Part shown: positions 1-41,214 of the stretch, one piece after another | How positions within the stretch are numbered: the first letter of the stretch is position 1 | Layout: each line of letters opens with the position of its first letter | Assembly: GCA_041476345.1 (NCBI GenBank) | Contig: JBGOTH010000001.1 | Location: 1-41,214 of the forward strand | Source of the DNA: Candidatus Methylomirabilia bacterium | GTDB taxonomy: Bacteria > Methylomirabilota > Methylomirabilia > Rokubacteriales > CSP1-6 | Length of the DNA: 41,214 nt | Direction: 5' to 3' | Program-made: the position numbers and the translations under genes | The notes under the pieces: generated by a model | Databases searched by the model: none | The model's input: the letters and a program-made list of their open reading frames with translations, nothing else | Told to the model about the DNA's origin: nothing

Positions 1-379
1 CCGTCCCGTCCTTGCGCCGCGCGAACAATTCGAGGTCGGCGCCCATCGGCCGCGTGTGCGGATCGGCGACGTAGCGCTCGCGATGGTGGACGTGACCCCC
101 GCGGTAGCTCTCGGGAATCAGGGCCTCGACCGCCTGGCCGACGAGCTCGTCGGGGTCGTAGCCGAACAGGGTCTGCGCCTGGCGATTCGCCAGCACGATG
201 CGACCGTCGCGATCGGCGATCACCATCGCGTCCGGCGCGGCCTCGAGGAGCCCGCGGAAGCGCGCTTCGCTCACGCGCAGGGCCTCGTCCCGGGAGTCGC
301 CTCGTTCCACCACGACACGAATGATAGCGCGCGCGGCACTCCAGAGCGGCGCTTCGGCGACGGCTCGGGCCGCGCGCGC
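1..379 (-). CDS. PAS-domain sensor/regulator, N-terminal part; gene continues past the left window edge
   Basis: Absent from the ORF track because it is open at the edge. The minus-strand translation reads ...RGDSRDEALRVSEARFRGLLEAAPDAMVIADRDGRIVLANRQAQTLFGYDPDELVGQAVEALIPESYRGGHVHHRERYVADPHTRPMGADLELFARRKDGT, a textbook PAS start. The same frame continues upstream through TAG 380-382 into a TM-helix ORF. Confidence 0.75.
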
Positions 380-454
380 CTACCGCAGGTCGAAGACCCA
401 CATGACGAGCACCGTCACGACCGCCATCGTCACGTGGACCAACGTGTCGCTCAT
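380..454 (-). CDS. 24-codon hydrophobic ORF (MSDTLVHVTMAVVTVLVMWVFDLR) in frame with the PAS gene, separated from it only by TAG
   Basis: ATG at 454 overlaps the TGA (451-453) of the upstream TraR-like gene as ATGA. It encodes a single TM-like helix. The TAG at 380-382 is followed in the same frame by the PAS protein. It is either the interrupted N-terminus of the sensor or a leader peptide. Confidence 0.35.
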   Translation of the reverse strand: MSDTLVHVTMAVVTVLVMWVFDLR

Positions 455-660
455 TTCGGGGCTCGCCGTGACGGCGCCGACCCGCCCGGGGCGGGAGCGT
501 CCTGGCACGTCGCGCAGTATCGCGCCGCCGGCATGATGCGCAGGCGGGACACCGCGATGGGCCGGCCGCACGAGAGGCACGGTCGCGGCGAAAGCTCGGG
601 GGGCCGTTCCGGTCCGGGACTACGTGCCGGATCGATCGGATCGTGTCGCATGGCGCTCAC
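451..660 (-). CDS. TraR/DksA-family C4 zinc-finger protein (69 aa)
   Basis: Contains CLSCGRPIAVSRLRIMPAARYCATCQ, which fits the CxxC-N17-CxxC DksA/TraR finger. The GTG start overlaps the BON gene stop as GTGA. Confidence 0.7.
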   Translation of the reverse strand: MSAMRHDPIDPARSPGPERPPELSPRPCLSCGRPIAVSRLRIMPAARYCATCQDAPAPGGSAPSRRAPK

Positions 661-1352
661 GAAGCCGGCGTCGCGACCCAGACGTACGACTCGACGCTCA
701 ACCGGTCGTCGACGGCGTGCACGCCGGACGTGAGGCGGGCCGCGGCGACGAGCGCACGGCGCTCGGCCAGCGAGTCGACCGGCCCCGACAGCGTCACCAC
801 CCCATCGCGCACCTCGACGTTGATGCGCTTCGCGTGGCGCTCCGCGCGCCGGGCAAGCACCGCTTCGATCACGTGCCGCAGATCGTCGGACTTCGCGGGA
901 TGCTTCGCCACGCGGATGTCGTTCGTCACGCCCTGCACGCCGGAGAGGTTCGCGATGACGTGTTCCGCGTCCTCACGCTCGCTCCACGTGTCGACCGTGC
1001 CGTCGAGCGTGACCCAGCCGTTCGACACGGTCGAGGTGATGCGCGTGTCGGGCACGCGCTCATCCCACTCGAGCATCCGCCGCACGGCTTGCGCGAGCTC
1101 GGTATCGGTGCCCCGGCCCGGCTGAACGTCCACCTTGATGTCGTTGGCGACGTCACGGACCCCTTCGACGCGATGAGCCGCCTCCTGGGCGGCGAGGCGC
1201 GTGCCGTACCCGTACACCGTGCCCGTGAGCGTCACCGCGCCGTCGCCGACATGGACGCTGATGTGCCGGTCCTGAACGCGCGGGTCCCACCGGAGCTCGG
1301 CCAGGACCTTGTCGCGGAGGTCGCCGTCGCTGATCGTCGTCGTGGTCATCAT
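657..1352 (-). CDS. BON-domain (OsmY-like) protein, three BON repeats
   Basis: 231 aa with three repeats of the pattern V.V.V.dG.VTL.G.V.....r..a...a..v.GV..V.N.i.V. The SD AGGAGGGG lies just upstream of the ATG. Confidence 0.85.
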   Translation of the reverse strand: MMTTTTISDGDLRDKVLAELRWDPRVQDRHISVHVGDGAVTLTGTVYGYGTRLAAQEAAHRVEGVRDVANDIKVDVQPGRGTDTELAQAVRRMLEWDERVPDTRITSTVSNGWVTLDGTVDTWSEREDAEHVIANLSGVQGVTNDIRVAKHPAKSDDLRHVIEAVLARRAERHAKRINVEVRDGVVTLSGPVDSLAERRALVAAARLTSGVHAVDDRLSVESYVWVATPAS

Positions 1353-1381
1353 CCCCTCCTGGATCGTTGGTCATGGCAGGG

Positions 1382-1398
1382 TGCAACGGCGTTGCCAG
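1382..1398 (-). promoter_or_regulatory. sigma-54 promoter P1 (BON/TraR/PAS operon)
   Basis: The minus strand reads CTGGCAACGCCGTTGCA with exact GG-N10-GC spacing. The -12 GC is at 1383-1384, about 31 nt upstream of the ATG at 1352. Confidence 0.7.
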
Positions 1399-1440
1399 AC
1401 TCCGGCGTAACGAAGTCCATCACTTGCGAGTGACGCGCGC

Positions 1441-1488
1441 GCGACCTGGGACTCGAGCGCCCCAACCGCCGCGGGCGCCGGCGCCCCA
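1441..1488. promoter_or_regulatory. two GC-rich dyads upstream of P1 (candidate enhancer sites)
   Basis: In minus sense, 1465-1441 reads TTGGGGCGCTCGAGTCCCAGGTCGC (GGGG-N8-TCCC+AGGT). 1473-1486 is GGGCGCCGGCGCCC, a perfect 14-nt palindrome, followed by CA. Confidence 0.45.
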
Positions 1489-1494
1489 CCACTT

Positions 1495-3636
1495 TCACTG
1501 CACCGGACCGTGGATGGCACGGAGCAGCGCGAGCGCGCGGCCGGCGAGCGAGAACGGCACACCGACGTCGAGCGTGCGTGTCTTCACGGATGGCGCGTCC
1601 TCGGCTGTGTCCACGACAACCTCCCATCCGATGCCGGGGTGCGCGTTCGGCAAGACGAAGTCGACCGCCGCCGCTCGGGCGTTGAGCAGGACCAGTAGCG
1701 TGTCGTCGGTGATCGGCTCGCCGCGGTCGTTCACGTCGTCCATCGCGAGCCCGCACAGACGAAAACCGAACGCCGTCGTGCCGGCCGCCCAGTCGGCGCC
1801 CGTCATCTCGCCGCCGTCGGGGCGGAGCCACGTGAGATCCTTCATGCCCCCGGCGCAGTCGGGACTTCCCCGGAAGAATTTCCGGCGGTGCAGCTCGGGG
1901 TGCTCGCGGCGCAGCGCGATGAGCCGCCGCGTGAAGGCGAGCCGCGCGCGCGCCTCCTCGTCGAGCGTCCAGTCGTGCCACGAGATCTCGTTGTCCTGGC
2001 AGAACGCGTTGTTGTTGCCGCGCTGAGTCCGTCCGGTCTCGTCGCCGCCGCACAGCATCGGCACACCCTGGGACAGGAACAGCGTCGCGAGCAGGGTGCG
2101 CACCTGGCGCCGCCGCAGCGCCACGATCGCGGGGTCGTCGGTCGGCCCCTCGGCGCCGAAGTTCCACGAGAAGTTCTCGTCGGCACCGTCACGGTTGCCA
2201 AGGCCGTTGGCCTCGTTGTGCTTGCGCTCGTAGCTCACGAGGTCGGCGAGGGTGAAGCCGTCGTGCGCGGTGACGAAGTTGACGCTCGCGTACGGCCGGC
2301 GGCCGTCGCTCTGATAGAGATCGCTGGAGCCGGTGAGACGGTACGCGAGCTCGGCCACCTGCCCGTCACCCCGCCAGTACCGCCGCACGGCATCGCGATA
2401 CTTGCCGTTCCATTCCGCCCATCCCACGGGGAAGTTGCCGACCTGATAGCCGCCCTCTCCGAGATCCCAGGGCTCCGCGATGAGCTTCGCCTGACCGACG
2501 ACCGGGTCCTGGTGGATGACGTCGAAGAACGCCGACAGGCGATCGACGTCGTGGAGCTGGCGCGCGAGCGCGGCGGCGAGGTCGAAGCGGAAGCCGTCGA
2601 CGTGCATCTCGAGGATCCAGTACCGGAGACTGTCCATGAGCAGCTGGAGCGTGCGCGGATGCATCATGTTGAGCGTGTTGCCGCAGCCGGTGTAATCCAC
2701 GTAGCGGCGGCGATCGGCCGGGAGGAGCCGGTAGTACGCGTCGTTGTCGATGCCCCGGAACGAGAGCGTCGGCCCGAGATGGTCGCCTTCGGCGGTGTGG
2801 TTGTAGACGACGTCGAGGATGACCTCGATGCCGGCCTGATGCAGCGTCTTCACGAGCGTCTTGAACTCGCGCACCTGCTCGCCGCGGTCGCCTCCGCTCG
2901 AGTAGCGCGCGTCGGGCGCGAAGAAGCCGATCGAGTTGTAGCCCCAGTAATTCGTGAAGCCGAGGGCTGAGACGGCGCCTTCGGTCACCGCGTGGTGCAC
3001 GGGCAGGAGCTCGACGGCCGTCACGCCGAGCGCGCGGAGATAGTCGACGGCCGCGGGGGACGCGAGCCCGGCGTACGTCCCGCGCAGTGCCGCGGGCACG
3101 CCGGGGTGGCGGGCGGTGAACCCCTTCACGTGCAGCTCGTAGATGACCGTCTCGTTCCACGGCGTCCGGAGCGGGCGGTCGCCGTTCCACGGAAACGTGG
3201 AATCCACGACCACGCTCTTCGCGACGTGCGCCGCGTCGTCGACCGGATCCGGAGCGGGATCGTCGGGCGCTCCGCGACGATAGCCGAATATCGGGGCGTC
3301 GAGCGCGGGATGACCGGCGATCGCCCTCGCGTAGGGATCGAGGAGGAGCTTGGCCGGATCGAATCGATGGCCCGTCCACGGCTCGTAGGGACCGTGCACG
3401 CGATAGCCGTAGAGGAGGCCGGGCTTCGCTTCCGGCAGATACGCGTGCCACACCTGATCGGTCCGCTCGCCGAGCGGAATCCGCGCCGTCTCCCGTGCGG
3501 ACTCCGCATCGTCGAAGAGGCACAGCTCGATCTTCGAGGCGTGCTCGCTGAAGAGCGCGAAGTTCACCCCGATTCCGTCCCACGTCGCGCCGAGCGGAAA
3601 CGGACGTCCGGGCCACGCCCGCCACGCGATCGTCAC
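1495..3636 (-). CDS. glgX: glycogen debranching enzyme GlgX (GH13 isoamylase type)
   Basis: The N-terminus has WPGRPFPLGATWDGIGVNFALFSEHA. GH13 blocks are present: DVVYNHT, GFRFDLA, EPWD, FVTAHDGF. I start it at GTG 3636, which overlaps the USP stop as GTGA, rather than at track start 3687. Confidence 0.9.
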   Translation of the reverse strand: MTIAWRAWPGRPFPLGATWDGIGVNFALFSEHASKIELCLFDDAESARETARIPLGERTDQVWHAYLPEAKPGLLYGYRVHGPYEPWTGHRFDPAKLLLDPYARAIAGHPALDAPIFGYRRGAPDDPAPDPVDDAAHVAKSVVVDSTFPWNGDRPLRTPWNETVIYELHVKGFTARHPGVPAALRGTYAGLASPAAVDYLRALGVTAVELLPVHHAVTEGAVSALGFTNYWGYNSIGFFAPDARYSSGGDRGEQVREFKTLVKTLHQAGIEVILDVVYNHTAEGDHLGPTLSFRGIDNDAYYRLLPADRRRYVDYTGCGNTLNMMHPRTLQLLMDSLRYWILEMHVDGFRFDLAAALARQLHDVDRLSAFFDVIHQDPVVGQAKLIAEPWDLGEGGYQVGNFPVGWAEWNGKYRDAVRRYWRGDGQVAELAYRLTGSSDLYQSDGRRPYASVNFVTAHDGFTLADLVSYERKHNEANGLGNRDGADENFSWNFGAEGPTDDPAIVALRRRQVRTLLATLFLSQGVPMLCGGDETGRTQRGNNNAFCQDNEISWHDWTLDEEARARLAFTRRLIALRREHPELHRRKFFRGSPDCAGGMKDLTWLRPDGGEMTGADWAAGTTAFGFRLCGLAMDDVNDRGEPITDDTLLVLLNARAAAVDFVLPNAHPGIGWEVVVDTAEDAPSVKTRTLDVGVPFSLAGRALALLRAIHGPVQ

Positions 3637-4100
3637 GCGCGGAGGGGAGCGGCGCTCGCGTGGGGTCGTACGGTGAGCACGGGGCACGCCGCCGCGCGAA
3701 CGACGCGATCGGCGACGCTGCCGAGCATGAACCGCTCGAAGCCGCCGCGACCGTGCGTGCCGATGACGATGTACGTGGCCCGTTCCTCCGCCGCCGCCCT
3801 CAGGATCTCCTCGTGAGGGACGCCGACGCGCCGGCGCCAGACCGCCTTCACGCCCTCCTTCACCAGCCGCTGCGCGCGCTCACCGAGCCTCGCCTCCGCC
3901 CAGGCCGCCTGCGTCGCGTAGAGCTTCTCGAGCTCGCCCATGCCGAACGGCGTCTCGCCGTAGAGCGGCGCTTCGACCGACACGTGCAGGAGAATCAGCC
4001 CGGCGCCGAAGCCACGCGCGAGCCGTGCGGCTTCGGCTTCCGCCGCGTCCGCTTCGACCGAAAAATCCGTGGGGTGAAGAATCGTGACCTGGTCAGTCAT
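3633..4100 (-). CDS. universal stress protein (single USP domain)
   Basis: Reads MTDQVTILHPTDFS...ILLHV...ATYIVIGTHGRGGFERFMLGSVADRVVRAAACPVLTV. The ATG at 4100 is preceded by GGAGG. The longer track ORF (to 4526) is an unsupported extension. Confidence 0.9.
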   Translation of the reverse strand: MTDQVTILHPTDFSVEADAAEAEAARLARGFGAGLILLHVSVEAPLYGETPFGMGELEKLYATQAAWAEARLGERAQRLVKEGVKAVWRRRVGVPHEEILRAAAEERATYIVIGTHGRGGFERFMLGSVADRVVRAAACPVLTVRPHASAAPLRA

Positions 4101-4129
4101 GCGCACCTCCATTGCCGTGCGGCGATGGG

Positions 4130-4146
4130 TGCACCGCCAATGCCAG
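4130..4146 (-). promoter_or_regulatory. sigma-54 promoter P2 (USP-glgX operon)
   Basis: The minus strand reads CTGGCATTGGCGGTGCA with GG-N10-GC exact. The predicted leader to the ATG at 4100 is about 19 nt and contains the SD. Confidence 0.65.
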
Positions 4147-4211
4147 ACCGTTGACCACGCAATTCCAACCATTTGAGCGCGGCCGGACCGCCGAGCCGTG
4201 TCCCAGCCGCG

Positions 4212-4240
4212 CCTCGCGTGGGGAGCCGCCACCCCAGTCG
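4212..4240. promoter_or_regulatory. GGGG-N8-CCCC dyad between divergent promoters P2 and P3
   Basis: Reads CCTCGCGTGGGGAGCCGCCACCCCAGTCG. In minus sense it is TGGGG-N8-CCCCACGCGAGG. It lies 54 bp from the P3 GG and 79 bp from the P2 GG. Confidence 0.5.
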
Positions 4241-4284
4241 GTCCGGGAACAGCCGCCTCCGCGACTTGACGCGATTGCAACGTG

Positions 4285-4300
4285 TGGCGTATGCGTTGCA
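4285..4300 (+). promoter_or_regulatory. sigma-54 promoter P3 (LOG-family gene)
   Basis: Reads TGGCGTATGCGTTGCA with GG-N10-GC exact. The leader to the ATG at 4318 would be very short (about 7 nt), which lowers confidence. Confidence 0.55.
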
Positions 4301-4317
4301 CGCGGGTCTCCACATCG

Positions 4318-5091
4318 ATGAAGGACGACAGAAGATCGATCGACACCGGCGCGGACTGGACGACCGCGGCGCATCCCGTCGAGGCCGTCCGCTTTCTCGA
4401 AGGTCCCCAATCGCGCGGCTTCGAGCTTGCCCGCGCGATCCGCATCTTCGTCGAGCTCATGCGCGGGTTCCGCGCGCTGCACTTCGTCGGGCCCTGCGTC
4501 ACCATCTTCGGCTCCGCCCGCTTCAAGGAAGACCATCCCTACTACGCGATCGCGCGCGAGGTCGGCGCCGGAGTCGCGCGCTGCGGGTTCACGGTGATGA
4601 CAGGCGGCGGGCCCGGCATCATGGAGGCGGCCAACCGGGGCGCGCGGGAGGCGGGCGGACGCTCGATCGGCTGCAACATCGAGCTGGCGCTAGAGCAGGA
4701 GCCCAACCCGTATCTCGATCGCTGGATCACCTTCCGCCACTTCTTCGTGCGCAAGCTGATGCTCGTGAAGTACTCGTACGCGTTCATCGCGCTGCCGGGA
4801 GGCTTCGGCACCCTGGACGAGATCTTCGAGACCGCCACGCTGATCCAGACCGGCAAGATCCGTGACTTCCCGCTCATCCTCGTCGGGAGGGACTTCTGGC
4901 GTCCGCTCACCGACTTCCTCCACGGCCCGCTCGAGGCCACGGCTGTCATCGATCCCGCCGACGCCGACCGCATTCGGGTCACGGACTCCGCGGCCGAGGC
5001 CGTGAGCGCCGTGCGCGACATCGCGATGCTGCGCTTCGGGCTGCACTACCCTCGCCCGCGGCGCCTCTGGTTCCTGCGCGAGCGCAGCTAG
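4318..5091 (+). CDS. LOG-family (TIGR00730) nucleotide/cytokinin riboside 5'-monophosphate phosphoribohydrolase-like protein
   Basis: Contains TIFGSARF...MTGGGPGIMEAANRGA...PGGFGTLDEIFE, the LOG PGGxGTxxE signature. The start is taken at ATG 4318. Confidence 0.85.
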   Translation: MKDDRRSIDTGADWTTAAHPVEAVRFLEGPQSRGFELARAIRIFVELMRGFRALHFVGPCVTIFGSARFKEDHPYYAIAREVGAGVARCGFTVMTGGGPGIMEAANRGAREAGGRSIGCNIELALEQEPNPYLDRWITFRHFFVRKLMLVKYSYAFIALPGGFGTLDEIFETATLIQTGKIRDFPLILVGRDFWRPLTDFLHGPLEATAVIDPADADRIRVTDSAAEAVSAVRDIAMLRFGLHYPRPRRLWFLRERS

Positions 5092-5092
5092 G

Positions 5093-5285
5093 TGGATTAT
5101 TCATGAGCGGGGCCGGGAGCGTGCCGCCTCCTGTCCTCGCCGAGGTGAGGGCGGTGGGCCGGGGTGGACGGCCGACATCCGCAGCCGCCTCGGCGAGGAC
5201 AGGAGGCCGTCTACCTCGGCCCACCGCCCTCACCTCGGCTGCGGATGTCGCCGGCACACCCCCGGCCTCGCTCATGAATAATCCA
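5093..5285. repeat. 193-bp MITE-like palindromic element filling the LOG-MFS intergenic space
   Basis: It has perfect 17-bp terminal inverted repeats: TGGATTATTCATGAGCG (5093-5109) and CGCTCATGAATAATCCA (5269-5285). The arm similarity extends to about 33 bp. The interior holds three interleaved inverted-repeat pairs in the order A B C A' B' C'. Confidence 0.6.
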
Positions 5286-5295
5286 GGCTAGCGCC

Positions 5296-6504
5296 GTGCG
5301 CCTGTCCCGCAATCTCTGGGCGGTCAGCGCGGCGAGCTTCTTCATGGACGTCGCGAGCGAGATGACGATGAACCTCGTGCCCCTTCTGCTGAGCAACGTG
5401 CTGGGCGCGAGCACCGCGGTCATCGGTCTGGTGGAAGGCGTCTCGCAGGCGACGGCGAACCTGGTTCAGGTGGGCTCGGGCTGGCTCTCCGATCGGCTGC
5501 GCGCGCGCAAGTGGCTCGCGGTCGCGGGCTATGCGCTGTCCGCCGCGTCGAAGCCGACGCTGTACGTCGCAGACACGTGGGGGCTCGTGCTCGGCGCGCG
5601 ATGGATCGATCGCGTCGGGAAGGGCGTCCGCACGGCGCCTCGGGACGCCCTCGTCGCCGACTCGACGGACCGTCAGCATCACGGCGCGGCGTTCGGGTTT
5701 CAACGCGCCGCCGACACGGCGGGGGCCGTCGTCGGTCTCGGCATCGCGCTGGCCGTGGTCGTCGCCAGCGGAGGGGCATCGGCGTCGCTCGCGCGTGGCA
5801 CGTTTCAGACGATCGCCCTCGTGAGCGTCATCCCGGCCACGCTGGCCGTGCTGTCGCTCGCGGTCGGCGCTCGTGACGTGCCGCCGCCCGCTCCCGACGC
5901 GCGCGCGGGGCCGGGTCGGCTCGACGGGTCGTTCCTCATGTTCGTCGGCATCGTGGCGATCTTCGGTCTCGGCAACGCCTCGGACGCGTTCCTCGTGCTG
6001 CGCGCGCAGGAGCGCGGGCTGCGCGTCGCGGACATCCTCCTCGCTCTCCTCGCGTTCAATGTCGTGTACGCGCTCGTGTCGGCGCCCGCGGGCGCGCTCT
6101 CCGATCGCCTCGGGCGCCGGCGCATGATCGTCGTCGGATGGCTCGTCTACGCGGCGGTGTATTTCGGGTTCGCGCTCGCCCGCGCGCCGTGGCACGTATG
6201 GCTCCTGTACCTGGTCTACGGCGCGTACTACGGCGCCACGTACGGCGTCCTCAAGGCGGCGATCGCGGATCTCGTGCCGGTCGAGCGGCGCGCCACCGCG
6301 TACGGCGTTTACAACACGACCGTCGCGATGGCCAACCTCGCCGCCTCGCTCGTCGCGGGTGTGCTGTGGCAAGGCGTGGGAAGCTGGCCAGGCTTCGGGC
6401 CCTCGGCGCCGTTCCTCTTCGGCGGCACGCTGGCGCTGGCCGCGGCAATCCTTCTGAGCCTCGTACCGACGTGGCCCGACGCGCGCCGAGCGGACATGAT
6501 GTAA
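5296..6504 (+). CDS. MFS transporter
   Basis: 402 aa with about 12 predicted hydrophobic helices and the MFS loop motif GWLSDRLRARK. It is a paralog of the minus-strand MFS at 37636-38829 (similar N-termini). Confidence 0.85.
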   Translation: MRLSRNLWAVSAASFFMDVASEMTMNLVPLLLSNVLGASTAVIGLVEGVSQATANLVQVGSGWLSDRLRARKWLAVAGYALSAASKPTLYVADTWGLVLGARWIDRVGKGVRTAPRDALVADSTDRQHHGAAFGFQRAADTAGAVVGLGIALAVVVASGGASASLARGTFQTIALVSVIPATLAVLSLAVGARDVPPPAPDARAGPGRLDGSFLMFVGIVAIFGLGNASDAFLVLRAQERGLRVADILLALLAFNVVYALVSAPAGALSDRLGRRRMIVVGWLVYAAVYFGFALARAPWHVWLLYLVYGAYYGATYGVLKAAIADLVPVERRATAYGVYNTTVAMANLAASLVAGVLWQGVGSWPGFGPSAPFLFGGTLALAAAILLSLVPTWPDARRADMM

Positions 6505-6517
6505 AGATCGGTGCGCT

Positions 6518-6548
6518 TGGGGGCGGCGGCGCCCCAGGTGAGGTAGCC
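6518..6548. promoter_or_regulatory. GGGG-N8-CCCC+AGGTGAGG dyad upstream of P4
   Basis: Reads TGGGGGCGGCGGCGCCCCAGGTGAGGTAGCC. The CCCC starts 88 bp upstream of the P4 GG. Confidence 0.5.
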
Positions 6549-6619
6549 ACGCCGCTATTCATCGCGCGCTCGGCGCGCGCGCATCCCTCATCTGCGCGAT
6601 TTGTCTCTCGAAGCGCCGG

Positions 6620-6634
6620 GGTATGCCCATTGCA
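6620..6634 (+). promoter_or_regulatory. sigma-54 promoter P4 (Leu/Glu-type dehydrogenase)
   Basis: Reads GGTATGCCCATTGCA with GG-N10-GC exact. The -12 TTGCA is perfect; the -24 is weaker (GGTAT). Confidence 0.55.
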
Positions 6635-6682
6635 TCCGATCCGGCGTATGGGGCTCGACTCTGACCTGAGCGTGCGCGGACG

Positions 6683-7804
6683 ATGAGCCTCGACGACGTT
6701 TTCGACGTTGCGGACGAGCTCGGTCCCTCGAAGATCATCCACGTCAGCGAGCCGACACTCGGGCTCAAAGCGGTGCTGGTCGTCGACAACGTCGCGCGCG
6801 GCCCGTCGATTGGCGGCCTTCGGATGGCGCCTGACGTGAGCACGACCGAGTGCGTCCGTCTCGCGCGGGCGATGACGCTGAAGAACGCCGCCGCCAACCT
6901 GCCTCACGGCGGCGGCAAGTCAGTGCTCTACGGCGACCCGCGCATGCCGCGCGACCGGAAGGAGCGCCTCATTCGCGGGTTCGCGCACGCCCTCCGGAAC
7001 GAGACGGACTACATCTTCGGTCCCGACATGGGCACCGACGAGGCGTGCATGGCGTGGGTCGAGGACGAGATCGGCCGCGCCGTCGGCCTGCCGGCCGCGC
7101 TCGGCGGCATTCCGCTCGACGAGATCGGGGCAACCGGCTGGGGCGTCCTCCACGCGGTGGAGACCGCGGCGTCCCATTGCAGGTTCGACCTCAAGGGCGC
7201 GCGCGTGGTGATCCAGGGCTTCGGGGCCGTCGGCAAGCACAGCGCGCGATTCCTGGTCGAACGCGGCGCGGTGCTCGTCGCGGCATCGGATTCTCGAGGG
7301 ACGATCTACGACCCAGGCGGGATTCGCGTGGCGGAGCTGATCGCGCTGAAGGCCGCCGGCGGCGCCGTCGGAGACTATGCGAGCGGCGGCGAGAAGCTCG
7401 ATCGCGATGCGGTGCTCGATGTGGAATGTGAGATCTGGATCCCTGCCGCCCGCCCCGATGTGGTGCGCGAGGACAACGTGGACCGTTTGAAGACCAGGCT
7501 GGTCGTCCAGGGCGCCAATATTCCATTCACGCCGGGCGCGGAGAAGATGCTGCACGACCGGGGCGTCCTGGTGATTCCCGATTTCATCGCGAACGCCGGC
7601 GGCGTCATCTGCGCCGCGATGGAGTACCACGGCGCGACGCAATCGGCGGCCTTCGCCGCGATCGAGGAGAGAACCCGCGCGAATACCACGGCGGTCCTCG
7701 ACGCGATGAAGGCCGAGAACGTCACGCCGCGTCGGGCCGCGCTCGATCTGGCGACCGCGCGCGTCAGAGAGGCGATGAGCTACCGCCGTTTCTCGATCTC
7801 CTGA
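6683..7804 (+). CDS. Glu/Leu/Phe/Val dehydrogenase family protein (LeuDH/ValDH-sized)
   Basis: 373 aa with GPSIGGLRM, the catalytic-Lys box LPHGGGKSV and the Rossmann motif IQGFGAVGK. Confidence 0.85.
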   Translation: MSLDDVFDVADELGPSKIIHVSEPTLGLKAVLVVDNVARGPSIGGLRMAPDVSTTECVRLARAMTLKNAAANLPHGGGKSVLYGDPRMPRDRKERLIRGFAHALRNETDYIFGPDMGTDEACMAWVEDEIGRAVGLPAALGGIPLDEIGATGWGVLHAVETAASHCRFDLKGARVVIQGFGAVGKHSARFLVERGAVLVAASDSRGTIYDPGGIRVAELIALKAAGGAVGDYASGGEKLDRDAVLDVECEIWIPAARPDVVREDNVDRLKTRLVVQGANIPFTPGAEKMLHDRGVLVIPDFIANAGGVICAAMEYHGATQSAAFAAIEERTRANTTAVLDAMKAENVTPRRAALDLATARVREAMSYRRFSIS

Positions 7805-7814
7805 CGCTACTCGC

Positions 7815-7840
7815 TGGGGCGCGGCGACCCCACGTGAGAC
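7815..7840. promoter_or_regulatory. GGGG-N8-CCCC+ACGTGAGAC dyad upstream of P5
   Basis: Reads TGGGGCGCGGCGACCCCACGTGAGAC. The CCCC starts 100 bp upstream of the P5 GG. A near-identical copy is at 12301-12326. Confidence 0.5.
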
Positions 7841-7926
7841 GTGCACGCAGCACTCGCACGGCTCGGCGTTGTCGCCGTTTCCAGCTCGCACCAAGCAATT
7901 TCGCGGAATTGCCCCGCTCGACTGAT

Positions 7927-7942
7927 TGGCATTGACGATGCA
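7927..7942 (+). promoter_or_regulatory. sigma-54 promoter P5 (PRTase-esterase operon)
   Basis: Reads TGGCATTGACGATGCA with GG-N10-GC exact. The SD AAGGGGGG and the TTG/GTG start at 7969/7972 follow. Confidence 0.65.
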
Positions 7943-7968
7943 CCCATTCCCAGGCGAAAGGGGGGATC

Positions 7969-8631
7969 TTGGTGCGTACCTTCCGCGACCGGCGACAGGC
8001 TGGGCAACTCCTCGCCGCGCATCTCGGCGCTTACGCAGGACGAGATGACGTGATCGTGCTCGCGTTGCCACGGGGTGGCGTTCCGGTTGCGTTCGAAATC
8101 GCCCGTGCGCTCCACGCCCCCCTCGACGTGTTCACGGTGCGCAAGCTCGGCGTGCCGGGCCACGAGGAATGGGGATTCGGTGCCATCGCAACGGGCGGTG
8201 TCAGAGTCCTCGATGACGACCTGGTCGACAGGCTCGGGTTACCCGTGCGCGTCATCGAACACATCACCGACCTCGAGCGTCGTGAGCTCGGACGACGTGA
8301 GCGCGCCTACCGCGGTGATCGACCGGCGCCCGCGGTGACCGGGAAGACAGTCATCGTCGTCGACGACGGGTTGGCGACGGGCGCGTCCATGCGCGCCGCC
8401 GTGCGGGCGCTGCGAGCGCTGCGACCGGCCGCGATCGTCGTGGCCGTACCCACGGGCGCCCGTGAGACGTGCCAGACGCTGCGGTCGGAGGTCGAGGCCC
8501 TCATCTGCGTCTCGATGCCCGAGCCGTTCTACGCCGTCGGATCGCAGTATCGCGACTTTCAGCCGACATCGGACGAGGAGGTGTGTCAGCTGCTCGCCGC
8601 CGCTCGGGACCAGGCGGCCGTTTCCGCATGA
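7969..8631 (+). CDS. phosphoribosyltransferase-family protein
   Basis: Contains F-RDRRQAG..LA..L...VLALPRGGVPVAFEIA and the PRPP loop VIVVDDGLATGAS. This type is commonly paired or fused with a dienelactone hydrolase. Confidence 0.85.
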   Translation: MVRTFRDRRQAGQLLAAHLGAYAGRDDVIVLALPRGGVPVAFEIARALHAPLDVFTVRKLGVPGHEEWGFGAIATGGVRVLDDDLVDRLGLPVRVIEHITDLERRELGRRERAYRGDRPAPAVTGKTVIVVDDGLATGASMRAAVRALRALRPAAIVVAVPTGARETCQTLRSEVEALICVSMPEPFYAVGSQYRDFQPTSDEEVCQLLAAARDQAAVSA

Positions 8632-9974
8632 CGACGAACGGCGAGGACCTCGCGGCGTCCGTGCGGCAGGTCGCCCGGCCGCTCGCGGGGACGCCGCGTG
8701 ATTTCGACCCCGTCATCGCCGCCGTCGATCGCGCGCGCTTCGTCCTCATCGGCGAGGCCTCGCACGGGACGCACGAGTTCTACCGCATCCGCGCCGAGAT
8801 CACGAAGCGGCTCATCCGCGAGTGCGGCTTCGAGGCGGTCGCCGTCGAGGCGGACTGGCCGGATGCCTACCGGATCAACCGGTATGTGCGCGGCGCCGGC
8901 ACGGATCACGATGCGATCGAGGCCCTCGACGACTTCAAGCGCTTTCCTCACTGGATGTGGCGTAACGCCGACGTGCTGGACTTCGTGGGCTGGCTGCGTG
9001 AGCACGACGACGCGTGCACGGATGATGCCCGGAAGGTCGGCTTCTACGGTCTCGACCTCTACAGCCTTCACGCCTCGATGGAGGCGGTGGTCCGTTACCT
9101 CCGGGTCGTCGATCCCGACGCCGCGCGCCGCGCGCAGTCCCGGTACGCGTGCTTCGACCACTTCGGCGGCGACGTCGAGACCTACGCCCGGACGGCGGGG
9201 TTGGGACTCGCCGCGTCGTGCGAGCGCGAGGTGGTGAGCCAGCTCGTCGATCTCCGGCGCTCCGCGTCCGACTACGCGCGCCGCGATGGGCGTGTGGCCG
9301 CGGACGATCTCTTCGTGGCCGAGCAGAATGCGCGCCTGGTGAAGAACGCCGAGGCGTACTACCGCACGATGTTCGGGGGCCACGTCGCGTCGTGGAATCT
9401 CCGCGACCGGCACATGGTCGAGACCCTGGAAGCGCTCGCCGAGCACGTGCAGGCAGCGCGTGGACGGCCCGCGAAGATCGTGGTGTGGGCGCACAACTCG
9501 CATCTCGGCGACGCCCGCGCCACCGAGCTCGGTCAGCGTGGCGAGTTGAACGTGGGTCAGCTCGTGCGTGAGCGCTACGGTCGCGAAGCGCTCCTCGTCG
9601 GCTTCACGACCAACGAAGGCACGGTGACCGCGGCGTCCGACTGGGGCGAGCCCGCCGAGCGCAAGACGGTGCGACCGGCCTTGCCCGGCAGCTACGAATC
9701 CATCTTCCACGCCGTGGGCCTGGGGAACTTCGCGCTGGACCTGCGCCATCACGGTCTCGCGAGCTCAGCGCTGGCGTCGCCACGACTCGAGCGCGCGATT
9801 GGTGTCGTGTACCGGCCGGAGACGGAGCGGCAGAGCCACTACTTCGACGCCGTGCTCCCGCGCCAGTTCGATCTGGTTTTACACTACGACCACACGCGCG
9901 CCGTCGAGCCGCTCGAGCGCACGGCCCAGTGGGAACGCGGCGAGTTGCCGGAAACATATCCGTCCTCGCTGTGA
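8628..9974 (+). CDS. erythromycin esterase-like (PF05139-type) protein
   Basis: The start is taken at ATG 8628 (ATGA overlap with the PRTase stop). Contains FVLIGEASHGTHEFY...AVEADWPD...VVWAHNSHLGD. Confidence 0.8.
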   Translation: MTTNGEDLAASVRQVARPLAGTPRDFDPVIAAVDRARFVLIGEASHGTHEFYRIRAEITKRLIRECGFEAVAVEADWPDAYRINRYVRGAGTDHDAIEALDDFKRFPHWMWRNADVLDFVGWLREHDDACTDDARKVGFYGLDLYSLHASMEAVVRYLRVVDPDAARRAQSRYACFDHFGGDVETYARTAGLGLAASCEREVVSQLVDLRRSASDYARRDGRVAADDLFVAEQNARLVKNAEAYYRTMFGGHVASWNLRDRHMVETLEALAEHVQAARGRPAKIVVWAHNSHLGDARATELGQRGELNVGQLVRERYGREALLVGFTTNEGTVTAASDWGEPAERKTVRPALPGSYESIFHAVGLGNFALDLRHHGLASSALASPRLERAIGVVYRPETERQSHYFDAVLPRQFDLVLHYDHTRAVEPLERTAQWERGELPETYPSSL

Positions 9975-9981
9975 CGCGACG

Positions 9982-10071
9982 ATGAATTCCCTCGCGATCC
10001 CCTTGGGAGAATGTCACAGGTGATCGCGGCATCGTCCTGTTCGCTCACGGCAGCGGCAGCAGCCGCTTGAG
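9982..10071 (+). pseudogene. dienelactone-hydrolase gene remnant (5' scrap only)
   Basis: 10022-10071 matches the intact DLH gene at 12766-12815 in 48 of 50 nt (encoding GDRGIVLFAHGSGSSRL). The stop/start junction 9963-9985 matches 12654-12676 in 21 of 23 nt. The ATG at 9982 runs into a stop at 10021-10023, and about 53 nt are missing relative to the intact copy. Nothing DLH-like follows 10071. Confidence 0.8.
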
Positions 10072-10368
10072 GAGCGCGCGCCGACGCTGCACATCGACCC
10101 GGATGCGCTTGGCTTCGCGCTCGGCACGCCGTTCCAGCGCGGCCGCCGGCGCCTGGCTCAGCTCGGCCGCTCCCCGCCCGCGCGATGTCCCATGGAGCGC
10201 CCGCGCACATCAGCACACGAGTGCGGCGATCAGGGATCTTCGTCGTACTGGCGTTTTCATGGCGCCCACGAACGTACCGGACGAAGAAGGAGGACCGCGT
10301 ACGGTGACACTGCCGCGCCGTGAGGCGATCCGCACCGGCTCTCCTTCCCAGATCCGGCCTGCGGTTCA

Positions 10369-10785
10369 TCATCGACCGTTCTCCTTGGTGAACGTTCCGC
10401 CGGGAAGATCCGTCACGGTGATCTTCAGCGCGACCATCCGCGCGCCCTCGTTGCGGCACTCGATGGTGACGTAGTCCCCGACGTAGACTCCGGAGCGATC
10501 GAGCGGCGCTTCGACGAACTCGCCGGGGAATCCTTCCCCGGTGTCCTCGACCCGGAACGCGATGGCACATTCCGTCCGTGTCGTGAGCGCGATCCTTGGG
10601 CGCGTGACGACCGTGGCGCCGTCGTGAATCCGCCACGGCCCGACCTCCGCGAGCACGATCGAGTCGGTGTTCTCGTCGTCGTCCACGATGGTGCCGGAAT
10701 GCTTCACGATCTCGGCGCGCGCGGACACGGTGACGGTCAGCAGCAACGTGAGGGTCATACCGAGCACGAGTGCATGTGAGCGCAT
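10369..10785 (-). CDS. secreted hypothetical protein (signal peptide)
   Basis: The N-terminus MRSHALVLGMTLTLLLTVTVSARA is signal-peptide-like. Composition is non-Arg-rich and protein-like. It is last in the minus-strand operon after DUF2267. Confidence 0.65.
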   Translation of the reverse strand: MRSHALVLGMTLTLLLTVTVSARAEIVKHSGTIVDDDENTDSIVLAEVGPWRIHDGATVVTRPRIALTTRTECAIAFRVEDTGEGFPGEFVEAPLDRSGVYVGDYVTIECRNEGARMVALKITVTDLPGGTFTKENGR

Positions 10786-10800
10786 CGTCGTCGTCCTTCC

Positions 10801-11202
10801 TCAGGCGGCCTGTTGCGCGGTCGCCCAGACCGCTTTGAGGTCTTTCGGGAGCTGCGCGAGGATGTCGTCCGACTCGCCGGGCGAGAGCTGCTCCTTGAGC
10901 GCCGCGAAGACCGCGAGCGTGGCATCGCGCGCCTCGCGCTCGGATCCGAGGCCGGCATCGAGGCGGATGCGAGCATAGAACTCGCGGCGGTGCATGCGCA
11001 CGGGGCGTTGATCGACGTCGTGGCCGAAGTCCCACACACGCTTCAGGGGACGCGGGAGCTGCGCACGCGCCTGGCGCGCCTCGCCCGACGTCAAGCGATC
11101 GCGGAGCGCCTGCAACACGGCGGCGGTGACGGCATGAACCTTCGAACGGTCGTCGAGCTCCAGAGTCTCGGCGACGAGGTCGTAGAAGACGTTGGCGTTC
11201 AA
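10801..11202 (-). CDS. DUF2267-domain protein (two repeats)
   Basis: It has two repeats of the DUF2267 pattern: A..AVLQALRDRLTSGEARQARAQLPRPLKRVW and ATLAVFAALKEQLSPGESDDILAQLPKDLKAVW. Confidence 0.8.
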   Translation of the reverse strand: MNANVFYDLVAETLELDDRSKVHAVTAAVLQALRDRLTSGEARQARAQLPRPLKRVWDFGHDVDQRPVRMHRREFYARIRLDAGLGSEREARDATLAVFAALKEQLSPGESDDILAQLPKDLKAVWATAQQAA

Positions 11203-11210
11203 CGCGTGCT

Positions 11211-11330
11211 TCAGGCCGCCGCCAGCTCGCGCTCAGCGTCCAGCGGCGCCGTGATGACCTGTCGTGACTCGCCGAAGTAGTCGATCAGCTGGTCGATCGT
11301 GCGGGGACGATCCGTCTTGAACAGCACCAT
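11211..11330 (-). CDS. 39-aa ORF (MVLFKTDRPRTIDQLIDYFGESRQVITAPLDAERELAAA), first gene of the DUF2267 operon
   Basis: A strong SD, AAGGAGGG, lies 6 nt upstream of the ATG at 11330. It sits directly downstream of sigma-54 promoter P6. I recognise no family. Confidence 0.5.
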   Translation of the reverse strand: MVLFKTDRPRTIDQLIDYFGESRQVITAPLDAERELAAA

Positions 11331-11370
11331 CGCGTTCCCTCCTTCTCCGTGATGACTCCGGTTCGAGATC

Positions 11371-11385
11371 GCAACGGCGATGCCA
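11371..11385 (-). promoter_or_regulatory. sigma-54 promoter P6 (39-aa ORF/DUF2267/secreted protein operon)
   Basis: The minus strand reads (C)TGGCATCGCCGTTGC(G) with GG-N10-GC exact. The leader is about 29 nt. Confidence 0.65.
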
Positions 11386-11436
11386 GACCCGGCCCGAGCG
11401 AAATCACACCGTTGGGCGGACCCGTGCGCGTTCGGT

Positions 11437-11458
11437 GAGGCACGCGTGCCCCAGTGCG
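11437..11458. promoter_or_regulatory. degenerate dyad (GAGG-N8-CCCC+AGTGCG) near P6
   Basis: Reads GAGGCACGCGTGCCCCAGTGCG and lies 56 bp from the P6 GG. A CCTCAC word at about 11470 forms an inverted repeat with GTGAGG at 11435-11440. Confidence 0.35.
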
Positions 11459-11500
11459 GCAGCGTCACCTCACGCTCAAGAGTCGCGCGGACATGAAAGA

Positions 11501-11530
11501 GGTGAAGCTCACCCCAGGTGAGGCAGCCAC
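11501..11530. promoter_or_regulatory. CCCCAGGTGAGGCAGCCAC element upstream of P7 (left half replaced by GGTGA-AGC-TCACC)
   Basis: Reads GGTGAAGCTCACCCCAGGTGAGGCAGCCAC. The CCCC starts 88 bp upstream of the P7 GG. It is collinear with the P4 copy at a constant offset of 4980 nt. Confidence 0.45.
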
Positions 11531-11598
11531 GCCGCTGGTGATCGCGCCGTCGACGCGGGGCGTCTTCTCATCTGCGCGATTTGTCTCACGCGGCACCC

Positions 11599-11614
11599 AG
11601 GCAGGCCTGTTGCA
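11599..11614 (+). promoter_or_regulatory. sigma-54 promoter P7 (CDF-like transporter)
   Basis: Reads AGGCAGGCCTGTTGCA with GG-N10-GC exact. The leader to the ATG at 11644 is about 19 nt. Confidence 0.6.
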
Positions 11615-11643
11615 CTCCATGGGGACATGACGATTCACGGCTG

Positions 11644-12282
11644 ATGCCGATCCTCGAAACGGAAGGTCTCACGCGACCCGAGCATCACCACATCGAGGCG
11701 CCCCGCGTCGCCATCGCCCTTGCGATCACTCTCCTCGCCGCCGCCGGGGAGCTGGCAGGCGCGCGCAGTGCGGGCAGCCTGTTTCTCACCGCCGACGCCG
11801 TGCACCTCGTCGCCCATATCGGCATCTTCGCCGTCCTCCTGATTCCGCGCGGTCGATGGCATGGCGCCGAGGAAGACGTGGCGACGGCCGGTGTCCTCGC
11901 GCTCGTCGCGCTGATCGCCACGGCAATCACCGCCGCCTCGATCAATGCCGTGCTCTTCGCCAACCACGGCGCGCCCGCGCCGGCCTTCCTCTTGCTGTCC
12001 CTCCTCGGGCTCGGCGCGAACGTCGCGACCGCCTGGCTGTTTCGGACCCCCGCCGCATCCCGCTGGTCATTTCGTGCGGCGCTCGCTCACGAGCTCGCCG
12101 ATGGAATGATCACTGTCGCGGGACTCGCCGGCGCGCTGCTCATCAGACTCTTTGGGTGGTGGTGGATCGACCCGGGTCTGTCGCTCGCGATCGGGGTATG
12201 GCTCGACGTCTGGGCGCTCCGCCTCGTCCGACTCCGAATCCGGCACGGGGCGAGCGCGTGGACGATCGACGACGGCGTCTGA
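11644..12282 (+). CDS. cation diffusion facilitator (CDF)-like membrane protein lacking the cytosolic C-terminal domain
   Basis: 212 aa with 5-6 hydrophobic helices. CDF-like metal-site motifs TADAVHLVAH and AHELADG are present. The start is taken at ATG 11644, because track start 11581 lies inside the promoter. Confidence 0.6.
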   Translation: MPILETEGLTRPEHHHIEAPRVAIALAITLLAAAGELAGARSAGSLFLTADAVHLVAHIGIFAVLLIPRGRWHGAEEDVATAGVLALVALIATAITAASINAVLFANHGAPAPAFLLLSLLGLGANVATAWLFRTPAASRWSFRAALAHELADGMITVAGLAGALLIRLFGWWWIDPGLSLAIGVWLDVWALRLVRLRIRHGASAWTIDDGV

Positions 12283-12300
12283 GACGTCGGGCGCTCGCGT

Positions 12301-12326
12301 TGGGGCGCAATGACCCCACGTGAGAC
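12301..12326. promoter_or_regulatory. GGGG-N8-CCCC+ACGTGAGAC dyad upstream of P8
   Basis: Reads TGGGGCGCAATGACCCCACGTGAGAC. The CCCC starts 98 bp upstream of the P8 GG. It is a duplicate of 7815-7840. Confidence 0.5.
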
Positions 12327-12410
12327 GCGGGCGCAACACTCGTGCGGATCGGCCTCTCACACCTTCCGGCGCACGTCACGCGGTTTTGCCCAATTACGCG
12401 GGTAACCGCG

Positions 12411-12426
12411 TGGCATTAACGATGCA
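12411..12426 (+). promoter_or_regulatory. sigma-54 promoter P8 (DLH / Cys-rich / FAAL / MFS operon)
   Basis: Reads TGGCATTAACGATGCA, 15 of 16 nt identical to P5, with GG-N10-GC exact. The SD AAGGGGG and the ATG at 12454 follow. Confidence 0.65.
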
Positions 12427-12453
12427 CCTCCCTGCGGCGCAAGGGGGCGCGAT

Positions 12454-12665
12454 ATGGACGCACTCGTCGGCATCGCCAGATCCGGGTACATCGAGGGACG
12501 GCAACGTCGGGAGCGTGCGCTGGATTTCGCAGGTGTCGCCTTCGGCGTGGGATTGGGCACGGCGCTATGGCTCATCCTCGCGGCGGTCGCTCGCCTCATC
12601 GGATGACACCGGTGGCGTTCGAGGTCGCTCGTGCGGAAAGACGGTCATCGACATCCTCGCTGTGA
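12454..12665 (+). pseudogene. collapsed remnant of a PRTase + esterase gene pair
   Basis: The start context is homologous to the PRTase start. 12609-12635 matches PRTase 8083-8109 in 23 of 27 nt (PVAFE[VI]ARA). 12636-12653 matches 8341-8358 in 15 of 18 nt (GKTVI). 12654-12665 matches the esterase end (SSL-stop). About 2 kb has been reduced to about 210 nt, spread over different frames. A 50-codon ORF (12454-12606) with a TM-like tail is open here but may be fortuitous. Confidence 0.65.
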
Positions 12666-12672
12666 GACGACG

Positions 12673-13347
12673 ATGACCCCTCTCCCGTACGCCGCCGACG
12701 TCCCGGAAGTCGAGATCCCTGCGGACGATGTCTCCCTTCACGGAAACCTCGCGACCCGGCCGGGCGATCGCGGCATCGTCCTGTTCGCGCACGGGAGCGG
12801 CAGCAGCCGCTTGAGCGGTCGCAATCGTTACGTCGCGCGCGCGCTCGAGAACGCGGGGTTCTCGACCCTGCTCTTCGATCTCCTGACGAGGGACGAGGAG
12901 CGCGTGGACGAGATGACGCGCGCGTTGCGGTTCGACATCGAGATGCTCGCGCGCCGCCTCGTCGCCGTCACGGACTGGATCTCGGCGCGGCCGGACACGC
13001 GACACATGTCCGTCGGCTATTTCGGAGCCAGCACGGGCGCGGCCGCCGCGCTGATCGCCGCCGCCGAACGCCCGGGGGTCGTGGCCGCCGTCGTGTCGCG
13101 CGGAGGACGTCCCGATCTTGCCGCGCGTGCGCTTCGGAACGTGAAGGCGCCGACGCTGCTCATCGTCGGGAGTCTCGACGTGCCGGTCATCGCGATGAAC
13201 CGGAGCGCGCTCGACGCGCTCACCACCGAGAAAAAACTGGAGATCGTGGCGGGTGCCAGCCATCTCTTCGAGGAGCCTGGAACACTGCAGATCGTCGCCC
13301 GTCTCGCGAGCGACTGGTTCCACCGACACCTGGGCGTTCCACGATGA
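12673..13347 (+). CDS. dienelactone hydrolase-family alpha/beta hydrolase
   Basis: Contains GIVLFAHGSGSSRLS.RN, the nucleophile elbow GYFGASTGAAAA, and VVSRGGRPDLA...LLIVGSLD...GASHLFEEPG. The start is taken at ATG 12673. Confidence 0.85.
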   Translation: MTPLPYAADVPEVEIPADDVSLHGNLATRPGDRGIVLFAHGSGSSRLSGRNRYVARALENAGFSTLLFDLLTRDEERVDEMTRALRFDIEMLARRLVAVTDWISARPDTRHMSVGYFGASTGAAAALIAAAERPGVVAAVVSRGGRPDLAARALRNVKAPTLLIVGSLDVPVIAMNRSALDALTTEKKLEIVAGASHLFEEPGTLQIVARLASDWFHRHLGVPR

Positions 13348-13625
13348 GCTACACCTGCGGCCATCCCGAGCGGGCGCACGTGGGCGGTGGACGCTGCCGT
13401 GTTCCCGATTGTCCGTGCGAGCGGGTCGAGCCGGGCGACACCATCGCGCGGGAGTTTGCCGTCACCAGTGCCCACACTCCGGCGCATGTCGAGCGCGCGG
13501 TGATCCCCATGCTGAAGAACTCCACCTATGACCTCATGGAAACCGCCGCCGTCCTCTCGAAGGGTCGGCACGACCTCAAGGCGCACTTCGCCGGCGAAGG
13601 CGACGTGAAGATCGCCGCTTCCTAG
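13344..13625 (+). CDS. 93-aa chimeric ORF: Cys/His-rich N-terminal module fused to a Kbl C-terminal fragment plus an unknown tail
   Basis: ATGA overlap with the DLH stop. The third codon position is strongly G/C. Nt 13344-13445 are roughly 80% identical to the small ORF at 18105-18206. 13470-13503 matches the kbl 3' end 21626-21659 in 30 of 34 nt (AHTPAH[VL]ERAV). Confidence 0.6.
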   Translation: MSYTCGHPERAHVGGGRCRVPDCPCERVEPGDTIAREFAVTSAHTPAHVERAVIPMLKNSTYDLMETAAVLSKGRHDLKAHFAGEGDVKIAAS

Positions 13626-13641
13626 TCACCCACGGCGCGTC

Positions 13642-16491
<2,850 letters not shown>

Positions 16492-16494
16492 GCC

Positions 16495-17811
16495 GTGGAC
16501 GATCGGCGCCGAGCACGCGTCGGCTGGTATTTCTATGACTTCGCCAACTCCGCCTTCTCCACCACGGTCATCACGGTGTTCCTCGGACCCCACCTGACTG
16601 CCGTGACGCGGGCGGCGGCCGATGCGGAAGGATTCGTCCATCCGCTGGGTCTCTCGCTCCACGCCGGATCGTTCTTCCCGTACGTCGTCTCGCTCTCCGT
16701 CGCCCTCCAGGCACTCGTGCTCCCCTCGCTCGGAGCGATGGCCGACCATTCGCGTCGCAAGAAGCAGATGCTCGGAGTCTTCGCGTACCTCGGCGCCTGC
16801 ACGACCATGGCCCTCTACTTCGTGCGCGCGCCGGACTACGTGCTCGGTGGAGTCCTGTGCGTCATCGCCAACCTGAGTTTCGGGGCGTCAGTGGTCTTCT
16901 ACAACGCGCTCCTCGCGGACGTCGCGGCGCCGGATGAGCGTGATGCGGTCTCTTCGCGAGGCTGGGCGCTCGGCTACCTCGGGGGCGGATTGCTGCTTGC
17001 CATGAATTTCGGCCTCGTGTCCCGCGCGCCGGCGCTCGGGCTTACTGGCGACCAGGCGACGCGTATCAGCCTCGCCTCCGCCGGCCTCTGGTGGGCGCTG
17101 TTCACGCTCGTCCCGATGCTGACCTTGCGGAGCACCGAGCCGGCCACGCCGTTGCCGCCTCACGCGCGCTCTCTCACCGCCGGCTTTACACAGCTCGCGC
17201 TGACCGTGCGCTCCTTGCGGAAGCAGCCGCGCACCCTGCTCTTCCTCGTCGCCTACCTCCTCTACAACGACGGGATCCAGACGGTCGTGACGCTCTCGTC
17301 TCAGTTCGGCCACGAGGAGCTTGGACTGTCGATGGCGACCCTCGCCGGCGTGATCCTCATGGTGCAGTTCGTCGCGCTGCTGGGGTCGCTGGCATTCGAG
17401 CAGGTCGCACGGGTATCGGGCGCCAAGGGCGCGATCATCATTGCGCTCCTCGGGTGGACGGGCGCGCTCGTGTACGTGTACGCGCTGCTGAGGACGCCCG
17501 GCGAGTTCGTGGGGCTGGCCGTCGTCATCGCGCTGGTGCTCGGCGGCAGCCAGGCCCTCAGCCGATCGCTCTACTCGCTGATGATCCCGCACGGCTACGA
17601 GGCCCGATATTTCAGTCTCTACGAGGTGAGCGATCGGGGGACGAGCTGGCTCGGACCGCTCGTCTTCGGCCTGTCGCTTCAATTCTCCGGTAGCTACCGC
17701 GTGGCCCTTCTCTCGCTCGTGGTCTTCTTCGCCGCCGGCCTACTCCTCCTGGCGCGGGTCGACGTCCGGCGCGCCATCGCCGAGGCCACAAACCCTGCCA
17801 ACGTGCCGTGA
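16495..17811 (+). CDS. MFS transporter, UMF1/Atg22-like family
   Basis: The N-terminus WYFYDFANSAFSTTVITVFLGPHL is typical of UMF1. About 12 hydrophobic helices. It starts 4 nt after the FAAL-LPLAT stop. Confidence 0.8.
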   Translation: MDDRRRARVGWYFYDFANSAFSTTVITVFLGPHLTAVTRAAADAEGFVHPLGLSLHAGSFFPYVVSLSVALQALVLPSLGAMADHSRRKKQMLGVFAYLGACTTMALYFVRAPDYVLGGVLCVIANLSFGASVVFYNALLADVAAPDERDAVSSRGWALGYLGGGLLLAMNFGLVSRAPALGLTGDQATRISLASAGLWWALFTLVPMLTLRSTEPATPLPPHARSLTAGFTQLALTVRSLRKQPRTLLFLVAYLLYNDGIQTVVTLSSQFGHEELGLSMATLAGVILMVQFVALLGSLAFEQVARVSGAKGAIIIALLGWTGALVYVYALLRTPGEFVGLAVVIALVLGGSQALSRSLYSLMIPHGYEARYFSLYEVSDRGTSWLGPLVFGLSLQFSGSYRVALLSLVVFFAAGLLLLARVDVRRAIAEATNPANVP

Positions 17812-17867
17812 TGCTGCGCACCATTTCCGCGGCGGCGGTCGGCCAGCGCGGCCCGGGATGGTGCGGC

Positions 17868-17907
17868 GACGCCTCACCCGGGGCAACCGTGCCCCGGGTG
17901 AGGCGTC
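17868..17907. promoter_or_regulatory. perfect 40-nt palindrome: full-symmetry version of the regulon dyad and/or intrinsic terminator stem
   Basis: Reads GACGCCTCACCCGGGG-CAACCGTG-CCCCGGGTGAGGCGTC, with 16-bp perfect arms and an 8-nt centre. It lies 57 nt after the MFS stop and 58 bp upstream of the P11 GG. No T-tract follows. Confidence 0.55.
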
Positions 17908-17948
17908 AGCTCTTCGGGCCAAGCCTGTGTTCACGCGTACTTCTGGAT

Positions 17949-17964
17949 CGGTCTCGCTCTTGCT
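17949..17964 (+). promoter_or_regulatory. possible sigma-54 promoter P11 (CBS-fragment/Cys-rich/baeRF1/tdh/kbl/ATPase operon)
   Basis: Reads CGGTCTCGCTCTTGCT with GG-N10-GC exact and a perfect -12 TTGCT, but the -24 has only the GG. The leader to the ATG at 17995 is about 20 nt and carries a GGGAG SD. Confidence 0.35.
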
Positions 17965-17994
17965 CAGGATCTGGCTCGCGCGCGGGAGTCAGCG

Positions 17995-18105
17995 ATGAAC
18001 GTTGAGGACATCATGACGGCGGACGTGATCACCGTAGGGCCCGAGGAATCCGTCGACAACCGTCTGATCGCCGGTGTCGGTCTCGCCCACACGTACGGCG
18101 CCTGA
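17995..18105 (+). CDS. 36-codon ORF = N-terminal fragment of a CBS domain
   Basis: MNVEDIMTADVITVGPEESVDN is a canonical CBS-domain start, but the ORF stops after 36 codons. Its TGA overlaps the next ATG (TGATG). It is likely a gene remnant kept as a coupling leader. Confidence 0.45.
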   Translation: MNVEDIMTADVITVGPEESVDNRLIAGVGLAHTYGA

Positions 18106-18257
18106 TGAACTGCATTTGCGGCCATCCGGAGCGCGCCCATGCAGGCAGCGGGCGCTGTCGCGTTCCCGATTGTCCCTGCGAGCGGTTTGAGCCGGGCGAC
18201 ACCATCAAAGACATCGATCCACGGCGCGATCGCAACACCCGCGCTGCGCCGCCTTGA
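18105..18257 (+). CDS. 50-aa Cys/His-rich small protein (MNCICGHPERAHAGSGRCRVPDCPCERFEPGDTI...)
   Basis: Below the ORF-track size cutoff; found by hand. It is a paralog of the N-terminus of 13344-13625. It sits 13 nt upstream of the baeRF1 gene. The conserved C-x-C-G-H-x4-H-x5-C-x4-C-x-C pattern suggests metal binding. Confidence 0.55.
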   Translation: MNCICGHPERAHAGSGRCRVPDCPCERFEPGDTIKDIDPRRDRNTRAAPP

Positions 18258-18270
18258 AGAGAGGATACGG

Positions 18271-19440
18271 ATGAGCGACACAGGGGCCGGCACGGCCGCA
18301 TCGACGACGTTCGACATCGCCGCCAAGCTCCAGCAACTCGCGCGGCTGGCACCGGGGCGAGCGCCGGTGATCAGCGTCTATCTCGATACGCGCTGGACCG
18401 ACGAGCATCAACGCGAGCGCGTGCGTGTCTTCCTGAAGAACGAGACGCGCAAGGCCGCCGCCATGGCCGCCGGTCGACTCGAGGACGAGCTCGCGTGGAT
18501 CGCCGCGCAGGGCGAGCGGCTCGTTCGCCAGGAGTTCCATCCCGACGCGGCCGGCGTGGCGATGTTCGTCGGAGGGTCGGGAGATATGCGCGAGATCCTA
18601 TCCTTCGCCGTCCCGTTCACCGACACATTCACGATGGCCGATATCCCGCGGTTGCGGCCGCTGGTGGCCGCGCTCGGCGAGGCGCCGCGGGCGGCCGTGC
18701 TGTTCGTCGACGGTGAGAGCGCACGTGTCATCGCGTTGACCGAGCAAGGCGCCGCGGATGAGATCGCGTTGGAGACGACCGACGTGATCGGTCAGCATCG
18801 CCGCGGCGGCTGGCTGCTGCTCCTGCAGTCGCGCTACCAGCGCCACATCCACGAACTCCGCAAGCGTCACTTCGACGCCGTGGCCGATGCGCTTGCCGCC
18901 GCCGTCGACCACTACGGTCTTCGGGCCATCGTGCTCGCCGGTGAGGCGCGGAACCTCGCCGTCTTCCGGACACAAGTCCCGCCGCGGCTGGCGGGACGGA
19001 TCGTCGGCAACGTGGCGGGCGCGCGCTACGAGCCCTCGAGCGTGCTCGCAGAGCGCGCGCTTGCGCTGATCCGGCACCGGAACGCCGGCGAAGAGGCAGC
19101 GGCTCTCGACTCCGTCCTGGTCGACGCGGAAGGAGGCGGACGCGCGTCCGCCGGCGTCGATGCCACGGTCGACGCCGTCAACCGCGGCACGGTCGATCGT
19201 CTCTATCTGCTGCAGACCTACGAGGAGGATGGGCGAGTGTGCTCCCGTTGCCACGCGCTCCAGCGTGCCGCGACGGCCGTCTGCCAATGGTGCAGCGCCG
19301 TGACGAATCCGATGGAGCTCGGTGAAGCGATGGTCCGGTGCGTCCTTGCCGCCGACGGCGACGTCGCGAGCGTGGACGGGCACGAGGGGCTCGCGCGCGT
19401 AGGAGGCGTGGCGGCGCTCCTCCGCTACCCGCCTCGCTGA
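18271..19440 (+). CDS. bacterial eRF1-like protein (baeRF1 / Vms1-like peptidyl-tRNA hydrolase superfamily) with C-terminal zinc ribbon
   Basis: 389 aa from ATG 18271 (SD GAGAGGA). It has a central IGQHRRGGW....SRYQR block like the hkqGGwSq.RyqR motif of bacterial aeRF1 homologs. CSRC...CQWC forms a zinc ribbon near the C-terminus. Confidence 0.6.
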   Translation: MSDTGAGTAASTTFDIAAKLQQLARLAPGRAPVISVYLDTRWTDEHQRERVRVFLKNETRKAAAMAAGRLEDELAWIAAQGERLVRQEFHPDAAGVAMFVGGSGDMREILSFAVPFTDTFTMADIPRLRPLVAALGEAPRAAVLFVDGESARVIALTEQGAADEIALETTDVIGQHRRGGWLLLLQSRYQRHIHELRKRHFDAVADALAAAVDHYGLRAIVLAGEARNLAVFRTQVPPRLAGRIVGNVAGARYEPSSVLAERALALIRHRNAGEEAAALDSVLVDAEGGGRASAGVDATVDAVNRGTVDRLYLLQTYEEDGRVCSRCHALQRAATAVCQWCSAVTNPMELGEAMVRCVLAADGDVASVDGHEGLARVGGVAALLRYPPR

Positions 19441-19457
19441 CGGGAATCTGATCCGCG

Positions 19458-20510
19458 ATGGCGCGCAGACCCGTAGCCCTGGTGACGGGCGCCGGCGGCG
19501 AGATGGGACATGCGCTCGTGCGCTGCCTCGCCCGGACGGGCGATGTCGACGTCCTCGCCCTCGACGTTCGCGCGCTCGATCCGGAGCTCGCCCGCCATTG
19601 CGTCGCCGTGCGAGTCGGCGACATCCTCGATCGGCGTCTGCTCGACCGGCTCACGAGCGAGTTCGAGATCGCCACGATCTTCCATCTCGCCGCGCTGCTG
19701 TCGACCCGCGCCGAGTTCGTGCCCGAAACCGCGCACGAGGTAAACGTGGATGGAACGCTGAACCTGCTGCGGCTCGCCGTCGAGGAGGCGCGCGCGCTGG
19801 GGCGTCCGGTGACGTTCCTCTTCCCCAGCTCGATCGCCGTCTACGGCCTGCCTGACGTGCCGACCAAGCGTGCGGTGGGCCGAGTGGGCGAGCACGAGTG
19901 GACGACGCCCGTCACCATGTACGGCTGCAACAAGCTCTACTGCGAGCACCTGGGCCGCTACTTCGGTCGTCACTACCGCCAGCTCGCGCCCCAGGCCGGG
20001 CCGAGCGGCGTCGACTTCCGCGCGATCCGCTTCCCGGGACTCATTTCGGCCTTCACCATGCCGAGCGGCGGCACCAGCGACTACGCGCCGGAGATGATCC
20101 ACGCCGCGGCCCAGGGCCGGCCTTACACCTGCTTCGTGCGGGCCGACACCCGGATTCCGTTCATGGCGATGCCGGACGCGATCGACGCGCTCCTGACCCT
20201 GCTGCGGGCACCGGCGGCATCGCTGACGAGCGCCGTGTACAACGTGACGGGATTCTCTGCGAGCGCGGGTGAGCTGGCCGATCTCGTGCGCGAGGCGTTT
20301 CCCGGAGCGCGAATCACGTTCGCGCCCGATCCCCGCCGTCAGGCCATCGTCGATTCCTGGCCCCAAGATGTGGACGACGCGCGTGCGCGCCGCGACTGGG
20401 GCTTTCGGGCCGCGCACGACCTCCAGCGCACGTTCGACGAGTACCTTCTCCCGAACGTCAGGCGCCGATATGCCGCGGCGGGCGTCGAGAGGGATTCAAA
20501 GGAGGCATGA
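19458..20510 (+). CDS. tdh: L-threonine 3-dehydrogenase (GalE-like extended SDR type)
   Basis: Contains the TGAGGEMG Rossmann motif, catalytic YGCNK, the DSWP motif, and [11 protein letters not shown]. It overlaps kbl as ATGA. Confidence 0.8.
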
Positions 20511-21700
20511 CGATGTACGGCGAGATCGTCAAGCAGCGACTCGCGGCCGAGCTCGACGAGATGGAGGCGACGGGACTGCTCAAGAGCGAGCGGGTCCTCC
20601 AGGGACCGCAGGGTCCCGAGGTCACGGTCGGCGGCCGGACGGTCCTCAATTTCTGCGCCAACAACTATCTCGGCCTCGCCGACGACCCGGCACTCGTCCA
20701 CGCCGCCCAGGATGGGCTCGCCCGCTGGGGCTTCGGGCTCGCCAGCGTGCGGTTCATCTGCGGCACTCAGACCATTCACAAGGAGCTCGAGGAGGCCATC
20801 GCCGGCTTCCTCGGCACCGACGACGTCATCCTCTACACGTCCTGCTTCGACGCCAACGGCGGCCTCTTCGAGACGCTGCTCGGGGAGGGCGACGTCGTGA
20901 TCTCCGACGCCCTCAACCACGCCTCGATCGTCGACGGCATCCGCCTCTGCCGCGCGGAACGCCACCGCTACGCGCACGGTGACATGGCCGACCTGGAGCG
21001 CATCCTCGCGGCGACGCGCGGCGCGCGCACGCGGCTCATCGCCACCGACGGCGTGTTCTCGATGGACGGCGACGTCGCACCCCTGGCGGAGATCTGCGAT
21101 CTCGCCGACCGCTACGACGCCCTCGTGATGGTGGACGACAGCCATGCCACCGGCTTCTTCGGTCCCACCGGGCGTGGGACGCCGGAGCATTGCGGCGTCC
21201 AGGCGCGCGTGGACATCATCACGTCGACTCTGGGCAAGGCGCTCGGCGGAGCCAGCGGCGGCTTCACGGCCGCGCGGCGCGAGATCGTTGCCATCCTGCG
21301 GCAGCGCTCGCGCCCCTACCTCTTCTCGAACACGCTGCCGCCCGCGCTCGTCTGCGCGTCCCTGGCCTGCCTCGAGCTGCTCGCGCGGTCGTCGATGCGG
21401 CGTGACGTGCTCGCCGCAAACACGCGGTGGTTTCGTGCAGCGATGACGGCCGCCGGCTTCGCCATTCGCCCCGGCGTCCATCCGATCGTCCCGATCGTGC
21501 TGGGCGACGCCCGCCTCGCCCAGCAGATGGCCGGCGATCTCCTGGAAGAGGGCATCTACGTCGTCGGCTTCTCCTATCCCGTCGTCCCCAGGGACGCGGC
21601 GCGCATCCGCGTGCAGCTCAGCGCCGCCCACACGCCGGCCCATCTCGAGCGCGCGGTCACGGCGTTCGTGAAAATCGGCCGCGTCCGTGGTGTCGTTTGA
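20507..21700 (+). CDS. kbl: glycine C-acetyltransferase (2-amino-3-ketobutyrate CoA ligase)
   Basis: Contains [29 protein letters not shown] and the PLP-Lys block [14 protein letters not shown]. The C-terminus reads [13 protein letters not shown]. Confidence 0.9.
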
Positions 21701-21705
21701 CCGCG

Positions 21706-24700
21706 ATGCCGGCTGCGCCCTCGCCCGCTCCGCCCCTCACGTCGCTCGTCGCCGGCGATCCGCAGTCGCTCGGGCCTGCCGTCGATTGCCTGGAAGCCCT
21801 CGCGCGCGCGCTCGGTCGGCCGGGGCTCTCCCGCGCGCGGCCGGTCGCCCTCGCGCCTGACGTCGTCCTCGTGCGCGACGAGGGGGCCGGCACGCTTGCG
21901 CTGACGTGCGTCGTCCTCGACCACGCGCCGCCCCTCGGGCCCGACGGCTCGCGGGCGAGGCTCGTCGTCGTCCTCGAGGCGCCCCTCGCAGCGAGCGCGC
22001 GCGGGGTGCGCGCTGCGGCGCGGCTGGCCGCCTGCCTCGCCAACATCGACGTGCGCGCACGGCTCATCTCCGCTCGTAATCGCCAGGACCTGGTCGAGGC
22101 GCTCGGTCCCGCGCAGGCGCGTGCCGGCGAAGCCGCGCTCGACGACGCGACGCTGTTCGCGCTGCTCGGGAGCACTGCCCGCGGGATCGAAAGCGCCGAG
22201 GCAACGCGCCGCCTCGCCGCGTGCGGAACCAATGAACTGCGCCGAGGGGCGCGCCGGTCGCTCGCCGCGCGTCTCGTCGCCCAGCTCACCAGCCTCTTCG
22301 CCGCCCTGCTCTGGATCGGTGGCGCGCTCGCCTTCCTCGTGGGCTCGCCGGAGGCCGGCTGGGCCATCTTCGGCGTCATCGTGATCAACGGCGTCTTCAG
22401 CTTCGTGCAGGAGTACCGGGCCGAGCGTGCGGTGGAGGCGCTGCAGGCGCTCCTCCCGCGCCGCATCGCGGTCCTGCGTGACGGCGCGGTCGTCACGGTC
22501 GACCTCACCGATGTCGTCCCGGGTGACGTGATCCAGCTGGCGGAGGGCGACCACGTGCCGGCCGACGGCCGCGTCCTCGACGCCGCGGGCCTGCGCGTCG
22601 ATCAGAGCGCGCTCACCGGCGAGCCGCAGCCGGTGTTCAAGCTGCCGCTGCGCGGTGACGGTCGCGAGAACGTCCCGCGGCTCGAGCGTACCGAGCTCGT
22701 CTTCGCGGGCACGAGCGTGATGGCCGGCGCCGCCACCGTGCTCGTGACCGCGACCGGCATGGAGACCGAGATCGGCGGGATCGCCAGGCTCACCGAGGCG
22801 GTCGAGGAAACCGCGAGCCCCCTCCAGCGCGAGCTGGCGCGCACGACCCGGGTCGTCACGGCCCTGGCGGTCGGGATCGGCGTGGGCGCCTTCGTGTTGA
22901 GCGTCGCGGCGAGACGGCTGGCGCTCGGCGAGGCACTGCTCTTCGCGCTCGGCGTCATCGTGGCGAACGTCCCCGAAGGTCTCCTCCCCACCCTCAGCCT
23001 GACCCTTGCGCTCGCCGTCCAGCGACTCGCGCGCGCCGGCACGCTGATGAAGCGGCTGAGCGCGGTCGAGACGCTCGGCGAGACGACCGTGATCTGCACG
23101 GACAAGACGGGCACGCTGACGCTCGGCACGATGGTGGTCCGTCATCTGTGGATCGACGGCCGGGTCATCGCCGGCGATGACTCCGCCGGTCGAGAGCTTC
23201 TCGAGGCCGCCACGCTCGCGTCGCTCGCCGGCCGCGACCGCGGGGATCCCACCGAGGTCGCGTTGGTGACCGCGGCCACCCAGGCCGGCGCGGATCCGGA
23301 CGCCCTCCGGAACGCGGCGCCGATCGTCACCCCCTACCCGTTCGACTCGTTCCGCAAGCGCATGACGCTCGTGCGCGACGGGCGCGGTGAACGCACGGCC
23401 TGGGTGAAGGGCGCTCCCGCCGAGACGCTCGCACTCTGCGCGTCGATACGGCAGGACGGACGAACGGTGTCGCTCACCGAGGCGCAGCGCCAGGCGATCC
23501 TCGCCGAGCACGACCGGCTCGCCGCGGAAGGACTCCGCATCCTCGCCGTCGCCACGCGCCCCGTGGGGAGCGAGCTGCACGATGCGCCGGCCGGCGTCAT
23601 CGAGCACGAGCTGACCTTCCTCGGGCTGATCGCGCTGTGGGATCCGCCGCGCCCCGAGGTCGCCGGCGCCGTCGCGGCATTCCGCCGCGCCGGTATCCGC
23701 GTCGTGATCGTCACCGGAGATTACGGGCTCACGGCGCGGTCGATCGCCCTCCAGATCGGGCTTGCGGCCACGAAAGTCGTCACCGGCGCGGAAGTGGAGC
23801 GCCTCCCGGCGAGCGCGCTCCGCGAGCTCGCGCTCGAGCCGGGCGTTCTGTTCGCGCGGACCTCGCCGGCGCACAAGCTCGCGATCGTCGAGGCGTTGCG
23901 AGCGGGCGGCGAGGTCGTGGCCGTGACCGGTGACGGCGTCAACGACGCGCCCGCGCTCAAGGCGGCCGACATCGGCGTCGCCATGGGGCAGCGCGGCAGC
24001 GACGTCGCCCGAGAGGCGTCGGAGATGGTGCTGGTGCGCGATGACTTCACCGCCATCGTCGCCGCCATCCGGCTCGGACGCGCGGCATGGGCCAACATCG
24101 GCAAGTTCGTCACCTACATCTTCGTCTCGAATCTCGCCGAGCTCGTGCCCTTCCTGGCGTTCGTCCTCTTCCACATTCCGCTGCCCTTGAACGTCCTGCA
24201 GATCCTCGCCATCGACCTCGGAACGAACCTCCTGCCCGGTCTCGCGCTCGGCGCGGAGGCACCGGAGCCGGGAGTGATGGAGCGGCCGCCACGATCGCGG
24301 ACCGAGCGGCTTCTCGGACGCGATCGCCTGCTGCGCGCGTATTGCTTCCTCGGCGTCGCGGAGGCGGCCTTGGCGCTGGCGGCGTTCTTCTGGGTGTACT
24401 GGCTCGCCGGCTGGCGTCCGGGGCTGCCGCTCGCGGCGGAGGGTGAGATCTACCGTCGCGCGACCACGATGACGTTTGCCGCCATCGTGGCCGGGCAGGT
24501 CGGCAACGTGTTCGCCTGCCGCACCGATCGCGTGTCCGTTTTCCACGTGGGCCTGGCCGCCAACCGCATGGTCATCTCGGCGGTGCTCGCAGAGATCGGC
24601 CTGCTCGTGGTGTTGATCCTCGTGCCGCCCTTCCCCGCCGTCCTCGGGTTGGCGCCGCTCGGCGTGCACGAGTGGAGCGTGCTCCTGCTCTTCCCATTCG

Positions 24701-24786
24701 TGATCCTGGGTCTCGAGGAGGGCCGCAAGTGGCTGGTGCGCCGCCCGTGGCGCGCGGCGGCCGACCGGCGAGTCCCCGAGCGCTGA
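21706..24786 (+). CDS. cation-transporting P-type ATPase (type II-like) with about 160-aa N-terminal extension
   Basis: Contains CTDKTGTLT, M4 PEGLLPT, TGDYGLTA and VTGDGVNDAPALK. The start is taken at ATG 21706, just after the kbl stop; the track ORF start 21427 overlaps kbl. Confidence 0.9.
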   Translation: MPAAPSPAPPLTSLVAGDPQSLGPAVDCLEALARALGRPGLSRARPVALAPDVVLVRDEGAGTLALTCVVLDHAPPLGPDGSRARLVVVLEAPLAASARGVRAAARLAACLANIDVRARLISARNRQDLVEALGPAQARAGEAALDDATLFALLGSTARGIESAEATRRLAACGTNELRRGARRSLAARLVAQLTSLFAALLWIGGALAFLVGSPEAGWAIFGVIVINGVFSFVQEYRAERAVEALQALLPRRIAVLRDGAVVTVDLTDVVPGDVIQLAEGDHVPADGRVLDAAGLRVDQSALTGEPQPVFKLPLRGDGRENVPRLERTELVFAGTSVMAGAATVLVTATGMETEIGGIARLTEAVEETASPLQRELARTTRVVTALAVGIGVGAFVLSVAARRLALGEALLFALGVIVANVPEGLLPTLSLTLALAVQRLARAGTLMKRLSAVETLGETTVICTDKTGTLTLGTMVVRHLWIDGRVIAGDDSAGRELLEAATLASLAGRDRGDPTEVALVTAATQAGADPDALRNAAPIVTPYPFDSFRKRMTLVRDGRGERTAWVKGAPAETLALCASIRQDGRTVSLTEAQRQAILAEHDRLAAEGLRILAVATRPVGSELHDAPAGVIEHELTFLGLIALWDPPRPEVAGAVAAFRRAGIRVVIVTGDYGLTARSIALQIGLAATKVVTGAEVERLPASALRELALEPGVLFARTSPAHKLAIVEALRAGGEVVAVTGDGVNDAPALKAADIGVAMGQRGSDVAREASEMVLVRDDFTAIVAAIRLGRAAWANIGKFVTYIFVSNLAELVPFLAFVLFHIPLPLNVLQILAIDLGTNLLPGLALGAEAPEPGVMERPPRSRTERLLGRDRLLRAYCFLGVAEAALALAAFFWVYWLAGWRPGLPLAAEGEIYRRATTMTFAAIVAGQVGNVFACRTDRVSVFHVGLAANRMVISAVLAEIGLLVVLILVPPFPAVLGLAPLGVHEWSVLLLFPFVILGLEEGRKWLVRRPWRAAADRRVPER

Positions 24787-24809
24787 GTCGCGTTCCGCAT
24801 CGGTGATTG

Positions 24810-25355
24810 TCAGGGCGCCCGCCCTGTGCGACGCAGGAGCCTCTTGAGCCAGCCCTTGGATCTTGATGTCGTCGCTGGCTCGAACAATGCGACCGCCTCA
24901 ACCGGATCGGGCTTCGCACGACGACCGGTCACCCGGTCAACGTGAATGCGGTAGTACGTCGGAATCAGCGGCTCTACAGCACCAAGATGGGTCTCTCCGA
25001 CGCAGGCTGGTTCCCACCACAGGGCCCGCCGCTGGAGCAGCGCGTACGCCAATTCACGTTCCACGCTCCATTCAGGCGTATCCGGCAACTCCTCATAGCG
25101 ACCTTGGACGACCACACTCGTCCAATGATGGTCATTGATTATTTCGTCTGCTTCGACACAGACCAGCGGGTTGGTACGCATCCATTCGATCTTCTGACCG
25201 AGCGCGGCGACGCTGTAGAGATGCCTGTCGTCGTAAGCGAAATTGACCGGCACGACGTACGGCTGATTGTCACGTGAACAGCCGAGTCTGGCGAATCTCA
25301 GGCGTGTCAGCGTCTCAACGCATTCTTTATTCGTCAGTTCGAGAATCAACGTCAC
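24810..25355 (-). CDS. pyridoxamine 5'-phosphate oxidase-like (flavin-binding split-barrel) family protein
   Basis: 181 aa. CVETLTRLRFARLGCSRDNQPYVVPVNFAYDDRHLY...VCVEAD fits the Pyridox_ox_2-type pattern. GTG start with SD AAGAAGGGA. Its G+C is markedly lower than that of its neighbours. Confidence 0.65.
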   Translation of the reverse strand: MTLILELTNKECVETLTRLRFARLGCSRDNQPYVVPVNFAYDDRHLYSVAALGQKIEWMRTNPLVCVEADEIINDHHWTSVVVQGRYEELPDTPEWSVERELAYALLQRRALWWEPACVGETHLGAVEPLIPTYYRIHVDRVTGRRAKPDPVEAVALFEPATTSRSKGWLKRLLRRTGRAP

Positions 25356-25410
25356 ACGTATCCCTTCTTGTCGCCGAGGAGCCGCGCGTTACCCGGCTCA
25401 GTCGTGCACG

Positions 25411-25830
25411 TCACTCGTCGGCGAGCGACTCCCGTAGCGCCTCCAACACGTCGACATAGCTCACGATGCCGATCAGTTCACCGGTCTCGGGTCTGACGAC
25501 GGGAACCGCGCCCACGCGGTGCTCGATCAGGAGGTCGACCACTTCACCGAGCCCCGTCTCGGGATTGACGGCGACGACATCGGTGCTCATGACCTTCACG
25601 ACCGGGGTGCTGAGCTCGCGGCGAAGCGCCTCGGCTCCGTCAACCGTGAGGAGAGGCACCATGTCGAAGTGGGCGAGGTCGCGGTCGCTCAGCATGCCGA
25701 CGAGGGTGCCGCCGTCGAGCACGGGCACGTGTCGGATCGCCCGCACGCGCATGAGGTCCCAGACTTCGGCAACGGTCGCATCGGGGCTCACGAACACCGG
25801 ATTCGGCGTCATCAGATCTTGCGCGCTCAC
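25411..25830 (-). CDS. CBS-domain pair protein
   Basis: Two CBS repeats: DLMTPNPVFVSPDATVAEVWDLM...IRHVPVLD and VMSTDVVAVNPETGLGEVVDLL...GAVPVV. The GTG at 25830 is preceded by AAGGAGGAG; the longer track ORF is not supported. Confidence 0.85.
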   Translation of the reverse strand: MSAQDLMTPNPVFVSPDATVAEVWDLMRVRAIRHVPVLDGGTLVGMLSDRDLAHFDMVPLLTVDGAEALRRELSTPVVKVMSTDVVAVNPETGLGEVVDLLIEHRVGAVPVVRPETGELIGIVSYVDVLEALRESLADE

Positions 25831-25893
25831 GGGACTCCTCCTTCGGCACCGCCGGGGTCCGTCATACGGGAACGGCCTGTGGCGATAGGGGGG

Positions 25894-25909
25894 TGCAACA
25901 CGAGTGCCG
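25894..25909 (-). promoter_or_regulatory. sigma-54 promoter P9 (CBS-PNPOx operon)
   Basis: The minus strand reads CGGCACTCGTGTTGCA, near-consensus GGCAC-N5-TTGCA. The leader is about 53 nt. Confidence 0.7.
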
Positions 25910-25997
25910 ATCGCGAACTCGCGGATTTGCTCGAATTCCGACGGATCGCTGCGGGAGATCGCCGTCGCGATGGGGCGACGCGGGGACACCTGGGAAC

Positions 25998-26020
25998 GGG
26001 GCGCCCCGCCCGGTGAGCGC
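25998..26020. promoter_or_regulatory. GGGG-N8-CC+GGTGAGCGC dyad upstream of P9
   Basis: Reads GGGGCGCCCCGCCCGGTGAGCGC, with CACCTGGG at 25987-25994 as a possible opposite half. It lies about 93 bp from the P9 GG and abuts the DASS stop codon. Confidence 0.4.
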
Positions 26021-26023
26021 CAC

Positions 26024-27496
26024 TCAGCGGTACAGCAGCACGAGGTAGGGCAGCTCCACGACGAGGATCGACACGAGGTAGAGGGCGCCGAAGACGAGCC
26101 CGAACGTCCAGAAGTCGCGGTGGCTGATGTAGCCGCTGCCGTAGTAGAGCGGCGCCGATCCCGTCGCGTACGGCGTGATGATCCCCATGAGCCCGAGCGT
26201 GTAGGACAGACACAGCGCGACCACGATGATGGGCAACTCCGGAATCACGACGATTGCAGTGAGCAGCACAGGCAAGAGCGCGGTGGCGTGCGCGGTGAGG
26301 CTCGCGAACATGTAGTGCGCGACGAAGAAGACGCTGACGATCAGGGCGACCTTGACCGCGACCGGGAAACCGCCGACGGAAGAGGCCAGCTTCGCCGCGA
26401 ACCACCGCAGGAACCCCACGCGGCCCAGACCGTCCGCCAGCGTGATCAACGTCGCGAACCAGACGAGGTTGTTCCACCCGCGCCGGTATTCGAGGACGTC
26501 GTCCCAGGACACGACGCGGGTCACGATCATCAGACAGAGGCTGAGGAGCGCCACCGTCGTGGCGTGTATCCACCGCCCTCCGAAGATCCAGAGCGACAGT
26601 GCGAGGATGGCGAGCAGCCCCATGCTCAGTTCTCGCCGCGAGAGCGGGCCCATCGCGACGAGCTCGCGGCCGGCCCACCTGGGAATCTCCGCGGTCGTCG
26701 TCACCGCCGGCCGACAGAGCCGATGGATGAGAAAGGGCTGGGCGACGAACAGCAGCAGGCCCAGCGGCAGGAAGCCGATCAGCCATTGCGTCCACGTCAC
26801 CTCGACGTGGGCGATCTCCTTCATCAGCGAGACGGCAAGCAGGTTCGGCGCGAGGGCAGTGACGAACATCGAGCTGGTGACGCACGTGGTGGCGAAGGCG
26901 GTCCACATCACGTACGCGCCGAGGCCCCGGCGGGTCTCTCCGGGTGCCGCGCCGTAGAGCGCGGGAATGTTCTCGACGATCGGGAAGACGATGCCGCCGC
27001 TCCGCGCGGTGTTCGACGGGACGAACGGCGCCAGGGCGAGGTCGGCCAGCGCGATCGCGTAGCCGAGCCCGAGGGTTCGTCCGCCCAGACGGCGGACCAG
27101 CAGGAGCGCGATCCGCCGGCCGAGCCCGGTCTTGGCGTAGCCGAGCGCGAACATGAAGGCGACGAACATCAGCCACACGGTGCTGTCCGCGAAGCCGGTG
27201 AGCGCCCAGCGGATCGAGTCGACGGGCCGAGGCGCGACGAGCAGGAGCACCGTCGCGACGGTGATGCCGATCAGCCCGGCCGCCGCACCGGGAATCGGCT
27301 CGGTGATCAGGCTGACGATCACCGCGAGGAACAGCGCGAAGTAGCGCCAGGCCTCAGTCGTGAGCCCGGCGGGCACGGGGAGCGCAGCGACGAGGCCGCC
27401 GACCAACAGCGGCAGGATCACCCGCCAGCGCCGGTCGCGCGATCCGAGCGGAGGACGCGTCGGCCACGTCGAGGCGTCGATTGCGCGCCCCGTCAT
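26024..27496 (-). CDS. DASS-family anion:cation symporter (2-oxoglutarate/malate or di/tricarboxylate/sulfate type)
   Basis: 490 aa from ATG 27496 (SD GAAGGAGG). Contains FVPSNTARSGGIVFPI and ITPYATGSAPLYYGSGY hairpin motifs typical of DASS/SLC13. Confidence 0.8.
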   Translation of the reverse strand: MTGRAIDASTWPTRPPLGSRDRRWRVILPLLVGGLVAALPVPAGLTTEAWRYFALFLAVIVSLITEPIPGAAAGLIGITVATVLLLVAPRPVDSIRWALTGFADSTVWLMFVAFMFALGYAKTGLGRRIALLLVRRLGGRTLGLGYAIALADLALAPFVPSNTARSGGIVFPIVENIPALYGAAPGETRRGLGAYVMWTAFATTCVTSSMFVTALAPNLLAVSLMKEIAHVEVTWTQWLIGFLPLGLLLFVAQPFLIHRLCRPAVTTTAEIPRWAGRELVAMGPLSRRELSMGLLAILALSLWIFGGRWIHATTVALLSLCLMIVTRVVSWDDVLEYRRGWNNLVWFATLITLADGLGRVGFLRWFAAKLASSVGGFPVAVKVALIVSVFFVAHYMFASLTAHATALLPVLLTAIVVIPELPIIVVALCLSYTLGLMGIITPYATGSAPLYYGSGYISHRDFWTFGLVFGALYLVSILVVELPYLVLLYR

Positions 27497-27594
27497 AGTG
27501 ACCTCCTTCGGGAAGCCGGTGCCGGAGTGCACTGAGCGTCGGTATTGGAGAGAAGGGCCCGAGGGGCCAAGTTCGACGACGCAAAGAAGGTACA

Positions 27595-27638
27595 GCTTCC
27601 CGCCCGAGATTCTTACCAATTCGACCGCAGCGGGAAGC
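27595..27638. repeat. 9-bp inverted repeat with AT-richer 26-nt loop in the 400-bp divergent intergenic region
   Basis: GCTTCCCGC (27595-27603) pairs with GCGGGAAGC (27630-27638). The loop is CCGAGATTCTTACCAATTCGACCGCA. Function unknown. Confidence 0.3.
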
Positions 27639-27717
27639 GCGGCCTCGGACGCCCGCCACCCCTCCAGCGACACGCTCGCCCGGCTGCCTATTTCCGCTGT
27701 GGTCTTGACGACCGGGG

Positions 27718-27745
27718 TGGGGCAGCAGGAGGACACGTGAGGCGG
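27718..27745. promoter_or_regulatory. TGGGG-N8-GGAC+ACGTGAGGCGG element upstream of P10
   Basis: Reads TGGGGCAGCAGGAGGACACGTGAGGCGG. The right CCCC is replaced by GGAC but the ACGTGAGG tail is conserved. It lies 122 bp upstream of the P10 GG. Confidence 0.4.
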
Positions 27746-27851
27746 GAGTGCCCGCCCAAGCCTCTCGGAGCCAAGCCTTGGCATCGCCGGGTGTGCCGTG
27801 GAACGCCGCAGTTAGACGTCGCGTTCGGCGAATCGTGTCTCGGGCGTGCTC

Positions 27852-27867
27852 TGGCACCGCCCTTGCC
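27852..27867 (+). promoter_or_regulatory. sigma-54 promoter P10 (tandem-USP / glucan synthase operon)
   Basis: Reads (C)TGGCACCGCCCTTGCC, near-consensus, with GG-N10-GC exact. The leader to the ATG at 27899 is about 21 nt and includes the SD GGAGGAGG. Confidence 0.75.
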
Positions 27868-27898
27868 TCAACTGAGGTCCTTCGTTGGAGGAGGCAGC

Positions 27899-28951
27899 AT
27901 GCCCGTGAACTTGATTTCGAAGACCGTTCCCGGAGCCGCCACTGGGCCGATGACTGGACACCCCGAAGCCGGGTGCGCCGGGCTCGCGATCCGCCATGTG
28001 CTCGTTCCCCTGGACGGGTCGGCGCTCGCCGAATGTGCTCTCCCCTGGACGGTCGCAGTGGCGATGGCGCTGCCCGCGCGCTTGACGCTCCTGCGCGTCC
28101 TCGAGAAACCTGCCCTCTCGTGCTCGACGAGCCATCACCACGACGCCGTGGACTGGGAGATGCGGAGAGTCGAGGCCCAGAGCGAGCTCACCAGGATCGA
28201 CCGCGAGCTCAAGGCAAGAGGGCTCACATCGTCGATCGAGCTGCTCGAGGGACGGCCCGCCGAGCAGATCGTCAATTTCGCCGGGGCTCAGCATGTCGAT
28301 CTCGTCGTGCTCTCGAGCCACGGTGAGGGAGGACTCAGCGGATGGGCTCTCAGCAGCACGGTCTCGATGGTCGTCGCGCGGACGCACAATTCGGTGCTCC
28401 TCGTCCCCGCGCGCGCGACCGAAGGCCGGCGGATCGGCGAGGTGCAGATGCGCCGGCTCCTCGTGCCTCTCGATTGCTCGCCACGCGCGGAGTGCATCCT
28501 GCCGCTCGCGACGGCGCTCTCACGTGCGCATGACGCCGAGATCATCCTCGCGCACGTCGTGCCGGAGCCCGAGATGCCACGGCGTCTGCCCCCATCGGGG
28601 GAGGATCTGGCGGTCGCGTCGACGTTCACCGAGCGAAACCGGGTCGAAGCCGAGCGCTATCTCGGCGAGGTGCGAGACCGGCTCGTGGAGCAGAACGTTC
28701 GAGTCGGCACGCGCATCGTGGTGTCGTCGCAGAGAGCACGAGCCATTCGGGCGATGGCCGACGAGACCGGCGCCGACCTCGTGATGGTGAGCGCGCACGG
28801 GCGGACCGGCGACGCGAATGAACGGTACGGCAGCGTGGCGGCACGGCTGATGGAGCAAAGTCGCCGGCCTATTCTCGTGCTTCAAGATCTCGGGTCCGGA
28901 CGCGAGCCGACGCCCGACGAAGAGGCGGCGCGAAGCCGTCCCGGGCACTGA
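27899..28951 (+). CDS. tandem universal stress protein (two USP domains)
   Basis: Two repeats of the pattern VLVPLDGS...A...LL.V....DLVV.SSHG..G...W.LSSTV..V......VLLV. The start is taken at ATG 27899; the open frame back to 27545 spans the promoter. Confidence 0.85.
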   Translation: MPVNLISKTVPGAATGPMTGHPEAGCAGLAIRHVLVPLDGSALAECALPWTVAVAMALPARLTLLRVLEKPALSCSTSHHHDAVDWEMRRVEAQSELTRIDRELKARGLTSSIELLEGRPAEQIVNFAGAQHVDLVVLSSHGEGGLSGWALSSTVSMVVARTHNSVLLVPARATEGRRIGEVQMRRLLVPLDCSPRAECILPLATALSRAHDAEIILAHVVPEPEMPRRLPPSGEDLAVASTFTERNRVEAERYLGEVRDRLVEQNVRVGTRIVVSSQRARAIRAMADETGADLVMVSAHGRTGDANERYGSVAARLMEQSRRPILVLQDLGSGREPTPDEEAARSRPGH

Positions 28952-28983
28952 AGCCCGGGCATCCCCTGGCGGCGAGCGCACGC

Positions 28984-31900
28984 GTGGCATCCGGTGGCAA
29001 GGGCGTTCGGCTCGCCGAACGCCTGCGCGGCCCGCAGGAAGCCCTCGAGGCCACGTATCGACGTCTCGCTGGAGGCGCCCCGGGCGCGGATCGACCTGCG
29101 GCGGAGTGGCTGCTCGACAACTACTACATCGTCGAGCGGGCCTTCCAACTGGTTCGGGAGGAGTTCCCGCCCGCGTTCGAGCACCGTCTCCCGCCCAGTG
29201 CTCCCGGTCCGCTGCTCGGTTTCCCCGTGAGCTATGCACTGGCTCAGGAAATCGTCACCGCCGGCGCCCAGCTCGTCGAGGTAGACACGATCGTACGGGT
29301 CGTCGAGGAATTCCAAACCGTCCGCACTCTATCGGTGGCGGAGGTCTGGGCACTGCCCGTGCTCCTCCGCATCGTGCTGCTCGAGTCCCTGGCATCCGCC
29401 GTCTCCATCGCACTCCCCGAGGAGAGAGCCGCGGGGGAAACGGCGGGGGACCGGATCGTCGCGGCCTGCATCCGCAGTCTGCACACCCTCGAGACCACCG
29501 ATTGGAGAGTGTTCTTCGAAAGGGTCAGCGAGATCGAGCGGATCCTCCGCGAGGACCCGGCCGGCGCGTACGCCCGGATGGACTTCGAGACGCGCGATCG
29601 CTACCGCAAGGTCGTGGAAGAACTGGCCGCGCGCAGCGACTGGTCCGAGGAAGCCGTCGCGCGCGAGGCTGTCGAGCGGTCGCGGAAAGGCATGGACGGC
29701 CGTCGCGGCCATGTCGGCTACCACCTCATCGACGGCGGCTCCGAGGCGCTCGGTCACGCGGTCGGCTACCGTCCCCGTTGGGGAACGCGATGGCGTCGCT
29801 TCCTTCTGCGTCACCCGACGCCGTGGTACCTCGGCGCGATCGCCGTGGTTGCCGTGGTTCATCTGGTGGCGCTGGGCATGGCGCTACTCGCTACGGGAAC
29901 CGCGTCTGTCGTTATCGCTGCAGGGCTGGTGCTGGCCCTCGTCCCCGCCGCGACCATCGCCGTAAGTGTCGTGAACCGTCTCGGGACGCGTGTCGTCCCG
30001 GTGCGCGTTCTGCCCAAGCTGGACTTCCGCGAGGGCCTCCCCATCGATTGCCGAACCATGATCGTCGTCCACGCCATCCTCTCGCCGGAAGACGATATCG
30101 CGCCACTGCTGTCGCGGCTCGAGGTTCACGGGCTCGCCAGCGCCGACGCCAATCTCCATCTCGCCCTGCTCGTCACGCTCGCGGACGCGCCCGAGGAATC
30201 GATGCCGGGTGACGTCGATCTGCTACGACGGCTCGAAGCAGGCGTGCGCGCGCTGAATGCAAAGTACGGGCACGGCGCCAGCGGCCCGTTTCACGTGTTG
30301 CATCGAAGGCGACTGTGGAACCCCGGTGAGGGGTGCTGGATGGGCTGGGAGCGCAAGCGCGGCCAGCTCGCCGAGTTCAACCGCCTGCTCGCCGGCGACC
30401 ATCGGACCAGCTTTGCGACGCACGTCGGCGATGCGAGCTTCCTTTCGACGACCCGGTTCGTGATCACCCTGGACACGGACACCGAGCTCCCCCGTGGCGC
30501 GGCCCGCCGCCTCGTCGCCACCCTCGCGCATCCCCTCAACCGGGCCGAGATCGAGACCGGGACGGGTCGCGTGACCGCCGGCTACACGGTCCTGCAGCCT
30601 CGGATGGAAGTGACGCCCTCGGGCGCCGCCTCGTCGCTCTCGCGCCTCTTCGCGGGGGACCCCGGCTTCGATCTCTACGCCCGCGCGTCATCGGACGTGT
30701 ACCAGGACCTCTTCGGCGAGGGCGTCTACGTCGGCAAGGGGATCTACGACCCGGTGGCGTTCGAGGCGAGCCTGCGCGGGCGGGTGCCGGAGAACGCAAT
30801 CCTCAGTCACGACCTCTTCGAGGGAATTCACGGAAGAACGGCGCTGGTGACGGACGTCGTCCTCTTCGAGAACTACCCCGCCGACTACCGTAGTTACTGG
30901 CGACGTCTCCACCGCTGGGTCCGGGGAGACTGGCAATTGCTCCCGTGGCTCGGCCCCCGGGTACCCCTTGCGGCAGGCGGTCGCGCACCGAACCGACTGT
31001 CGCTGATCTCGCGTTGGAAGATCATCGACAACCTTCGCCGCACCTTGCTTCCGCCGACATTGCTCGCCTTCCTGCTCCTGGCATGGGTTGGGTTCCCCAG
31101 CTCGCCCGCCGTGTGGACGATGATCGCCGTCCTCGTGCTCGCGGCCCCGCTGCTCACGGAGGCGATGGGAGGTCTCCTCGCGGCGAATCGGGTGGCGGCC
31201 TTGCCTCCGGCCGTCCGGGGCGTGGTGCTGCGACTGCGGCCTGCGTCGGTGCTCTGGATCCTCCACATCGCCCTGCTCCCCCATCGCGCCGTCGTCCTGG
31301 CTGACGCCATTCTCCGCACGCTCGTCCGTCTGCGCCGGGGGCGCCGCCTTCTGGAATGGACGTCAGCGGCGCGCGTGGCACGCCTGCTGGTTGACACGGA
31401 GTCACGCCGACTGTTCTGGCGCGAAATGGTCACGGCTCCCATCATCGCAATCGGCACGCTGGTGCTGCTCGCGCTCTGTCGGCCGACCGCGCTTCCGGCC
31501 GCGCTTCCACTCGCGGCGCTCTGGCTCCTCGCTCCCGAAATCGCGGCGTTCGTCAGCCGGCCACGACGTCGGCGTGTGGCGGCGCTGTCGGAGGGCGATG
31601 CTCGACGCCTCCGTCTGCTGGCGCGCCGCACGTGGCTCTTCTTCGACAGGTTCGTGGGACCGGACGACCACTGGCTGCCACCTGATCACTTCCACGAGGA
31701 GCCGCGCGGTGAAGTCGCGCGGCGAACCTCGCCGACCAACATCGGACTCCTGCAACTCGCCACGCTGTCCGCGCACGATCTCGGTCACGCGGGTTTGCTG
31801 TCCGTGATCCTGCGCCTGCGGAACACGTTCGAGACGCTCGCACGCATGGAGCGCCACCGCGGCCACTTCTACAACTGGTACGACACACGCGATCTCTCTC

Positions 31901-34900
31901 CGCTGTCGCCCCGTTATGTCTCCACGGTCGACAGCGGAAATCTCGCCGCCTGTCTTTTGGTCGTGAAGCAGGCCTGTCGGGAGCTCGTCGGGGCCCCTGT
32001 CATCGGGCCTGCCCGATGGGATGGGCTGATCGACACGCTGGACATGCTGCCTCAGGTCATCGAGCGACGCGTTCGACAGGAGCACGCCGAGCGGTTCACC
32101 GCCCTTCGCACGTGCGTGGAGAAGATGCGCGCGGAGGCGATCGAGTTGAAGGCGGCGCGGCAGGCGTGGGGGCCCGGCATCGCCTCGCTCCTCGAGCGCG
32201 GCGGCACCGAGCTCGATCAGGCCGTTCTCGCGGCGATCGCGCAGGACGGCGCAGGCCTCGATTCCGATCTGCTCTCTGAGCTGCGCGTGTGGTCCGCCGA
32301 AGTGCCCCAGCACCTCGAGGCCATGTGGCGCGACGTCGAGCTCTGTCTTCCGTGGGAGGCGCCGGATGCCAGGCCACCTGTCGTGGGACCTGGAGACGTT
32401 CGCGAGGCGCTGGCGGAGACATGGACGGCGCTCGAGCGAAGCCTCCCCGTCGATCCCACGCTGAACGGGCTGCCCTCGACGTGCGAGACCGCCAGCGCCG
32501 GCCTGTCACGGCTCGAGAAGCAACTTGATGGGTCGCCCAACGACGCGGCGGGTCTGGCGGAAGCACGCGCCTGGGCAGAGCGCCTCCAGAAGGCGATCGC
32601 ACGGGCACGCGAGACCGCGCGCAGCATGCTGTCCACTCTCGATGTGCTCGCGGAACAGGCCGAGGCGCTCTTCGATGCGATGGACTTCACCTTCCTTTAC
32701 GACGAGGGACGACGACTCTTCTACATCGGCCACGATGTCACCGCGGATCGCCACGACGCTTACCACTACGACCTGCTCGCCTCCGAGGCGAGGCTGGCCA
32801 GCTTCATCGCCATCGCGAAGGGCGACGTCCCTGAAGAGCACTGGCTCCAGCTCGGCCGGCCGCTCGCTCGCGTGGACGGCGCGACCGCACTCCTCTCCTG
32901 GAACGGCACGATGTTCGAGTACCTGATGCCGACGCTGCTCTTGCGCGAAGCGCCGGACAGTCTGATGGGTCGAGCGTGCGTAGCCGCCGTGCAGACCCAG
33001 ATCGCATACGCCGGCCGTCATGGCGTGCCGTGGGGCATGTCGGAATCGGAGTACTACCGCTTCGACGCCCAGCGCAACTACCGGTACCGCGCCTTCGGCG
33101 TCCCTGATCTCGGCTTCAAGCGCGGGTTGGCGGACGACATCGTCGTCGCGCCGTATGCCTCCCTGCTCGCGTTGCCGTTTGCGCTACCGGCGGTGATGGC
33201 GAATCTCGACCGCCTGGACGAGCTCGGCGTCCTGGGACGCTACGGGCTCTACGAAGCCGTGGACTTCACGGCGTCACGTCTGGAGGCCGGGACGACCCAC
33301 GCCATCGTCCGCTCGTTCATGGCCCACCACCAGGGGATGATCCTCACGTCGATCAATAACCTGATCCACGACGCGCGCATGGTGCATCGCTTCCACGCCG
33401 ACGCCATCGTCAGAACGACGGAAACGCTCCTCTTCGAGCGTCCGGCCGTCGCGGCTCCGAAGACCCTGACGCGCCTCGTGCTCGCCATGCCTCGCCCTGC
33501 TCCACTCCGGCGAGCACCGCTCGCACCGTGGTCGGCGCGTTCCGGCACTGGCATTCCGCAGGCCCACGTGCTGTCGAACGGTCGCTATCGCGTCCTCGTC
33601 TCGGAAGGAGGCGGCGGCAGCGACTGGGGTGCCGTGGCCCTCACGCGCTGGCAGGCTGACCGCACGCTCGACGGCCCCGGCTTCCGTGTGTACCTTCGCG
33701 ATCTCGACCGCCGACTCTCCTGGTCTGTGACGCCCGGTGACGGCGAGCTGGTGTTCCACGCGCACATGGTCGAGCGGCGTCAGCGCGTCCACGACATCGC
33801 GCTTCACGAGCAGGTCTGCGTGGCGCCGGACGATGACATCGAAGTCCGGCTGGTGACGCTGCGGAACCACACGGCCTCGCGGCGGCGGCTGGTCGTGACG
33901 AGCTACGCGGAGGTCGTGGTCGGTGACGCAGCCGAGGACCAGCGACATCCGGCGTTCAGCAAGCTGTTCGTCGAAAGCGAGTACGTCGACGACCTGCACG
34001 CGCTCGTGTTCCACCGCCGCCCGCCCTCGGCGCGAAAGCCCGACGCCTGGCTCGCCCACCTGTTGGTGCTCCCCTCCGCACGGGCGCGAGCGGCCGGTTA
34101 CGAAAGCTCGCGCGAGCGCTTCGTCGGCCGCGGAAGGACGGTGCGGCAGCCGGGCGCATTCGACCGAGACGAGCCGACCGGCGCGGGAATGACGGGCGCG
34201 ACGCTCGATCCGATCATGGCGCTGTCGGCAGAGATCGAGCTCCCGGCGTATCACGCCGCGACGATCGGCTATGTGGTCCTGGCCGCCAATTCACGCGAGG
34301 ACGTCCTCGCCCTCGCGCGCCGCTATCGCTCGCTTCCGACCCTCGAGTGGAGCTTCGAGCTGGCGCGCCAGCGCAGCGAAGCCGAAGTCGCCGATCTGGC
34401 GCTCAGCTCGCAGGATCTCCCAGCGGTGGCGATGCTGCTCTCTCTTCTCCTGTACTCCCACGACGCCCTGCGAGCTCCCGCCGGGATCCTCGCCGCAAAC
34501 CGCCTCGGGCAACGCTCTCTGTGGAAGTACGCGCTCTCCGGAGACCTGCCGATCCTCCTCGTGCGTATCGGCTCCGCCGAGGACGCGGCGATCCTCTCTT
34601 CAGTGCTGCGCGCACACCGCTTCTGGCGAGGACGGGGCGTCTCCGTGGACGTGGTCATCCTGAACGAGCGGGCCGAAGGCTACCTGACCGAGACCGACGA
34701 TCACGTCAACCGTGCGATCACGCAGGCCGGTGCCGACGCCTGGCGCGATCGGCCGGGCGGCGTCTTCGTCATCCCGTCCGCTCGGATCGCGGAGGCCGAT
34801 CGCATCCTGCTCCTGTCGGCGGCGCGCGTCGTGCTGGACGGCACTCAGGGGAGCATCGGCCAGCAGCTCGCGCGTATGGGAGCCGAGCCGGCGAGACTAC

Positions 34901-37362
34901 CGCGCCTCGTTCCGAGCCTGGCGCAGCCACCGGCGTCGGAGAGCCTCCCGCGACCGGACACGCTCGTGTTCGACAACGGACTCGGAGGATTCAGCGCCGA
35001 CGGCCGCGAGTACGTGATCCACCTGGAGCCGGGCACGTCGACGCCGGCGCCGTGGGTGAACGTGGTGGCGAATCGGCACCTGGGCTTCGTCGTGTCTGAG
35101 TCCGGCGGCGGCTACACGTGGGCCGAGAACAGCGGCGAGAACCGGCTGACGCCGTGGCGCAACGATCCGACGGCGGATGAGCCGGGCGAGGTCGTATATC
35201 TCCGCGACGAGGAGACCGGTGCCGTGTGGACTCCGACGCCGCGGCCGACCCCGGCCGACGGCGGCTACCAGATCCGCTACGGGGCGGGGTACGCCACCTT
35301 CGTGCACCGCAGCCACGGACTGGAGCAGACGTTGCGTCTGTGGGTCCCGCCCGACGATCCGATCAAGCTCGTCGAGCTCAGGCTCACCAACCGGCTGGAC
35401 CGCCCCCGCCGCCTGACGGTGACGTACTACGTCGAGTGGGTGCTCGGGGCAACGCGCGATCGATCGCAGGCGTTCGTGGTACCGGAATTCGATCCGGCCT
35501 CGGAGGCCCTGCTCGCGCGGAGCCCGTGGAACGAGGATTTCGCAGACCGCGTGGCGTTCGTCGCGGCGAGCGACAAGCTCCACGGCCTGACTGCCGACCG
35601 AACGGAGTTCCTCGGCCGGCACGGCCACTATGCCGCCCCGGCGGCGATGGAACGCATCGGTCTCGCGAGCGCGGTCCGCGCCGGGCTCGATCCGTGCGCC
35701 GCGCTGCAGCTTCATCTCGACCTCGCGCCCGGCGCGACGGCGCAGGTGCACTTCATGCTCGGCCAGGCCGCGGGACGCGACGAGGCATTGGGCCTCGTGA
35801 CGAAGTACCGCGAGCGCGCCACCGTCGAGGCCGCGTGGGCCGATCTGCAGCGGCACTGGGACGCAGTGCTTGGCACGGTGACCGTGCGCACGCCGGATCC
35901 CGCGCTCGATGTGATGCTCAACCGGTGGCTCCTCTACCAGGTGCTCTCGAGCCGGGTCTGGGGGCGGACCGGCTACTACCAATCCAGCGGCGCGGTCGGG
36001 TTCCGCGATCAGCTGCAGGACGTCGCCGCGCTGATCCATGCCGCACCCACGATGTGCCGAGACCATATCCTCGAGGCGGCGCGGCACCAGTTCGAGGAGG
36101 GAGACGTGCTTCACTGGTGGCACCCACCGGCGGGCGCCGGGGTGCGGACGCGGTGCTCCGACGATCTTCTGTGGCTGCCCTTCATCACGGCGCACTACGT
36201 CGAGGCCACTGGAGACGACACGATTCTGTCCGAGGAGGTGGCATTCCTCGCCGGGGCGCCGCTCGAGCCGAACGAGGTCGAGCGCTACGCCCGCTTCGAA
36301 CCCTGCGAACGCCGCGCGCCGCTCTACCGGCATTGCGTGGCGGCGCTGGAGCGCGGTCTAACCGCGGGTCCCCATGGCCTGCCCCTCTTCGGAAGCGGCG
36401 ACTGGAACGACGGGATGAACCGCGTCGGGATCGGCGGTCGCGGTGAAAGCGTGTGGCTCGGCTGGTTCCTTCACGCGACGCTCACGCGCTTCGCGTGCGT
36501 GAGCGAGCGCATGGGCGATACGGATCGAGCACGGACGCTGCGACGCCAGGCGGAGGAACTGCGCACCGCACTCGAAGCCTCGGCGTGGGACGGGGCATGG
36601 TACCGGCGTGGATACTACGACGACGGTACGCCGCTCGGATCGGCCCAGCGGGTCGAATGCCGGATCGATTCCCTCGCCCAATCCTGGGCGGTCCTCTCGT
36701 CAGCGGCGGACAAGCCGCGAGCCGCGTCGTCGATGGACGCGGTGGCAGAACACCTCGTGCGCGAGGAGGATGGACTGATCCTCCTCCTCGTGCCTCCCTT
36801 CGCAAGCTCCGAACAGGATCCCGGCTACATCCGCGGCTACCCTCCGGGCATTCGGGAAAATGGCGGCCAGTACACCCACGCCGCACTGTGGGTGCTCTGG
36901 GCGCTGGTGGAGCGCGGCGACGTCGAGCGCGCGGTCGGTCTGTTCCAGCGGCTGCTGCCGATCCATCACGCACTCACGCGCGGTGCGGTGGTCACCTATC
37001 GAGCCGAACCGTACGTGATGGCCGCCGATGTGTACGCGGCGCCACCGTGGACCGGTCGCGGAGGCTGGACCTGGTACACAGGTGCCGCGGCTTGGGCATA
37101 TCGCCTGGGCATCGAAGCGATCCTGGGGCTGCGGCCTTCGCGGGCAGGATGGCGCCTCGATCCACACATTCCGGCGAGCTGGCCCGAATTCGAAATGGCC
37201 GTACGCGACGGGCTCACCGTCCTTCACATTCGCGTGGAGAACCCGCGCCGCGTGAACTCAGGGGTCGAGCGGATGCTCCTCGACGGCGAGCCCATCGATC
37301 CGCCGATCCTGCCGCGCCTGAAAGACGGGCGGACTCACGAGGTACGCGTCACGATGGGATAG
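28984..37362 (+). CDS. cyclic beta-1,2-glucan synthase-like protein (NdvB/ChvB/Cgs type: TM GT84 + GH94 phosphorylase-like domains)
   Basis: 2792 aa. The N-terminus has EWLLDNYYIVERAF. TM helices follow, then the GT motif ITLDTDTELPRGAA. The C-terminal GH94-like blocks are GFRDQLQD, HWWHP and FGSGDWNDGMNRVG. Confidence 0.85.
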   Translation: MASGGKGVRLAERLRGPQEALEATYRRLAGGAPGADRPAAEWLLDNYYIVERAFQLVREEFPPAFEHRLPPSAPGPLLGFPVSYALAQEIVTAGAQLVEVDTIVRVVEEFQTVRTLSVAEVWALPVLLRIVLLESLASAVSIALPEERAAGETAGDRIVAACIRSLHTLETTDWRVFFERVSEIERILREDPAGAYARMDFETRDRYRKVVEELAARSDWSEEAVAREAVERSRKGMDGRRGHVGYHLIDGGSEALGHAVGYRPRWGTRWRRFLLRHPTPWYLGAIAVVAVVHLVALGMALLATGTASVVIAAGLVLALVPAATIAVSVVNRLGTRVVPVRVLPKLDFREGLPIDCRTMIVVHAILSPEDDIAPLLSRLEVHGLASADANLHLALLVTLADAPEESMPGDVDLLRRLEAGVRALNAKYGHGASGPFHVLHRRRLWNPGEGCWMGWERKRGQLAEFNRLLAGDHRTSFATHVGDASFLSTTRFVITLDTDTELPRGAARRLVATLAHPLNRAEIETGTGRVTAGYTVLQPRMEVTPSGAASSLSRLFAGDPGFDLYARASSDVYQDLFGEGVYVGKGIYDPVAFEASLRGRVPENAILSHDLFEGIHGRTALVTDVVLFENYPADYRSYWRRLHRWVRGDWQLLPWLGPRVPLAAGGRAPNRLSLISRWKIIDNLRRTLLPPTLLAFLLLAWVGFPSSPAVWTMIAVLVLAAPLLTEAMGGLLAANRVAALPPAVRGVVLRLRPASVLWILHIALLPHRAVVLADAILRTLVRLRRGRRLLEWTSAARVARLLVDTESRRLFWREMVTAPIIAIGTLVLLALCRPTALPAALPLAALWLLAPEIAAFVSRPRRRRVAALSEGDARRLRLLARRTWLFFDRFVGPDDHWLPPDHFHEEPRGEVARRTSPTNIGLLQLATLSAHDLGHAGLLSVILRLRNTFETLARMERHRGHFYNWYDTRDLSPLSPRYVSTVDSGNLAACLLVVKQACRELVGAPVIGPARWDGLIDTLDMLPQVIERRVRQEHAERFTALRTCVEKMRAEAIELKAARQAWGPGIASLLERGGTELDQAVLAAIAQDGAGLDSDLLSELRVWSAEVPQHLEAMWRDVELCLPWEAPDARPPVVGPGDVREALAETWTALERSLPVDPTLNGLPSTCETASAGLSRLEKQLDGSPNDAAGLAEARAWAERLQKAIARARETARSMLSTLDVLAEQAEALFDAMDFTFLYDEGRRLFYIGHDVTADRHDAYHYDLLASEARLASFIAIAKGDVPEEHWLQLGRPLARVDGATALLSWNGTMFEYLMPTLLLREAPDSLMGRACVAAVQTQIAYAGRHGVPWGMSESEYYRFDAQRNYRYRAFGVPDLGFKRGLADDIVVAPYASLLALPFALPAVMANLDRLDELGVLGRYGLYEAVDFTASRLEAGTTHAIVRSFMAHHQGMILTSINNLIHDARMVHRFHADAIVRTTETLLFERPAVAAPKTLTRLVLAMPRPAPLRRAPLAPWSARSGTGIPQAHVLSNGRYRVLVSEGGGGSDWGAVALTRWQADRTLDGPGFRVYLRDLDRRLSWSVTPGDGELVFHAHMVERRQRVHDIALHEQVCVAPDDDIEVRLVTLRNHTASRRRLVVTSYAEVVVGDAAEDQRHPAFSKLFVESEYVDDLHALVFHRRPPSARKPDAWLAHLLVLPSARARAAGYESSRERFVGRGRTVRQPGAFDRDEPTGAGMTGATLDPIMALSAEIELPAYHAATIGYVVLAANSREDVLALARRYRSLPTLEWSFELARQRSEAEVADLALSSQDLPAVAMLLSLLLYSHDALRAPAGILAANRLGQRSLWKYALSGDLPILLVRIGSAEDAAILSSVLRAHRFWRGRGVSVDVVILNERAEGYLTETDDHVNRAITQAGADAWRDRPGGVFVIPSARIAEADRILLLSAARVVLDGTQGSIGQQLARMGAEPARLPRLVPSLAQPPASESLPRPDTLVFDNGLGGFSADGREYVIHLEPGTSTPAPWVNVVANRHLGFVVSESGGGYTWAENSGENRLTPWRNDPTADEPGEVVYLRDEETGAVWTPTPRPTPADGGYQIRYGAGYATFVHRSHGLEQTLRLWVPPDDPIKLVELRLTNRLDRPRRLTVTYYVEWVLGATRDRSQAFVVPEFDPASEALLARSPWNEDFADRVAFVAASDKLHGLTADRTEFLGRHGHYAAPAAMERIGLASAVRAGLDPCAALQLHLDLAPGATAQVHFMLGQAAGRDEALGLVTKYRERATVEAAWADLQRHWDAVLGTVTVRTPDPALDVMLNRWLLYQVLSSRVWGRTGYYQSSGAVGFRDQLQDVAALIHAAPTMCRDHILEAARHQFEEGDVLHWWHPPAGAGVRTRCSDDLLWLPFITAHYVEATGDDTILSEEVAFLAGAPLEPNEVERYARFEPCERRAPLYRHCVAALERGLTAGPHGLPLFGSGDWNDGMNRVGIGGRGESVWLGWFLHATLTRFACVSERMGDTDRARTLRRQAEELRTALEASAWDGAWYRRGYYDDGTPLGSAQRVECRIDSLAQSWAVLSSAADKPRAASSMDAVAEHLVREEDGLILLLVPPFASSEQDPGYIRGYPPGIRENGGQYTHAALWVLWALVERGDVERAVGLFQRLLPIHHALTRGAVVTYRAEPYVMAADVYAAPPWTGRGGWTWYTGAAAWAYRLGIEAILGLRPSRAGWRLDPHIPASWPEFEMAVRDGLTVLHIRVENPRRVNSGVERMLLDGEPIDPPILPRLKDGRTHEVRVTMG

Positions 37363-37363
37363 C

Positions 37364-37561
37364 TCAGCCCTTCTTGACTCGTGGCTTCGCCCGTCCCCAC
37401 AGCACGCGCGGCCCGCGTGGACTCTGGAGGATCATCGTGTCTTTGCGGACGGCAGTGGTCGCGCTCTTCTGGCGCCGCTTGACGGCGGGCGTCGAGCGCG
37501 TCTCGACGGGAGGGCGACCGGCCTTCGGAGATCGGGGTGGATGCGGAGCGTCCTTTGCCAT
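37364..37561 (-). CDS. 65-aa highly basic small protein (MAKDAPHPPRSPKAGRPPVETRSTPAVKRRQKSATTAVRKDT...KPRVKKG)
   Basis: SD GAGAGGAG lies 7 nt upstream of the ATG at 37561. It is downstream of the MFS gene on the same strand. Its stop is 1 nt from the convergent glucan synthase stop. No family recognised. Confidence 0.45.
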   Translation of the reverse strand: MAKDAPHPPRSPKAGRPPVETRSTPAVKRRQKSATTAVRKDTMILQSPRGPRVLWGRAKPRVKKG

Positions 37562-37635
37562 CGTGAACTCCTCTCGTTTGGACTGGAGTCGTGGCGCAAT
37601 CGCCGTCCTCCGTCGCGGAAGGTTTCTCTTCTCCA

Positions 37636-38829
37636 TCAGCGAACTCTGAACACGATCGCTGCGCCGATCACGCTCAGCCCGGCCGCATAGGCGAATCCCG
37701 CCGTCGGGCCGACCACCGTCCACAACACGCCGACGACGAGCGACGAGGCGAGATCGCCGAGGCCGTTGGCGGTCGCCAGCACGCCGTAGCCGGTGCTGCG
37801 CAGGTCTTCGGGCAGCAGGTCGGCGGCGATCGCTCGTTCGAGCGTATCCTCGATCGCGATATACAACCCGCCGACACCGAACAGCAGTGCGAGCATCCAC
37901 ACGGACGGAAACGCGAAGATGAACCCCACGCTCATCAGCGCCGCGAGCAGGTAGCCACCGGCCAGAACCGCCCGCTTGTCGTAGCGATCACCGAGCGCTC
38001 CCATCGGATAGGAGGCTGCCGCGTAGAGGACGTTGTGCACCGTGTACAGCCCCACGGCGAACGTCCCGGCCGGCGCCGTGCCGAGCGTCGGCGTGAGCGC
38101 CTGCGCCGCGCGTAAGATCAACAACGTGTGAGCGAAGTCGCCGGCGCCGAAGATCGCCACGCCGACAAGGAACAGCCGGAACCTGGGCGGCAGCGCGCCG
38201 AGCGCCTCCCAGAACTTTCGGGGTCTGATCGACGACCTTCCGCGTTCCCTGACGAGCACGGCGAATGACAGCGCCGCCAGCAAGCCCGGAAGCAGCGTCG
38301 CAAGGAAGATCTGGCGATACGTGAACGCGGACAACAGCAGAATCGCCAGCACCGGGCCGACGACCGCACCCAGTGTGTCTCCCGCCCGCTCGAAGCCGAA
38401 GGCGCGGCCCCGCACTCGCGGCTCGACCGAATCCGAGAGCATCGCGTCCCGCAAAGGGCCGCGGATCCCGCGGCCGCACCAGCCGATCGCCCGGCTGACG
38501 AGGATGTGCGGCCACACCGTCGCCAGACCGAACAGCGCGGTGGCGATGCCCGTCACCGCATAACCGCCGACGATGATGGGCTTGCGGCGCCGCACGCGGT
38601 CGCCGATCCAACCCGCGCCGAGCTTGACGAAGCTCGACGCGGCGTCGGACACGCCTTCGATCGCGCCGAGCGCGGCGGGCGGCGCGCCGATAGAGGCCAG
38701 GAACAGCGGCAGGATGGCGGTGGCCGTCTCGTGACCGAGGTCGCTGAAGAAGCTGGTCAGACCCATCCCGATGACGGTCCGGTTGCGCCAGGTGGTCGGC
38801 TTCGCGCTCCCGGGCAGCTCCACCCTCAC
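37636..38829 (-). CDS. MFS transporter (paralog of 5296-6504)
   Basis: GMGLTSFFSDLGHETATAILPLFL...GAGWIGDRVRRRK parallels the other MFS. The start is taken at GTG 38829, which overlaps the upstream TGA as GTGA; the track ORF start 39147 is not supported. Confidence 0.8.
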   Translation of the reverse strand: MRVELPGSAKPTTWRNRTVIGMGLTSFFSDLGHETATAILPLFLASIGAPPAALGAIEGVSDAASSFVKLGAGWIGDRVRRRKPIIVGGYAVTGIATALFGLATVWPHILVSRAIGWCGRGIRGPLRDAMLSDSVEPRVRGRAFGFERAGDTLGAVVGPVLAILLLSAFTYRQIFLATLLPGLLAALSFAVLVRERGRSSIRPRKFWEALGALPPRFRLFLVGVAIFGAGDFAHTLLILRAAQALTPTLGTAPAGTFAVGLYTVHNVLYAAASYPMGALGDRYDKRAVLAGGYLLAALMSVGFIFAFPSVWMLALLFGVGGLYIAIEDTLERAIAADLLPEDLRSTGYGVLATANGLGDLASSLVVGVLWTVVGPTAGFAYAAGLSVIGAAIVFRVR

Positions 38830-39424
38830 GGTGCCAGCTCCACGGCGATGCCGATGACGCCACCGAACGGGATGCGGACGTGCGCGGCAACGAGACCGCC
38901 GGGAAACAGGGCGCTCGCCCACCGAAGTCCGCGAAGTCGTGGCCCGGCAGCGGCCAACGCGTGCGATCGAAGGGACGCGAGCGTGAAGTCCCGGGCGCGG
39001 CCGAGCACCCGCCCGCGCGCATCGGAACCCCAGCGGCGCGACGCACCGCCCAGACTCCAGCGGTTCAGCGCCACGACGAGCACGCCCTGACGCGCGACCC
39101 GAACCGCCTCGCTCAACGCCGGCTCCGGATGGGAAGATCGTGAGCATCGCCCTGGATCAGGAGCAGACGTGGCTGGCGCCGCCGCGCTTCCGCGAGCATG
39201 GCGAGCGCGCGGTCGAGTCCCGCCACGTGGAGCCGCCGAGCGGACAGCCATTGCGTGAAGTGTCCGGTCCCGCAGCCCACCTCGAGTGCGCTCTGCGCCG
39301 TCGCGAACGGCGCCAGCAGCCGATCGAGCAAGACGCACTCGGCACGATCGGCGCGCCGACCGCGCAGCGTGGTGTACCACGCCTCGTACCGGGCAGCATC
39401 ATGCTCGAAGGGCTGCGAAGCCAT
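38826..39424 (-). pseudogene. class I SAM-dependent methyltransferase with internal deletion/frameshift
   Basis: The N-part (39424-39113) has motif I LEVGCGTGHF and ends at GDAHDLP followed by a stop. The C-part continues in another frame from ...PEPALSEAVRVARQGVLVVALN to 38826. About 20 aa expected between LP and PE (F.D.sFD......) are missing. Confidence 0.5.
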
Positions 39425-39431
39425 CAAGCGC

Positions 39432-39701
39432 CTATGCCCGGTGAAGCGCGTTCCAGATCGCACCGATGACGCGGCCGAAGACGTAGCCGAGAGTCGCCGT
39501 GATGGCGATCAGCCCGACGGCACGCCCGAGTACGAATGCGCCGACCTGGTATGGCGGCGTGATGAAGTGGAGCCAGAATATGAAGTCGATCACCGGCTGC
39601 GCCCATCCCAGCAGGACCAGCGCCGACCAGACCAGGTGCCAGCCACCGATGAACGTCGCCAGCACCAGTCCGAGCTTGTGCGGGCTGATCTGTCTGGACA
39701 T
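39432..39701 (-). CDS. 89-aa small membrane protein (3 hydrophobic helices)
   Basis: SD AAGGAGA lies 6 nt upstream of the ATG at 39701. Reads [24 protein letters not shown]...[22 protein letters not shown]. No family recognised. Confidence 0.55.
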
Positions 39702-39729
39702 GCCGGTCTCCTTGTCGAAATGGTGGACG

Positions 39730-41214
39730 TCAGCGCACCAGGGCGCGGTGCCCTTCGAGCCACGCGGAGAGCTTCCTGGCCGGCCACGTGTTGATCACGC
39801 CGCTCGCCTCGACCCATCCGCGGCGCGCGGTGGCGACACCCAGCTCCATGTAGCCGAGGTGATCGAGCATGTGCGTGTCGGTCCCGATGGCGAGGAGGAC
39901 GCCGAGGTCGCGCGCACGCCGCGCGTGCACATCGCAGAGGTCGACGTCGTACGGCTCGCGCTCCCCGAGGAGGCGGCCGGTCGGATGCGCGAAGAGGTCG
40001 ACGTGCGGGTTCGCGAGCGCCGTGCAGATGCGCCTGGTCATCTCGCGCTTCGACTGCTTGAAGCGGCTGTGCACGGCCGCCACCACGATATCGAGCTCGG
40101 CGAGGACGCGATCGGGATAGTCGAGACGCCCGTCGGGCAGGATGTCGCACTCGCTCCCCGCGAGCACGGTGATCTTCGGATGCTTCGTCGCCACCGCGCG
40201 GATCTTTCGCACGTGGGCGCGCAGCTCATCGGGGCCGAGGCCGCCGGCGACGCGCGCGGCCCGGCTGTGGTCGGTGACGGCCACGTAGTCGTACCCGCGC
40301 GCCGCCGCGGCCTCCACCAGCGCCTCGACCGAATGATGACCGTCGGTGGCGTCGGTGTGGCAGTGGAGATCGCCGCGCACGTCAGCCAGCGTGACGAGAT
40401 GCGGGAGCCGCTTTGCTTTCGCGGCCTCGATTTCGCCTGTGTCCTCGCGCAGCTCGGGCGGGATCCACGGCAGGCCGACCGTGGCGTAGACTTCCTCCTC
40501 GGTGGCGCCGGCCATGCGGCGCCCCGTCTTCTCGCGGAAGACGCCATACTCGGAGATCTTGAGACCGCGCTTCACGCCCATCTCGCGGATGCGGATACTG
40601 TGCTGCTTCCCGCCGGTAAAATACGCGAGGGCGGCGCCGAAGCACTCAGGCTCCACGACGCGCAGGTCGACCTGGATTCCCTCGCGGTGGCGAATGGACG
40701 CCTTGGTGGTTCCACGCTCCAGCACCTCCGCGGCCTGCCGCAAGCCGGTGAAGGCCTTGACGGCAGCGGCGGGCTCGTCGCCGACCGTCTCCTTCATCCG
40801 GCGCAGCGAGCCCGCGAGCGTGACCGTCTTGACACCACGCGCATCCTCGAGCGCGCGCACGAGCTCGCGCCCCAGCGGGAGCGCGCGCCCGAGCGGCATC
40901 CGCGCTTGGCCGCCGCGCACCAGCGTGATGCCCCGCAGGATGTTCCGCTCCGCGCGCGCCTGGATGCCACGCAGCCCCCGCAGCTTGCCGGCGGCGGCGA
41001 GCCGCTCGAGTTGCGCGAGGCTCGTCACGCCCTCGCGCGTGTAGAGCAGCTTCGCGGTCTTCGGCCCGATCCTCGGAACGTCGAGGAGCTCCACGACGCC
41101 GCGCGGCACCGTACGGCAGGCGGCGTCGATCTCCTTGATGTGTCCGGTGCGCAGGTACTCGGCGATCTTCCCGGCGAGATCGGCGCCGATGCCGGGGACT
41201 TCGTCCAGCCGCTC
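39730..41214 (-). CDS. polX: DNA polymerase X family protein with C-terminal PHP domain (5' end beyond right window edge)
   Basis: HhH motifs ([12 protein letters not shown]), [32 protein letters not shown], then PHP motifs GDLHCHT, AVTDHS, VHSRF, AHPTGR, GTDTH. The frame stays open upstream of the track's start at 41109 to the window end. Confidence 0.85.

Follow-up and report, generated by a model that had tools for sequence, protein, structure and literature searches.

A predicted sigma-54-dependent stress and low-oxygen regulon with a haem-PAS kinase and a common upstream dyad

The DNA analysed here (the window) is a complete contig of 41,214 bp from an uncultured soil bacterium that has a GC content of ~69% and is probably a member of the Methylomirabilota (Rokubacteria type). 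We consider it likely, with a probability of about 0.65, that the window holds the core of a sigma-54-dependent stress or low-oxygen (dormancy-type) regulon run by a haem-PAS phosphorelay and an NtrC-type bEBP. Judged from its sequence, about ten operons of stress or dormancy type have in common a predicted sigma-54 promoter type and a candidate activator site; it is this common upstream dyad that bears out the original prediction of a multi-operon stress set wired to sigma-54.

Promoters, upstream dyads and operons in the window

Ten sigma-54-type promoters with the -24/-12 pattern TGGCAT-N5-xTGCA were found (1397-, 4145-, 4285+, 6619+, 7927+, 11385-, 11599+, 12411+, 25909- and 27852+). All are intergenic, face the next gene and are set off from the background by a clear score gap. 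The pattern TGGCN8TGCR occurred 11 times versus 4.2 expected, a count reached in 0 of 100 shuffles. Each of the ten is accompanied, 57-125 bp upstream, by an 18-bp dyad, TGGGG-N8-CCCCA(S)GTGAG. Its exact form TGGGG-N8-CCCCA was found four times versus 0.03 expected, and a dyad with at most one mismatch lies within 150 nt upstream of 7 of the 10 promoters, compared with 1.8% of random positions. Dyad and promoter are spaced in phase with the DNA helix (R=0.86, period 11.1 bp, p=0.0007). Between the two there is often an AT-rich IHF-like site. The dyads of the CDF, CBS and USP2 promoters are degenerate, with 2-3 mismatches each.

Nearly all earlier family calls were confirmed by HMM searches (Pfam, NCBIfam). 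Missing from that list were two MFS transporters, an ATG22-type MFS protein, a DASS transporter and an ACP-FAAL-acyltransferase fusion. At the left end, promoter TGGCAACGCCGTTGCA (1382-1397, -) lies 33 nt from the start codon of a BON/OsmY-like gene, with the dyad TGGGGCGCTCGAGTCCCA (1447-1464) centred 58 nt 5' of the promoter. The gene product has three BON domains (657-1349, -; Pfam BON 2e-48) and an exact copy in GCA_041491405.1. It is the first gene of an operon that runs on into kinase genes, with a 65-aa TraR/DksA-type C4 zinc finger (454-651, -; NCBIfam E 1e-6, under the cut-off, with CxxC-N20-CxxC in the translation), then a 24-aa ORF for a hydrophobic peptide (380-454, -) and the 5' part of a sensor histidine kinase gene (1-274/379, -; Pfam PAS) that runs off the left edge. 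A single USP (3633-4100, -) and the glycogen debranching enzyme GlgX (1495-3687, -; both Pfam) form one operon with overlapping ORFs (1495-4100, -). Its promoter TGGCATTGGCGGTGCA (4130-4145, -) diverges from promoter TGGCGTATGCGTTGCA (4285-4300, +) of a LOG/TIGR00730 gene (4318-5091, +; Pfam, NCBIfam), and one perfect dyad at 4219-4236, 82 and 57 nt away respectively, is common to both, an arrangement kept in the related locus L105.

Further right, a Leu/Glu-type ELFV dehydrogenase (6683-7804, +; Pfam) stands behind promoter GGGTATGCCCATTGCA (6619-6634, +) and the dyad at 6519-6536; a PRTase (7969-8631, +) and an erythromycin-esterase-family protein (8628-9974, +; both Pfam) stand behind TGGCATTGACGATGCA (7927-7942, +) and the dyad at 7815-7832. 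DUF2267 (10801-11202, -; Pfam) and a secreted 138-aa protein without family call (10369-10785, -) follow TGGCATCGCCGTTGCG (11370-11385, -; dyad 11436-11453), and a CDF-like transporter (11581-12282, +; Pfam) has promoter AGGCAGGCCTGTTGCA (11599-11614, +) with a degenerate dyad at 11499-11516. The CDF promoter region (~100 nt) is paralogous to the LeuDH promoter region. The DLH operon (12301-17811, +; dyad 12301-12318, promoter TGGCATTAACGATGCA at 12411-12426, +) comprises a 50-aa membrane ORF, DLH (12631-13347, +; Pfam), a 93-aa Cys/His-motif protein, the ACP-FAAL-acyltransferase fusion (13642-16491, +) and the ATG22-type MFS protein. A CBS pair (25411-25860, -) and a PNPOx-like flavoprotein (Pyridox_ox_2; 24810-25355, -; both Pfam) are preceded by CGGCACTCGTGTTGCA (25894-25909, -) and a UAS-like dyad with 2 mismatches (25991-26008). 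Tandem USP (USP2; 27899-28951, +) and the GH94 cyclic beta-1,2-glucan synthase Cgs (28984-37362, +; both Pfam) are preceded by TGGCACCGCCCTTGCC (27852-27867, +) and a degenerate dyad (27718-27735) within the divergent DASS gene. The osmotic/envelope genes of the regulon (BON, cyclic glucan synthase) offer no specific pointer to oxygen.

A likely eleventh promoter would serve the operon at 17949-24786, which has a UAS-like palindrome in front. The palindrome is symmetric, CTCACCCGGGG-N8-CCCCGGGTGAG, and is at the same time a perfect hairpin with an 18-bp stem (17868-17907, +; dG -51 kcal/mol, z -5.5), which could terminate the DLH operon, act as UAS for the genes downstream, or do both. No convincing -24/-12 element was found before this operon, only a weak, out-of-phase candidate, CGGTCTCGCTCTTGCT (17949-17964, +). 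The genes downstream, all on the + strand, are a CBS fragment (17996-18106), a 50-aa Cys/His ORF (18105-18257), a baeRF/eRF1-like protein of the Balon superfamily (18271-19440), an SDR-type putative Tdh (19458-20510), Kbl (20507-21700; 621 bits vs a cut-off of 493) and a P2-type ATPase ending at 24786. We regard the eRF1-like/Tdh/Kbl/ATPase operon as a candidate member of the regulon.

Sensor kinases and activator beyond the left end

The activator had been predicted to lie outside the window, and indeed Sigma54_activat matched 0 of the 30 called genes that were scanned against Pfam; rpoN itself was likewise not seen in the DNA analysed. The leftward extension that had been suggested was made with a MAG contig (L015; GCA_041491405.1, contig JBGPVB010000026.1) that is 99.6% identical to window positions 1-3345. 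Its gene order is PAS-HK, REC, REC-PAS-HK, later zf-DksA/TraR, and then REC-Sigma54_activat-HTH_8. The PAS protein at the window's edge had been taken for the N-terminus of either a bEBP or a histidine kinase. The full gene (L015 3072-4184, 370 aa) encodes PAS-HisKA-HATPase_c, which identifies a kinase and rejects the bEBP option. The next two genes encode a receiver-only protein and a hybrid kinase, REC-PAS-HisKA-HATPase, with a PAS domain of its own.

The PAS domain of the first kinase matches the FixL haem domains 1d06 (1e-18) and 1dp6 (1e-16) in the PDB, and when it was searched alone the best matches were all haem O2 sensors (FixL, DosP). H61, R67 and Y68 align with H200, R206 and Y207 of BjFixL, the proximal histidine being conserved, and the domain falls into the FixL/DosP haem-PAS family. 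The equivalent of FixL Arg220, a residue that contacts bound O2, is Leu in the alignment; ligand specificity may therefore differ.

A separate, canonical NtrC-family bEBP, REC-AAA+(GAFTGA)-HTH, is encoded ~7 kb to the left of the window, which is ~6 kb from where the kinase gene ends (L015:10250-11647). It carries D54, GESGTGK, GAFTGA and DEIGE, and its best PDB match is NtrC1 (1ny5, 9e-89). More than 100 orthologues match it over the full length with 72-86% identity. The orthologues as a whole span 72-96% identity, and those with an organism name belong to Rokubacteria, Methylomirabilota or Binatia. In the comparative genomics that had been proposed, dyad, IHF-like site and promoter of the window type recur at the bEBP loci L101, L103 and L105, where USP, CBS, HSP20, P-type ATPase, cytochrome c and COX genes are neighbours. 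The BON-USP2-Cgs synteny is also present in locus L004.

Resemblance to the DosR regulon

The window had been likened to the mycobacterial DosR regulon. The likeness stands for families, namely USP, CBS, a Balon/Rv2629-like factor, a P2-type ATPase and PRT with erythromycin esterase; orthology does not. The protein comparisons do not go beyond families: between the CBS protein and Rv2626c the match has E=7e-6, for the tandem USP there is no mycobacterial USP match at 1e-5, and with the Rv2629-family HMM, whose cut-off is 320 bits, the eRF1-like protein reaches 62. Among DosR hallmarks, Acg-type nitroreductases, NarK2/NarX, Tgs1, NrdZ, FdxA and HspX were not found in the window, and BON, GlgX, LOG, Cgs and DUF2267, present here, are foreign to the DosR regulon. 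The two most DosR-like genes, for the eRF1-like/Balon protein and the P2-type ATPase, share the operon that has no convincing -24/-12 element. It is quite possible that the likeness is superficial, USP, CBS, P-type ATPase and hydrolases being common to any stress island, with no ancestral or convergent dormancy toolkit behind them. Some coincidences that are both rare and specific argue against this. The PRTase and erythromycin-esterase gene pair (7969-9974) mirrors the two-domain Rv2030c, the Balon-superfamily factor recalls Rv2629, a CBS-domain M50 protease resembling Rv2625c is a neighbour in L015, HSP20 adjoins the bEBP gene in L103, and in MAGs of Acidobacteriota and Myxococcota the same families are again found near BON. 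The accompanying statement that Actinobacteria lack sigma-54 is supported: Actinomycetota effectively lack RpoN (PMC12316311).

Proposed circuit and its relatives

In the circuit that we propose, the soluble FixL-type haem-PAS kinase would sense O2, some related diatomic gas, or a redox signal and, together with the receiver-only protein and the hybrid kinase, would form a multi-step phosphorelay, in a direction and order that we infer, controlling the NtrC-family regulator (REC, AAA+ with GAFTGA, Fis-type HTH) left of the window. Once activated, presumably at low oxygen, this regulator would bind the dyad (18 bp, TGGGGYG-N4-CRCCCCA, in many cases with a (C/G)GTGAG extension) on a single helix face, 57-125 bp 5' of the -24 element, often with an IHF-like site in between, and would open sigma-54 RNA polymerase complexes at at least ten promoters. 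The predicted output comprises USPs, the CBS pair, BON/OsmY, DUF2267, the PNPOx-like flavoprotein, GlgX, LOG, the amino-acid dehydrogenase, PRT and erythromycin-esterase-like proteins, DLH, cyclic glucan synthase, a lipid-repair-type FAAL-acyltransferase with its MFS, and the CDF transporter. The kinase operon lies behind the dyad-bearing BON promoter, so that positive feedback would be expected.

Regulon and regulator may be as proposed and the signal may yet be another one, such as the general energy state, the redox state, NO/CO, osmotic stress or desiccation, in a general dormancy or stationary-phase programme. BON/OsmY, cyclic beta-1,2-glucan synthase, GlgX and LOG would suit an osmotic or starvation response, USP and CBS are generic nucleotide/energy sensors (PMC11841059), and both the Leu at the Arg220 position and the additional PAS domain that the hybrid kinase carries fit this reading. 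We consider it rather improbable, given the retained equivalents of the proximal His, R206 and Y207, the best PAS matches, which are all haem O2 sensors, the window-type dyad in front of cytochrome c/FixO-like and COX1/COX2 genes at orthologous bEBP loci, and the hypoxia response of the nearest characterised system, Nmp of Myxococcus.

Ownership of the dyad by another activator elsewhere in the genome, the leftward regulator serving just the genes around it or some unrelated ones, is improbable to a greater degree. Large-genome soil bacteria have many bEBPs, and here ~7 kb separate the bEBP gene from the kinase operon. However, in three genomes (L015, with dyad AGGGGCGTGCGTGCCCCA, promoter TGGCACTCCGGTTGCT and a USP gene; L101; L105) a dyad and promoter stand immediately 3' of the bEBP gene, the bEBP-containing operon of L101 itself has a dyad and promoter in front, and HK (65%), REC (77%), hybrid HK (65%) and bEBP (74%) are contiguous in L103; the window's own kinase operon is driven by a dyad-bearing promoter. 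Finally, that the motifs are chance matches in front of genes that are not co-regulated, a concern raised for the GC-rich sigma-54 consensus (PMC12316311) and pertinent at ~69% GC, is very unlikely in view of the shuffle controls, the intergenic position and correct orientation of every site, the phased coupling of dyad and promoter, and conservation in relatives with bEBPs 74-96% identical.

The closest known system to the regulon proposed here is NmpRSTU of Myxococcus, a sigma-54 hypoxia regulon. The NmpR system is sigma-54 dependent, hypoxia-induced and autoregulated, its regulon includes CBS, USP and P-type ATPase, and the gene order NmpU-NmpT-NmpS-NmpR is the same as here (PMC11841059), whereas sensor domain and DNA site are not alike. 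A comparable module lies behind an FNR/Anr-type motif in the Burkholderia lxa locus (PMC3721108), and the idea of one functional module wired to different kinds of regulation thus has precedents in lxa (PMC3721108) and NmpR (PMC11841059). As far as the sequence goes, the system in the window would represent a known kind of low-oxygen regulon, with a sensor domain and a DNA site of its own, and not a new kind.

Sigma-54 promoters and their shared upstream dyad

Sigma-54 promoters are marked by GG at −24 and GC at −12 with an exact spacing of 10 nt, in the form TGGCAC-N5-TTGCW, and the upstream activating sequences (UAS) of their NtrC-family activators (bEBPs) usually lie 80–150 bp upstream of the transcription start, where they act in a face-of-helix dependent manner. 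Ten sites in the window match TGGCAY-N5-xTGCA with the GG-N10-GC spacing (1397−, 4145−, 4285+, 6619+, 7927+, 11385−, 11599+, 12411+, 25909− and 27852+). All of them are intergenic and oriented towards the next gene, with 15–49 nt between the −12 GC and the start codon. The looser pattern TGGCN8TGCR was found 11 times against 4.2 expected, a number reached by no shuffle. Scored with a position weight matrix, which is circular in being trained on the same ten sites, the promoters reach at least 14.6 bits and are followed by one intragenic site at 14.2 bits and then by 11.2 bits; they separate cleanly from the background at the GC content of the whole window (~69%). The 14.2-bit site, TGGCGTTCCGGTTGCG at 8076–8091 (+), lies within the PRTase coding region without a dyad and may represent an internal promoter or a chance match. 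No sigma-54 promoter was found for the DASS, MFS and PolX genes.

Upstream of every one of the ten promoters lies an 18-bp dyad, TGGGG-N8-CCCCA, mostly extended by (C/G)GTGAG. The window contains four exact copies (0.03 expected), and a dyad with at most one mismatch is present within 150 nt upstream of seven of the ten promoters, compared with 1.8% of random positions. One perfect copy (4219–4236) is common to the divergent USP-GlgX and LOG promoters. The distance from dyad to −24 ranges from 57 to 125 nt and, measured from the dyad centre, falls into classes of ~58, 70, 81, 91 and 102 nt. This spacing is helically phased at 11.1 bp: the ten window sites give R=0.86 and p=0.0007, and inclusion of the non-redundant sites of relatives brings p to <1e-4. 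Between dyad and promoter there is an AT-rich element, represented in relatives by an exact IHF consensus (TAACCGaTTGATT). Judged from sequence, the predicted arrangement of dyad, AT-rich element and −24/−12 corresponds to the textbook layout of bEBP-dependent promoters. The sigma-54 wiring of a stress gene set, as proposed in the original prediction, is thus borne out at this level by ten promoters and their shared upstream dyad.

Some of the promoter regions are paralogous. Those of LeuDH (6517–6634) and CDF (11497–11614) correspond over ~100 nt, including an identical 19-mer (CATCTGCGCGATTTGTCTC), and those of PRT (7813–7870) and DLH (12299–12356) have the dyad and ~40 nt in common. This suggests that the regulon grew through duplication of promoter cassettes.

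A putative haem-PAS kinase relay and its activator

The PAS protein at the left edge of the window, whose gene starts at 274 (−), had been proposed as the possible N-terminus either of a bEBP or of a histidine kinase. The gene is complete on L015 (GCA_041491405.1, contig JBGPVB010000026.1), a near-identical MAG contig with 99.6% identity to window positions 1–3345 that runs 9.3 kb further left. This contig was found by exact look-up of the BON protein from its second ATG (657–1349), the first-ATG form (657–1352) being unmatched. The full gene encodes a PAS-HisKA-HATPase_c histidine kinase of 370 aa, as the second alternative had it; the HisKA and HATPase_c domains exclude the bEBP alternative, and a stand-alone PAS protein was rejected on the same grounds. 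Queried with the truncated PAS fragment, searches gave short PAS-only or frameshifted homologues in uninformative contexts.

In FixL-type haem-PAS domains the proximal histidine is H200 (BjFixL numbering), Arg206 and Tyr207 belong to the haem pocket, and Arg220 touches the bound O2. The best solved relatives of the PAS domain are haem O2 sensors, namely a multi-sensor kinase (10jx; 2e-26), FixL (1d06; 1e-18 and 1dp6; 1e-16) and DosP. In a sequence alignment, His61, Arg67 and Tyr68 of the kinase correspond to BjFixL His200, Arg206 and Tyr207, while the Arg220 equivalent is Leu. The kinase is a putative haem sensor, with O2 as its probable signal. Its gene is followed in L015 by those of a receiver-only protein (149 aa) and a REC-PAS-HisKA-HATPase hybrid kinase (490 aa), the three spanning L015 3072–6102. 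Further left come a MacB-type ABC pair, an M50 protease with a CBS domain, a cytochrome c and a DksA/TraR zinc-finger protein, and then a bEBP (L015:10250–11647), ~7 kb past the left end of the window.

NtrC-family response regulators combine a REC domain with its phospho-acceptor Asp, an AAA+ domain with Walker A and B motifs and a GAFTGA loop, and a C-terminal Fis-type HTH. This 465-aa protein has the organisation REC-Sigma54_activat-HTH_8 and carries all of the family's domains and motifs (D54 in REC; GESGTGK at 172, GAFTGA at 219 and DEIGE at 243 in the AAA+ domain; HTH_8); its PDB match is NtrC1 (1ny5; 9e-89). The presence of a bEBP with GAFTGA implies sigma-54. Directly downstream of its gene in L015 there is a dyad, AGGGGCGTGCGTGCCCCA, with a sigma-54 promoter, TGGCACTCCGGTTGCT, 80 nt on, and then a USP gene.

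More than 100 full-length orthologues of the bEBP were found at 72–86% identity, the named sources being Candidatus Rokubacteria, Methylomirabilota and Binatia MAGs. In L103, a relative's contig with a 74% identical bEBP, the genes of the kinase (65%), receiver (77%), hybrid kinase (65%) and bEBP are contiguous (6238–11470), and on either side of them lie a P-type ATPase, HSP20, USP-CBS-APH and several COX operons. Contig L101 (bEBP 81%) has the order FNT, USP, PAS-kinase, bEBP, USP-USP-CBS and then more USP and CBS genes, and in L105 (96%) the bEBP is followed by USP-APH-kinase-CBS-REC-COX2-COX1. The same dyad-promoter pairs recur in all of these contigs: L105 has five, L101 four or more, one of which precedes the operon containing the bEBP itself, and L103 one or more. 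Because of this recurrent adjacency in L101, L103 and L105 we infer that the dyad is the site of this bEBP; the direction of regulation is likewise putative. A dyad-like element at L015 9707–9731 was considered for autoregulation of the zf-DksA/bEBP operon and dropped; the equivalent perfect dyad in L105 serves the divergent cytochrome c gene, so that autoregulation is no more than putative in the window's organism, though seen in L101.

A metagenome search with the bEBP yielded nothing beyond generic NtrC homologues (38–49% identity) beside ordinary NtrB-like kinases, with neither regulon genes nor dyads. In a search of genome contigs, the best relatives of the BON protein were from Methylomirabilia and Rokubacteria MAGs (top match 59% identical), and BON/USP/CBS/PRT/Cgs clustering was also found in other phyla, with sigma-54 promoters upstream of BON. 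Judged by the relatives of its bEBP and BON proteins, the window's organism most likely belongs to the Methylomirabilota. Such sigma-54-type promoters were observed in the MAG contigs L004 (9947), L010 (9906), L002 (1627) and L011 (3324), which derive from MAGs labelled ‘delta proteobacterium’, Polyangiales and Methylomirabilia. Synteny of BON, tandem USP and cyclic glucan synthase is preserved in L004 (55–62% identity), where the upstream repeat is a different one, GGGACGG-N17-CCGTCCC. These genes may be under sigma-54 control in more than one phylum, with other activators.

Gene content and the Balon-like/ATPase operon

Open reading frames were called with GC3 guidance, and scans with Pfam and NCBIfam bore out almost all of the family names given earlier. 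Besides the PAS protein at the left window edge, the regulatory and stress proteins are a 3xBON protein, a single and a tandem USP and a CBS pair, together with a small TraR/DksA-type C4 finger (454–651) that stays below cut-off. The enzymes comprise GlgX, LOG, an ELFV (Leu/Glu-type) dehydrogenase, a PRTase, an erythromycin-esterase-family protein, DLH, an SDR-type putative Tdh, a Pyridox_ox_2 flavoprotein, a bona fide Kbl (621 bits, cut-off 493) and a GH94 cyclic beta-1,2-glucan synthase of 2,792 aa. DUF2267, a CDF-like transporter, a baeRF (eRF1-like) protein and a P2-type ATPase were also confirmed. Additions to the earlier list are two MFS transporters, an ATG22-type MFS, a DASS transporter, an ACP-FAAL-acyltransferase fusion and, at the right end, PolX. 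An Rfam scan of the window gave no match. For the CBS-pair protein the best PDB matches are ‘CBS domain-containing proteins’ (9znf, 9zng and 9zni), whose chain labels (4, 5, 6 and 7) suggest subunits of a large complex.

Three very small ORFs are first or internal cistrons of regulon operons. One encodes a 24-aa hydrophobic peptide between the TraR-like and kinase genes (380–454), a position at which the annotation of a related MAG calls an ORF on the opposite strand only; the others, of 33 aa (11233–11334) and 50 aa (12454–12606, membrane), are both called as genes in a related MAG. Two further small ORFs, 13344–13625 in the DLH operon and 18105–18257 directly upstream of the Balon-like gene, are paralogous and have in common the N-terminal Cys/His motif M(S/N)(Y/C)(T/I)CGHPERAH-GxGRCRVPDCPCER(V/F)EPGDTI. 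Neither gave a Pfam or NCBIfam match, and they may form an undescribed metal-binding family. The LOG/MFS intergenic region contains a 193-bp palindromic element (5093–5285) with arms of 81 nt that are 83% complementary and with shorter inverted repeats nested in it. It resembles either a MITE/REP-type insertion or a terminator or insulator of unusual size.

The two most ‘DosR-like’ genes reside in the operon 17996–24786, which encodes a 36-aa CBS fragment, the 50-aa Cys/His ORF, the eRF1-like protein, Tdh, Kbl and the P2-type ATPase. Balon/Rv2629-type factors have an aeRF1-like fold, lack NIKS and GGQ and bind to the ribosomal A-site. The eRF1-like protein matches Pfam baeRF_family10 (6e-20) and, over residues 92–386, the solved hibernation factor Balon (MSMEG_1130; 8v9j_z; 2.4e-10). 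Its matches to the NCBIfam hibernation-factor models for MSMEG_1130 and Rv2629 are full-length and, at 64 and 62 bits, far under the cut-offs of 480 and 320. By these similarities the protein is a predicted, distant member of the Balon superfamily; Rv2629 itself is a Balon homologue and translation inhibitor (PMC10901736). The 36-aa ORF (17996–18106) opens like a CBS domain (MNVEDIMTADVITVGPEESV...) and then stops, and it appears to be the remnant of a CBS gene ahead of the Balon-like operon. The longest ATPase ORF overlaps kbl by ~270 nt (21427–21700), which gives it a domain-free N-terminal extension of ~230 aa and leaves its start uncertain.

Upstream of this operon a hairpin with a perfect 18-bp stem (17868–17907; dG −51 kcal/mol) forms a symmetric version of the UAS, CTCACCCGGGG-N8-CCCCGGGTGAG, and could double as terminator and putative activator site. 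The sole −24/−12 candidate, CGGTCTCGCTCTTGCT at 17949–17964, is weak, and its distance to the palindrome, 61.5 nt, puts it out of phase with every other site. The original prediction placed all of its listed operons under sigma-54, which agrees with the ten promoters and their dyads but not with the weak, out-of-phase candidate of the Balon-like/ATPase operon.

Comparison with known low-oxygen systems

The system is probably a sigma-54/NtrC-type low-oxygen and dormancy regulon, a known category, of which the putative sensors and activator are now located. The closest known system by gene order, logic and part of the output is NmpRSTU of Myxococcus xanthus, which consists of a haem kinase (NmpU), a receiver (NmpT), a REC-hybrid kinase (NmpS) and an NtrC-like regulator (NmpR) (McAllister et al., J Bacteriol 2025, PMC11841059). 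The Nmp system is hypoxia-responsive, both of its own operons are autoregulated, and NmpR activates seven sigma-54 promoters, including those of a CBS gene, a USP and a P-type ATPase with cbb3 oxidase (PMC11841059). Both systems have the order kinase, receiver-only protein and REC-hybrid kinase plus NtrC-like regulator (L015 3072–6102 and 10250–11647; contiguous in L103), and in both the regulator, putatively here, acts on sigma-54 promoters from upstream dyads. Autoregulation of kinase and regulator operons is predicted here (for the regulator operon from the dyad-promoter pair in L101), and a CBS protein, a USP, a P-type ATPase and a link to terminal oxidase are common to both outputs. In contrast to the protoglobin of NmpU, the first kinase has a FixL-type PAS sensor, and the hybrid kinase has a PAS domain more than NmpS. 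The DNA site, TGGGG-N8-CCCCA, differs from the paired NmpR box, GCGCA-N5-TGCGC, which matches the window 8 times (10.6 expected) and never in promoter regions. The regulon is also much larger, with at least ten promoters in 41 kb, its content differs (BON, GlgX, LOG, PRT/Ere, DLH, Cgs), and it belongs to a Methylomirabilota-like organism, unlike Myxococcus. With FixL-FixJ of rhizobia, the system shares a sensor PAS homologous to the FixL haem domain in which the proximal His and the Arg206/Tyr207 equivalents are kept. It differs in having Leu for the FixL Arg220 and in its regulator: the FixL partner is the LuxR-type FixJ, whereas the partner here is an NtrC-type sigma-54 activator, reached through a predicted multi-kinase relay.

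The proposed resemblance to the mycobacterial DosR regulon holds for family-level parallels, supported by literature and HMMs, while direct similarity is weak and many hallmarks are missing. Common to both are a haem-based kinase input (putative here, from sequence), many USPs, a CBS pair (Rv2626c), a Balon-type eRF1-like hibernation factor (Rv2629; a distant relative here) and a P2-type ATPase (CtpF). PRT and erythromycin esterase, two overlapping genes here, are the two domains of Rv2030c (PMC4410610). The M50-CBS protease adjoining in L015 resembles Rv2625c (PMC5309233), and HSP20, another DosR-like feature, is found in the locus of a relative (L103). Of the PRT-DLH fusion claimed for Rv0571c, the PRT half agrees with its literature name, ‘putative phosphoribosyltransferase’. 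The regulators differ, an NtrC-family AAA+ protein with sigma-54 here as against a NarL/LuxR-type protein with sigma-70 via Dev boxes in DosR, and so do the sensors, haem-PAS here and haem-GAF there; neither the window nor L015 encodes a GerE/LuxR regulator. Orthology to the Rv proteins (USP Rv2623, Rv2626c, Rv2629, CtpF and Rv2030c) is not indicated, the Rv2626c match having E=7e-6 and no mycobacterial USP matching at 1e-5, and the DosR hallmarks nitroreductases, NarK2/X, Tgs1, NrdZ and FdxA were not seen. Conversely, BON, GlgX, LOG, cyclic glucan synthase, DUF2267 and FAAL-acyltransferase lie outside the DosR regulon, and the Balon/ATPase operon is not demonstrably within the sigma-54 set. 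The claim that Actinobacteria lack sigma-54 agrees with the documented functional absence of RpoN in Actinomycetota (PMC12316311).

DosR-like content had earlier been described under a further type of regulator in the low-oxygen-activated lxa locus of Burkholderia cenocepacia, a large cluster of USPs, a cation ATPase, alpha-crystallin and others (Sass et al. 2013, PMC3721108). The paper itself points out how the locus overlaps with the DosR regulon, and this aerobe requires it for anoxic persistence (PMC3721108). The locus is controlled through an FNR/Anr-type TGA-N6-TCA motif as opposed to sigma-54 and a bEBP, and lineage and gene set differ. The present system is a third regulatory wiring, after the DosR regulon and lxa, for the recurring USP/CBS/Balon/ATPase ‘dormancy’ set.

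High GC content has been proposed to impair the discrimination of sigma-54 promoters and so to have led to rpoN loss in Actinomycetota (PMC12316311). The clean discrimination seen here at ~69% GC is a counter-example to this suggestion and bears on that idea. Through these findings the recently described sigma-54/NtrC hypoxia circuit of Myxococcus also gains a counterpart in another phylum, in which both the haem sensor and the DNA site are different.

With a probability of roughly one in three, soil bacteria of the Methylomirabilota/Rokubacteria type would possess a phylum-wide dormancy programme in which a single haem-PAS kinase relay and one NtrC-type activator, acting through the undescribed enhancer TGGGGYG-N4-CRCCCCA-SGTGAG, control a toolkit of USP, CBS, Balon-like factor, PRT/erythromycin esterase, M50-CBS protease, P2-type ATPase and HSP20, the same conserved ‘dormancy cassette’ that DosR runs in mycobacteria. 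If this is true, the cassette would exceed each of its regulators in age and portability, having been rewired at least three times (NarL-type, FNR-type and sigma-54/NtrC-type). For an uncultured, globally abundant soil lineage there is now a testable regulatory map comprising kinases, activator, enhancer, spacing rule and at least ten target operons.

Follow-up and report, generated by a model that had tools for sequence, protein, structure and literature searches.

Eleven putative sigma-54 promoters with a common, helically phased enhancer palindrome in a Methylomirabilota island

Introduction

Do the −24/−12 motifs that recur along one stretch of a Methylomirabilota genome work as sigma-54 promoters, and, if so, which activator and which signal would they have in common? 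The DNA analysed (the window) comprises 41,214 nt of contig JBGOTH010000001.1 (assembly GCA_041476345.1), from an uncultured soil bacterium, and 4,191 nt of it (10.2%) are non-coding. The reading that we consider likely is that the window represents most of an island of about 48 kb, in which approximately 11 transcription units start at sigma-54 (−24/−12) promoters carrying a common enhancer type, the most probable activator being a neighbouring NtrC-type enhancer-binding protein (bEBP) and the input being low oxygen or redox state. Some 11 dormancy/stress-type operons would then be under one activator.

The promoter core

An earlier note on this DNA had listed eleven sigma-54 motifs with invariant spacing, each just upstream of a start codon. 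All eleven were located at the coordinates and strands given there when the 16-mers were re-read (Table 1), and the GG-N10-GC spacing holds in 11/11. The predicted leaders, of 7–53 nt with a Shine-Dalgarno sequence, were reproduced and mostly measure 16–21 nt; the start codon lies about 20 nt downstream of the typical promoter. TTGCW is conserved as strongly as TGGCA, one helical turn downstream of it.

The strong local enrichment that had been claimed is borne out. TGGC-N8-TGC occurs 15 times in the window against 7.1 expected, a count reached in 0/100 shuffles. With at most one mismatch, TGGCAY-N5-TTGCW occurs eight times against 0.85 expected from 200 first-order Markov simulations (simulation maximum 4). 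All eight of these sites point to the adjacent start codon and lie within the 10% of non-coding DNA (~1e-8 for random placement). Two mismatches give 25 matches against 15.1 expected, and since the additional ones are mostly intragenic and at chance level, the motif is not equally dense within genes.

We regard all eleven motifs as very likely genuine sigma-54 promoters, although their quality varies. P4 (GGGTATG...) and P7 (AGGCAGG...) are 2-mismatch sites whose −24 elements are weak, and P11, with three mismatches in its −24 element, matches poorly; context supports all three as promoters despite these degenerate elements. The orthologue of the P4 Glu/Leu dehydrogenase gene in a related genome (L001, see following) has a strong promoter site, TGGCACTGCGGTTGCG. 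The proposal that nearly every operon here is enhancer-dependent stands for roughly 11 transcription units, but not for all: the DASS transporter gene lacks a canonical sigma-54 site, as do the genes to the right of the glucan synthase in the window.

Table 1. Coordinates of promoters, putative IHF sites, and enhancer palindromes in the window (fractions are matches to the consensus; distances are from palindrome to promoter)
Feature	Sequence	Position	Strand	Remarks
FixL-like haem-PAS histidine kinase, N-terminus		2..379	-	gene runs off window; first of kinase, receiver, hybrid-kinase cassette
P1 promoter	TGGCAACGCCGTTGCA	1382..1397	-	into BON gene (657-1352); predicted leader 19 nt
P1 IHF-like site	CAAGTGATGGACT	1414..1426	-	7/9 to YAA-N4-YTGATW
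P1 enhancer palindromes, two adjacent		1447..1488	.	1447-1464, 11/12; 1471-1488, 10/12
P2 promoter	TGGCATTGGCGGTGCA	4130..4145	-	into USP (3633-4100) and GlgX-like gene (1495-3687)
P2 IHF-like site	CAAATGGTTGGAA	4163..4175	-	7/9
P2/P3 enhancer palindrome	TGGGGAGCCGCCACCCCA	4219..4236	.	common to divergent P2 (82 nt) and P3 (57 nt)
P3 promoter	TGGCGTATGCGTTGCA	4285..4300	+	into LOG/Lysine_decarbox gene (4318-5091); predicted leader only 7 nt
P4 enhancer palindrome	GGGGGCGGCGGCGCCCCA	6519..6536	.	11/12, 91 nt
P4 IHF-like site	CATCTGCGCGATT	6589..6601	+	6/9
P4 promoter	GGGTATGCCCATTGCA	6619..6634	+	weak −24; into Glu/Leu dehydrogenase gene (6683-7804)
P5 enhancer palindrome	TGGGGCGCGGCGACCCCA	7815..7832	.	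11/12, 103 nt
P5 promoter	TGGCATTGACGATGCA	7927..7942	+	into phosphoribosyltransferase and erythromycin-esterase genes (7969-9974)
P6 promoter	TGGCATCGCCGTTGCG	11370..11385	-	into 39-aa ORF, DUF2267 gene, 138-aa ORF (11330 down to 10369)
P6 IHF-like site	CAACGGTGTGATT	11402..11414	-	8/9
P6/P7 enhancer palindrome	TGAGGCACGCGTGCCCCA	11436..11453	.	59 nt from P6; 154 nt from divergent P7
P7 IHF-like site	CATCTGCGCGATT	11569..11581	+	6/9
P7 promoter	AGGCAGGCCTGTTGCA	11599..11614	+	weak −24; into cation-efflux gene (11644-12282)
P8 enhancer palindrome	TGGGGCGCAATGACCCCA	12301..12318	.	11/12, 101 nt
P8 promoter	TGGCATTAACGATGCA	12411..12426	+	into 50-aa ORF and dienelactone-hydrolase gene (12454-13347); unit probably extends through AMP-ligase/acyltransferase and MFS genes to 17811
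P11 palindrome-like sites, two		17859..17896	.	17859-17876 and 17879-17896; 10/12 each; 81.5 and 61.5 nt upstream
P11 promoter	CGGTCTCGCTCTTGCT	17949..17964	+	weak or decaying; into 36-aa CBS fragment first
P11 unit		17995..24786		after the CBS fragment: baeRF, Tdh-like, Kbl-like, P-type ATPase genes
P9 promoter	CGGCACTCGTGTTGCA	25894..25909	-	into CBS-pair gene (25411-25830)
P9 degenerate palindrome	CGGGGCGCCCCGTTCCCA	25991..26008	.	9/12, 90 nt
P10 degenerate palindrome	TGAGGCGGGAGTGCCCGC	27738..27755	.	9/12, 105 nt
P10 promoter	TGGCACCGCCCTTGCC	27852..27867	+	into tandem USP gene (27899-28951) and GH94 cyclic-glucan-synthase-like gene (28984-37362)

Enhancer palindrome and IHF-like element

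Nearly every promoter is preceded by an 18-bp palindrome, TGGGGC-N6-GCCCCA, with an invariant 6-nt spacer and its centre 57–105 nt upstream of the −24 element. At up to two mismatches there are 11 copies in the window against 3.3 expected, nine of them in promoter-bearing intergenic regions, and a match of at least 10/12 lies within 130 nt of 8/11 promoters against 2.7% of random 130-nt windows. At up to one mismatch the window and L001 hold five copies each, and elsewhere there are two in ~1.15 Mb of loci from other phyla and three in 0.71 Mb of unrelated bEBP loci; loci of other phyla that are homologous to this one in effect lack the palindrome. Each of the divergent pairs, P2/P3 and P6/P7, has a single palindrome in common. 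Distances to the promoter group near 58, 70, 81, 91, and 103 nt, and in a Rayleigh test R is maximal at a period of 10.5 bp (R = 0.75, n = 16, p ~1e-4); the phase is the same in three further species (7.4 versus 6.9 nt, R = 0.75, p ~0.007). The palindromes thus sit on one face of the helix relative to the −24 element.

Between palindrome and promoter one can identify a third block, YAA-N4-YTGATW, which is the reverse complement of the IHF core consensus WATCAR-N4-TTR and ends 16–17 nt before TGGCA in 14/20 promoters. Of the 20 promoters, 50% match at 7/9 or better, compared with 3.9% of controls, and a full 9/9 match is found in 3/20, compared with 0.06%; a validation set gave two more 9/9 sites in unchanged position. 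By its similarity to a nine-position consensus in a genome of 69% GC, this block is a putative IHF site, clearly recognisable at only ~60% of promoters. The arrangement of enhancer, bend, and promoter is the textbook layout.

Conservation in related genomes

The three-part layout is found again in four related MAGs of Methylomirabilota, with 22 additional sites: seven in 16 kb of L001 (83% amino acid identity) and five each in 15–20 kb of L169, L170, and L171. These are located ahead of orthologous CBS, GluDH, and DASS genes, as well as other USP, nitroreductase, Tdh-Kbl, and efflux genes. Orthologous P9 promoters are conserved in L001, L169, and L171, and L169 has the same arrangement of degenerate palindrome and P9-type promoter as the window. 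The intergenic DNA of these relatives scarcely aligns, yet the promoter and enhancer sites are kept.

Candidate regulators and signal

A contig of the same species (L081), which overlaps the window's left end, carries four regulatory genes, coding for a FixL-like haem-PAS kinase, a receiver protein, a hybrid kinase, and an NtrC-type activator. The activator gene (L081:10250-11647) lies ~9 kb past the window's left end and ~6 kb further on than the kinase cassette. Its product has the receiver Asp, a Walker A motif (GESGTGKE), an intact GAFTGA, and an HTH_8 domain; because a bEBP with GAFTGA is encoded, rpoN is presumably present in this genome. The earlier note's enhancer-dependent reading is independently backed by the common palindrome, the helical phasing, the IHF-like site, the recurrence in four MAGs, and a nearby NtrC-type bEBP.

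By its proximity, this receiver-AAA+-HTH_8 protein is most likely the activator of the palindrome promoters. Over its full length, the PAS domain of the kinase can be aligned with FixL haem domains (1d06 at 1.4e-18, 1dp6 at 1.1e-16), and the proximal His position is conserved. The homology of this one domain, together with the gene content, suggests that the input is most likely low oxygen or redox state, and the activator probably responds to low oxygen.

The neighbouring kinase would sense low oxygen or redox state and signal through the receiver protein to the hybrid kinase, as in Myxococcus NmpRSTU, and a single NtrC-type enhancer-binding protein, dimeric or oligomeric, would occupy the palindrome. 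Bending of the DNA, either by an IHF-like protein or as a property of the sequence itself, would bring this activator to the closed complex of the sigma-54 holoenzyme, and ATP hydrolysis would open all these promoters together. The output would be a dormancy/stress set: USP, CBS, BON, DUF2267, PRTase/erythromycin-esterase/DLH, P-type ATPase, baeRF, glycogen debranching, and cyclic glucan synthesis.

It is also conceivable, but unlikely, that these sigma-54 promoters and their common enhancer serve another signal and another activator, such as starvation for energy or nutrients, desiccation, or a different stress acting through a bEBP encoded elsewhere. What ties the neighbouring bEBP to the palindrome is its proximity, and the examined parts of L001, L169, L170, and L171 have the promoters without a bEBP gene. 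The USP, CBS, BON, and glycogen/glucan genes fit general dormancy or desiccation equally with hypoxia, L001 has a borderline HPF-like match among its dormancy-type content, and no recognisable sigma-54 site lies upstream of the kinase cassette. Against this, the domain that adjoins the island is of the FixL haem type with its proximal His, and the order of the cassette matches the oxygen-responsive NmpU-T-S. Moreover, a perfect promoter site with a palindrome lies directly downstream of the bEBP gene, ahead of a USP gene; a weaker site is found upstream of the bEBP's own DksA-bEBP operon.

Other readings of the motifs

Three further explanations deny that the motifs are sigma-54 promoters. It is very improbable that they are parts of an intergenic repeat (REP/MITE-like or duplicated intergenic DNA) without promoter function. 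Some duplication exists, as the regions of P4/P7 (repeats D5, D6) and P5/P8 (D4) are paralogous over ~50–100 nt at 79–85% identity, and the island has other duplications and gene remnants. However, beyond these pairs only the three short blocks are in common, with enhancer distances that are variable but phased. Each site faces a start codon that follows the predicted start by 7–53 nt, the core matches the universal sigma-54 consensus, and the blocks are kept in five species whose intergenic DNA is otherwise not alignable.

Slightly less probable still is a stress sigma factor of the sigma-70 family (SigB/SigF/ECF type), for which the GATTT patch would be the −35 element, TGGCAT the −10 element, and TTGCA incidental. 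The AT-rich patch, 15–17 nt upstream of TGGCAT, has a −35/−10-like spacing, and GGGTAT of P4 resembles the −10 elements of the SigB and SigF consensus sequences. Yet the patch is absent or shifted in ~40% of sites, unlike the −24/−12 element. The equal conservation of TTGCW and TGGCA and the GG and GC doublets invariant at N10 also contradict it, and a phased upstream palindrome with a GAFTGA bEBP is a trait of sigma-54 systems only. Finally, chance matches in GC-rich DNA have a negligible probability: 2-mismatch matches inside genes do occur at about the chance rate, but this reading is refuted by the enrichment at up to one mismatch (0/200 simulations above four), the non-coding placement, the co-occurrence with two further motifs, and the cross-species conservation.

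Comparison with known systems

The preferred reading, sigma-54 promoters under a common bEBP, has its closest studied counterpart in NmpRSTU of Myxococcus xanthus (McAllister et al. 2025, J Bacteriol, PMC11841059). There, a soluble haem-based sensor kinase, a receiver-only protein, an N-terminal-receiver hybrid kinase, and an NtrC-like response regulator form a cascade whose NmpU-T-S part responds to oxygen; NmpR activates sigma-54 promoters via an inverted-repeat enhancer, and its autoregulated regulon holds CBS, USP, and P-type ATPase genes (PMC11841059). The component types match, here as known from the genes and with the bEBP likened to NmpR by type, and the order of kinase, receiver, and N-terminal-receiver hybrid kinase is that of nmpU-nmpT-nmpS. 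CBS-domain, USP, and P-type ATPase genes are likewise present here, and the activator may also regulate its own operon. The sensor, however, is a FixL-type PAS instead of a protoglobin, the receiver protein has one receiver domain instead of two, and one more PAS domain is present in the hybrid kinase. The enhancer sequence, TGGGGC-N6-GCCCCA, occurs mostly in single sites, as opposed to GCGCA-N5-TGCGC paired at 14–15 bp, a motif for which there is no enrichment here. The regulon has at least 13 promoters in this species versus seven; in the part seen here, cbb3 oxidase and hemN are missing, and PRTase/erythromycin-esterase/DLH, BON, DUF2267, and glucan genes are present instead.

The homology of the kinase PAS to the haem domains of rhizobial FixL extends along the entire domain, with the proximal His aligned. 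FixJ, however, belongs to the LuxR-type regulators and acts at sigma-70 promoters, whereas the output here is an NtrC-type bEBP reached via a hybrid kinase.

In its make-up (USP, CBS, BON, PRTase/erythromycin esterase/DLH, P-type ATPase, baeRF), the gene set behind these promoters is similar to the DosR set of mycobacteria, which is a haem-kinase-controlled hypoxia regulon, as proposed here. The mycobacterial set further contains erythromycin-esterase/PRTase fusions, an eRF1-like protein, RtcB, and nitroreductases, families that are present in the window or in the relatives' loci. DosR differs in its NarL/LuxR-type response regulator, sigma-70-type promoters, Dev boxes (none present here), and GAF-haem instead of PAS-haem sensors; Actinobacteria are not known to have sigma-54. 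The DosR/DevR members of Mycobacterium tuberculosis include several USPs, the CBS-pair protein Rv2626c, the P-type ATPase CtpF, the phosphoribosyltransferase Rv0571c, and the M50 zinc protease Rv2625c (PMC7753917), the last comparable with L081. The resemblance is one of protein families, and Mycobacterium tuberculosis proteins were not top-ranked in PDB searches.

Classical enhancer–IHF–sigma-54 promoters include nifH, glnHp2, and Pseudomonas Pu. A general description of such promoters is given in PMC5095919 and PMC4987338. Here, too, an activator palindrome lies ~80–130 bp upstream of the start, an IHF-consensus site lies between it and a GG-N10-GC promoter, and the face of the helix would matter. 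The differences are that about a dozen clustered operons have a single type of enhancer, that the bend element is nearly fixed, ending 16–17 nt before TGGCA, and that the enhancer comes as near as about −84. In conclusion, the type of switch is already known, and these operons are a good new example of it, not a new sort of switch.

Gene Content

The window has a GC content of about 69% over 41.2 kb, and its genes were called from codon-position GC content and open reading frames, with Pfam assignments. From left to right, the start of a PAS kinase is followed by a triple-BON protein and by a USP gene that overlaps the one of a GlgX-like debranching enzyme; then come a LOG-family protein, an MFS transporter, and a Glu/Leu dehydrogenase (GluDH); a phosphoribosyltransferase (PRTase) and an erythromycin esterase; a 39-aa ORF, a DUF2267 protein, and a 138-aa ORF; a cation-efflux protein; a 50-aa ORF and a dienelactone hydrolase (DLH); an AMP-ligase/acyltransferase and an MFS transporter; a CBS fragment, a baeRF release-factor-like protein, Tdh-like and Kbl-like enzymes, and a P-type ATPase; a CBS-pair protein, a DASS transporter, and a tandem USP; a 2,792-aa GH94 cyclic-glucan-synthase-like protein; and, at the right end, an MFS transporter, a small ORF, and PolX. 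Among species-representative genomes, the erythromycin esterase is nearest to that of a Methylomirabilota MAG (83% identity), and then to those of Gemmatimonadales (at most 73%).

Coordinates of features in the window, in a contig of the same species (L081), and in loci of related Methylomirabilota MAGs (L001, L171)
Feature	Sequence	Positions	Strand	Remark
PAS kinase, N-terminus	window	2-379	minus	first gene at left
Imperfect palindrome	window	5087-5292		fills gap from LOG stop (5091) to MFS start (5296)
P4 promoter region	window	6532-6634		paralogous to that of P7
P5 promoter region	window	7812-7867		paralogous to that of P8
53-nt segment	window	10019-10071		in 394-nt gap after erythromycin-esterase gene
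P7 promoter region	window	11512-11614		paralogous to that of P4
P8 promoter region	window	12298-12353		paralogous to that of P5
53-nt segment	window	12763-12815		in DLH gene
103-nt direct repeat, first copy	window	13343-13445		start of 93-aa ORF
CBS fragment	window	17995-18105		36 aa, preceded by P11
103-nt direct repeat, second copy	window	18104-18206		baeRF start region
DASS gene	window	26024-27784	minus
DASS upstream region	window	27785-27810
PAS-HisKA-HATPase kinase	L081	3072-4184		start is window 2-379
Single-domain receiver protein	L081	4181-4630		Response_reg, 149 aa
Hybrid kinase	L081	4630-6102		Response_reg-PAS-HisKA-HATPase
M50 protease with CBS domains	L081	8257-9396		DosR-like neighbour
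bEBP	L081	10250-11647		Response_reg, Sigma54_activat, HTH_8
DosR-like neighbour	L001	582-2069
DosR-like neighbour	L001	13308-13691
RpoD-like gene	L171	8402-9796		full length

Putative Sigma-54 Promoters

The earlier note had placed eleven sigma-54 (-24/-12) promoters, P1 to P11, just upstream of operon starts. All eleven sequences were found where it had located them, their GG and GC doublets are exactly 10 nt apart at every site, P11 included, and the predicted leaders of 7-53 nt were reproduced (mostly 16-21 nt, most with a Shine-Dalgarno sequence). The fit to the consensus that had been claimed for most of them holds for TGGCAY-N5-TTGCW, with at most one mismatch, at eight sites, but not at P4 and P7, which have two mismatches and a weak -24 element, nor at P11, which has three.

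The local enrichment is also real. TGGCAY-N5-TTGCW occurs eight times with at most one mismatch, versus 0.85 expected from 200 Markov simulations, among which the highest count was four. All eight sites are inside the 4,191 nt (10.2% of the window) called non-coding, and all face the adjacent start codon. Equal density of the motif in coding DNA, named in the note as evidence against its reading, was not found: at two mismatches there are 25 matches versus about 15 expected, the added ones are mostly intragenic, and this surplus is at chance level. These match statistics exclude chance as the source of the sites.

Upstream Palindrome and IHF-Like Element

Alignment of the promoter regions on the -24 element revealed two further conserved parts, which the first reading of the sequence had not seen. 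The first is TGGGGC-N6-GCCCCA, an 18-bp palindrome with a spacer of invariably 6 nt, centred 57-105 nt upstream of the T of TGGCA. With at most two mismatches it occurs 11 times in the window, versus 3.3 expected, and nine of these 11 are in promoter-bearing intergenic regions. Within 130 nt, eight of the 11 promoters have a palindrome match of 10/12 or better, as do 2.7% of random 130-nt windows. One palindrome serves both members of the divergent pair P2/P3, and one both members of P6/P7, whereas P1 and P11 have two each. Distances from palindrome to promoter fall in classes of about 58, 70, 81, 91, and 103 nt, with a Rayleigh peak at a period of 10.5 bp (R = 0.75, n = 16, p about 1e-4). Hence, seen from the promoter, the palindrome always faces the same side of the helix. 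With at most one mismatch, it is found five times in the window and five times in L001, a locus of a related Methylomirabilota MAG; elsewhere, there are two such matches in about 1.15 Mb of homologous loci of other phyla and three in 0.71 Mb of unrelated loci. TGGGGC is missing from L073 and from the loci of Gemmatimonadales.

The second part is a short element that ends 16-17 nt upstream of TGGCA and matches YAA-N4-YTGATW, the reverse complement of the IHF core consensus WATCAR-N4-TTR. Among 20 promoters, ten have a match of at least 7/9 (versus 3.9% of control windows) and three a match of 9/9 (versus 0.06% of controls); in 14 of them its position does not vary. A putative WATCAR-N4-TTR site is thereby found between enhancer and promoter. 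Taken together, enhancer, bend site, and -24/-12 element make up the promoter that textbooks describe for enhancer-dependent transcription, and as promoter biology the arrangement is orthodox. The phased palindrome and the positioned IHF-like element support, and extend, the earlier proposal that these operons are enhancer-dependent.

Conservation in Related Genomes

In 16 kb, L001 has seven sites with at most one mismatch, each with the palindrome and the positioned element. They are upstream of the orthologous CBS, GluDH, DASS, and 138-aa genes and, further, of a kinase-CBS-USP operon, an MBL-rhodanese gene, and a borderline HPF-like gene (HPF/Ribosomal_S30AE match of 23.3 bits, cut-off 23.7). 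The GluDH promoter is strong in L001, where P4 of the window is weak. The DASS gene of the window has no canonical sigma-54 site upstream, only an off-spacing GG-N11-GC that overlaps the annotated ATG, whereas its orthologue in L001 has a canonical site and a palindrome. The Pfam domain of the DASS protein starts only at residue 118. In the window, either the promoter was lost or the start codon is mis-called.

Three loci of related MAGs, L169 (84%), L170 (78%), and L171 (71%), were chosen through their CBS homologues and used as a validation set. Each has five sites in 15-20 kb. A palindrome of at least 10/12 is present at nine of the 15 sites, at distances of 58-63, 70, or 80-81 nt, and the phase agrees (7.4 versus 6.9 nt, R = 0.75, p about 0.007). 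For the IHF-like element the agreement is partial: there are two additional perfect sites in the same place, with matches of at least 7/9 in 3 of 15 promoters and of at least 6/9, in the same place, in 9 of 15. Orthologous intergenic regions of the window and L001, aligned with MAFFT, were too diverged for a footprint, and a motif-anchored comparison was used instead. Because the remaining intergenic DNA hardly aligns, conservation is limited to the motif blocks.

In L171, a full-length RpoD-like gene of the sigma-70 family lies between RtcB/archease and the sigma-54-driven CBS gene, so that the island may also code for another sigma factor, specific to stress. The M50 protease with CBS domains, RtcB, and the borderline HPF-like match, all of DosR-regulon-like families, adjoin the island in the species or its relatives.

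Candidate Regulators Beside the Island

Contigs of the same-species MAG GCA_041491405.1 overlap the window, and one of them, L081, extends it leftwards. Beyond the BON gene it codes for the PAS kinase, a receiver protein, and a hybrid kinase, followed in order by an ABC exporter, the M50/CBS protease, a cytochrome c, a DksA/TraR protein, the NtrC-type bEBP, a USP, and a kinase of the APH family (aminoglycoside phosphotransferase domain). In the bEBP are found the receiver aspartate, the Walker A sequence GESGTGKE, and an intact GAFTGA, from which the presence of sigma-54 in this genome may safely be inferred. The USP gene directly downstream of it is preceded by a perfect TGGCACTCCGGTTGCT site, an 11/12 palindrome, and a 9/9 IHF-like site, and a weaker site is upstream of the DksA-bEBP operon. 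No sigma-54 site was found in the region upstream of the PAS kinase cassette. In this species, some 48 kb thus far covered contain at least 13 promoters that have one enhancer in common, which makes the regulon unusually dense and complete.

The PAS domain of the kinase aligns end to end with FixL haem domains (E = 1e-17 to 1e-19) and with E. coli DosP, and the position of the proximal histidine is kept. A haem-based low-oxygen input is plausible, and the chances that the system is an oxygen relay seem a little short of even. The bEBP of L081 is a candidate to bind the palindrome, and low oxygen a candidate signal. JGI metagenome contigs scanned with the bEBP had only generic NtrC relatives (38-49% identity), none with the palindrome. 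Homologues of the bEBP also occur near the erythromycin-esterase gene in L072 and L068; the one in L072 adjoins a T2SS-F gene, looks PilR-like, and was set aside as unrelated.

The sites could also be read as sigma-70-family promoters, with GATTT as the -35 and TGGCAT as the -10 element. A scan for the sigma-70 consensus gave no match in 40 kb, which says little at 69% GC. This reading leaves the equally conserved TTGCW unexplained, and likewise the phased palindrome and the GAFTGA activator. We regard it as highly probable that the sites are sigma-54 promoters with a common enhancer.

Duplication and Rearrangement of the Island

Origin of the sites from a repeated element is suggested by the paralogy of the P4 and P7 promoter regions and of the P5 and P8 promoter regions, but accounts for these two pairs only. 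The two copies of the direct repeat are 83% identical, and P11 precedes nothing but the CBS fragment. Together, the repeat, the CBS fragment, and the paralogous promoter regions indicate that the island was rearranged by duplication. The two 53-nt segments are 94% identical, and the one after the erythromycin-esterase gene looks like the remnant of a DLH copy; at this place, the relatives L003 and L073 have the order PRTase, esterase, DLH. The imperfect palindrome between the LOG and MFS genes is about 206 nt long and single-copy, with arms of about 81-95 nt that are 80-83% complementary and an RNA fold of -176 kcal/mol (z = -16). It has no Rfam match, and apart from a copy on the same-species contig L084 no other was found. 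A role as terminator or insulator is conceivable, as is an origin as the relic of an inverted duplication.

Comparison with Known Systems

The closest studied system is NmpRSTU of Myxococcus xanthus. There, the hybrid kinase NmpS is kept inactive by NmpU, a haem kinase that senses oxygen; as oxygen declines, NmpS passes phosphate to the NtrC-like NmpR, and NmpR then switches on sigma-54 promoters via GCGCA-N5-TGCGC. A CBS protein, a USP, and a P-type ATPase are among the products of the NmpR regulon (PMC11841059). Both systems have a cassette of sensor kinase, receiver-only protein, and hybrid kinase (N-terminal receiver, C-terminal HisKA-CA), with the same order and logic, and the output regulators have a matching NtrC-like domain architecture. 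In contrast, the first kinase here has a FixL-like haem-PAS instead of the protoglobin of a globin-coupled sensor, the receiver protein has one Response_reg domain where NmpT has two receiver domains, the enhancer is another palindrome, and the regulon differs in size. The motif GCGCA-N5-TGCGC occurs eight times in the window, versus 10.6 expected, and is nowhere tied to promoters. By analogy, the system would work like Nmp; because sensor, receiver protein, enhancer, and regulon size differ, we class it as Nmp-like and not as a demonstrated orthologue. Beyond the NmpR paper, we found no literature on sigma-54 control of this gene set or on sigma-54 in Rokubacteria/Methylomirabilota.

Sigma-54-like sites with at most two mismatches precede the PRTase-esterase operon in 12 of 58 loci, versus 3 of 58 in antisense, in some Planctomycetota, Acidobacteriota, Myxococcota, and Gemmatimonadaceae MAGs. 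Loci with such a site upstream of the PRTase homologue include L017, L028, L041, L051, and L060, among others, and L041, from a Kofleriaceae MAG, has a perfect NmpR-type GCGCA-N5-TGCGC upstream. Most Gemmatimonadales loci lack a sigma-54-like site before this operon. Hence, the sigma-54 wiring is recurrent but not universal, and another regulator must act in those Gemmatimonadales loci.

The other likeness is to the DosR/DevR regulon of M. tuberculosis, and it is one of gene content only. Alike at the family level are the USPs, the CBS pair Rv2626c, CtpF, the PRTase Rv0571c, and the M50 protease Rv2625c. The DosR set also has erythromycin-esterase/PRTase fusions, an eRF1-like protein, RtcB, and nitroreductases, and the esterase/PRTase, eRF1-like, RtcB, and nitroreductase families occur in the window or in the loci of relatives. 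The Dev box (TTSGGGACTWWAGTCCCSAA), site of the NarL-type DosR/DevR regulator, has no match at three mismatches or fewer. When the CBS and tandem-USP proteins were searched against the PDB, the proteins of the M. tuberculosis DosR regulon did not stand out, so the likeness is placed no closer than the family.

Tentatively, and with the balance somewhat against it, we suggest that in Methylomirabilota (Rokubacteria-like soil bacteria) an equivalent of the DosR dormancy regulon of mycobacteria may have been built up under sigma-54 control. At least 12 operons (USP, CBS, BON, PRTase/esterase, ATPase, baeRF) would be joined by one haem-PAS relay and bEBP, a lineage-specific enhancer, and a bend element at a fixed position, and the same wiring would be found with other enhancers in Myxococcota (NmpR-type sites), Planctomycetota, and Acidobacteriota. 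Were this so, sigma-54, and not a DosR-type regulator, would be a common hypoxia/dormancy switch in dominant uncultured soil phyla. For a phylum without cultured soil representatives or genetics, the sigma-54 promoters with their common enhancer give a concrete and testable regulatory model of a large dormancy/stress gene set, in which promoter and enhancer sequence are specified and an activator and a sensor are proposed as candidates. With the combined signature of enhancer and promoter, the full extent of the regulon can be traced in MAGs, and metatranscriptomes can be read for the times when these abundant soil bacteria go low-oxygen or dormant. The poorly understood set of PRTase/erythromycin-esterase/DLH, USP, CBS, and BON genes, which is shared with DosR, would also be tied to a second and mechanistically different master switch, which helps to part gene function from gene control.

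Follow-up and report, generated by a model that had tools for sequence, protein, structure and literature searches.

At glnAp2, the classical bEBP UAS, dimers of NtrC occupy at least two dyads that face the same side of the helix. They activate the -24/-12 promoter, located about 100-140 bp downstream, by looping. The oxygen sensor FixL passes its signal to FixJ, which is a regulator of the LuxR type and works at sigma-70 promoters. In the NmpRSTU system of Myxococcus xanthus, a haem-based kinase signals through a multi-kinase relay, and an NtrC-like response regulator activates sigma-54 promoters via palindromic sites, two copies of which lie upstream (McAllister et al. 2025, PMC11841059). 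The NmpR regulon is hypoxia-induced and includes CBS-domain, universal stress and P-type ATPase genes (PMC11841059). The DosR/DevR regulon of Mycobacterium tuberculosis includes the loci Rv2623/Rv1996, Rv2626c, ctpF and hspX (Chauhan et al. 2011, PMC3177182).

Here, we analysed a 41,214-nucleotide stretch of DNA (the window), for which an initial annotation had proposed a GC-rich dyad, GGGG-N8-CCCC(A/G)(G/C)GTGAG, upstream of almost every sigma-54 promoter as a candidate bEBP enhancer site. In our best explanation, the dyad is probably the UAS (enhancer) of one NtrC-family bEBP, which would activate a hypoxia/dormancy stress regulon with sigma-54-dependent promoters in this uncultured member of the Methylomirabilota.

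Association of the dyad with sigma-54 promoters

Independently of the annotation, we recovered 11 intergenic sigma-54 promoters spread over nine intergenic regions of the window; TGGC-N8-TGC occurs 15 times (7.1 expected). GGGG-N8-CCCC is present five times, compared to 1.2 expected and a maximum of four in 100 shuffles, and all five exact copies are intergenic; the reported observation is real. Sixteen intergenic regions are 50 bp or longer. The dyad occurs at ≤1 mismatch in eight of the nine that have a sigma-54 promoter and in none of the seven that lack one (Fisher p = 7e-4), which bears out the suspected co-occurrence. The ninth promoter region carries a degenerate copy.

When all 4-mer inverted dyads were enumerated, GGGG-N8-CCCC ranked first (13/29 sigma-54 upstream regions versus 4/1738 background windows, p = 6e-22), with the caveat that this background is mostly coding DNA. 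The next ranks were the nested TGGG-N10-CCCA, GGGC-N6-GCCC and GGCA-N4-TGCC, and no other enriched dyad able to serve as the actual UAS emerged. The proposed motif is better described as the 18-bp palindrome TGGGGCR-N4-YGCCCCA, the consensus of 26 sites. At ≤2 mismatches, it occurs in 22/29 sigma-54 upstream regions versus 16/1738 background windows (p = 1.5e-34); as orthologous and paralogous promoters are not independent, these enrichment values, like the phasing statistics below, are inflated. In the related loci L097-L100, which were chosen by BON-protein homology alone and independently of the motif, exact copies occur in 4/13 sigma-54 upstream regions versus 4/900 background windows, and copies at ≤1 mismatch in 10/13 versus 86/900 (p = 2e-8). 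A dyad before almost every sigma-54 promoter is found in this gene island, but not beyond it: a sigma-54 promoter in L100 (4346+) lacks the dyad, and the Hsp20 and CBS-BON sigma-54 promoters of L101, a 54%-GC relative, lack the G4-N8-C4 dyad; both observations weigh against the enhancer reading. In its favour, PRTase loci of other phyla, 519 kb in total, gave no motif match. The NtrC box TGCACC-N5-GGTGCA was unenriched, with 0/29 at ≤3 mismatches, in agreement with the earlier view that the dyad is unlike the NtrC site. The NmpR box was likewise unenriched upstream of sigma-54 promoters.

The dyads previously quoted at 4219-4240, 6518-6543, 7815-7840 and 12301-12326 are all present, and degenerate ones were located at 1441-1465(-), 11437-11458, 11509-11523, 25998-26017 and 27718-27742. 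Ten of 11 distances given between the -24 G and the first C of CCCC (54, 55, 56, 58, 79, 88, 88, 98, 100 and 122) were reproduced, while at promoter 25908(-) we obtained 87 rather than 93 because we used a different register. In the following, distances run from the dyad centre to the -24 G. Upstream of the BON-domain gene (657-1352), the promoter TGGCAACGCCGTTGCA (1382..1397, -), which is kept in the L097 and L098 orthologues, is preceded at 59.5 bp by the primary dyad TGGGGCGCTCGAGTCCCA (11/12; 1447..1464, -; the orthologous dyad in L097 lies at 60.5) and, 24 bp further upstream, by a second dyad, TGGGGCGCCGGCGCCCGC (10/12; 1471..1488, -). The dyad TGGGGAGCCGCCACCCCA (4219..4236) is common to two divergent promoters, TGGCATTGGCGGTGCA (4130..4145, -; 83.5 bp) of a USP gene (3633-4100) and GlgX (1495-3627), and TGGCGTATGCGTTGCA (4285..4300, +; 58.5 bp) of a LOG-family and an MFS gene. 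Glutamate dehydrogenase (6683-7804) follows the promoter GGGTATGCCCATTGCA (6619..6634, +), with GGGGGCGGCGGCGCCCCA, GG and the half-site TGAGGT (6519..6544, +) at 92.5 bp. The promoter TGGCATTGACGATGCA (7927..7942, +) of the phosphoribosyltransferase and erythromycin-esterase genes has TGGGGCGCGGCGACCCCA, CG and the half-site TGAGAC (7815..7840, +) at 104.5 bp, corresponding to TGGGGCGGACTGACCCCACGTGAGAC at 106.5 in L006.

A second divergent region contains the promoter TGGCATCGCCGTTGCG (11370..11385, -) of a small ORF, a DUF2267 gene and a lipoprotein-like gene, with the dyad TGGGGCACGCGTGCCTCA (11436..11472, read on the minus strand, 11/12) at 60.5 bp and a weaker neighbour (9/12) at 79.5. 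On its other side, a cation-efflux gene (11644-12282) follows the promoter AGGCAGGCCTGTTGCA (11599..11614, +) with the half-palindrome CTCACCCCA, GG and the weak dyad TGAGGCAGCCACGCCGCT (9/12; 11505..11536, +), which is centred at 72.5 bp and paralogous to 6532-6556. Genes for a small ORF, dienelactone hydrolase, acyl-CoA synthetase/acyltransferase and ATG22 follow the promoter TGGCATTAACGATGCA (12411..12426, +), where TGGGGCGCAATGACCCCA, CG and the half-site TGAGAC (12301..12326, +) are centred at 102.5 bp. The array at 17859..17904 (+) consists of TGGTGCGGCGACGCCTCA (10/12), CC, CGGGGCAACCGTGCCCCG (10/12), GG and TGAGGC, with CGGGGCAACCGTGCCCCG 62.5 bp from a weaker promoter, CGGTCTCGCTCTTGCT (17949..17964, +), of small ORFs, baeRF, threonine dehydrogenase, KBL and a P-type ATPase. 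It gives rise to the perfect 40-nt palindrome 17868-17907 (core 17870-17905), which had correctly been called fully symmetric. For the CBS-pair protein (25411-25830) and PNPOx, the promoter CGGCACTCGTGTTGCA (25894..25909, -) is accompanied by two 9/12 dyads 20 bp apart (25971..26008, -), CGGGGCGCCCCGTTCCCA at 91.5 and TGTCCCCGCGTCGCCCCA at 71.5 bp. The tandem-USP gene (27899-28951) and a GH94 glucan-synthase-like giant ORF follow the promoter TGGCACCGCCCTTGCC (27852..27867, +), with the degenerate pair TGGGGCAGCAGGAGGACA, CG, TGAGGCGGGAGTGCCCGC (9/12; 27718..27755, +) centred at 106.5 bp; the orthologue in L100 shows the identical deviation, GGGGCAGCCGAGGGACAGGTGAGGCGCAGACGCCCGG. The dyads at 27718 and 25991 are weak.

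Tandem sites, helical phase and conservation

Second sites lie 19-24 bp from the primary dyad in at least nine promoters, compared to about 0.5 expected as estimated from the per-position rate. The half-site TGRGGC occurs at +20 of 10/21 primary dyads (p = 1.6e-14) and GCCYCA at -7 of 5/21 (p = 4e-6). The tail of the annotated motif is thus mostly the half-site TGAGGC of a site 20 bp away. At +32, where the distal half of the postulated second site would lie, GCCYCA showed no overall enrichment, and many promoters may therefore carry only one and a half sites. The distances between dyad and promoter follow the helical repeat: at periods of 10.5-10.7 bp, the Rayleigh R is 0.63-0.65, a strength that none of 5000 permutations attained.

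In orthologous promoters, dyad and promoter are kept while the flanks have diverged. This applies to the PRTase promoter (window and L006), the BON promoter (window, L097 and L098) and the tandem-USP promoter (window and L100), and the USP operon of L102, L103, L104 and L105 has its dyad at 82.5-83.5 in all four cases. The position relative to the promoter is kept between genomes whose proteins are 55-75% identical. Divergent promoter pairs with one common dyad and no gene ending upstream occur at 4219 in the window and at Hsp20/GroEL in L014, where the geometry is similar (84.5/64.5). Each prediction at sequence level that could be tested for a bEBP enhancer (UAS) is hence borne out. Sigma-54 exclusivity, the top rank among dyads, conservation, second sites and helical phase argue for the enhancer reading that had been proposed from sequence.

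Candidate sensor and activator, and alternative readings

A FixL-like histidine kinase with a haem-PAS domain (Pfam PAS) is encoded at the window edge (1..322, -), with only the 5' part of its gene inside the window. Its proximal His aligns with the haem-PAS domains of FixL and DosP, the best PDB matches. The full-length orthologue in L097 is a PAS-HisKA-HATPase protein, and the next genes there encode a receiver protein and a hybrid of receiver, PAS and kinase domains. The window-edge kinase is likely the oxygen sensor of the system.

The window holds no bEBP gene. A candidate activator, whose orthologue was not located in this genome, is a 463-aa receiver-AAA+-HTH_8 protein (NtrC-family response regulator). 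In four related genomes, its gene and that of a PAS kinase lie directly before the dyad-bearing USP operon or one gene further upstream. Many metagenomic proteins share 70-82% conservation with the candidate, and the source label of two of these is Methylomirabilota/Methylomirabilis. Since numerous bEBPs are to be expected in genomes of the Rokubacteria type, this adjacency no more than suggests that the candidate is the dyad's activator.

The enhancer may instead serve an activator other than this kinase-adjacent regulator of L099 and L103-L105, for example a PAS- or GAF-fused NifA-like bEBP or a partner of the hybrid kinase beside the haem-PAS kinase, which we regard as possible although doubtful. 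No bEBP gene adjoins those of the haem-PAS kinase, receiver and hybrid kinase in the window or in L097, the candidate is paired with another PAS kinase (about 547 aa), and the dyads beside the candidate gene are among the weaker copies (9-10/12). However, the adjacency to a dyad-bearing promoter is conserved in the four genomes, candidate, haem-PAS kinase and BON/CBS/baeRF genes share one 20-kb island in L099, and the fetched neighbourhoods contain no bEBP gene besides the candidate.

It is unlikely that a non-bEBP regulator, such as a DosR/NarL-type response regulator or a repressor/anti-activator, modulates the sigma-54 promoters from the dyad with the bEBP elsewhere or absent. The Dev (DosR) box shares outer positions and spacing with the dyad (T-S-GGG-N8-CCC-S-A), and at DevR promoters an 18-bp primary box is joined, in helical phase and at 21 bp, by a weak secondary one (PMC3177182). 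The regulon's gene content also mirrors that of DosR, and a Crp/Fnr-type gene adjoins the kinase-bEBP pair in L105-L107. The DosR resemblance, initially noted as loose, has more behind it, as spacing and regulon content agree, but position 7, where a C is reported to be essential for DevR binding (PMC3177182), is C in 0/26 sites. The DosR core GGGAC-N4-GTCCC at ≤1 mismatch is unenriched (0/29), and a GerE/LuxR-type gene occurs in none of the fetched neighbourhoods. Moreover, sigma-54 promoters require an AAA+ activator, the phased location at -85 to -130 is usual for a UAS, unlike a repressor or class II activator, and no alternative enriched dyad emerged as the real UAS.

Very improbable is a role at the transcript level, with the dyads acting at the 3' ends of upstream genes, as terminators or as stem-loops that stabilise the RNA, and promoter proximity being incidental. 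Six of nine sites do lie 10-60 nt past the stop codon of a co-directional gene, and as RNA 17868-17907 would form an 18-bp stem (-57.9 kcal/mol, z = -6.4) while 12283-12340 folds better than shuffles (z = -2.5). Yet for seven of the nine segments tested, folding is not better than in shuffles (z -0.7 to +1.05), the minimum-energy fold leaves the dyad unused in the divergent-region copies, and most copies have an N4 centre without self-complementarity despite the fixed spacing. T tracts are absent, and a terminator scan gave a single overlapping hairpin (11499-11515(-)), in a divergent region. Three sites lie between divergent genes with nothing to terminate, among them 4219..4236, and helical phase with a downstream promoter is unexpected for a 3'-end hairpin. 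That the dyads are a dispersed REP/MITE-type repeat accumulating by chance is scarcely credible: they are GC-rich, intergenic, palindromic and numerous, a genuine MITE-like inverted repeat lies nearby (5093-5285) and the promoter regions 6532-6607 and 11512-11587 are partly paralogous, but the common sequence spans only 18-38 bp between unrelated flanks, all seven intergenic regions without a sigma-54 promoter lack it, and its position is phased and kept between genomes.

Proposed mechanism and comparison with known systems

Most likely, an uncharacterised NtrC-type activator that responds to an oxygen sensor docks at the palindrome. For this enhancer, we infer that a bEBP dimer would bind the strong palindrome and that a second dimer would join cooperatively at a weaker site centred about 20 bp (two helical turns) away, of which the 'GTGAG' tail would be the near half. 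The sites would occupy one helix face about 60, 70, 82, 92 or 104 bp from the -24 GG, or roughly -85 to -130 from the transcription start. Once assembled, the ATPase ring would reach the closed sigma-54 holoenzyme by looping and open it. Bending may be aided by a conserved block, T-rich or GACTTC, that lies between site and promoter. The signal probably passes from the window-edge kinase to the receiver protein and hybrid kinase, as in the NmpRSTU relay.

The system shares with NtrC at glnAp2 the same-face arrangement of dyad sites upstream of a -24/-12 promoter and presumably the binding of dimers and activation by looping, but lacks the NtrC box and differs in site spacing (20 bp versus about 32 bp) and physiological role. 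The haem-PAS domain of the window-edge kinase is most similar to FixL haem domains, including the proximal histidine motif, whereas a stand-alone receiver and a hybrid kinase, rather than FixJ, are its neighbours here and the promoters depend on sigma-54. We take Rv2623/Rv1996, Rv2626c, ctpF and hspX to encode USPs, a CBS protein, a P-type ATPase and an Hsp20, all of which are common to the DosR regulon and the one described here. Further parallels presumably include PRTase, erythromycin esterase, DLH (Rv2030c/Rv0571c-like), an eRF1-like baeRF (Rv2629-like), RtcB and an S30AE hibernation factor. Both systems also have a palindrome of 18 bp in which 8 bp separate GGG from CCC, strong primary and weak secondary boxes 20-21 bp apart in helical phase, and divergent genes with common boxes (PMC3177182). 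In contrast, DosR is of the NarL type, no such regulator being found nearby here, and acts at about -42 of sigma-70-type promoters, with the half-site GGGAC instead of GGGGCR.

NmpRSTU likewise has paired palindromic sites at sigma-54 promoters of CBS-domain, universal stress and P-type ATPase genes, and the order nmpU-nmpT-nmpS (kinase, receiver, hybrid kinase) equals that in L097. Its sensor is the protoglobin of NmpU rather than a FixL-type haem-PAS domain, and the regulon here is much larger and DosR-like, with no cbb3 oxidase or hemN seen. The Myxococcus site is GCGCA-N5-TGCGC, with 14-15 bp between paired sites compared to about 2 bp in our case, where the centres are 20 bp apart. Taken by analogy, the system is best read as closest to Myxococcus NmpRSTU, but operating through a different DNA site.

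Dyad enrichment upstream of sigma-54 promoters

The dyad is confirmed in the window. All copies quoted in the initial annotation are present where it placed them, and the same set of 11 intergenic -24/-12 promoters was recovered independently. Within the window, which has a GC content of 66-74%, GGGG-N8-CCCC occurs five times compared to 1.2 expected copies, exclusively in intergenic DNA (5/5), and TGGC-N8-TGC was counted 15 times with 7.1 expected. To relate the dyad to promoters, we used the 16 intergenic regions of at least 50 bp, nine with and seven without a sigma-54 promoter. With at most one mismatch, the dyad was found in 8/9 promoter regions and in 0/7 of the others (Fisher p = 7e-4), which bears out the proposed co-occurrence; in the ninth promoter region, 27497-27898, the dyad copy is degenerate. 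Its frequency in coding DNA was also low, as a position weight matrix (PWM) of the copies gave a single weak coding match in the window (13.1 bits, at 19803). Across 519 kb of unrelated phosphoribosyltransferase (PRTase) loci, there were no PWM matches of 17 bits or more.

The motif was also retrieved without prior knowledge of its sequence. Every 4-mer inverted dyad with spacings of 0-14 (3840 dyads) was counted upstream of sigma-54 promoters, in 29 regions taken from the window and from six related loci, with 1738 windows as background. GGGG-N8-CCCC ranked first (13/29 vs 4/1738, p = 6e-22), followed by dyads that were solely nested parts of the same palindrome. The related loci L097-L100 had been fetched through BON-protein homology alone and are therefore a set independent of the motif; here, the exact dyad occurred in 4/13 sigma-54 upstream regions compared to 4/900 background windows, and with at most one mismatch in 10/13 compared to 86/900. 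The consensus from 26 sites reads (T/c)GGGGC(G/a)-N4-(c/t)G(C/t)CCC(A/g). Allowing two mismatches over 12 positions, this 18-bp consensus is found in 22/29 promoter regions and 16/1738 background windows. The symmetry of these 26 sites, TGGGGCR-N4-YGCCCCA, suits binding by a dimer.

A scan of 185,579 species genomes for the motif together with the promoter pattern yielded 11 stretches, about the chance expectation. Two of them (L006 and L014) are genuine, and both belong to Methylomirabilota MAGs. The other nine, from Actinobacteria and Chloroflexota, look like chance matches, most of them in sequence that reads as coding; Actinobacteria are not known to have sigma-54. A metagenome scan with the PRTase protein gave 80 loci, mostly at 55-57% GC and 53-65% identity and probably from other phyla, which serve as negative control only; none carried the dyad upstream. 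In a relative of 54% GC (L101, 7558-7700), Hsp20 and CBS-BON genes are arranged divergently from sigma-54 promoters without the G4-N8-C4 dyad. The sequences CGCAGGTGAGG and CGCAGGATGAGA occur there, each facing its own promoter, and may be a diverged form of the dyad in a distant lineage.

Site architecture and promoter geometry

The initial annotation had extended the motif by a tail, (A/G)(G/C)GTGAG. This tail is real, but not a separate directional element, as it resolves to a 2-bp linker and the half-site TGAGGC. TGAGGC is a variant of the left half-site; it begins exactly 20 bp past the start of the primary site in 10/21 primary dyads (p = 1.6e-14), and its mirror image GCCTCA is located on the distal side, at -7/-8, in 5/21. 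The orientation of GTGAG is not always promoter-proximal (promoters 5706+ in L097 and 7866+ in L100). Full second dyads, matching at least 9/12 positions, lie 19-24 bp from the first at no fewer than nine promoters, among them 1396-, 11384-, 17950+ and 25908- in the window as well as L097 1031+, L098 3523+ and 4421+, L100 7866+ and L103 11624+ at related loci. At the promoter of the universal stress protein (USP) operon, an alignment of four genomes showed the second site to be conserved in both halves. With all promoters pooled, the far half of the second site was not enriched, and because of this a two-dimer architecture at dyad promoters appears supported but not general.

Sigma-54 enhancers precede a -24 GG / -12 GC promoter and are typically 70-200 bp away from the start site. 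In agreement with the enhancer range proposed for the dyads, the distance between their centres and the -24 G is 58.5-106.5 bp (up to 155.5 bp in outliers), which corresponds to about -85 to -130 from the start. Measured to the first -24 G, the distances form classes near 59-64, 70-72, 81-85, 91-93 and 102-107 bp. This helical phasing is reflected in a Rayleigh R of 0.63-0.65 at 10.5-10.7 bp, and 0/5000 random sets were as periodic, although the p-values are optimistic because orthologous promoters are not independent. The motif-independent subset gave R = 0.71-0.75 (p = 0.002-0.004). In two genomes one dyad is common to a divergent promoter pair, with almost the same geometry (distances of 58.5/83.5 bp in the window and 64.5/84.5 bp in L014), and in orthologous regions the dyad is kept together with its promoter. 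Conserved blocks between the two, GTTTTC-like at the USP operon and GACTTC at the BON promoter, could be bending sites.

Further features were noted around these promoters. The promoter regions of the glutamate dehydrogenase and cation-efflux genes have two blocks in common (6532-6556/6587-6607 and 11512-11536/11567-11587): the first is CCCCAGGTGAGG(T/C)AGCCACGCCGCT and the second, 12 bp upstream of the -24 element, CTCATCTGCGCGATTTGTCTC. This suggests either a promoter duplication or an added conserved element, such as a site for a bending protein. Over 10.9 kb, the window and contig JBGPVB010000008.1 of MAG GCA_041491405.1 share 99.5% identity. Compared with the near-identical MAG contig L001, the window shows 20 point differences over 10.9 kb, all of them outside the dyads and the -24/-12 elements. 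L001 also lacks 29 nt (6653-6681) that separate the sigma-54 promoter of the glutamate dehydrogenase gene from its start codon in the window; these are part of a longer stretch there. A look-up with the USP returned near-identical strains alone (99.5-99.9% identity), which were of no use for footprinting, and an exact look-up of the BON protein found nothing.

Other readings of a GC-rich palindrome were also considered. A role as an RNA hairpin or terminator would be in line with the perfect palindrome at 17868-17907, the only dyad that forms a strong hairpin. Seven of nine dyad segments fold no better than shuffled sequences, and the dyad is not used in the folds of the copies in divergent regions. 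As to intrinsic termination, U tracts are missing, a terminator scan did not flag the dyads, and three dyad sites lie in divergent regions; the hairpin or terminator role was rejected. Rfam covariance models run on the whole window gave no match at gathering thresholds. A REP- or MITE-type repeat was rejected since the part shared among copies is only 18-38 bp long (dyad and half-site) and occurs in 0/7 promoterless intergenic regions. The window does contain a MITE-like element that is unrelated to the dyad, an inverted repeat at 5093-5285 between the LOG-family and MFS genes, with 81-nt arms that are 83% complementary and 31 nt apart and with the termini GGATTATTCATGAGCG / CGCTCATGAATAATCC. 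Altogether, the sequence data support the dyad as the putative enhancer of an uncharacterised NtrC-family activator.

Predicted regulon and candidate regulators

Pfam searches identified genes for a BON protein, GlgX, a USP, a LOG-family protein, MFS transporters, glutamate dehydrogenase, a PRTase followed by an erythromycin esterase, DUF2267, a cation-efflux protein, dienelactone hydrolase (DLH), an acyl-CoA synthetase/acyltransferase, ATG22, a baeRF (eRF1-like) protein, threonine dehydrogenase, KBL, a P-type ATPase, a PNPOx-like protein, a CBS-pair protein, a DASS transporter, a tandem USP and a 2792-aa GH94 protein in the window. At the related loci, this set is extended by genes for Hsp20, GroEL, RtcB (with archease) and the S30AE hibernation factor. 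The GH94 open reading frame (28984-37362) is located directly downstream of the tandem-USP gene, and its 2792-aa product is cyclic beta-1,2-glucan synthase-like because it combines Glycoamylase, GH94 supersandwich and GH94 catalytic domains. In L100, a GH94 gene lies about 6 kb downstream of the tandem USP. Behind the erythromycin-esterase gene, the gap 9975-10368 contains 50 nt (10022-10071) that are 96% identical to 12766-12815 at the start of the DLH gene. This stretch looks like the remnant of a second DLH copy, reminiscent of Rv0571c and Rv2030c with their PRTase-DLH and esterase-PRTase fusions. Two small paralogous Cys-rich reading frames (13344-13625 and 18105-18257; CGHPERAH.G.GRCRVPDCPCER.EPGDT) lie inside two different regulon operons and possibly encode zinc-ribbon proteins; the former had no match in a Pfam search, and its gene call is present also in L001.

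The window contains no activator gene. At its left edge lies the N-terminus of a kinase with a PAS domain that, in a PDB search, best matches the haem domains of FixL and DosP, with the proximal-histidine motif aligned; judging from this similarity, the kinase is likely an oxygen sensor. The full arrangement around the haem-PAS kinase is displayed by L097, whose BON locus is 74% identical: GlgX, BON, the haem-PAS kinase (419 aa), a receiver (149 aa), a receiver-PAS-kinase hybrid (491 aa), archease, RtcB and CBS genes. In L099/L102, L103, L104 and L105-L107, another PAS kinase is paired with an activator of 462-465 aa with receiver, AAA+ and HTH_8 domains. This pair either directly precedes a USP-USP-(lipoate ligase)-USP operon or is separated from it by one gene. 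The operon has a sigma-54 promoter, and in each of the four genomes for which DNA was analysed, the centre of its dyad is 82.5-83.5 bp away from the -24 G. Many metagenomic proteins show 70-82% conservation of the activator; two of these are source-labelled Methylomirabilota or Methylomirabilis, and one BON homologue is likewise source-labelled Methylomirabilota. Together with the two genuine matches of the genome scan, these labels suggest that the window belongs to Methylomirabilota of the high-GC Rokubacteria type. As the activator scores below every NCBIfam equivalog cut-off, we regard it as uncharacterised. Known from the related genomes, with no orthologue found in that of the window, it is the leading candidate for the protein acting at the dyad, albeit a tentative one with somewhat less than an even chance of being correct. 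A Crp/Fnr-family gene is divergent from the kinase/activator pair in L105 (7568-8341), L106 (1946-2719) and L107 (62-856), and a pyruvate:ferredoxin oxidoreductase gene as well as radical-SAM genes are found behind the USP operon in these neighbourhoods. Such neighbours fit an anaerobic or hypoxic theme.

Rokubacteria-type Methylomirabilota are abundant soil bacteria that have not been cultured and whose gene regulation has hardly been studied, and we found no literature on this motif or on a sigma-54 stress regulon in Methylomirabilota/Rokubacteria. The analysis thus yields a testable putative regulon for this phylum with an 18-bp enhancer, a promoter geometry, a haem-PAS kinase as the likely oxygen sensor, a named family of candidate activators and a set of target operons (USP, CBS, BON, Hsp20/GroEL, hibernation factor, RtcB, glycogen debranching, P-type ATPase and others). 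The motif is directly usable for annotating hypoxia/dormancy regulons in MAGs. We consider the case of moderate interest because a predicted DosR-like hypoxia/dormancy regulon would be wired through sigma-54 in an uncultured soil phylum.

Comparison with the NmpR and DevR systems

The order of haem kinase, receiver and hybrid kinase in L097 equals that of nmpU-nmpT-nmpS in Myxococcus xanthus, where a haem kinase relay controls the NtrC-like NmpR (PMC11841059). The sigma-54-dependent NmpR hypoxia regulon includes CBS, USP and P-type ATPase genes, and two copies of the NmpR box, GCGCA-N5-TGCGC, are located upstream of the sigma-54 site (PMC11841059). The systems differ in the haem domain, which is a PAS domain in the L097-type kinase and a protoglobin in the Myxococcus relay. 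The NtrC-like regulator of the related loci is encoded elsewhere and has a kinase of its own. The NmpR box itself occurs in 0/29 upstream regions as an exact match, in 1/29 with one mismatch and, with two mismatches, in 9/29 compared to 388/1738 in the background (p = 0.18), and is therefore not enriched. The NtrC box was also not enriched at the sigma-54 upstream regions, in line with the initial annotation, which had not recognised the dyad as an NtrC site.

In gene content, we take the window to be close to the DosR regulon of Mycobacterium tuberculosis, which comprises USPs, Rv2626c (CBS) and ctpF and, presumably as further parallels, Rv2030c/Rv0571c (PRTase, erythromycin esterase, DLH), Rv2629 (eRF1-like) and PNPOx-like proteins. 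PMC3177182 names several of these loci as DevR targets. The dyad also resembles the DevR system in box length, GGG-N8-CCC spacing and a tandem layout of primary and secondary sites. The loose likeness to the DosR box noted in the initial annotation thus extends to spacing and regulon content, but not to position 7. The Dev box is an 18-20 bp palindrome, TTSGGGACTWWAGTCCCSAA, in which G5 and C7 are essential in each half (PMC3177182). In contrast, position 7 of the dyad is R in 26/26 sites and never C, so the dyad fails this test, and the DosR core GGGAC-N4-GTCCC is found in 0/29 upstream regions at up to one mismatch. DevR, a NarL-family regulator, has its proximal box near -42 of a sigma-70-type promoter, whereas the dyads lie about 60-105 bp upstream of sigma-54 -24/-12 elements. 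No sigma-70-like promoters were found in positions 1-20000 of the window, and no GerE-domain genes in any neighbourhood examined. A likeness beyond analogy would mean that an ancestral dormancy regulon and the outer part of its operator were rewired between DosR/sigma-70 and enhancer-binding protein/sigma-54 circuits, or that DosR-like DNA-binding specificity acts at these sigma-54 promoters; we consider this very improbable. If true, this would be one of the few documented examples in which a whole regulon has exchanged its sigma factor and activator class but retained the architecture of its cis-elements.

With the dyad as the enhancer of an NtrC-family activator, a gene set much like the clinically important DosR dormancy regulon would be sigma-54-driven in another phylum. 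The proposed working mode is like that of NmpRSTU/NmpR, and of any NtrC-type enhancer, with a DNA site that is not the NmpR box. The recently described Myxococcus NmpR hypoxia regulon would thereby be extended to another lineage, in which the DNA site is a different one.

What the first reader, a model, noticed from the sequence alone, without database searches (positions are those of the whole stretch)
7811..13347. Duplicated promoter-PRTase-esterase-DLH operon with reciprocal deletional decay
Copy 1 (7811-10071) keeps the dyad, P5, an intact PRTase and an intact esterase-like gene. Its DLH gene is reduced to a roughly 90-nt scrap: 10022-10071 equals 12766-12815 in 48 of 50 nt, with about 53 nt deleted after the ATG and everything after SSRL lost. 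Copy 2 (12297-13347) keeps the dyad, P8 (15 of 16 nt identical to P5), the SD and an intact DLH. Its PRTase and esterase genes are collapsed to about 210 nt. 12609-12635 equals 8083-8109 in 23 of 27 nt, 12636-12653 equals 8341-8358 in 15 of 18 nt, and the esterase stop/DLH start junction 12654-12676 equals 9963-9985 in 21 of 23 nt. Between the two loci exactly one functional copy of each gene survives. This is a clean example of subfunction partitioning by deletion, and it leaves the DLH driving a new downstream operon (Cys-rich ORF, FAAL-LPLAT, MFS).
Basis: seen in the sequence. Interest (0 to 1): 0.7.

Follow-up and report, generated by a model that had tools for sequence, protein, structure and literature searches.

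The report
Two operon copies, complementary gene loss
A soil bacterium (probably Methylomirabilota) carries two diverged copies of a stress operon (small ORF, phosphoribosyltransferase, esterase, hydrolase) 4.5 kb apart, each of which has lost the genes the other keeps; the scars are real, but this is ordinary genome evolution, not a new mechanism.

Summary
Formal alignment confirms the shared 160-nt promoter region, the 50-nt hydrolase (DLH) scrap after the esterase (48/50) and a collinear chain of PRTase and esterase scraps in front of the intact DLH (chain score 32-36 against a null of 12-15). Four other assemblies at 99.7-99.9% identity span the junctions, which argues against an assembly chimera.

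Relatives show the undeleted state: sORF-PRTase-esterase-DLH (L084, L095, L091) and esterase-DLH-FAAL/LPLAT-baeRF (L085).

The interpretation needs three corrections.
- The two copies are not recent duplicates. The scrap matches the DLH of the nearest relative L085 (82/88, shared 27-nt indel). The surviving DLH is a deeper lineage (dS 0.41 against 0.13 for the adjacent FAAL; the esterase and DLH trees disagree). The best reading is that a second, divergent copy plus about 2.2 kb of other genes landed inside the native DLH, and the redundant genes were then deleted.
- Most of the "210-nt collapse" is a conserved 50-codon small membrane ORF that copy 1 has lost. Only about 70 nt are PRTase and esterase remnants.
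- The DLH-FAAL linkage is ancestral, not new.

P5 and P8 belong to eight sigma-54-like promoter motifs in the window. Interest is modest.

The parts
7816..7841 (+). Copy 1 upstream dyad/UAS-like element (GGGGCGCGGCGACCCC-ACGTGAGACG), part of cassette A1 (7805-7964)
   Evidence: Exact 16-mer shared with 12312-12327. The CCCCASGTGAG motif occurs 8 times in the window against 1.8 expected. Conserved in L084, L093 and L095.
7927..7942 (+). P5: sigma-54-like -24/-12 motif TGGCATTGACGATGCA, 27 nt upstream of the PRTase start
   Evidence: It is one of 8 intergenic matches, all 18-49 nt upstream of same-strand starts.
7969..8631 (+). Intact phosphoribosyltransferase (220 aa), copy 1
   Evidence: Pfam PF00156. 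Full length compared with L084, L087 and L095. dN/dS 0.21 vs L084.
8628..9974 (+). Intact erythromycin-esterase-family gene (448 aa), copy 1; its start overlaps the PRTase stop (ATGA)
   Evidence: Pfam PF05139, E 9e-137. 94% nt identity to L085 over the last 483 nt. dN/dS ~0.15.
9982..10071 (+). Remnant of the native DLH gene (start codon to ...GSGSSRL); carries a 1-nt insertion and a 27-nt deletion; homology ends at 10071
   Evidence: 82/88 to the L085 DLH with the shared 27-nt N-terminal indel. 50/53 to 12763-12815.
10072..12291 (.). Intervening block absent from L085: ~300 nt non-coding, P138 secreted-protein gene (10369-10785, -), DUF2267 (10801-11202, -), 39-aa ORF (11211-11330, -), sigma-54-like P6 (11370-11385, -), cassette B2 with P7 (11512-11614, +), cation-efflux gene (11644-12282, +)
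   Evidence: L085 goes straight from esterase through DLH to FAAL.
12302..12327 (+). Copy 2 upstream dyad/UAS-like element, part of cassette A2 (12292-12447)
12411..12426 (+). P8: sigma-54-like motif TGGCATTAACGATGCA, 28 nt upstream of sORF50
   Evidence: 15/16 identical to P5.
12454..12606 (+). sORF50: conserved small single-TM ORF (C-terminus ...LWLILAAVARLIG*), kept in copy 2 and deleted from copy 1 (7944-7970)
   Evidence: 54% aa identity to L084 sORF45 (E 8e-15). Homologous to L095 sORF75 and to the C-terminus of the 168-aa gene upstream of the PRTase in L087/L088. L003 carries a 1-nt insertion at 12465.
12603..12672 (+). Collapsed PRTase and esterase: PRTase start region + PVAFEVARA piece (12609-12633 ~ 8083-8107), GKTVI piece (12634-12650 ~ 8340-8356), esterase last codons/stop/spacer (12651-12672 ~ 9960-9981). 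It forms a 20-codon open frame from the ATGA overlap with sORF50 to the native esterase stop.
12673..13347 (+). Intact DLH (224 aa), copy 2; a divergent lineage relative to the scrap
   Evidence: Pfam PF01738. dN/dS 0.18-0.28. dS 0.40-0.52 to all relatives. Tree incongruence with the esterase.
13344..13625 (+). Cys-rich ORF (93 aa), chimeric: the first 34 codons are a paralogue of the Cys sORF at 18105-18257; 13462-13501 is a scrap of an aminotransferase 3' end (~21618-21657)
   Evidence: (85/103 and 33/40). L092 has DLH followed directly by a 42-aa Cys sORF.
13699..17811 (+). FAAL-ACP-LPLAT fusion gene (to 16491) and ATG22-type MFS gene (16495-17811). The FAAL gene is orthologous to the gene that directly follows DLH in L085.
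   Evidence: 94.5% nt; dS 0.134.

Best explanation
The lineage originally carried one long stress-island operon of the type seen in relatives: [UAS + sigma-54-like promoter A]-sORF-PRTase-esterase-DLH-FAAL/LPLAT-...-Cys sORF-baeRF-epimerase-aminotransferase.

A block of about 3.6 kb (10072 to ~13690) then became inserted into the native DLH, about 90 nt into the gene in the present sequence. The block replaced the rest of that gene. It carried unrelated island genes (P138, DUF2267, a cation-efflux gene). It also carried a second, already divergent copy of the same operon: cassette A2, sORF, PRTase, esterase, DLH, Cys sORF and apparently further genes up to an aminotransferase.

The insertion destroyed the native DLH, so the incoming DLH became the only one and was kept under purifying selection. 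The incoming PRTase and esterase were redundant and were removed by short-homology deletions, leaving about 70 nt of ordered scars. The incoming baeRF-to-aminotransferase genes were probably removed in the same way. Copy 1 separately lost the small ORF.

The outcome is two transcription units with near-identical promoter cassettes:
- A1 -> PRTase-esterase
- A2 -> sORF-DLH-Cys ORF-FAAL/LPLAT-MFS

Shown: homology of all the pieces, their order, complementary retention, the ancestral arrangements in relatives, and the deeper divergence of copy 2.

Inferred: the direction and order of events (insertion, then loss), the source of copy 2 (a second locus in the same genome, or DNA from a related species), and sigma-54 dependence of the promoters.
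For: - The identities and the collinear chain are statistically supported.
- Four other assemblies share the junctions.
- L084 and L095 have GDH-A-sORF-PRTase-esterase-DLH intact. Window segments 6509-7943, 7971-9996 and 12654-13343 map collinearly onto L084.
- L085 has esterase-DLH-FAAL-Cys-baeRF contiguous, at 94-96% nt to the window on both sides of the block.
- The same-strand PRT-EST-DLH triad is seen in about 30 of 80 loci from several phyla.
- The scrap is closest to the L085 DLH (82/88, one shared 27-nt indel), against 75/88 with extra gaps to the window's own DLH.
- The esterase tree groups the window with L085 and L092 (472/500). The DLH tree does not (13/500).
- dS for DLH window-L085 is 0.41. 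It is 0.13 for FAAL and 0.17 for DLH between L085 and L092. Distances to the outgroup L087 give no sign of rate acceleration (73.9% for the window against 73.9-75.5% for the others).
- The copy-2 junction, the 53-mer and cassette A2 each carry private changes relative to copy 1, L084 and L085.
- The sORF is conserved in relatives and kept only in copy 2.
- The Cys ORF contains an aminotransferase 3' scrap, which suggests further collapsed genes at the right end of the block.
Against: - No relative with an undecayed copy 2 (cation-efflux gene-A2-sORF-PRTase-esterase-DLH(II)) was found, so the donor arrangement is inferred.
- No remnant of the 3' part of the native DLH lies between 13502 and 13690, so a further deletion or a two-ended replacement has to be assumed.
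- No mobile-element gene, tRNA or target duplication marks the block.
- The scrap comparison rests on 88 sites.
- The DLH tree is star-like apart from the L085/L092 pair.
- The relatives are metagenome contigs from unknown genomes, some of them short.
- Whether the rest of this genome holds further PRTase, esterase or DLH copies is unknown.
Confidence: 0.65

Rival explanations
1. An in-situ duplication of promoter-PRTase-esterase-DLH arose within this genome, and independent deletions then removed DLH from copy 1 and PRTase plus esterase from copy 2 (reciprocal decay of two sister copies).
For: Complementary retention and deletion scars are real. Both copies lie 4.5 kb apart on the same strand. 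Cassettes A1 and A2 are homologous well beyond the shared motifs. An old duplication that predates the split from L085, followed by loss of copy 2 in L085, cannot be formally excluded.
Against: The scrap is closer to the DLH of L085, L092 and L095 than to copy 2. dS of the copy-2 DLH to L085 is three times that of the flanking FAAL. The esterase and DLH trees are incongruent. L085, L084, L091, L092 and L095 all show a single intact operon with no trace of a second copy. The block between the copies holds unrelated genes. The model would need a precise deletion in L085 from the DLH stop to the FAAL ribosome-binding site.
Confidence: 0.22
2. The similarity reflects only shared regulatory motifs of one regulon (UAS plus sigma-54-like promoter) together with a strongly conserved DLH motif. 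On this view there is no homologous second operon.
For: The dyad motif and the -24/-12 motif recur at 6-8 other places in the window. The 53-nt DLH segment is unusually conserved among all relatives (50-51/53).
Against: A1 and A2 align over 160 nt, far beyond the motifs, whereas A and B cassettes share only the motifs. The scrap lies exactly where DLH starts in relatives, 8 nt after the esterase stop, and includes the start codon and N-terminus. The PRTase and esterase pieces are collinear and significant. Copy 2 keeps the sORF that precedes the PRTase in relatives.
Confidence: 0.03
3. Assembly chimera: two strain variants or two loci were joined wrongly in a metagenome-assembled contig.
For: The window comes from a metagenome-derived assembly. 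Repeats of 50-160 nt could mislead an assembler. L093, a 1.7-kb contig, shows a suspicious esterase/aminotransferase fusion.
Against: Five assemblies (the window, L001, L002, L003 and L094), from NCBI, Logan and JGI sources, agree base for base across the junctions. The repeats are diverged (70-96%) and short relative to read length.
Confidence: 0.03

Closest known systems
Reciprocal (complementary) gene loss after duplication, as described for whole-genome and segmental duplicates
   Same: Two homologous multi-gene copies exist. Each gene is retained in only one copy. The lost copies are visible as pseudogene remnants.
   Different: Here the unit is a bacterial operon. The copies are of unequal age or origin (paralogue or xenologue). 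One loss is most likely the insertion event itself. No partition of subfunctions within a gene is involved, so it is not DDC subfunctionalisation.
In-situ xenologous/paralogous gene displacement in bacterial operons
   Same: The native DLH is replaced functionally by a divergent homologue at essentially the same place in the operon. The esterase and DLH trees are incongruent.
   Different: The displaced gene's 5' end and the incoming operon's redundant genes are still visible as scars. The incoming copy also brought its own promoter cassette and split the operon in two.
PRTase / erythromycin-esterase / DLH module of dormancy-type regulons (M. tuberculosis Rv2030c = PRTase + erythromycin-esterase domains, PMC4410610; Rv0571c, a putative PRTase listed among dormancy-associated genes, PMC5309233)
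   Same: The same protein families are linked. The neighbours are of the stress or dormancy type: USP, BON, DUF2267, CBS, P-type ATPase. The triad is conserved as an operon in many phyla.
   Different: Here the genes are separate rather than fused, and the promoters are sigma-54-like rather than DosR boxes. The biochemical function of the module is unknown in both systems.
Sigma-54 (RpoN) promoters with upstream activator sites
   Same: TGGCA-N7-TGCA with GG-N10-GC spacing lies 18-49 nt upstream of eight gene starts. A conserved dyad lies ~100 nt upstream.
   Different: No rpoN gene or enhancer-binding-protein gene is in the window, and no transcription start data exist. The motif is absent upstream of the PRTase in other phyla.

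Membership tests
Duplicated operon with reciprocal gene loss | Two copies homologous over promoter and several genes, in the same order | tested here: met
   A1/A2 are ~70% identical over 162 columns. The junction, the DLH 5' end and the PRTase/esterase pieces are collinear.
Duplicated operon with reciprocal gene loss | Each gene is intact in exactly one copy | tested here: met
   tblastn of PRT, EST, DLH and sORF50 against the window finds one full copy of each plus the scraps. The intact genes have dN/dS of 0.15-0.28. The rest of the genome was not available.
Duplicated operon with reciprocal gene loss | The copies are sister lineages arising from a duplication within this genome | tested here: not met
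   The scrap groups with the L085-type DLH. The copy-2 DLH lies outside the clade defined by the esterase, with dS 0.41 against 0.13.
DDC subfunctionalisation | Subfunctions (regulatory or coding) of one gene are partitioned between two retained duplicates | tested here: not met
   No gene is retained in two copies. Whole genes are lost, and the promoter cassettes are near-identical in their motifs.
Sigma-54-dependent promoter | -24 GG and -12 GC elements with the canonical spacing, close upstream of the gene | tested here: met
   TGGCATTGACGATGCA and TGGCATTAACGATGCA. 8 of 16 window matches fall in the 13% of the window that is intergenic, all in the correct orientation and 18-49 nt from a start.
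Sigma-54-dependent promoter | The genome encodes RpoN and a cognate enhancer-binding protein; transcription starts downstream of the -12 element | not testable with these tools
   Neither gene is in the window. No transcript data are available.
Pfam PF00156 / PF05139 / PF01738 (PRTase, erythromycin esterase, DLH) | Score above the curated gathering threshold over the full domain | tested here: met
   60.6, 456.9 and 40.2 bits against cut-offs of 26.3, 26.4 and 21.
Assembly chimera | The junctions are not reproduced in independent assemblies | tested here: not met
   L001, L002, L003 and L094 reproduce them at 99.7-99.9%. Read mapping was not possible.

The most novel reading that the evidence does not exclude
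The ~160-nt UAS + sigma-54-like promoter cassettes (A, B and relatives), repeated through this dormancy-type island, may act as portable modules and recombination substrates. They would move genes or whole operon segments between island copies and split long operons into separately activated units. Selection might then preserve an unbroken chain of translationally coupled reading frames (sORF50 -ATGA- 20-codon PRTase/esterase remnant -7 nt- DLH -ATGA- Cys ORF) through the deletion scars. Repeated deletion endpoints at the aminotransferase 3' end (window 13462 and L093) would then mark a hotspot or a further cassette.
Probability: 0.12. Interest if true: 0.55.

Novelty: new member of a known kind. 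Interest (0 to 1): 0.3.

Why it matters
This is a well-preserved example of how bacterial operons are remodelled, and it can be dated against relatives. A second, divergent operon copy lands in the first, and redundancy is resolved gene by gene through short-homology deletions. One long operon becomes two units under twin promoters. Both ancestral states survive in relatives, so the order of events can be reconstructed, which is rarely possible.

The locus also has practical value. It flags a conserved four-gene module of unknown biochemistry (small TM ORF, PRTase, erythromycin-esterase-like protein, DLH) that recurs across phyla and in mycobacterial dormancy-associated genes. It also flags a probable sigma-54-type stress regulon in Methylomirabilota-like soil bacteria. 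It does not reveal a new kind of system.

Tried and rejected
- **Rfam:** a gathering-threshold scan of the whole window gave no RNA family, so cassettes A and B are not known riboswitches or sRNAs.
- **Sigma-70 promoters and terminators (7700-13800):** nothing above the shuffled expectation. The scrap is not an obvious terminator.
- **Sigma-54-like motif upstream of the PRTase in 60 related loci:** present only in the window's own lineage and L084, so cross-phylum conservation cannot support it.
- **Exact-pattern scan of metagenome contigs for the dyad:** gave one short contig, L093. No relative with an undecayed copy 2 was found.
- **Pfam on short peptides:** nothing for the minus-strand 55-codon open frame overlapping the scrap (10045-10209), the tail of the Cys ORF, P138, sORF50 or the Cys sORF.
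- **Could L085's arrangement derive from a window-like one?** Recombination between the two 53-nt repeats would do it. Rejected because L085's DLH would then be orthologous to copy 2 (dS ~0.13 expected, 0.41 observed).
- **Recent gene conversion as the cause of 96% identity in the scrap:** rejected. The same 53 nt are 50-51/53 identical in all relatives, and copy 2 carries the private changes.
- **Literature searches for the three-gene combination:** no paper describes it as an operon.
- **MAFFT local-pair alignment of the scrap:** misleading because of the long gaps. It was replaced by pairwise global alignment with cheap gap extension.

Full report
**1. What is in the window**

The window is 68-70% G+C. 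Its closest esterase relative in the genome collection is a Candidatus Methylomirabilota MAG (L004, 83% aa). The organism is therefore probably a soil member of that phylum, though this was not shown directly.

Codon-position G+C and Pfam give this gene map around the finding:
- BON, GlgX, USP, LOG and MFS genes
- GDH (6683-7804)
- PRTase (7969-8631) and erythromycin-esterase family gene (8628-9974)
- on the minus strand: a 138-aa secreted protein (P138), DUF2267 and a 39-aa ORF
- cation-efflux gene (11644-12282)
- a 50-codon ORF (12454-12606) and DLH (12673-13347)
- a Cys-rich 93-aa ORF
- FAAL-ACP-LPLAT (13699-16491) and an ATG22-type MFS (16495-17811)
- a second Cys sORF, baeRF, epimerase, aminotransferase and a P-type ATPase

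This is a stress or dormancy-type island. In M. tuberculosis the PRTase and erythromycin-esterase domains are fused in Rv2030c (PMC4410610). Rv0571c, a putative PRTase, is listed among dormancy-associated genes (PMC5309233).

**2. Checking the observation**

BLASTN of 7750-10150 against 12250-13400 reproduces every stated identity:
- 10022-10071 vs 12766-12815 is 48/50 (E 1.7e-19).
- 7805-7964 vs 12292-12447 is ~70% over 162 columns (E 4e-19), with an exact 16-mer.
- P5 and P8 match at 15/16.
- 9963-9985 vs 12654-12676 is 21/23.

The two PRTase pieces are not significant alone, so I tested them as a collinear chain with a spliced local alignment. For 12600-12676 against 7965-9985 the score is 32-36. 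The null is 12-15 (sd ~2), and 0/300 shuffles and 0/50 other window segments reach the observed score. For the unselected 12448-12653 the result is weaker (2/300 at the strictest jump cost). The traceback gives 12609-12633 ~ 8083-8107 (21/25), 12634-12650 ~ 8340-8356 (15/17) and 12651-12676 ~ 9960-9985 (22/26).

**3. Not an assembly artefact**

Exact-protein look-ups retrieved four other assemblies of the same population:
- L001 (NCBI GCA_041491405.1, equal to window 3205-19974)
- L002 and L003 (Logan assemblies of SRR35959915 and SRR35959781)
- L094 (JGI 3300053057, equal to window 12465-21878)

They are 99.7-99.9% identical to the window and collinear across both junctions. None has a difference inside the scraps. 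Read-level support could not be examined.

**4. The ancestral arrangement exists**

A scan of one genome per species with the esterase returned 80 loci. About 30 of them carry PRTase-esterase-DLH on one strand in that order. They come from Gemmatimonadota, Acidobacteriota, Methylomirabilota, Planctomycetota and Verrucomicrobiota. Pyrinomonadaceae and others have DLH-PRTase-esterase instead.

The closest DLH homologues (80-84% aa) all sit 8 nt behind an esterase:
- L084: cassette B-GDH-cassette A-sORF45-PRTase-esterase-DLH
- L095: GDH-CarS-A-sORF75-PRTase-esterase-DLH
- L091: PRTase-esterase-DLH
- L092: esterase-DLH-Cys sORF
- L085: esterase-DLH-FAAL/LPLAT-Cys sORF-baeRF-epimerase

Window segments 6509-7943, 7971-9996 and 12654-13343 map collinearly onto L084 at 84-87%. 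L085 matches the window at 90-96% on both sides of the region between the scrap and FAAL. Relative to L085 the window therefore has extra DNA from 10072 to about 13690.

**5. The 'collapsed 210 nt' is mostly a conserved small ORF**

The three-way alignment of L084, copy 1 and copy 2 shows that L084 has a 45-codon ORF between the promoter and the PRTase. Window 12454-12606 is its homologue: 54% aa, E 8e-15, with a conserved C-terminal TM segment ending ...RLIG*. The same element occurs as a 75-codon ORF in L095 and as the C-terminus of a 168-aa gene in L087/L088.

Copy 1 has lost about 150 nt here and joins the sORF's Shine-Dalgarno region to the PRTase start.

In copy 2 the PRTase start region (CCGGTG) is joined directly to GCGTTCGAGG..., the PVAFE motif. 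A GGTG microhomology lies at that junction, and the nearby PRTase sequence carries a GCGTTC direct repeat. Only about 70 nt (12603-12672) are PRTase and esterase remnants. These still form a 20-codon open frame that starts at the ATGA overlap with sORF50 and ends at the native esterase stop. That could be chance.

**6. The two copies are not recent sisters**

Several lines of evidence agree.
- In the multiple alignment the scrap shares a 27-nt shorter N-terminus with L085's intact DLH. It then has one private 27-nt deletion and a 1-nt insertion.
- Pairwise global alignments give scrap vs L085 82/88 with that single long gap. Scrap vs L092 is also 82/88 and vs L095 82/89, but these need additional long gaps. 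Scrap vs the window's own DLH is 75/88 with three gaps, and vs L084 74/88.
- In the junction and the 53-mer, copy 2 carries the private substitutions. Copy 1, L084 and L085 agree with each other.
- Neighbour-joining bootstraps place the window's esterase with L085 and L092 (472/500). The window's DLH groups with them in only 13/500.
- Synonymous divergence of DLH window-L085 is 0.41 and window-L092 0.40. For DLH between L085 and L092 it is 0.17, and for the adjacent FAAL window-L085 it is 0.13.
- Distances to the outgroup L087 show no acceleration in the window's DLH.

The surviving DLH is under purifying selection (dN/dS 0.18-0.28).

Hence the scrap is the remnant of the native DLH, and the intact DLH belongs to a lineage that separated before the window, L085 and L092 diverged. 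The opposite derivation would have L085 arising from a window-like state by recombination between the 53-nt repeats. It is rejected because it predicts dS ~0.13 for DLH.

**7. The right end of the block**

The Cys-rich ORF after DLH begins as a paralogue of the Cys sORF at 18105 (85/103 nt). L092 shows DLH followed directly by such a sORF. The window's version continues into a 40-nt scrap of an aminotransferase 3' end (13462-13501 ~ 21618-21657, 33/40).

This suggests that the incoming copy once extended through Cys sORF-baeRF-epimerase-aminotransferase and collapsed there too. The inference rests on 40 nt. No remnant of the native DLH 3' half was found between 13502 and 13690.

**8. The promoters**

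The pattern [TAG]GG[CT][AG]-N6-[ATG]TGC[AG] matches 16 times in the window. Eight matches are in the 13% of the window that is intergenic. They have the GG-N10-GC spacing of sigma-54 promoters.

The motif CCCCASGTGAG occurs 8 times against 1.8 expected. About 85-100 nt upstream of the four promoters P4, P5, P7 and P8 it lies as part of the A and B cassettes. It also forms a palindromic pair upstream of the second Cys sORF.

A second cassette type, B (6532-6634 and 11512-11614, ~80-85% identity), precedes GDH and the cation-efflux gene.

Sigma-54 dependence is an inference from motif and geometry. No rpoN or activator gene is in the window, and the motif is lineage-specific. A1 and A2 are homologous far beyond these motifs, so regulon membership alone does not explain their similarity.

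**9. Most likely history**

- *Shown:* the homologies, the complementary retention, the ancestral states and the deeper divergence of copy 2.
- *Inferred:* a ~3.6-kb block was inserted into the native DLH. It carried P138, DUF2267, the cation-efflux gene and a divergent copy of the operon. The incoming DLH then became indispensable. The incoming PRTase and esterase, and probably baeRF to the aminotransferase, were deleted. Copy 1 lost the sORF.
- *Unknown:* the source of the block. No mobile-element genes flank it.

**10. Verdict**

The finding is real and well observed. It is wrong on the age and relationship of the copies, on the content of the 210-nt region, on the novelty of the DLH-FAAL linkage and on the term subfunctionalisation. 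It is a clear example of a known evolutionary process rather than a new system.

Noticed in passing
window 6532-6634 and 11512-11614: A second repeated regulatory cassette (B1/B2, ~80-85% identical). It has the UAS-like motif CCCCAGGTGAG and a sigma-54-like motif (6619-6634, 11599-11614). It sits upstream of GDH and of the cation-efflux gene, which are unrelated. The pattern B-gene-A-operon therefore occurs twice.
   Followed up: partly
window 1382-1397(-), 4130-4145(-), 4285-4300(+), 6619-6634(+), 7927-7942(+), 11370-11385(-), 11599-11614(+), 12411-12426(+); UAS motif also at 4213-4223(-) and 17873-17902: Eight sigma-54-like -24/-12 motifs lie 18-49 nt upstream of gene starts. A CCCCASGTGAG motif occurs 8 times against 1.8 expected, including a palindromic pair upstream of the Cys sORF-baeRF operon. 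Together they look like one island-wide regulon. No activator gene is in the window.
   Followed up: partly
window 13344-13625, 18105-18257, 21618-21657: The Cys-rich 93-aa ORF is a chimera. It joins a conserved zinc-ribbon-like sORF (CxC..H..CxxxxCxC, about 42-50 aa in L085, L092 and at 18105) to a 40-nt scrap of an aminotransferase 3' end. The sORF family has no Pfam match.
   Followed up: partly
L093 (Ga0315281_10321519), whole 1685-nt contig: A 92%-identical relative in which GDH-A-PRTase is followed by the first ~27 esterase codons. These are fused directly to the last ~27 codons of the aminotransferase (window 21622-21696). It is either a >12-kb deletion or a chimeric short contig. The endpoint is within a few nt of the aminotransferase scrap boundary in the window.
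   Followed up: partly
window 6653-6681: 29 nt between promoter P4 and the GDH start are absent from the otherwise 99.7%-identical L001, which changes the called GDH start (375 vs 373 aa).
   Followed up: no
window 12465 (L003) and 10345 (L002, L003): L003 has a 1-nt insertion in codon 4 of sORF50. L002 and L003 share a 1-nt insertion at 10345. These are strain variants or assembly errors. The first would frameshift the small ORF.
   Followed up: no
window 16524-17783: The ATG22-type MFS gene between FAAL/LPLAT and the Cys sORF is absent from L085, which is otherwise 91-96% identical on both sides. This is another presence/absence polymorphism in the island.
   Followed up: no
window 10045-10209 (-): A 55-codon stop-free stretch with coding-like GC3 (0.82) lies on the minus strand and ends inside the DLH scrap. 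It has no start codon, no Pfam match and no homologue in the fetched loci. It may be a remnant of another gene.
   Followed up: partly
L004 11347-12752 vs window 26023-27428: In the closest species-level genome (Methylomirabilota SMAG_U3913), homology to the window ends at the esterase stop. The next gene is the Na/sulfate symporter that lies 16 kb away in the window. GDH is inverted there. The island is heavily rearranged between relatives.
   Followed up: partly
window 28984-37362 (+): A very large ORF (2792 aa) with coding-like composition. It was not examined.
   Followed up: no

What the first reader, a model, noticed from the sequence alone, without database searches (positions are those of the whole stretch)
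13344..13625. Unrecognised Cys/His-rich small-protein module in two paralogous copies, one fused to a Kbl tail
Two ORFs start with nearly the same module. They are MSYTCGHPERAHVGGGRCRVPDCPCERVEPGDTI (13344) and MNCICGHPERAHAGSGRCRVPDCPCERFEPGDTI (18105, 50 aa, below the ORF-track cutoff). Nucleotide identity is roughly 80% over about 100 nt. The C-G-H-x4-H-x5-C-x4-C-x-C spacing suggests a small metal-binding knuckle, and I cannot assign it to a known family. After GDTI, the 13344 copy switches to ...SAHTPAHVERAV, which matches the kbl 3' end (13470-13503 versus 21626-21659, 30 of 34 nt). In the second locus the order is Cys-ORF, baeRF1, tdh, kbl. The 93-aa ORF therefore looks like the product of a roughly 3.4-kb deletion joining the Cys-ORF to the end of kbl. 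The junction may sit at a PGD/PRD microhomology. The ORF remains open, has G/C-rich third positions and is translationally coupled (ATGA) to DLH.
Basis: partly seen in the sequence, partly recalled or inferred. Interest (0 to 1): 0.7.

Follow-up and report, generated by a model that had tools for sequence, protein, structure and literature searches.

The report
Mosaic ORF starting with unannotated Cys/His mini-domain
The 93-codon reading frame is a patchwork of three gene fragments left by deletions in a stress-gene island of an uncultured soil bacterium (Rokubacteriales), and its first 34 residues belong to a real, conserved, so far unnamed cysteine/histidine-rich mini-domain that probably binds metal.

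Summary
Window 13343-13445 and 18104-18206 are the longest direct repeat in the window (103 nt, 83%), and both copies encode M-x-C-x-CGHPERAH-x5-C-x4-CPCE-x-F-x-PGDT.

The module is protein-coding: in 14 loci, 32 of 34 third codon positions vary, against 16-19 of 34 at positions 1 and 2. It defines a family with no Pfam, NCBIfam, PHROG, PDB-sequence or Foldseek match. The family has about 80 clusters among 1.84 billion representative proteins, and all nine genome hits are Rokubacteria/Methylomirabilota MAGs.

Most family members are small free ORFs: 47 of 53 complete ORFs are 28-132 aa, median 66. Their tails are unconserved: pairwise identity is 0.76 over aa 1-34 and 0.14 over aa 35-50. Others are the N-terminal domain of TM-HtrA/PDZ proteases. 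baeRF1 is not an obligate neighbour.

The 93-aa ORF is a three-part mosaic:
- the module;
- a significant in-frame relic of the kbl 3' end (29/32 nt);

The deletion origin is supported. The PGD/PRD junction is not. The biochemical function of the module, probably metal binding, is inferred only.

The parts
12631..13347 (+). Dienelactone-hydrolase-family gene. Its TGA stop overlaps the ATG of the mosaic ORF (ATGA).
   Evidence: Pfam DLH E 4.6e-10; sequence.
13344..13625 (+). The 93-aa mosaic ORF, the finding itself.
   Evidence: The same protein is found on 6 contigs.
13344..13445 (+). Copy A of the 34-aa Cys/His module (MSYTCGHPERAHVGGGRCRVPDCPCERVEPGDTI). It carries Y at the near-invariant C3 and V at the near-invariant F28.
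   Evidence: Repeat D1; family alignments A3 and A4; codon-position test.
13446..13469 (+). 24-nt linker with no detectable source.
   Evidence: No match in the window or in the loci.
13470..13503 (+). In-frame relic of the 3' end of a kbl gene (..SAHTPAHVERAV..).
   Evidence: 29/32 nt to 21626-21657, 40.1 bits against a shuffle maximum of 34.2; BLASTP E 8e-6.
13509..13625 (+). Relic of a 72-aa small-protein gene (fam72: MLKNSTYDLMETAAVLSKG...HFAGE...). It has a 105-nt in-frame internal deletion between about 13565 and 13572, and its own ribosome-binding site is lost.
   Evidence: 93% over 57 nt plus 90% over 31 nt to the L010 gene; 35-residue gap in tblastn; alignment showing loss of AGGGAGGAG; conserved fam72->AMP-ligase adjacency.
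13642..16491 (+). PP-binding/AMP-ligase/acyltransferase gene, a frequent neighbour of the module.
   Evidence: Pfam; within 4 kb of 13 of 72 module sites.
17929..17964 (+). Conserved upstream (promoter-region) motif of the CBS-BON/Cys operon.
   Evidence: Conserved in L002, L003, L010 and L022; unique in the window.
17995..18105 (+). 36-codon relic of a CBS+BON gene. It keeps its start codon and the TGATG stop/start overlap with copy B.
   Evidence: BLASTP to the L002 CBS-BON protein: aa 13-32 (E 6e-8) and aa 221-239 (E 4e-9); Pfam CBS E 0.0067.
18105..18257 (+). Copy B, a 50-aa free-standing member of the module family (module at 18105-18206). It was never called as a gene in public data.
   Evidence: Orthologues are L002 (92/102 nt) and L022 (same KDIDPRRDRN tail, 49 aa). 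It is absent from the protein collection.
18271..19440 (+). baeRF1-type gene, related to the Balon/Rv2629/MSMEG_1130 ribosome hibernation factors.
   Evidence: Pfam baeRF_family10, 72.7 bits against a cutoff of 27.1. NCBIfam NF052288 and NF052289, E 1e-17 but below their cutoffs.
19458..20510 (+). NAD-dependent epimerase-fold gene, a tdh-like partner of kbl.
   Evidence: Pfam Epimerase E 7.7e-27.
20507..21700 (+). kbl-type class I/II aminotransferase gene. 21626-21659 is the stretch matched by the relic.
   Evidence: Pfam Aminotran_1_2 E 9.3e-62.

Best explanation
**What the ORF is (shown).** ORF 13344-13625 is a mosaic of three pieces, all in one frame:
1. An intact copy of a 34-residue Cys/His-rich domain.
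2. A relic of about 32-40 nt from the 3' end of a kbl gene.
3. An internally deleted relic of a 72-aa small gene (fam72), lying at its native position upstream of the AMP-ligase/acyltransferase gene.

**How it arose (inferred).** The ancestral operon, kept intact in relative L010, reads fam72 -> AMP-ligase/acyltransferase -> CBS-BON -> Cys mini-ORF -> Balon-like baeRF1 -> tdh -> kbl. In the window's lineage a second, older Cys..kbl block lay upstream of fam72, behind the DLH gene. That block lost its interior (about 2.2-3.4 kb). A further event removed the last codons of kbl and the fam72 ribosome-binding site.

**What the module is.**
- Shown: it is a genuine protein domain under purifying selection. 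It starts at its own ATG. It occurs mostly as small free ORFs (28-132 aa, median 66) with junk tails. It also occurs as the N-terminal domain of TM-anchored HtrA/PDZ proteases; that this domain faces the cytoplasm is inferred from the predicted membrane anchor.
- Inferred: its invariant or near-invariant C3, C5, H7, H12, C18, C23 and C25 chelate metal. Zn is the most likely metal; a redox-sensitive or Fe-S site is possible. It acts as a small interaction or sensor domain inside a hypoxia/dormancy-type gene neighbourhood (CBS-BON, M50+CBS peptidase, USP, P-type ATPase, Balon).

**How it is translated (inferred).** Copy B is the regular member. It is translated by stop/start coupling (TGATG) from the CBS-BON reading frame, which survives here only as a 36-codon relic. 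Copy A is probably still translated by ATGA coupling to DLH, but only its first 34 residues are likely to matter.
For: **Repeat and coding signature**
- Searches show the repeat.
- In 14 loci, variable columns at codon positions 1/2/3 are 19/16/32 of 34. Synonymous versus non-synonymous codon differences are 929:817 in frame, against 182:1600 and 247:1516 in the other two frames.

**Family size and spread**
- 20 hits in the first search.
- 9 genome loci, all Rokubacteria/Methylomirabilota MAGs.
- 80 clusters in 1.84 billion representatives.
- 57 metagenome loci.

**Domain boundary and architectures**
- Pairwise identity is 0.76 over aa 1-34 and 0.14 over aa 35-50.
- Module-TM-Trypsin_2-PDZ proteins are confirmed by Pfam in L007, L063, L074 and P0095. 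Indels in the linker keep the frame.

**The three pieces and the ancestral operon**
- kbl relic.
- fam72 relic.
- Ancestral operon order in L010, and partial versions in L002 and L009.

**Age and reality of the mosaic**
- Copy A is 84/102 nt identical to each of copy B, L002, L003 and L005, whereas copy B is 92/102 to L002. Copy A is therefore an old paralogue.
- The mosaic is reproduced in independent assemblies.

**Coupling and neighbourhood**
- Coupling relics upstream of the module.
- Neighbourhood counts.
- Relation of the downstream gene to Balon: and PMC10901736.
Against: - No metal binding, translation or transcription has been measured.
- AlphaFold2 models are of low confidence (pLDDT 64.6 and 60.8, pTM 0.30), and Foldseek found nothing. 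The fold is therefore unknown.
- No relative with an intact DLH-Cys-..-kbl-fam72 arrangement was found. The progenitor of copy A is reconstructed, not observed.
- fam72 is not next to kbl in any other locus examined.
- 15-24 nt at the first junction are unexplained.
- Copy A carries Y at C3 and V at F28, so even its module may be under relaxed constraint.
- The neighbourhood counts include redundant contigs from related populations.
Confidence: 0.7

Rival explanations
1. The 93-aa ORF is a new, selected fusion protein in which the tail (Kbl-like segment plus fam72 halves) has a function of its own.
For: - Both junctions and the internal fam72 deletion are in frame, and the ORF stays open.
- The start overlaps the DLH stop.
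- The identical protein occurs in several samples, and the one SNP inside the ORF is synonymous.
- Six of the seven candidate ligand positions in the module are intact.
Against: - No orthologue of the chimera exists among 5.8 billion clusters; only the ORF itself matches over its full length.
- The fam72 part has lost the central 35 residues, which include that family's conserved C-x2-C.
- The Kbl piece is about 12-19 residues taken from a 397-aa PLP enzyme.
- In 69% G+C DNA, ORFs stay open by chance.
- In this family the tails after residue 34 are generally unconserved.
- The samples carrying the ORF are about 99.8% identical strains, so they say little about selection.
Confidence: 0.15
2. 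The kbl-like stretch is not a relic of a deleted gene block. It is either chance similarity or short 'filler' DNA copied from the resident kbl gene during repair of an unrelated break.
For: - The match is only 32-34 nt long.
- 15-24 nt beside it have no source.
- No relative shows kbl next to fam72.
Against: - The score of 40.1 bits exceeds all 300 shuffles (maximum 34.2), and only 1% of real 63-mers reach it.
- The match keeps the Kbl reading frame.
- It is 9% diverged from the resident kbl, which argues against a recent templated copy.
- The two relics are exactly the two ends of the Cys..kbl operon segment, and they lie in the right order and orientation.
Confidence: 0.08
3. The conserved 102 nt are not a protein domain. 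They are a regulatory leader (uORF), or an RNA or DNA element that controls the downstream genes.
For: - The element always sits at the 5' end of whatever follows it.
- Tails are unconserved.
- It is often coupled by overlapping stop/start codons to neighbouring ORFs.
Against: - Third-codon-position variation with invariant Cys/His residues points to a protein.
- The downstream gene differs from locus to locus or lies on the other strand.
- The element forms real in-frame domain fusions to HtrA/PDZ proteases that are conserved across 50%-identical proteins.
- There is no Rfam match at E<=1.
Confidence: 0.04
4. The mosaic is a mis-assembly of a metagenome contig.
For: The window comes from a MAG and holds several short paralogous pieces.
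Against: - The same junctions occur in an NCBI MAG and in two independent Logan assemblies of different runs.
- The paralogous pieces are 83-94% identical, not identical, so they would not collapse in assembly.
Confidence: 0.02

Closest known systems
Short Cys/His zinc-binding motifs of bacteria: SEC-C motif (C-x-C-x8-C-[CH]), ZAS anti-sigma motif (H-x3-C-x2-C), SWIM (C-x-C-xn-C-x-H). These are quoted from my own knowledge.
   Same: It is a 25-35-residue stretch dominated by invariant Cys and His with a C-x-C element. It lies N-terminal to a predicted membrane anchor in the HtrA fusions, and so is presumably cytoplasmic, as ZAS domains are in anti-sigma factors.
   Different: The spacing is C-x-C-G-H-x4-H-x5-C-x4-C-x-C, with seven candidate ligands. 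No Pfam or NCBIfam model of any kind matches at E<=1. There is no PDB sequence match and no fold match. Net charge is about -1, so it does not look like a nucleic-acid binder.
Balon/Rv2629/MSMEG_1130 stress operons (PMC10901736)
   Same: Copy B lies between a CBS-domain gene relic and a baeRF1 gene related to Balon. The paper reports Balon genes in stress-response operons and, in mycobacteria, near the CBS protein Hrp1.
   Different: The paper describes no small Cys/His ORF in those operons. The module has Balon within 4 kb at only 7 of 72 sites. The NCBIfam hits of the window protein are far below the family cutoffs.
DosR-type hypoxia/dormancy regulon of Mycobacterium tuberculosis (from my own knowledge: Rv2625c M50+CBS, Rv2626c Hrp1, Rv2629, USPs, CtpF, Rv0571c DLH, Rv0574c CapA-like)
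   Same: The same kinds of genes surround the module: M50+CBS peptidase, CBS-BON, USP, P-type ATPase, DLH, PGA_cap, RtcA-type cyclase and Balon-like.
   Different: The phylum is different. No DosR regulator or verified DosR box was shown here. This is a resemblance of gene content only.
Fusion ORFs and pseudogenes created by interstitial deletion
   Same: The two ends of a gene block are joined in frame. A neighbouring gene is also truncated, and short direct repeats (..TCAAG) lie at the fam72 deletion.
   Different: The 5' piece is a complete small domain that normally works with an arbitrary tail. The 'relic' may therefore still deliver a functional module.

Membership tests
Any curated protein family (Pfam-A, NCBIfam, PHROGs) | A significant HMM match | tested here: not met
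   There are 0 Pfam families for both window ORFs at E<=0.01. There are 0 at E<=1 for copy B and five other members: P0003, P0049, P0088, P0092 and P0094. There are 0 NCBIfam families at E<=1. PHROGs gives only E 0.03-0.1 hits to families of unknown function.
Any solved structure | Sequence or fold similarity to a PDB chain | tested here: not met
   Profile searches with A3 and A4 give a best E of 0.84-4.8, to cyclotides and triosephosphate isomerase, which is noise. Foldseek against the PDB gives 0 matches, but the model is of low confidence.
The CxCGH mini-domain family defined here (A4) | Own start codon, then C3, C5, G6, H7, H12, G16, C18, C23, C25, F/Y28, P30 within 34 residues | tested here: met
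   Copy B has all of these. Copy A has all except C3 (Y) and F28 (V). HMM scores are 82.6 bits for P0001 and E 5e-19.
The CxCGH mini-domain family defined here (A4) | Binds a metal through the conserved Cys/His | not testable with these tools
   This is inferred from the residue pattern only.
Kbl (2-amino-3-ketobutyrate CoA ligase, Aminotran_1_2) | PLP-dependent fold of about 360 residues | tested here: not met
   The 93-aa ORF has no Pfam hit. Only residues 40-58 align to Kbl residues 371-389.
fam72 (72-aa MLKNSTYDLMETAAVLSKG...C-x2-C...HLK-x-HF family, itself unannotated) | Full-length protein with the central C-x2-C segment | tested here: not met
   The window copy keeps residues 1-21 and the last approximately 17 residues, and lacks 35 central residues.
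Balon/Rv2629 ribosome hibernation factors (for the neighbour at 18271-19440) | baeRF1 fold; family-level HMM score | tested here: inconclusive
   Pfam baeRF_family10 scores 72.7 bits, above its cutoff of 27.1. NCBIfam NF052288 and NF052289 score 64 and 62 bits, far below their cutoffs of 480 and 320. Ribosome binding was not tested.

The most novel reading that the evidence does not exclude
The 34-residue module is a new autonomous metal- or redox-sensing switch of a Rokubacteriales dormancy-type regulon. In this reading it works in two forms. As an N-terminal fusion it gates membrane HtrA/PDZ proteases from the cytoplasmic side. As a free mini-protein it acts on partners encoded nearby (CBS-BON, M50+CBS site-2-type peptidase, Balon-type hibernation factor). 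The free form would be produced by termination-reinitiation from an upstream reading frame that selection keeps alive even after the CBS-BON gene itself has been deleted down to 5-36 codons.
Probability: 0.12. Interest if true: 0.7.

Novelty: new variant of a known kind. Interest (0 to 1): 0.4.

Why it matters
- **A missing family.** The finding adds a conserved, unannotated mini-domain to the catalogue of small Cys/His proteins. Gene callers mostly miss it or mis-extend it. Copy B, for example, is absent from a 15-billion-protein collection.
- **A place to look for function.** The module sits in the stress/dormancy gene neighbourhoods of an abundant but uncultured soil lineage, next to a Balon-type hibernation factor and proteases of the regulated-proteolysis type.
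- **A caution for annotation.** In high-G+C genomes, deletions leave long open mosaic ORFs that look like genes. Several such deletions occur in this one window.
- **Limits.** This is not a new mechanism, and its biochemical role is still a guess.

Tried and rejected
1. **An old, shared junction.** I first thought the tail shared by P0002, L005 and related ORFs (AAHATDVARALL..) was also Kbl-like, which would make the junction old and shared. BLASTP to Kbl is not significant (E 0.2, at another site) and blastn shows nothing. That tail is explained instead by read-through into the 3' end of a convergent M50+CBS peptidase gene.
2. **PGD/PRD microhomology junction.** Rejected. The module stays identical to copy B through GDTI, and the next 24 nt are unrelated to kbl in register.
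3. **kbl->fam72 adjacency in relatives.** Not found.
4. **Structure.** Two AlphaFold2 runs with 11 and 56 sequences gave pLDDT 64.6 and 60.8. Foldseek against the PDB was empty.
5. **Phage origin.** tblastn against 50,697 phage records gave one hit at E 0.3 and otherwise none.
6. **RNA element.** Rfam found nothing at E<=1 over 11-22 kb.
7. **Literature.** No paper contains the motif strings.
8. **Eukaryote-like hits.** P0072 and P0074 carry a repeated CGHPERKH..G.C..CY motif but match only residues 5-18 of the module. I did not count them as family members.
9. **Shared regulatory motif.** The motif upstream of CBS-BON (17929-17964) is unique in the window, so it is not shared between the two loci.
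Full report
**1.
- ORF 13344-13625 (93 aa) and ORF 18105-18257 (50 aa) begin with MSYTCGHPERAHVGGGRCRVPDCPCERVEPGDTI and MNCICGHPERAHAGSGRCRVPDCPCERFEPGDTI.
- The DNA repeat 13343-13445 / 18104-18206 is the longest in the window: 103 nt at 83%, E 2e-23 in self-blastn. It begins one base before the ATG and ends after GDTI.
- The kbl-like stretch is real. 13470-13501 matches 21626-21657 at 29/32 nt. No dinucleotide shuffle of the window produced a second match. It scores 40.1 bits, against a shuffle maximum of 34.2; 3 of 300 real 63-mers reach 40 bits. It keeps the Kbl frame (BLASTP E 8e-6 to Kbl residues 371-389).
- The same 93-aa product is encoded on six contigs, including NCBI GCA_041491405.1 and two independent Logan assemblies. 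The two compared base for base differ by 5 SNPs in 2282 nt. This excludes an assembly artefact.

**2. The module is a protein domain, not a DNA or RNA element.**
- Across 14 loci, variable columns at codon positions 1, 2 and 3 number 19, 16 and 32 of 34.
- Synonymous versus non-synonymous codon differences are 929:817 in frame, against 182:1600 and 247:1516 in the other two frames.
- Rfam finds nothing.

**3. It defines an unannotated family.**
- Pfam, NCBIfam and PHROGs give no significant hit for window copies or relatives.
- PDB profile searches return only noise.
- AlphaFold2 gives low-confidence models: pLDDT 64.6 and 60.8, with a short helix and a hairpin. Foldseek finds nothing.
- Homologues do exist. 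There are 11 module-bearing ORFs in the first search. There are 9 loci among 185,579 species-representative genomes, all Rokubacteria/Methylomirabilota MAGs. There are 57 metagenome loci. There are 80 clusters (28 at E<=1e-10) among 1.84 billion representative proteins.
- The wider consensus is M-x-C-x-C-G-H-P-E-x-x-H-x-x-G-G-R-C-R-V-P-D-C-P-C-E-x-F-x-P. H12, C18, C23 and C25 are invariant. C3, C5, G6, H7, G16 and P30 are present in at least 90% of sequences.

**4. Anatomy of family members.**
- Every copy starts at its own start codon. About half have a GGAGG-type site upstream. Nine of 57 have a TGATG overlap with the stop of an upstream ORF.
- Conservation collapses after residue 34: mean pairwise identity is 0.76 over aa 1-34 and 0.14 over aa 35-50.
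- Of 53 complete distinct ORFs, 25 are at most 60 aa, 22 are 61-135 aa, and 6 are 340-503 aa.
- Five of the six long ones are genuine architectures: module, linker, transmembrane segment, Trypsin_2, PDZ. They occur in L007, L063, L020/P0045 and L074/L075, and also in P0095 from the protein collection. The proteins are about 50% identical, and indels in the linker preserve the frame. The sixth, L004, reads into a formate/nitrite transporter.
- The 86-aa group (L005 and relatives) owes its conserved tail to antisense overlap with the 3' end of a convergent M50+CBS peptidase gene.
- The functional unit is therefore the 34-residue domain, and tails are mostly read-through.

**5. Neighbourhood.**
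- Within 4 kb of 72 module sites I found M50+CBS peptidase (21), PP-binding/AMP-ligase/acyltransferase (13), CBS-BON (10), USP (8), P-type ATPase (8), the Balon-like baeRF1 (7), tdh (6), HtrA fused (5) and GluDH (4). These counts include related contigs.
- The baeRF1 neighbour of copy B hits Pfam baeRF_family10 above its cutoff. It also hits the NCBIfam Rv2629 and MSMEG_1130 ribosome-hibernation-factor models, but below their cutoffs.
- The Balon paper reports such genes in stress operons and near the CBS protein Hrp1 in mycobacteria (PMC10901736).
- The rest of the window fits a stress/storage island: BON, isoamylase, LOG-like, GluDH, cation efflux, P-type ATPase and a CBS pair.
Where conserved, the arrangement is CBS-BON stop overlapping the Cys start (L002, L003, L010, L026, L051, and window copy B).

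**6. What the 93-aa ORF is.**
- It has three pieces. Residues 1-34 are the module. Residues about 40-53 are the Kbl relic.
The relic has a 35-codon in-frame deletion.
- At DNA level it is 93% (57 nt) and 90% (31 nt) identical to the intact gene of L010. It has lost that gene's AGGGAGGAG ribosome-binding site. Its deletion lies between short direct repeats (..TCAAG).
- L010 shows the intact operon: fam72 -> AMP-ligase/acyltransferase -> CBS-BON -> Cys -> baeRF1 -> tdh -> kbl. The fam72 relic in the window is therefore at its native site, directly upstream of the orthologous AMP-ligase gene (13642-16491).
- What lies upstream of it, the Cys module plus the kbl 3' end, is exactly the two ends of the Cys..kbl segment, in the right order and orientation.
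- The simplest history is a second Cys..kbl block between DLH and fam72 that lost its interior. The loss was 3.4 kb if the block resembled locus B, or about 2.2 kb if it lacked baeRF1 as in L002, L022 and L069. A second event joined the kbl relic to the fam72 start codon.
- Copy A is 84/102 nt identical to each of copy B, L002, L003 and L005, whereas copy B is 92/102 to its orthologue in L002. The duplication therefore predates these lineages.
- The proposed PGD/PRD microhomology is not supported. Identity to copy B runs through GDTI, and the next 24 nt match nothing.

**7. The window holds several further deletion relics.**
- The CBS-BON gene upstream of copy B is reduced to 36 codons: the N-terminal 20 plus the C-terminal 19 residues of the 239-aa L002 protein.
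- The close relative L022 keeps only MNVEDS*. Other lineages have 5-6-codon ORFs (MIGAR*, MATARG*) that end in ATGA on the module's start.
- In each case a start codon and the stop/start overlap survive. I read this, as an inference, as selection for translational coupling of the Cys ORF.
- A 53-nt orphan DLH fragment sits at 10019-10071.
- P0023 (module plus an internally deleted protease) and P0041 (acyltransferase fragment, CBS start and module in one frame) show similar mosaics in other metagenomes.

**8. Mechanism.**
- Shown: the module is a translated-type, strongly constrained 34-residue domain. It functions at the N-terminus either alone or ahead of a membrane anchor.
- Inferred: it binds metal through some of C3, C5, H7, H12, C18, C23 and C25. 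A structural Zn site is the most likely. With seven ligands, a binuclear or redox-sensitive site cannot be excluded.
- Its net charge of about -1 argues against nucleic-acid binding. An interaction or sensor role in a stress regulon is the best guess.
- Copy A probably still yields the module with a junk tail, or it is decaying (C3->Y, F28->V). The data do not decide between these.

**9. Verdict.** The module is a real new small-domain family of limited taxonomic range. That is useful for annotation and mildly interesting biologically, but it does not point to a new kind of system.

Noticed in passing
window 17995-18105; L022 ~600-630; L029/L005-type loci just upstream of the module: The CBS+BON gene upstream of the Cys ORF has been deleted down to 36 codons in the window and to 6 codons in L022. 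In other lineages 5-6-codon ORFs of uncertain origin lie at the same place. Each time a start codon and a stop overlapping the module's ATG are kept. This suggests that translational coupling is under selection.
   Followed up: partly
window 17929-17964: A conserved 36-nt motif, GTTCACGCGTACTTCTGGATCGGTCTCGCTCTTGCT, lies upstream of the CBS-BON/Cys operon. It is shared with L002, L003, L010 and L022 and is unique in the window. It is probably a promoter or operator.
   Followed up: partly
window 10019-10071: An orphan 53-nt fragment (GDRGIVLFAHGSGSSRL) of a DLH gene is 94% identical to 12763-12815. No rest of the gene lies around it. It is another deletion relic.
   Followed up: partly
window 6532-6634 / 11512-11614 and 7812-7964 / 12298-12447: Two pairs of similar non-coding flanks enclose different genes: GluDH at 6683-7804 and a cation-efflux protein at 11581-12282. 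The downstream pair contains the palindrome TGGGGCGC-N3-GACCCCA. By my recollection this resembles a DosR-type box at 14 of 20 positions. The second copy lies about 300 nt upstream of the DLH/copy-A genes.
   Followed up: partly
window 18105-18257 versus ORF 18139-19440: Copy B is absent from the 15-billion-protein collection, so it was never called as a gene. The long ORF 18139-19440 overlaps it in another frame. The real start of the baeRF1 gene is more likely 18271, which has GAGAGGA upstream.
   Followed up: partly
P0012-P0020; L010 2161-2376; L012 3661-3882; L013-L019: The 72-aa family (MLKNSTYDLMETAAVLSKGLHRY..C-x2-C..) has no Pfam or NCBIfam match either. Elsewhere it lies next to alpha-amylase/GH77 genes or near a GAF-PAS-HisKA_3 sensor kinase.
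   Followed up: partly
P0023, P0041 (metagenome proteins): Other mosaic ORFs start with or contain the module. P0023 is the module plus an internally deleted HtrA protease. P0041 has an acyltransferase fragment, the first residues of CBS and the module in one frame.
   Followed up: no
P0048-P0073 clade (SHCVCGHPEEAHLFGGRCRVPGCxCDRFWPIPEI): This is a second, more distant clade of the family, of unknown taxonomy. It again has variable tails and variable called N-termini. One contig (L021) shows only small unannotated ORFs around it.
   Followed up: no
P0072, P0074: Two long, low-complexity, eukaryote-like proteins carry many repeats of CGHP[ED]RKH-x3-G-x-C-x2-CY. These resemble only residues 5-18 of the module and are probably an unrelated zinc motif.
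   Followed up: no
window 28984-37362: A single 2792-aa ORF on the + strand was not examined.
   Followed up: no
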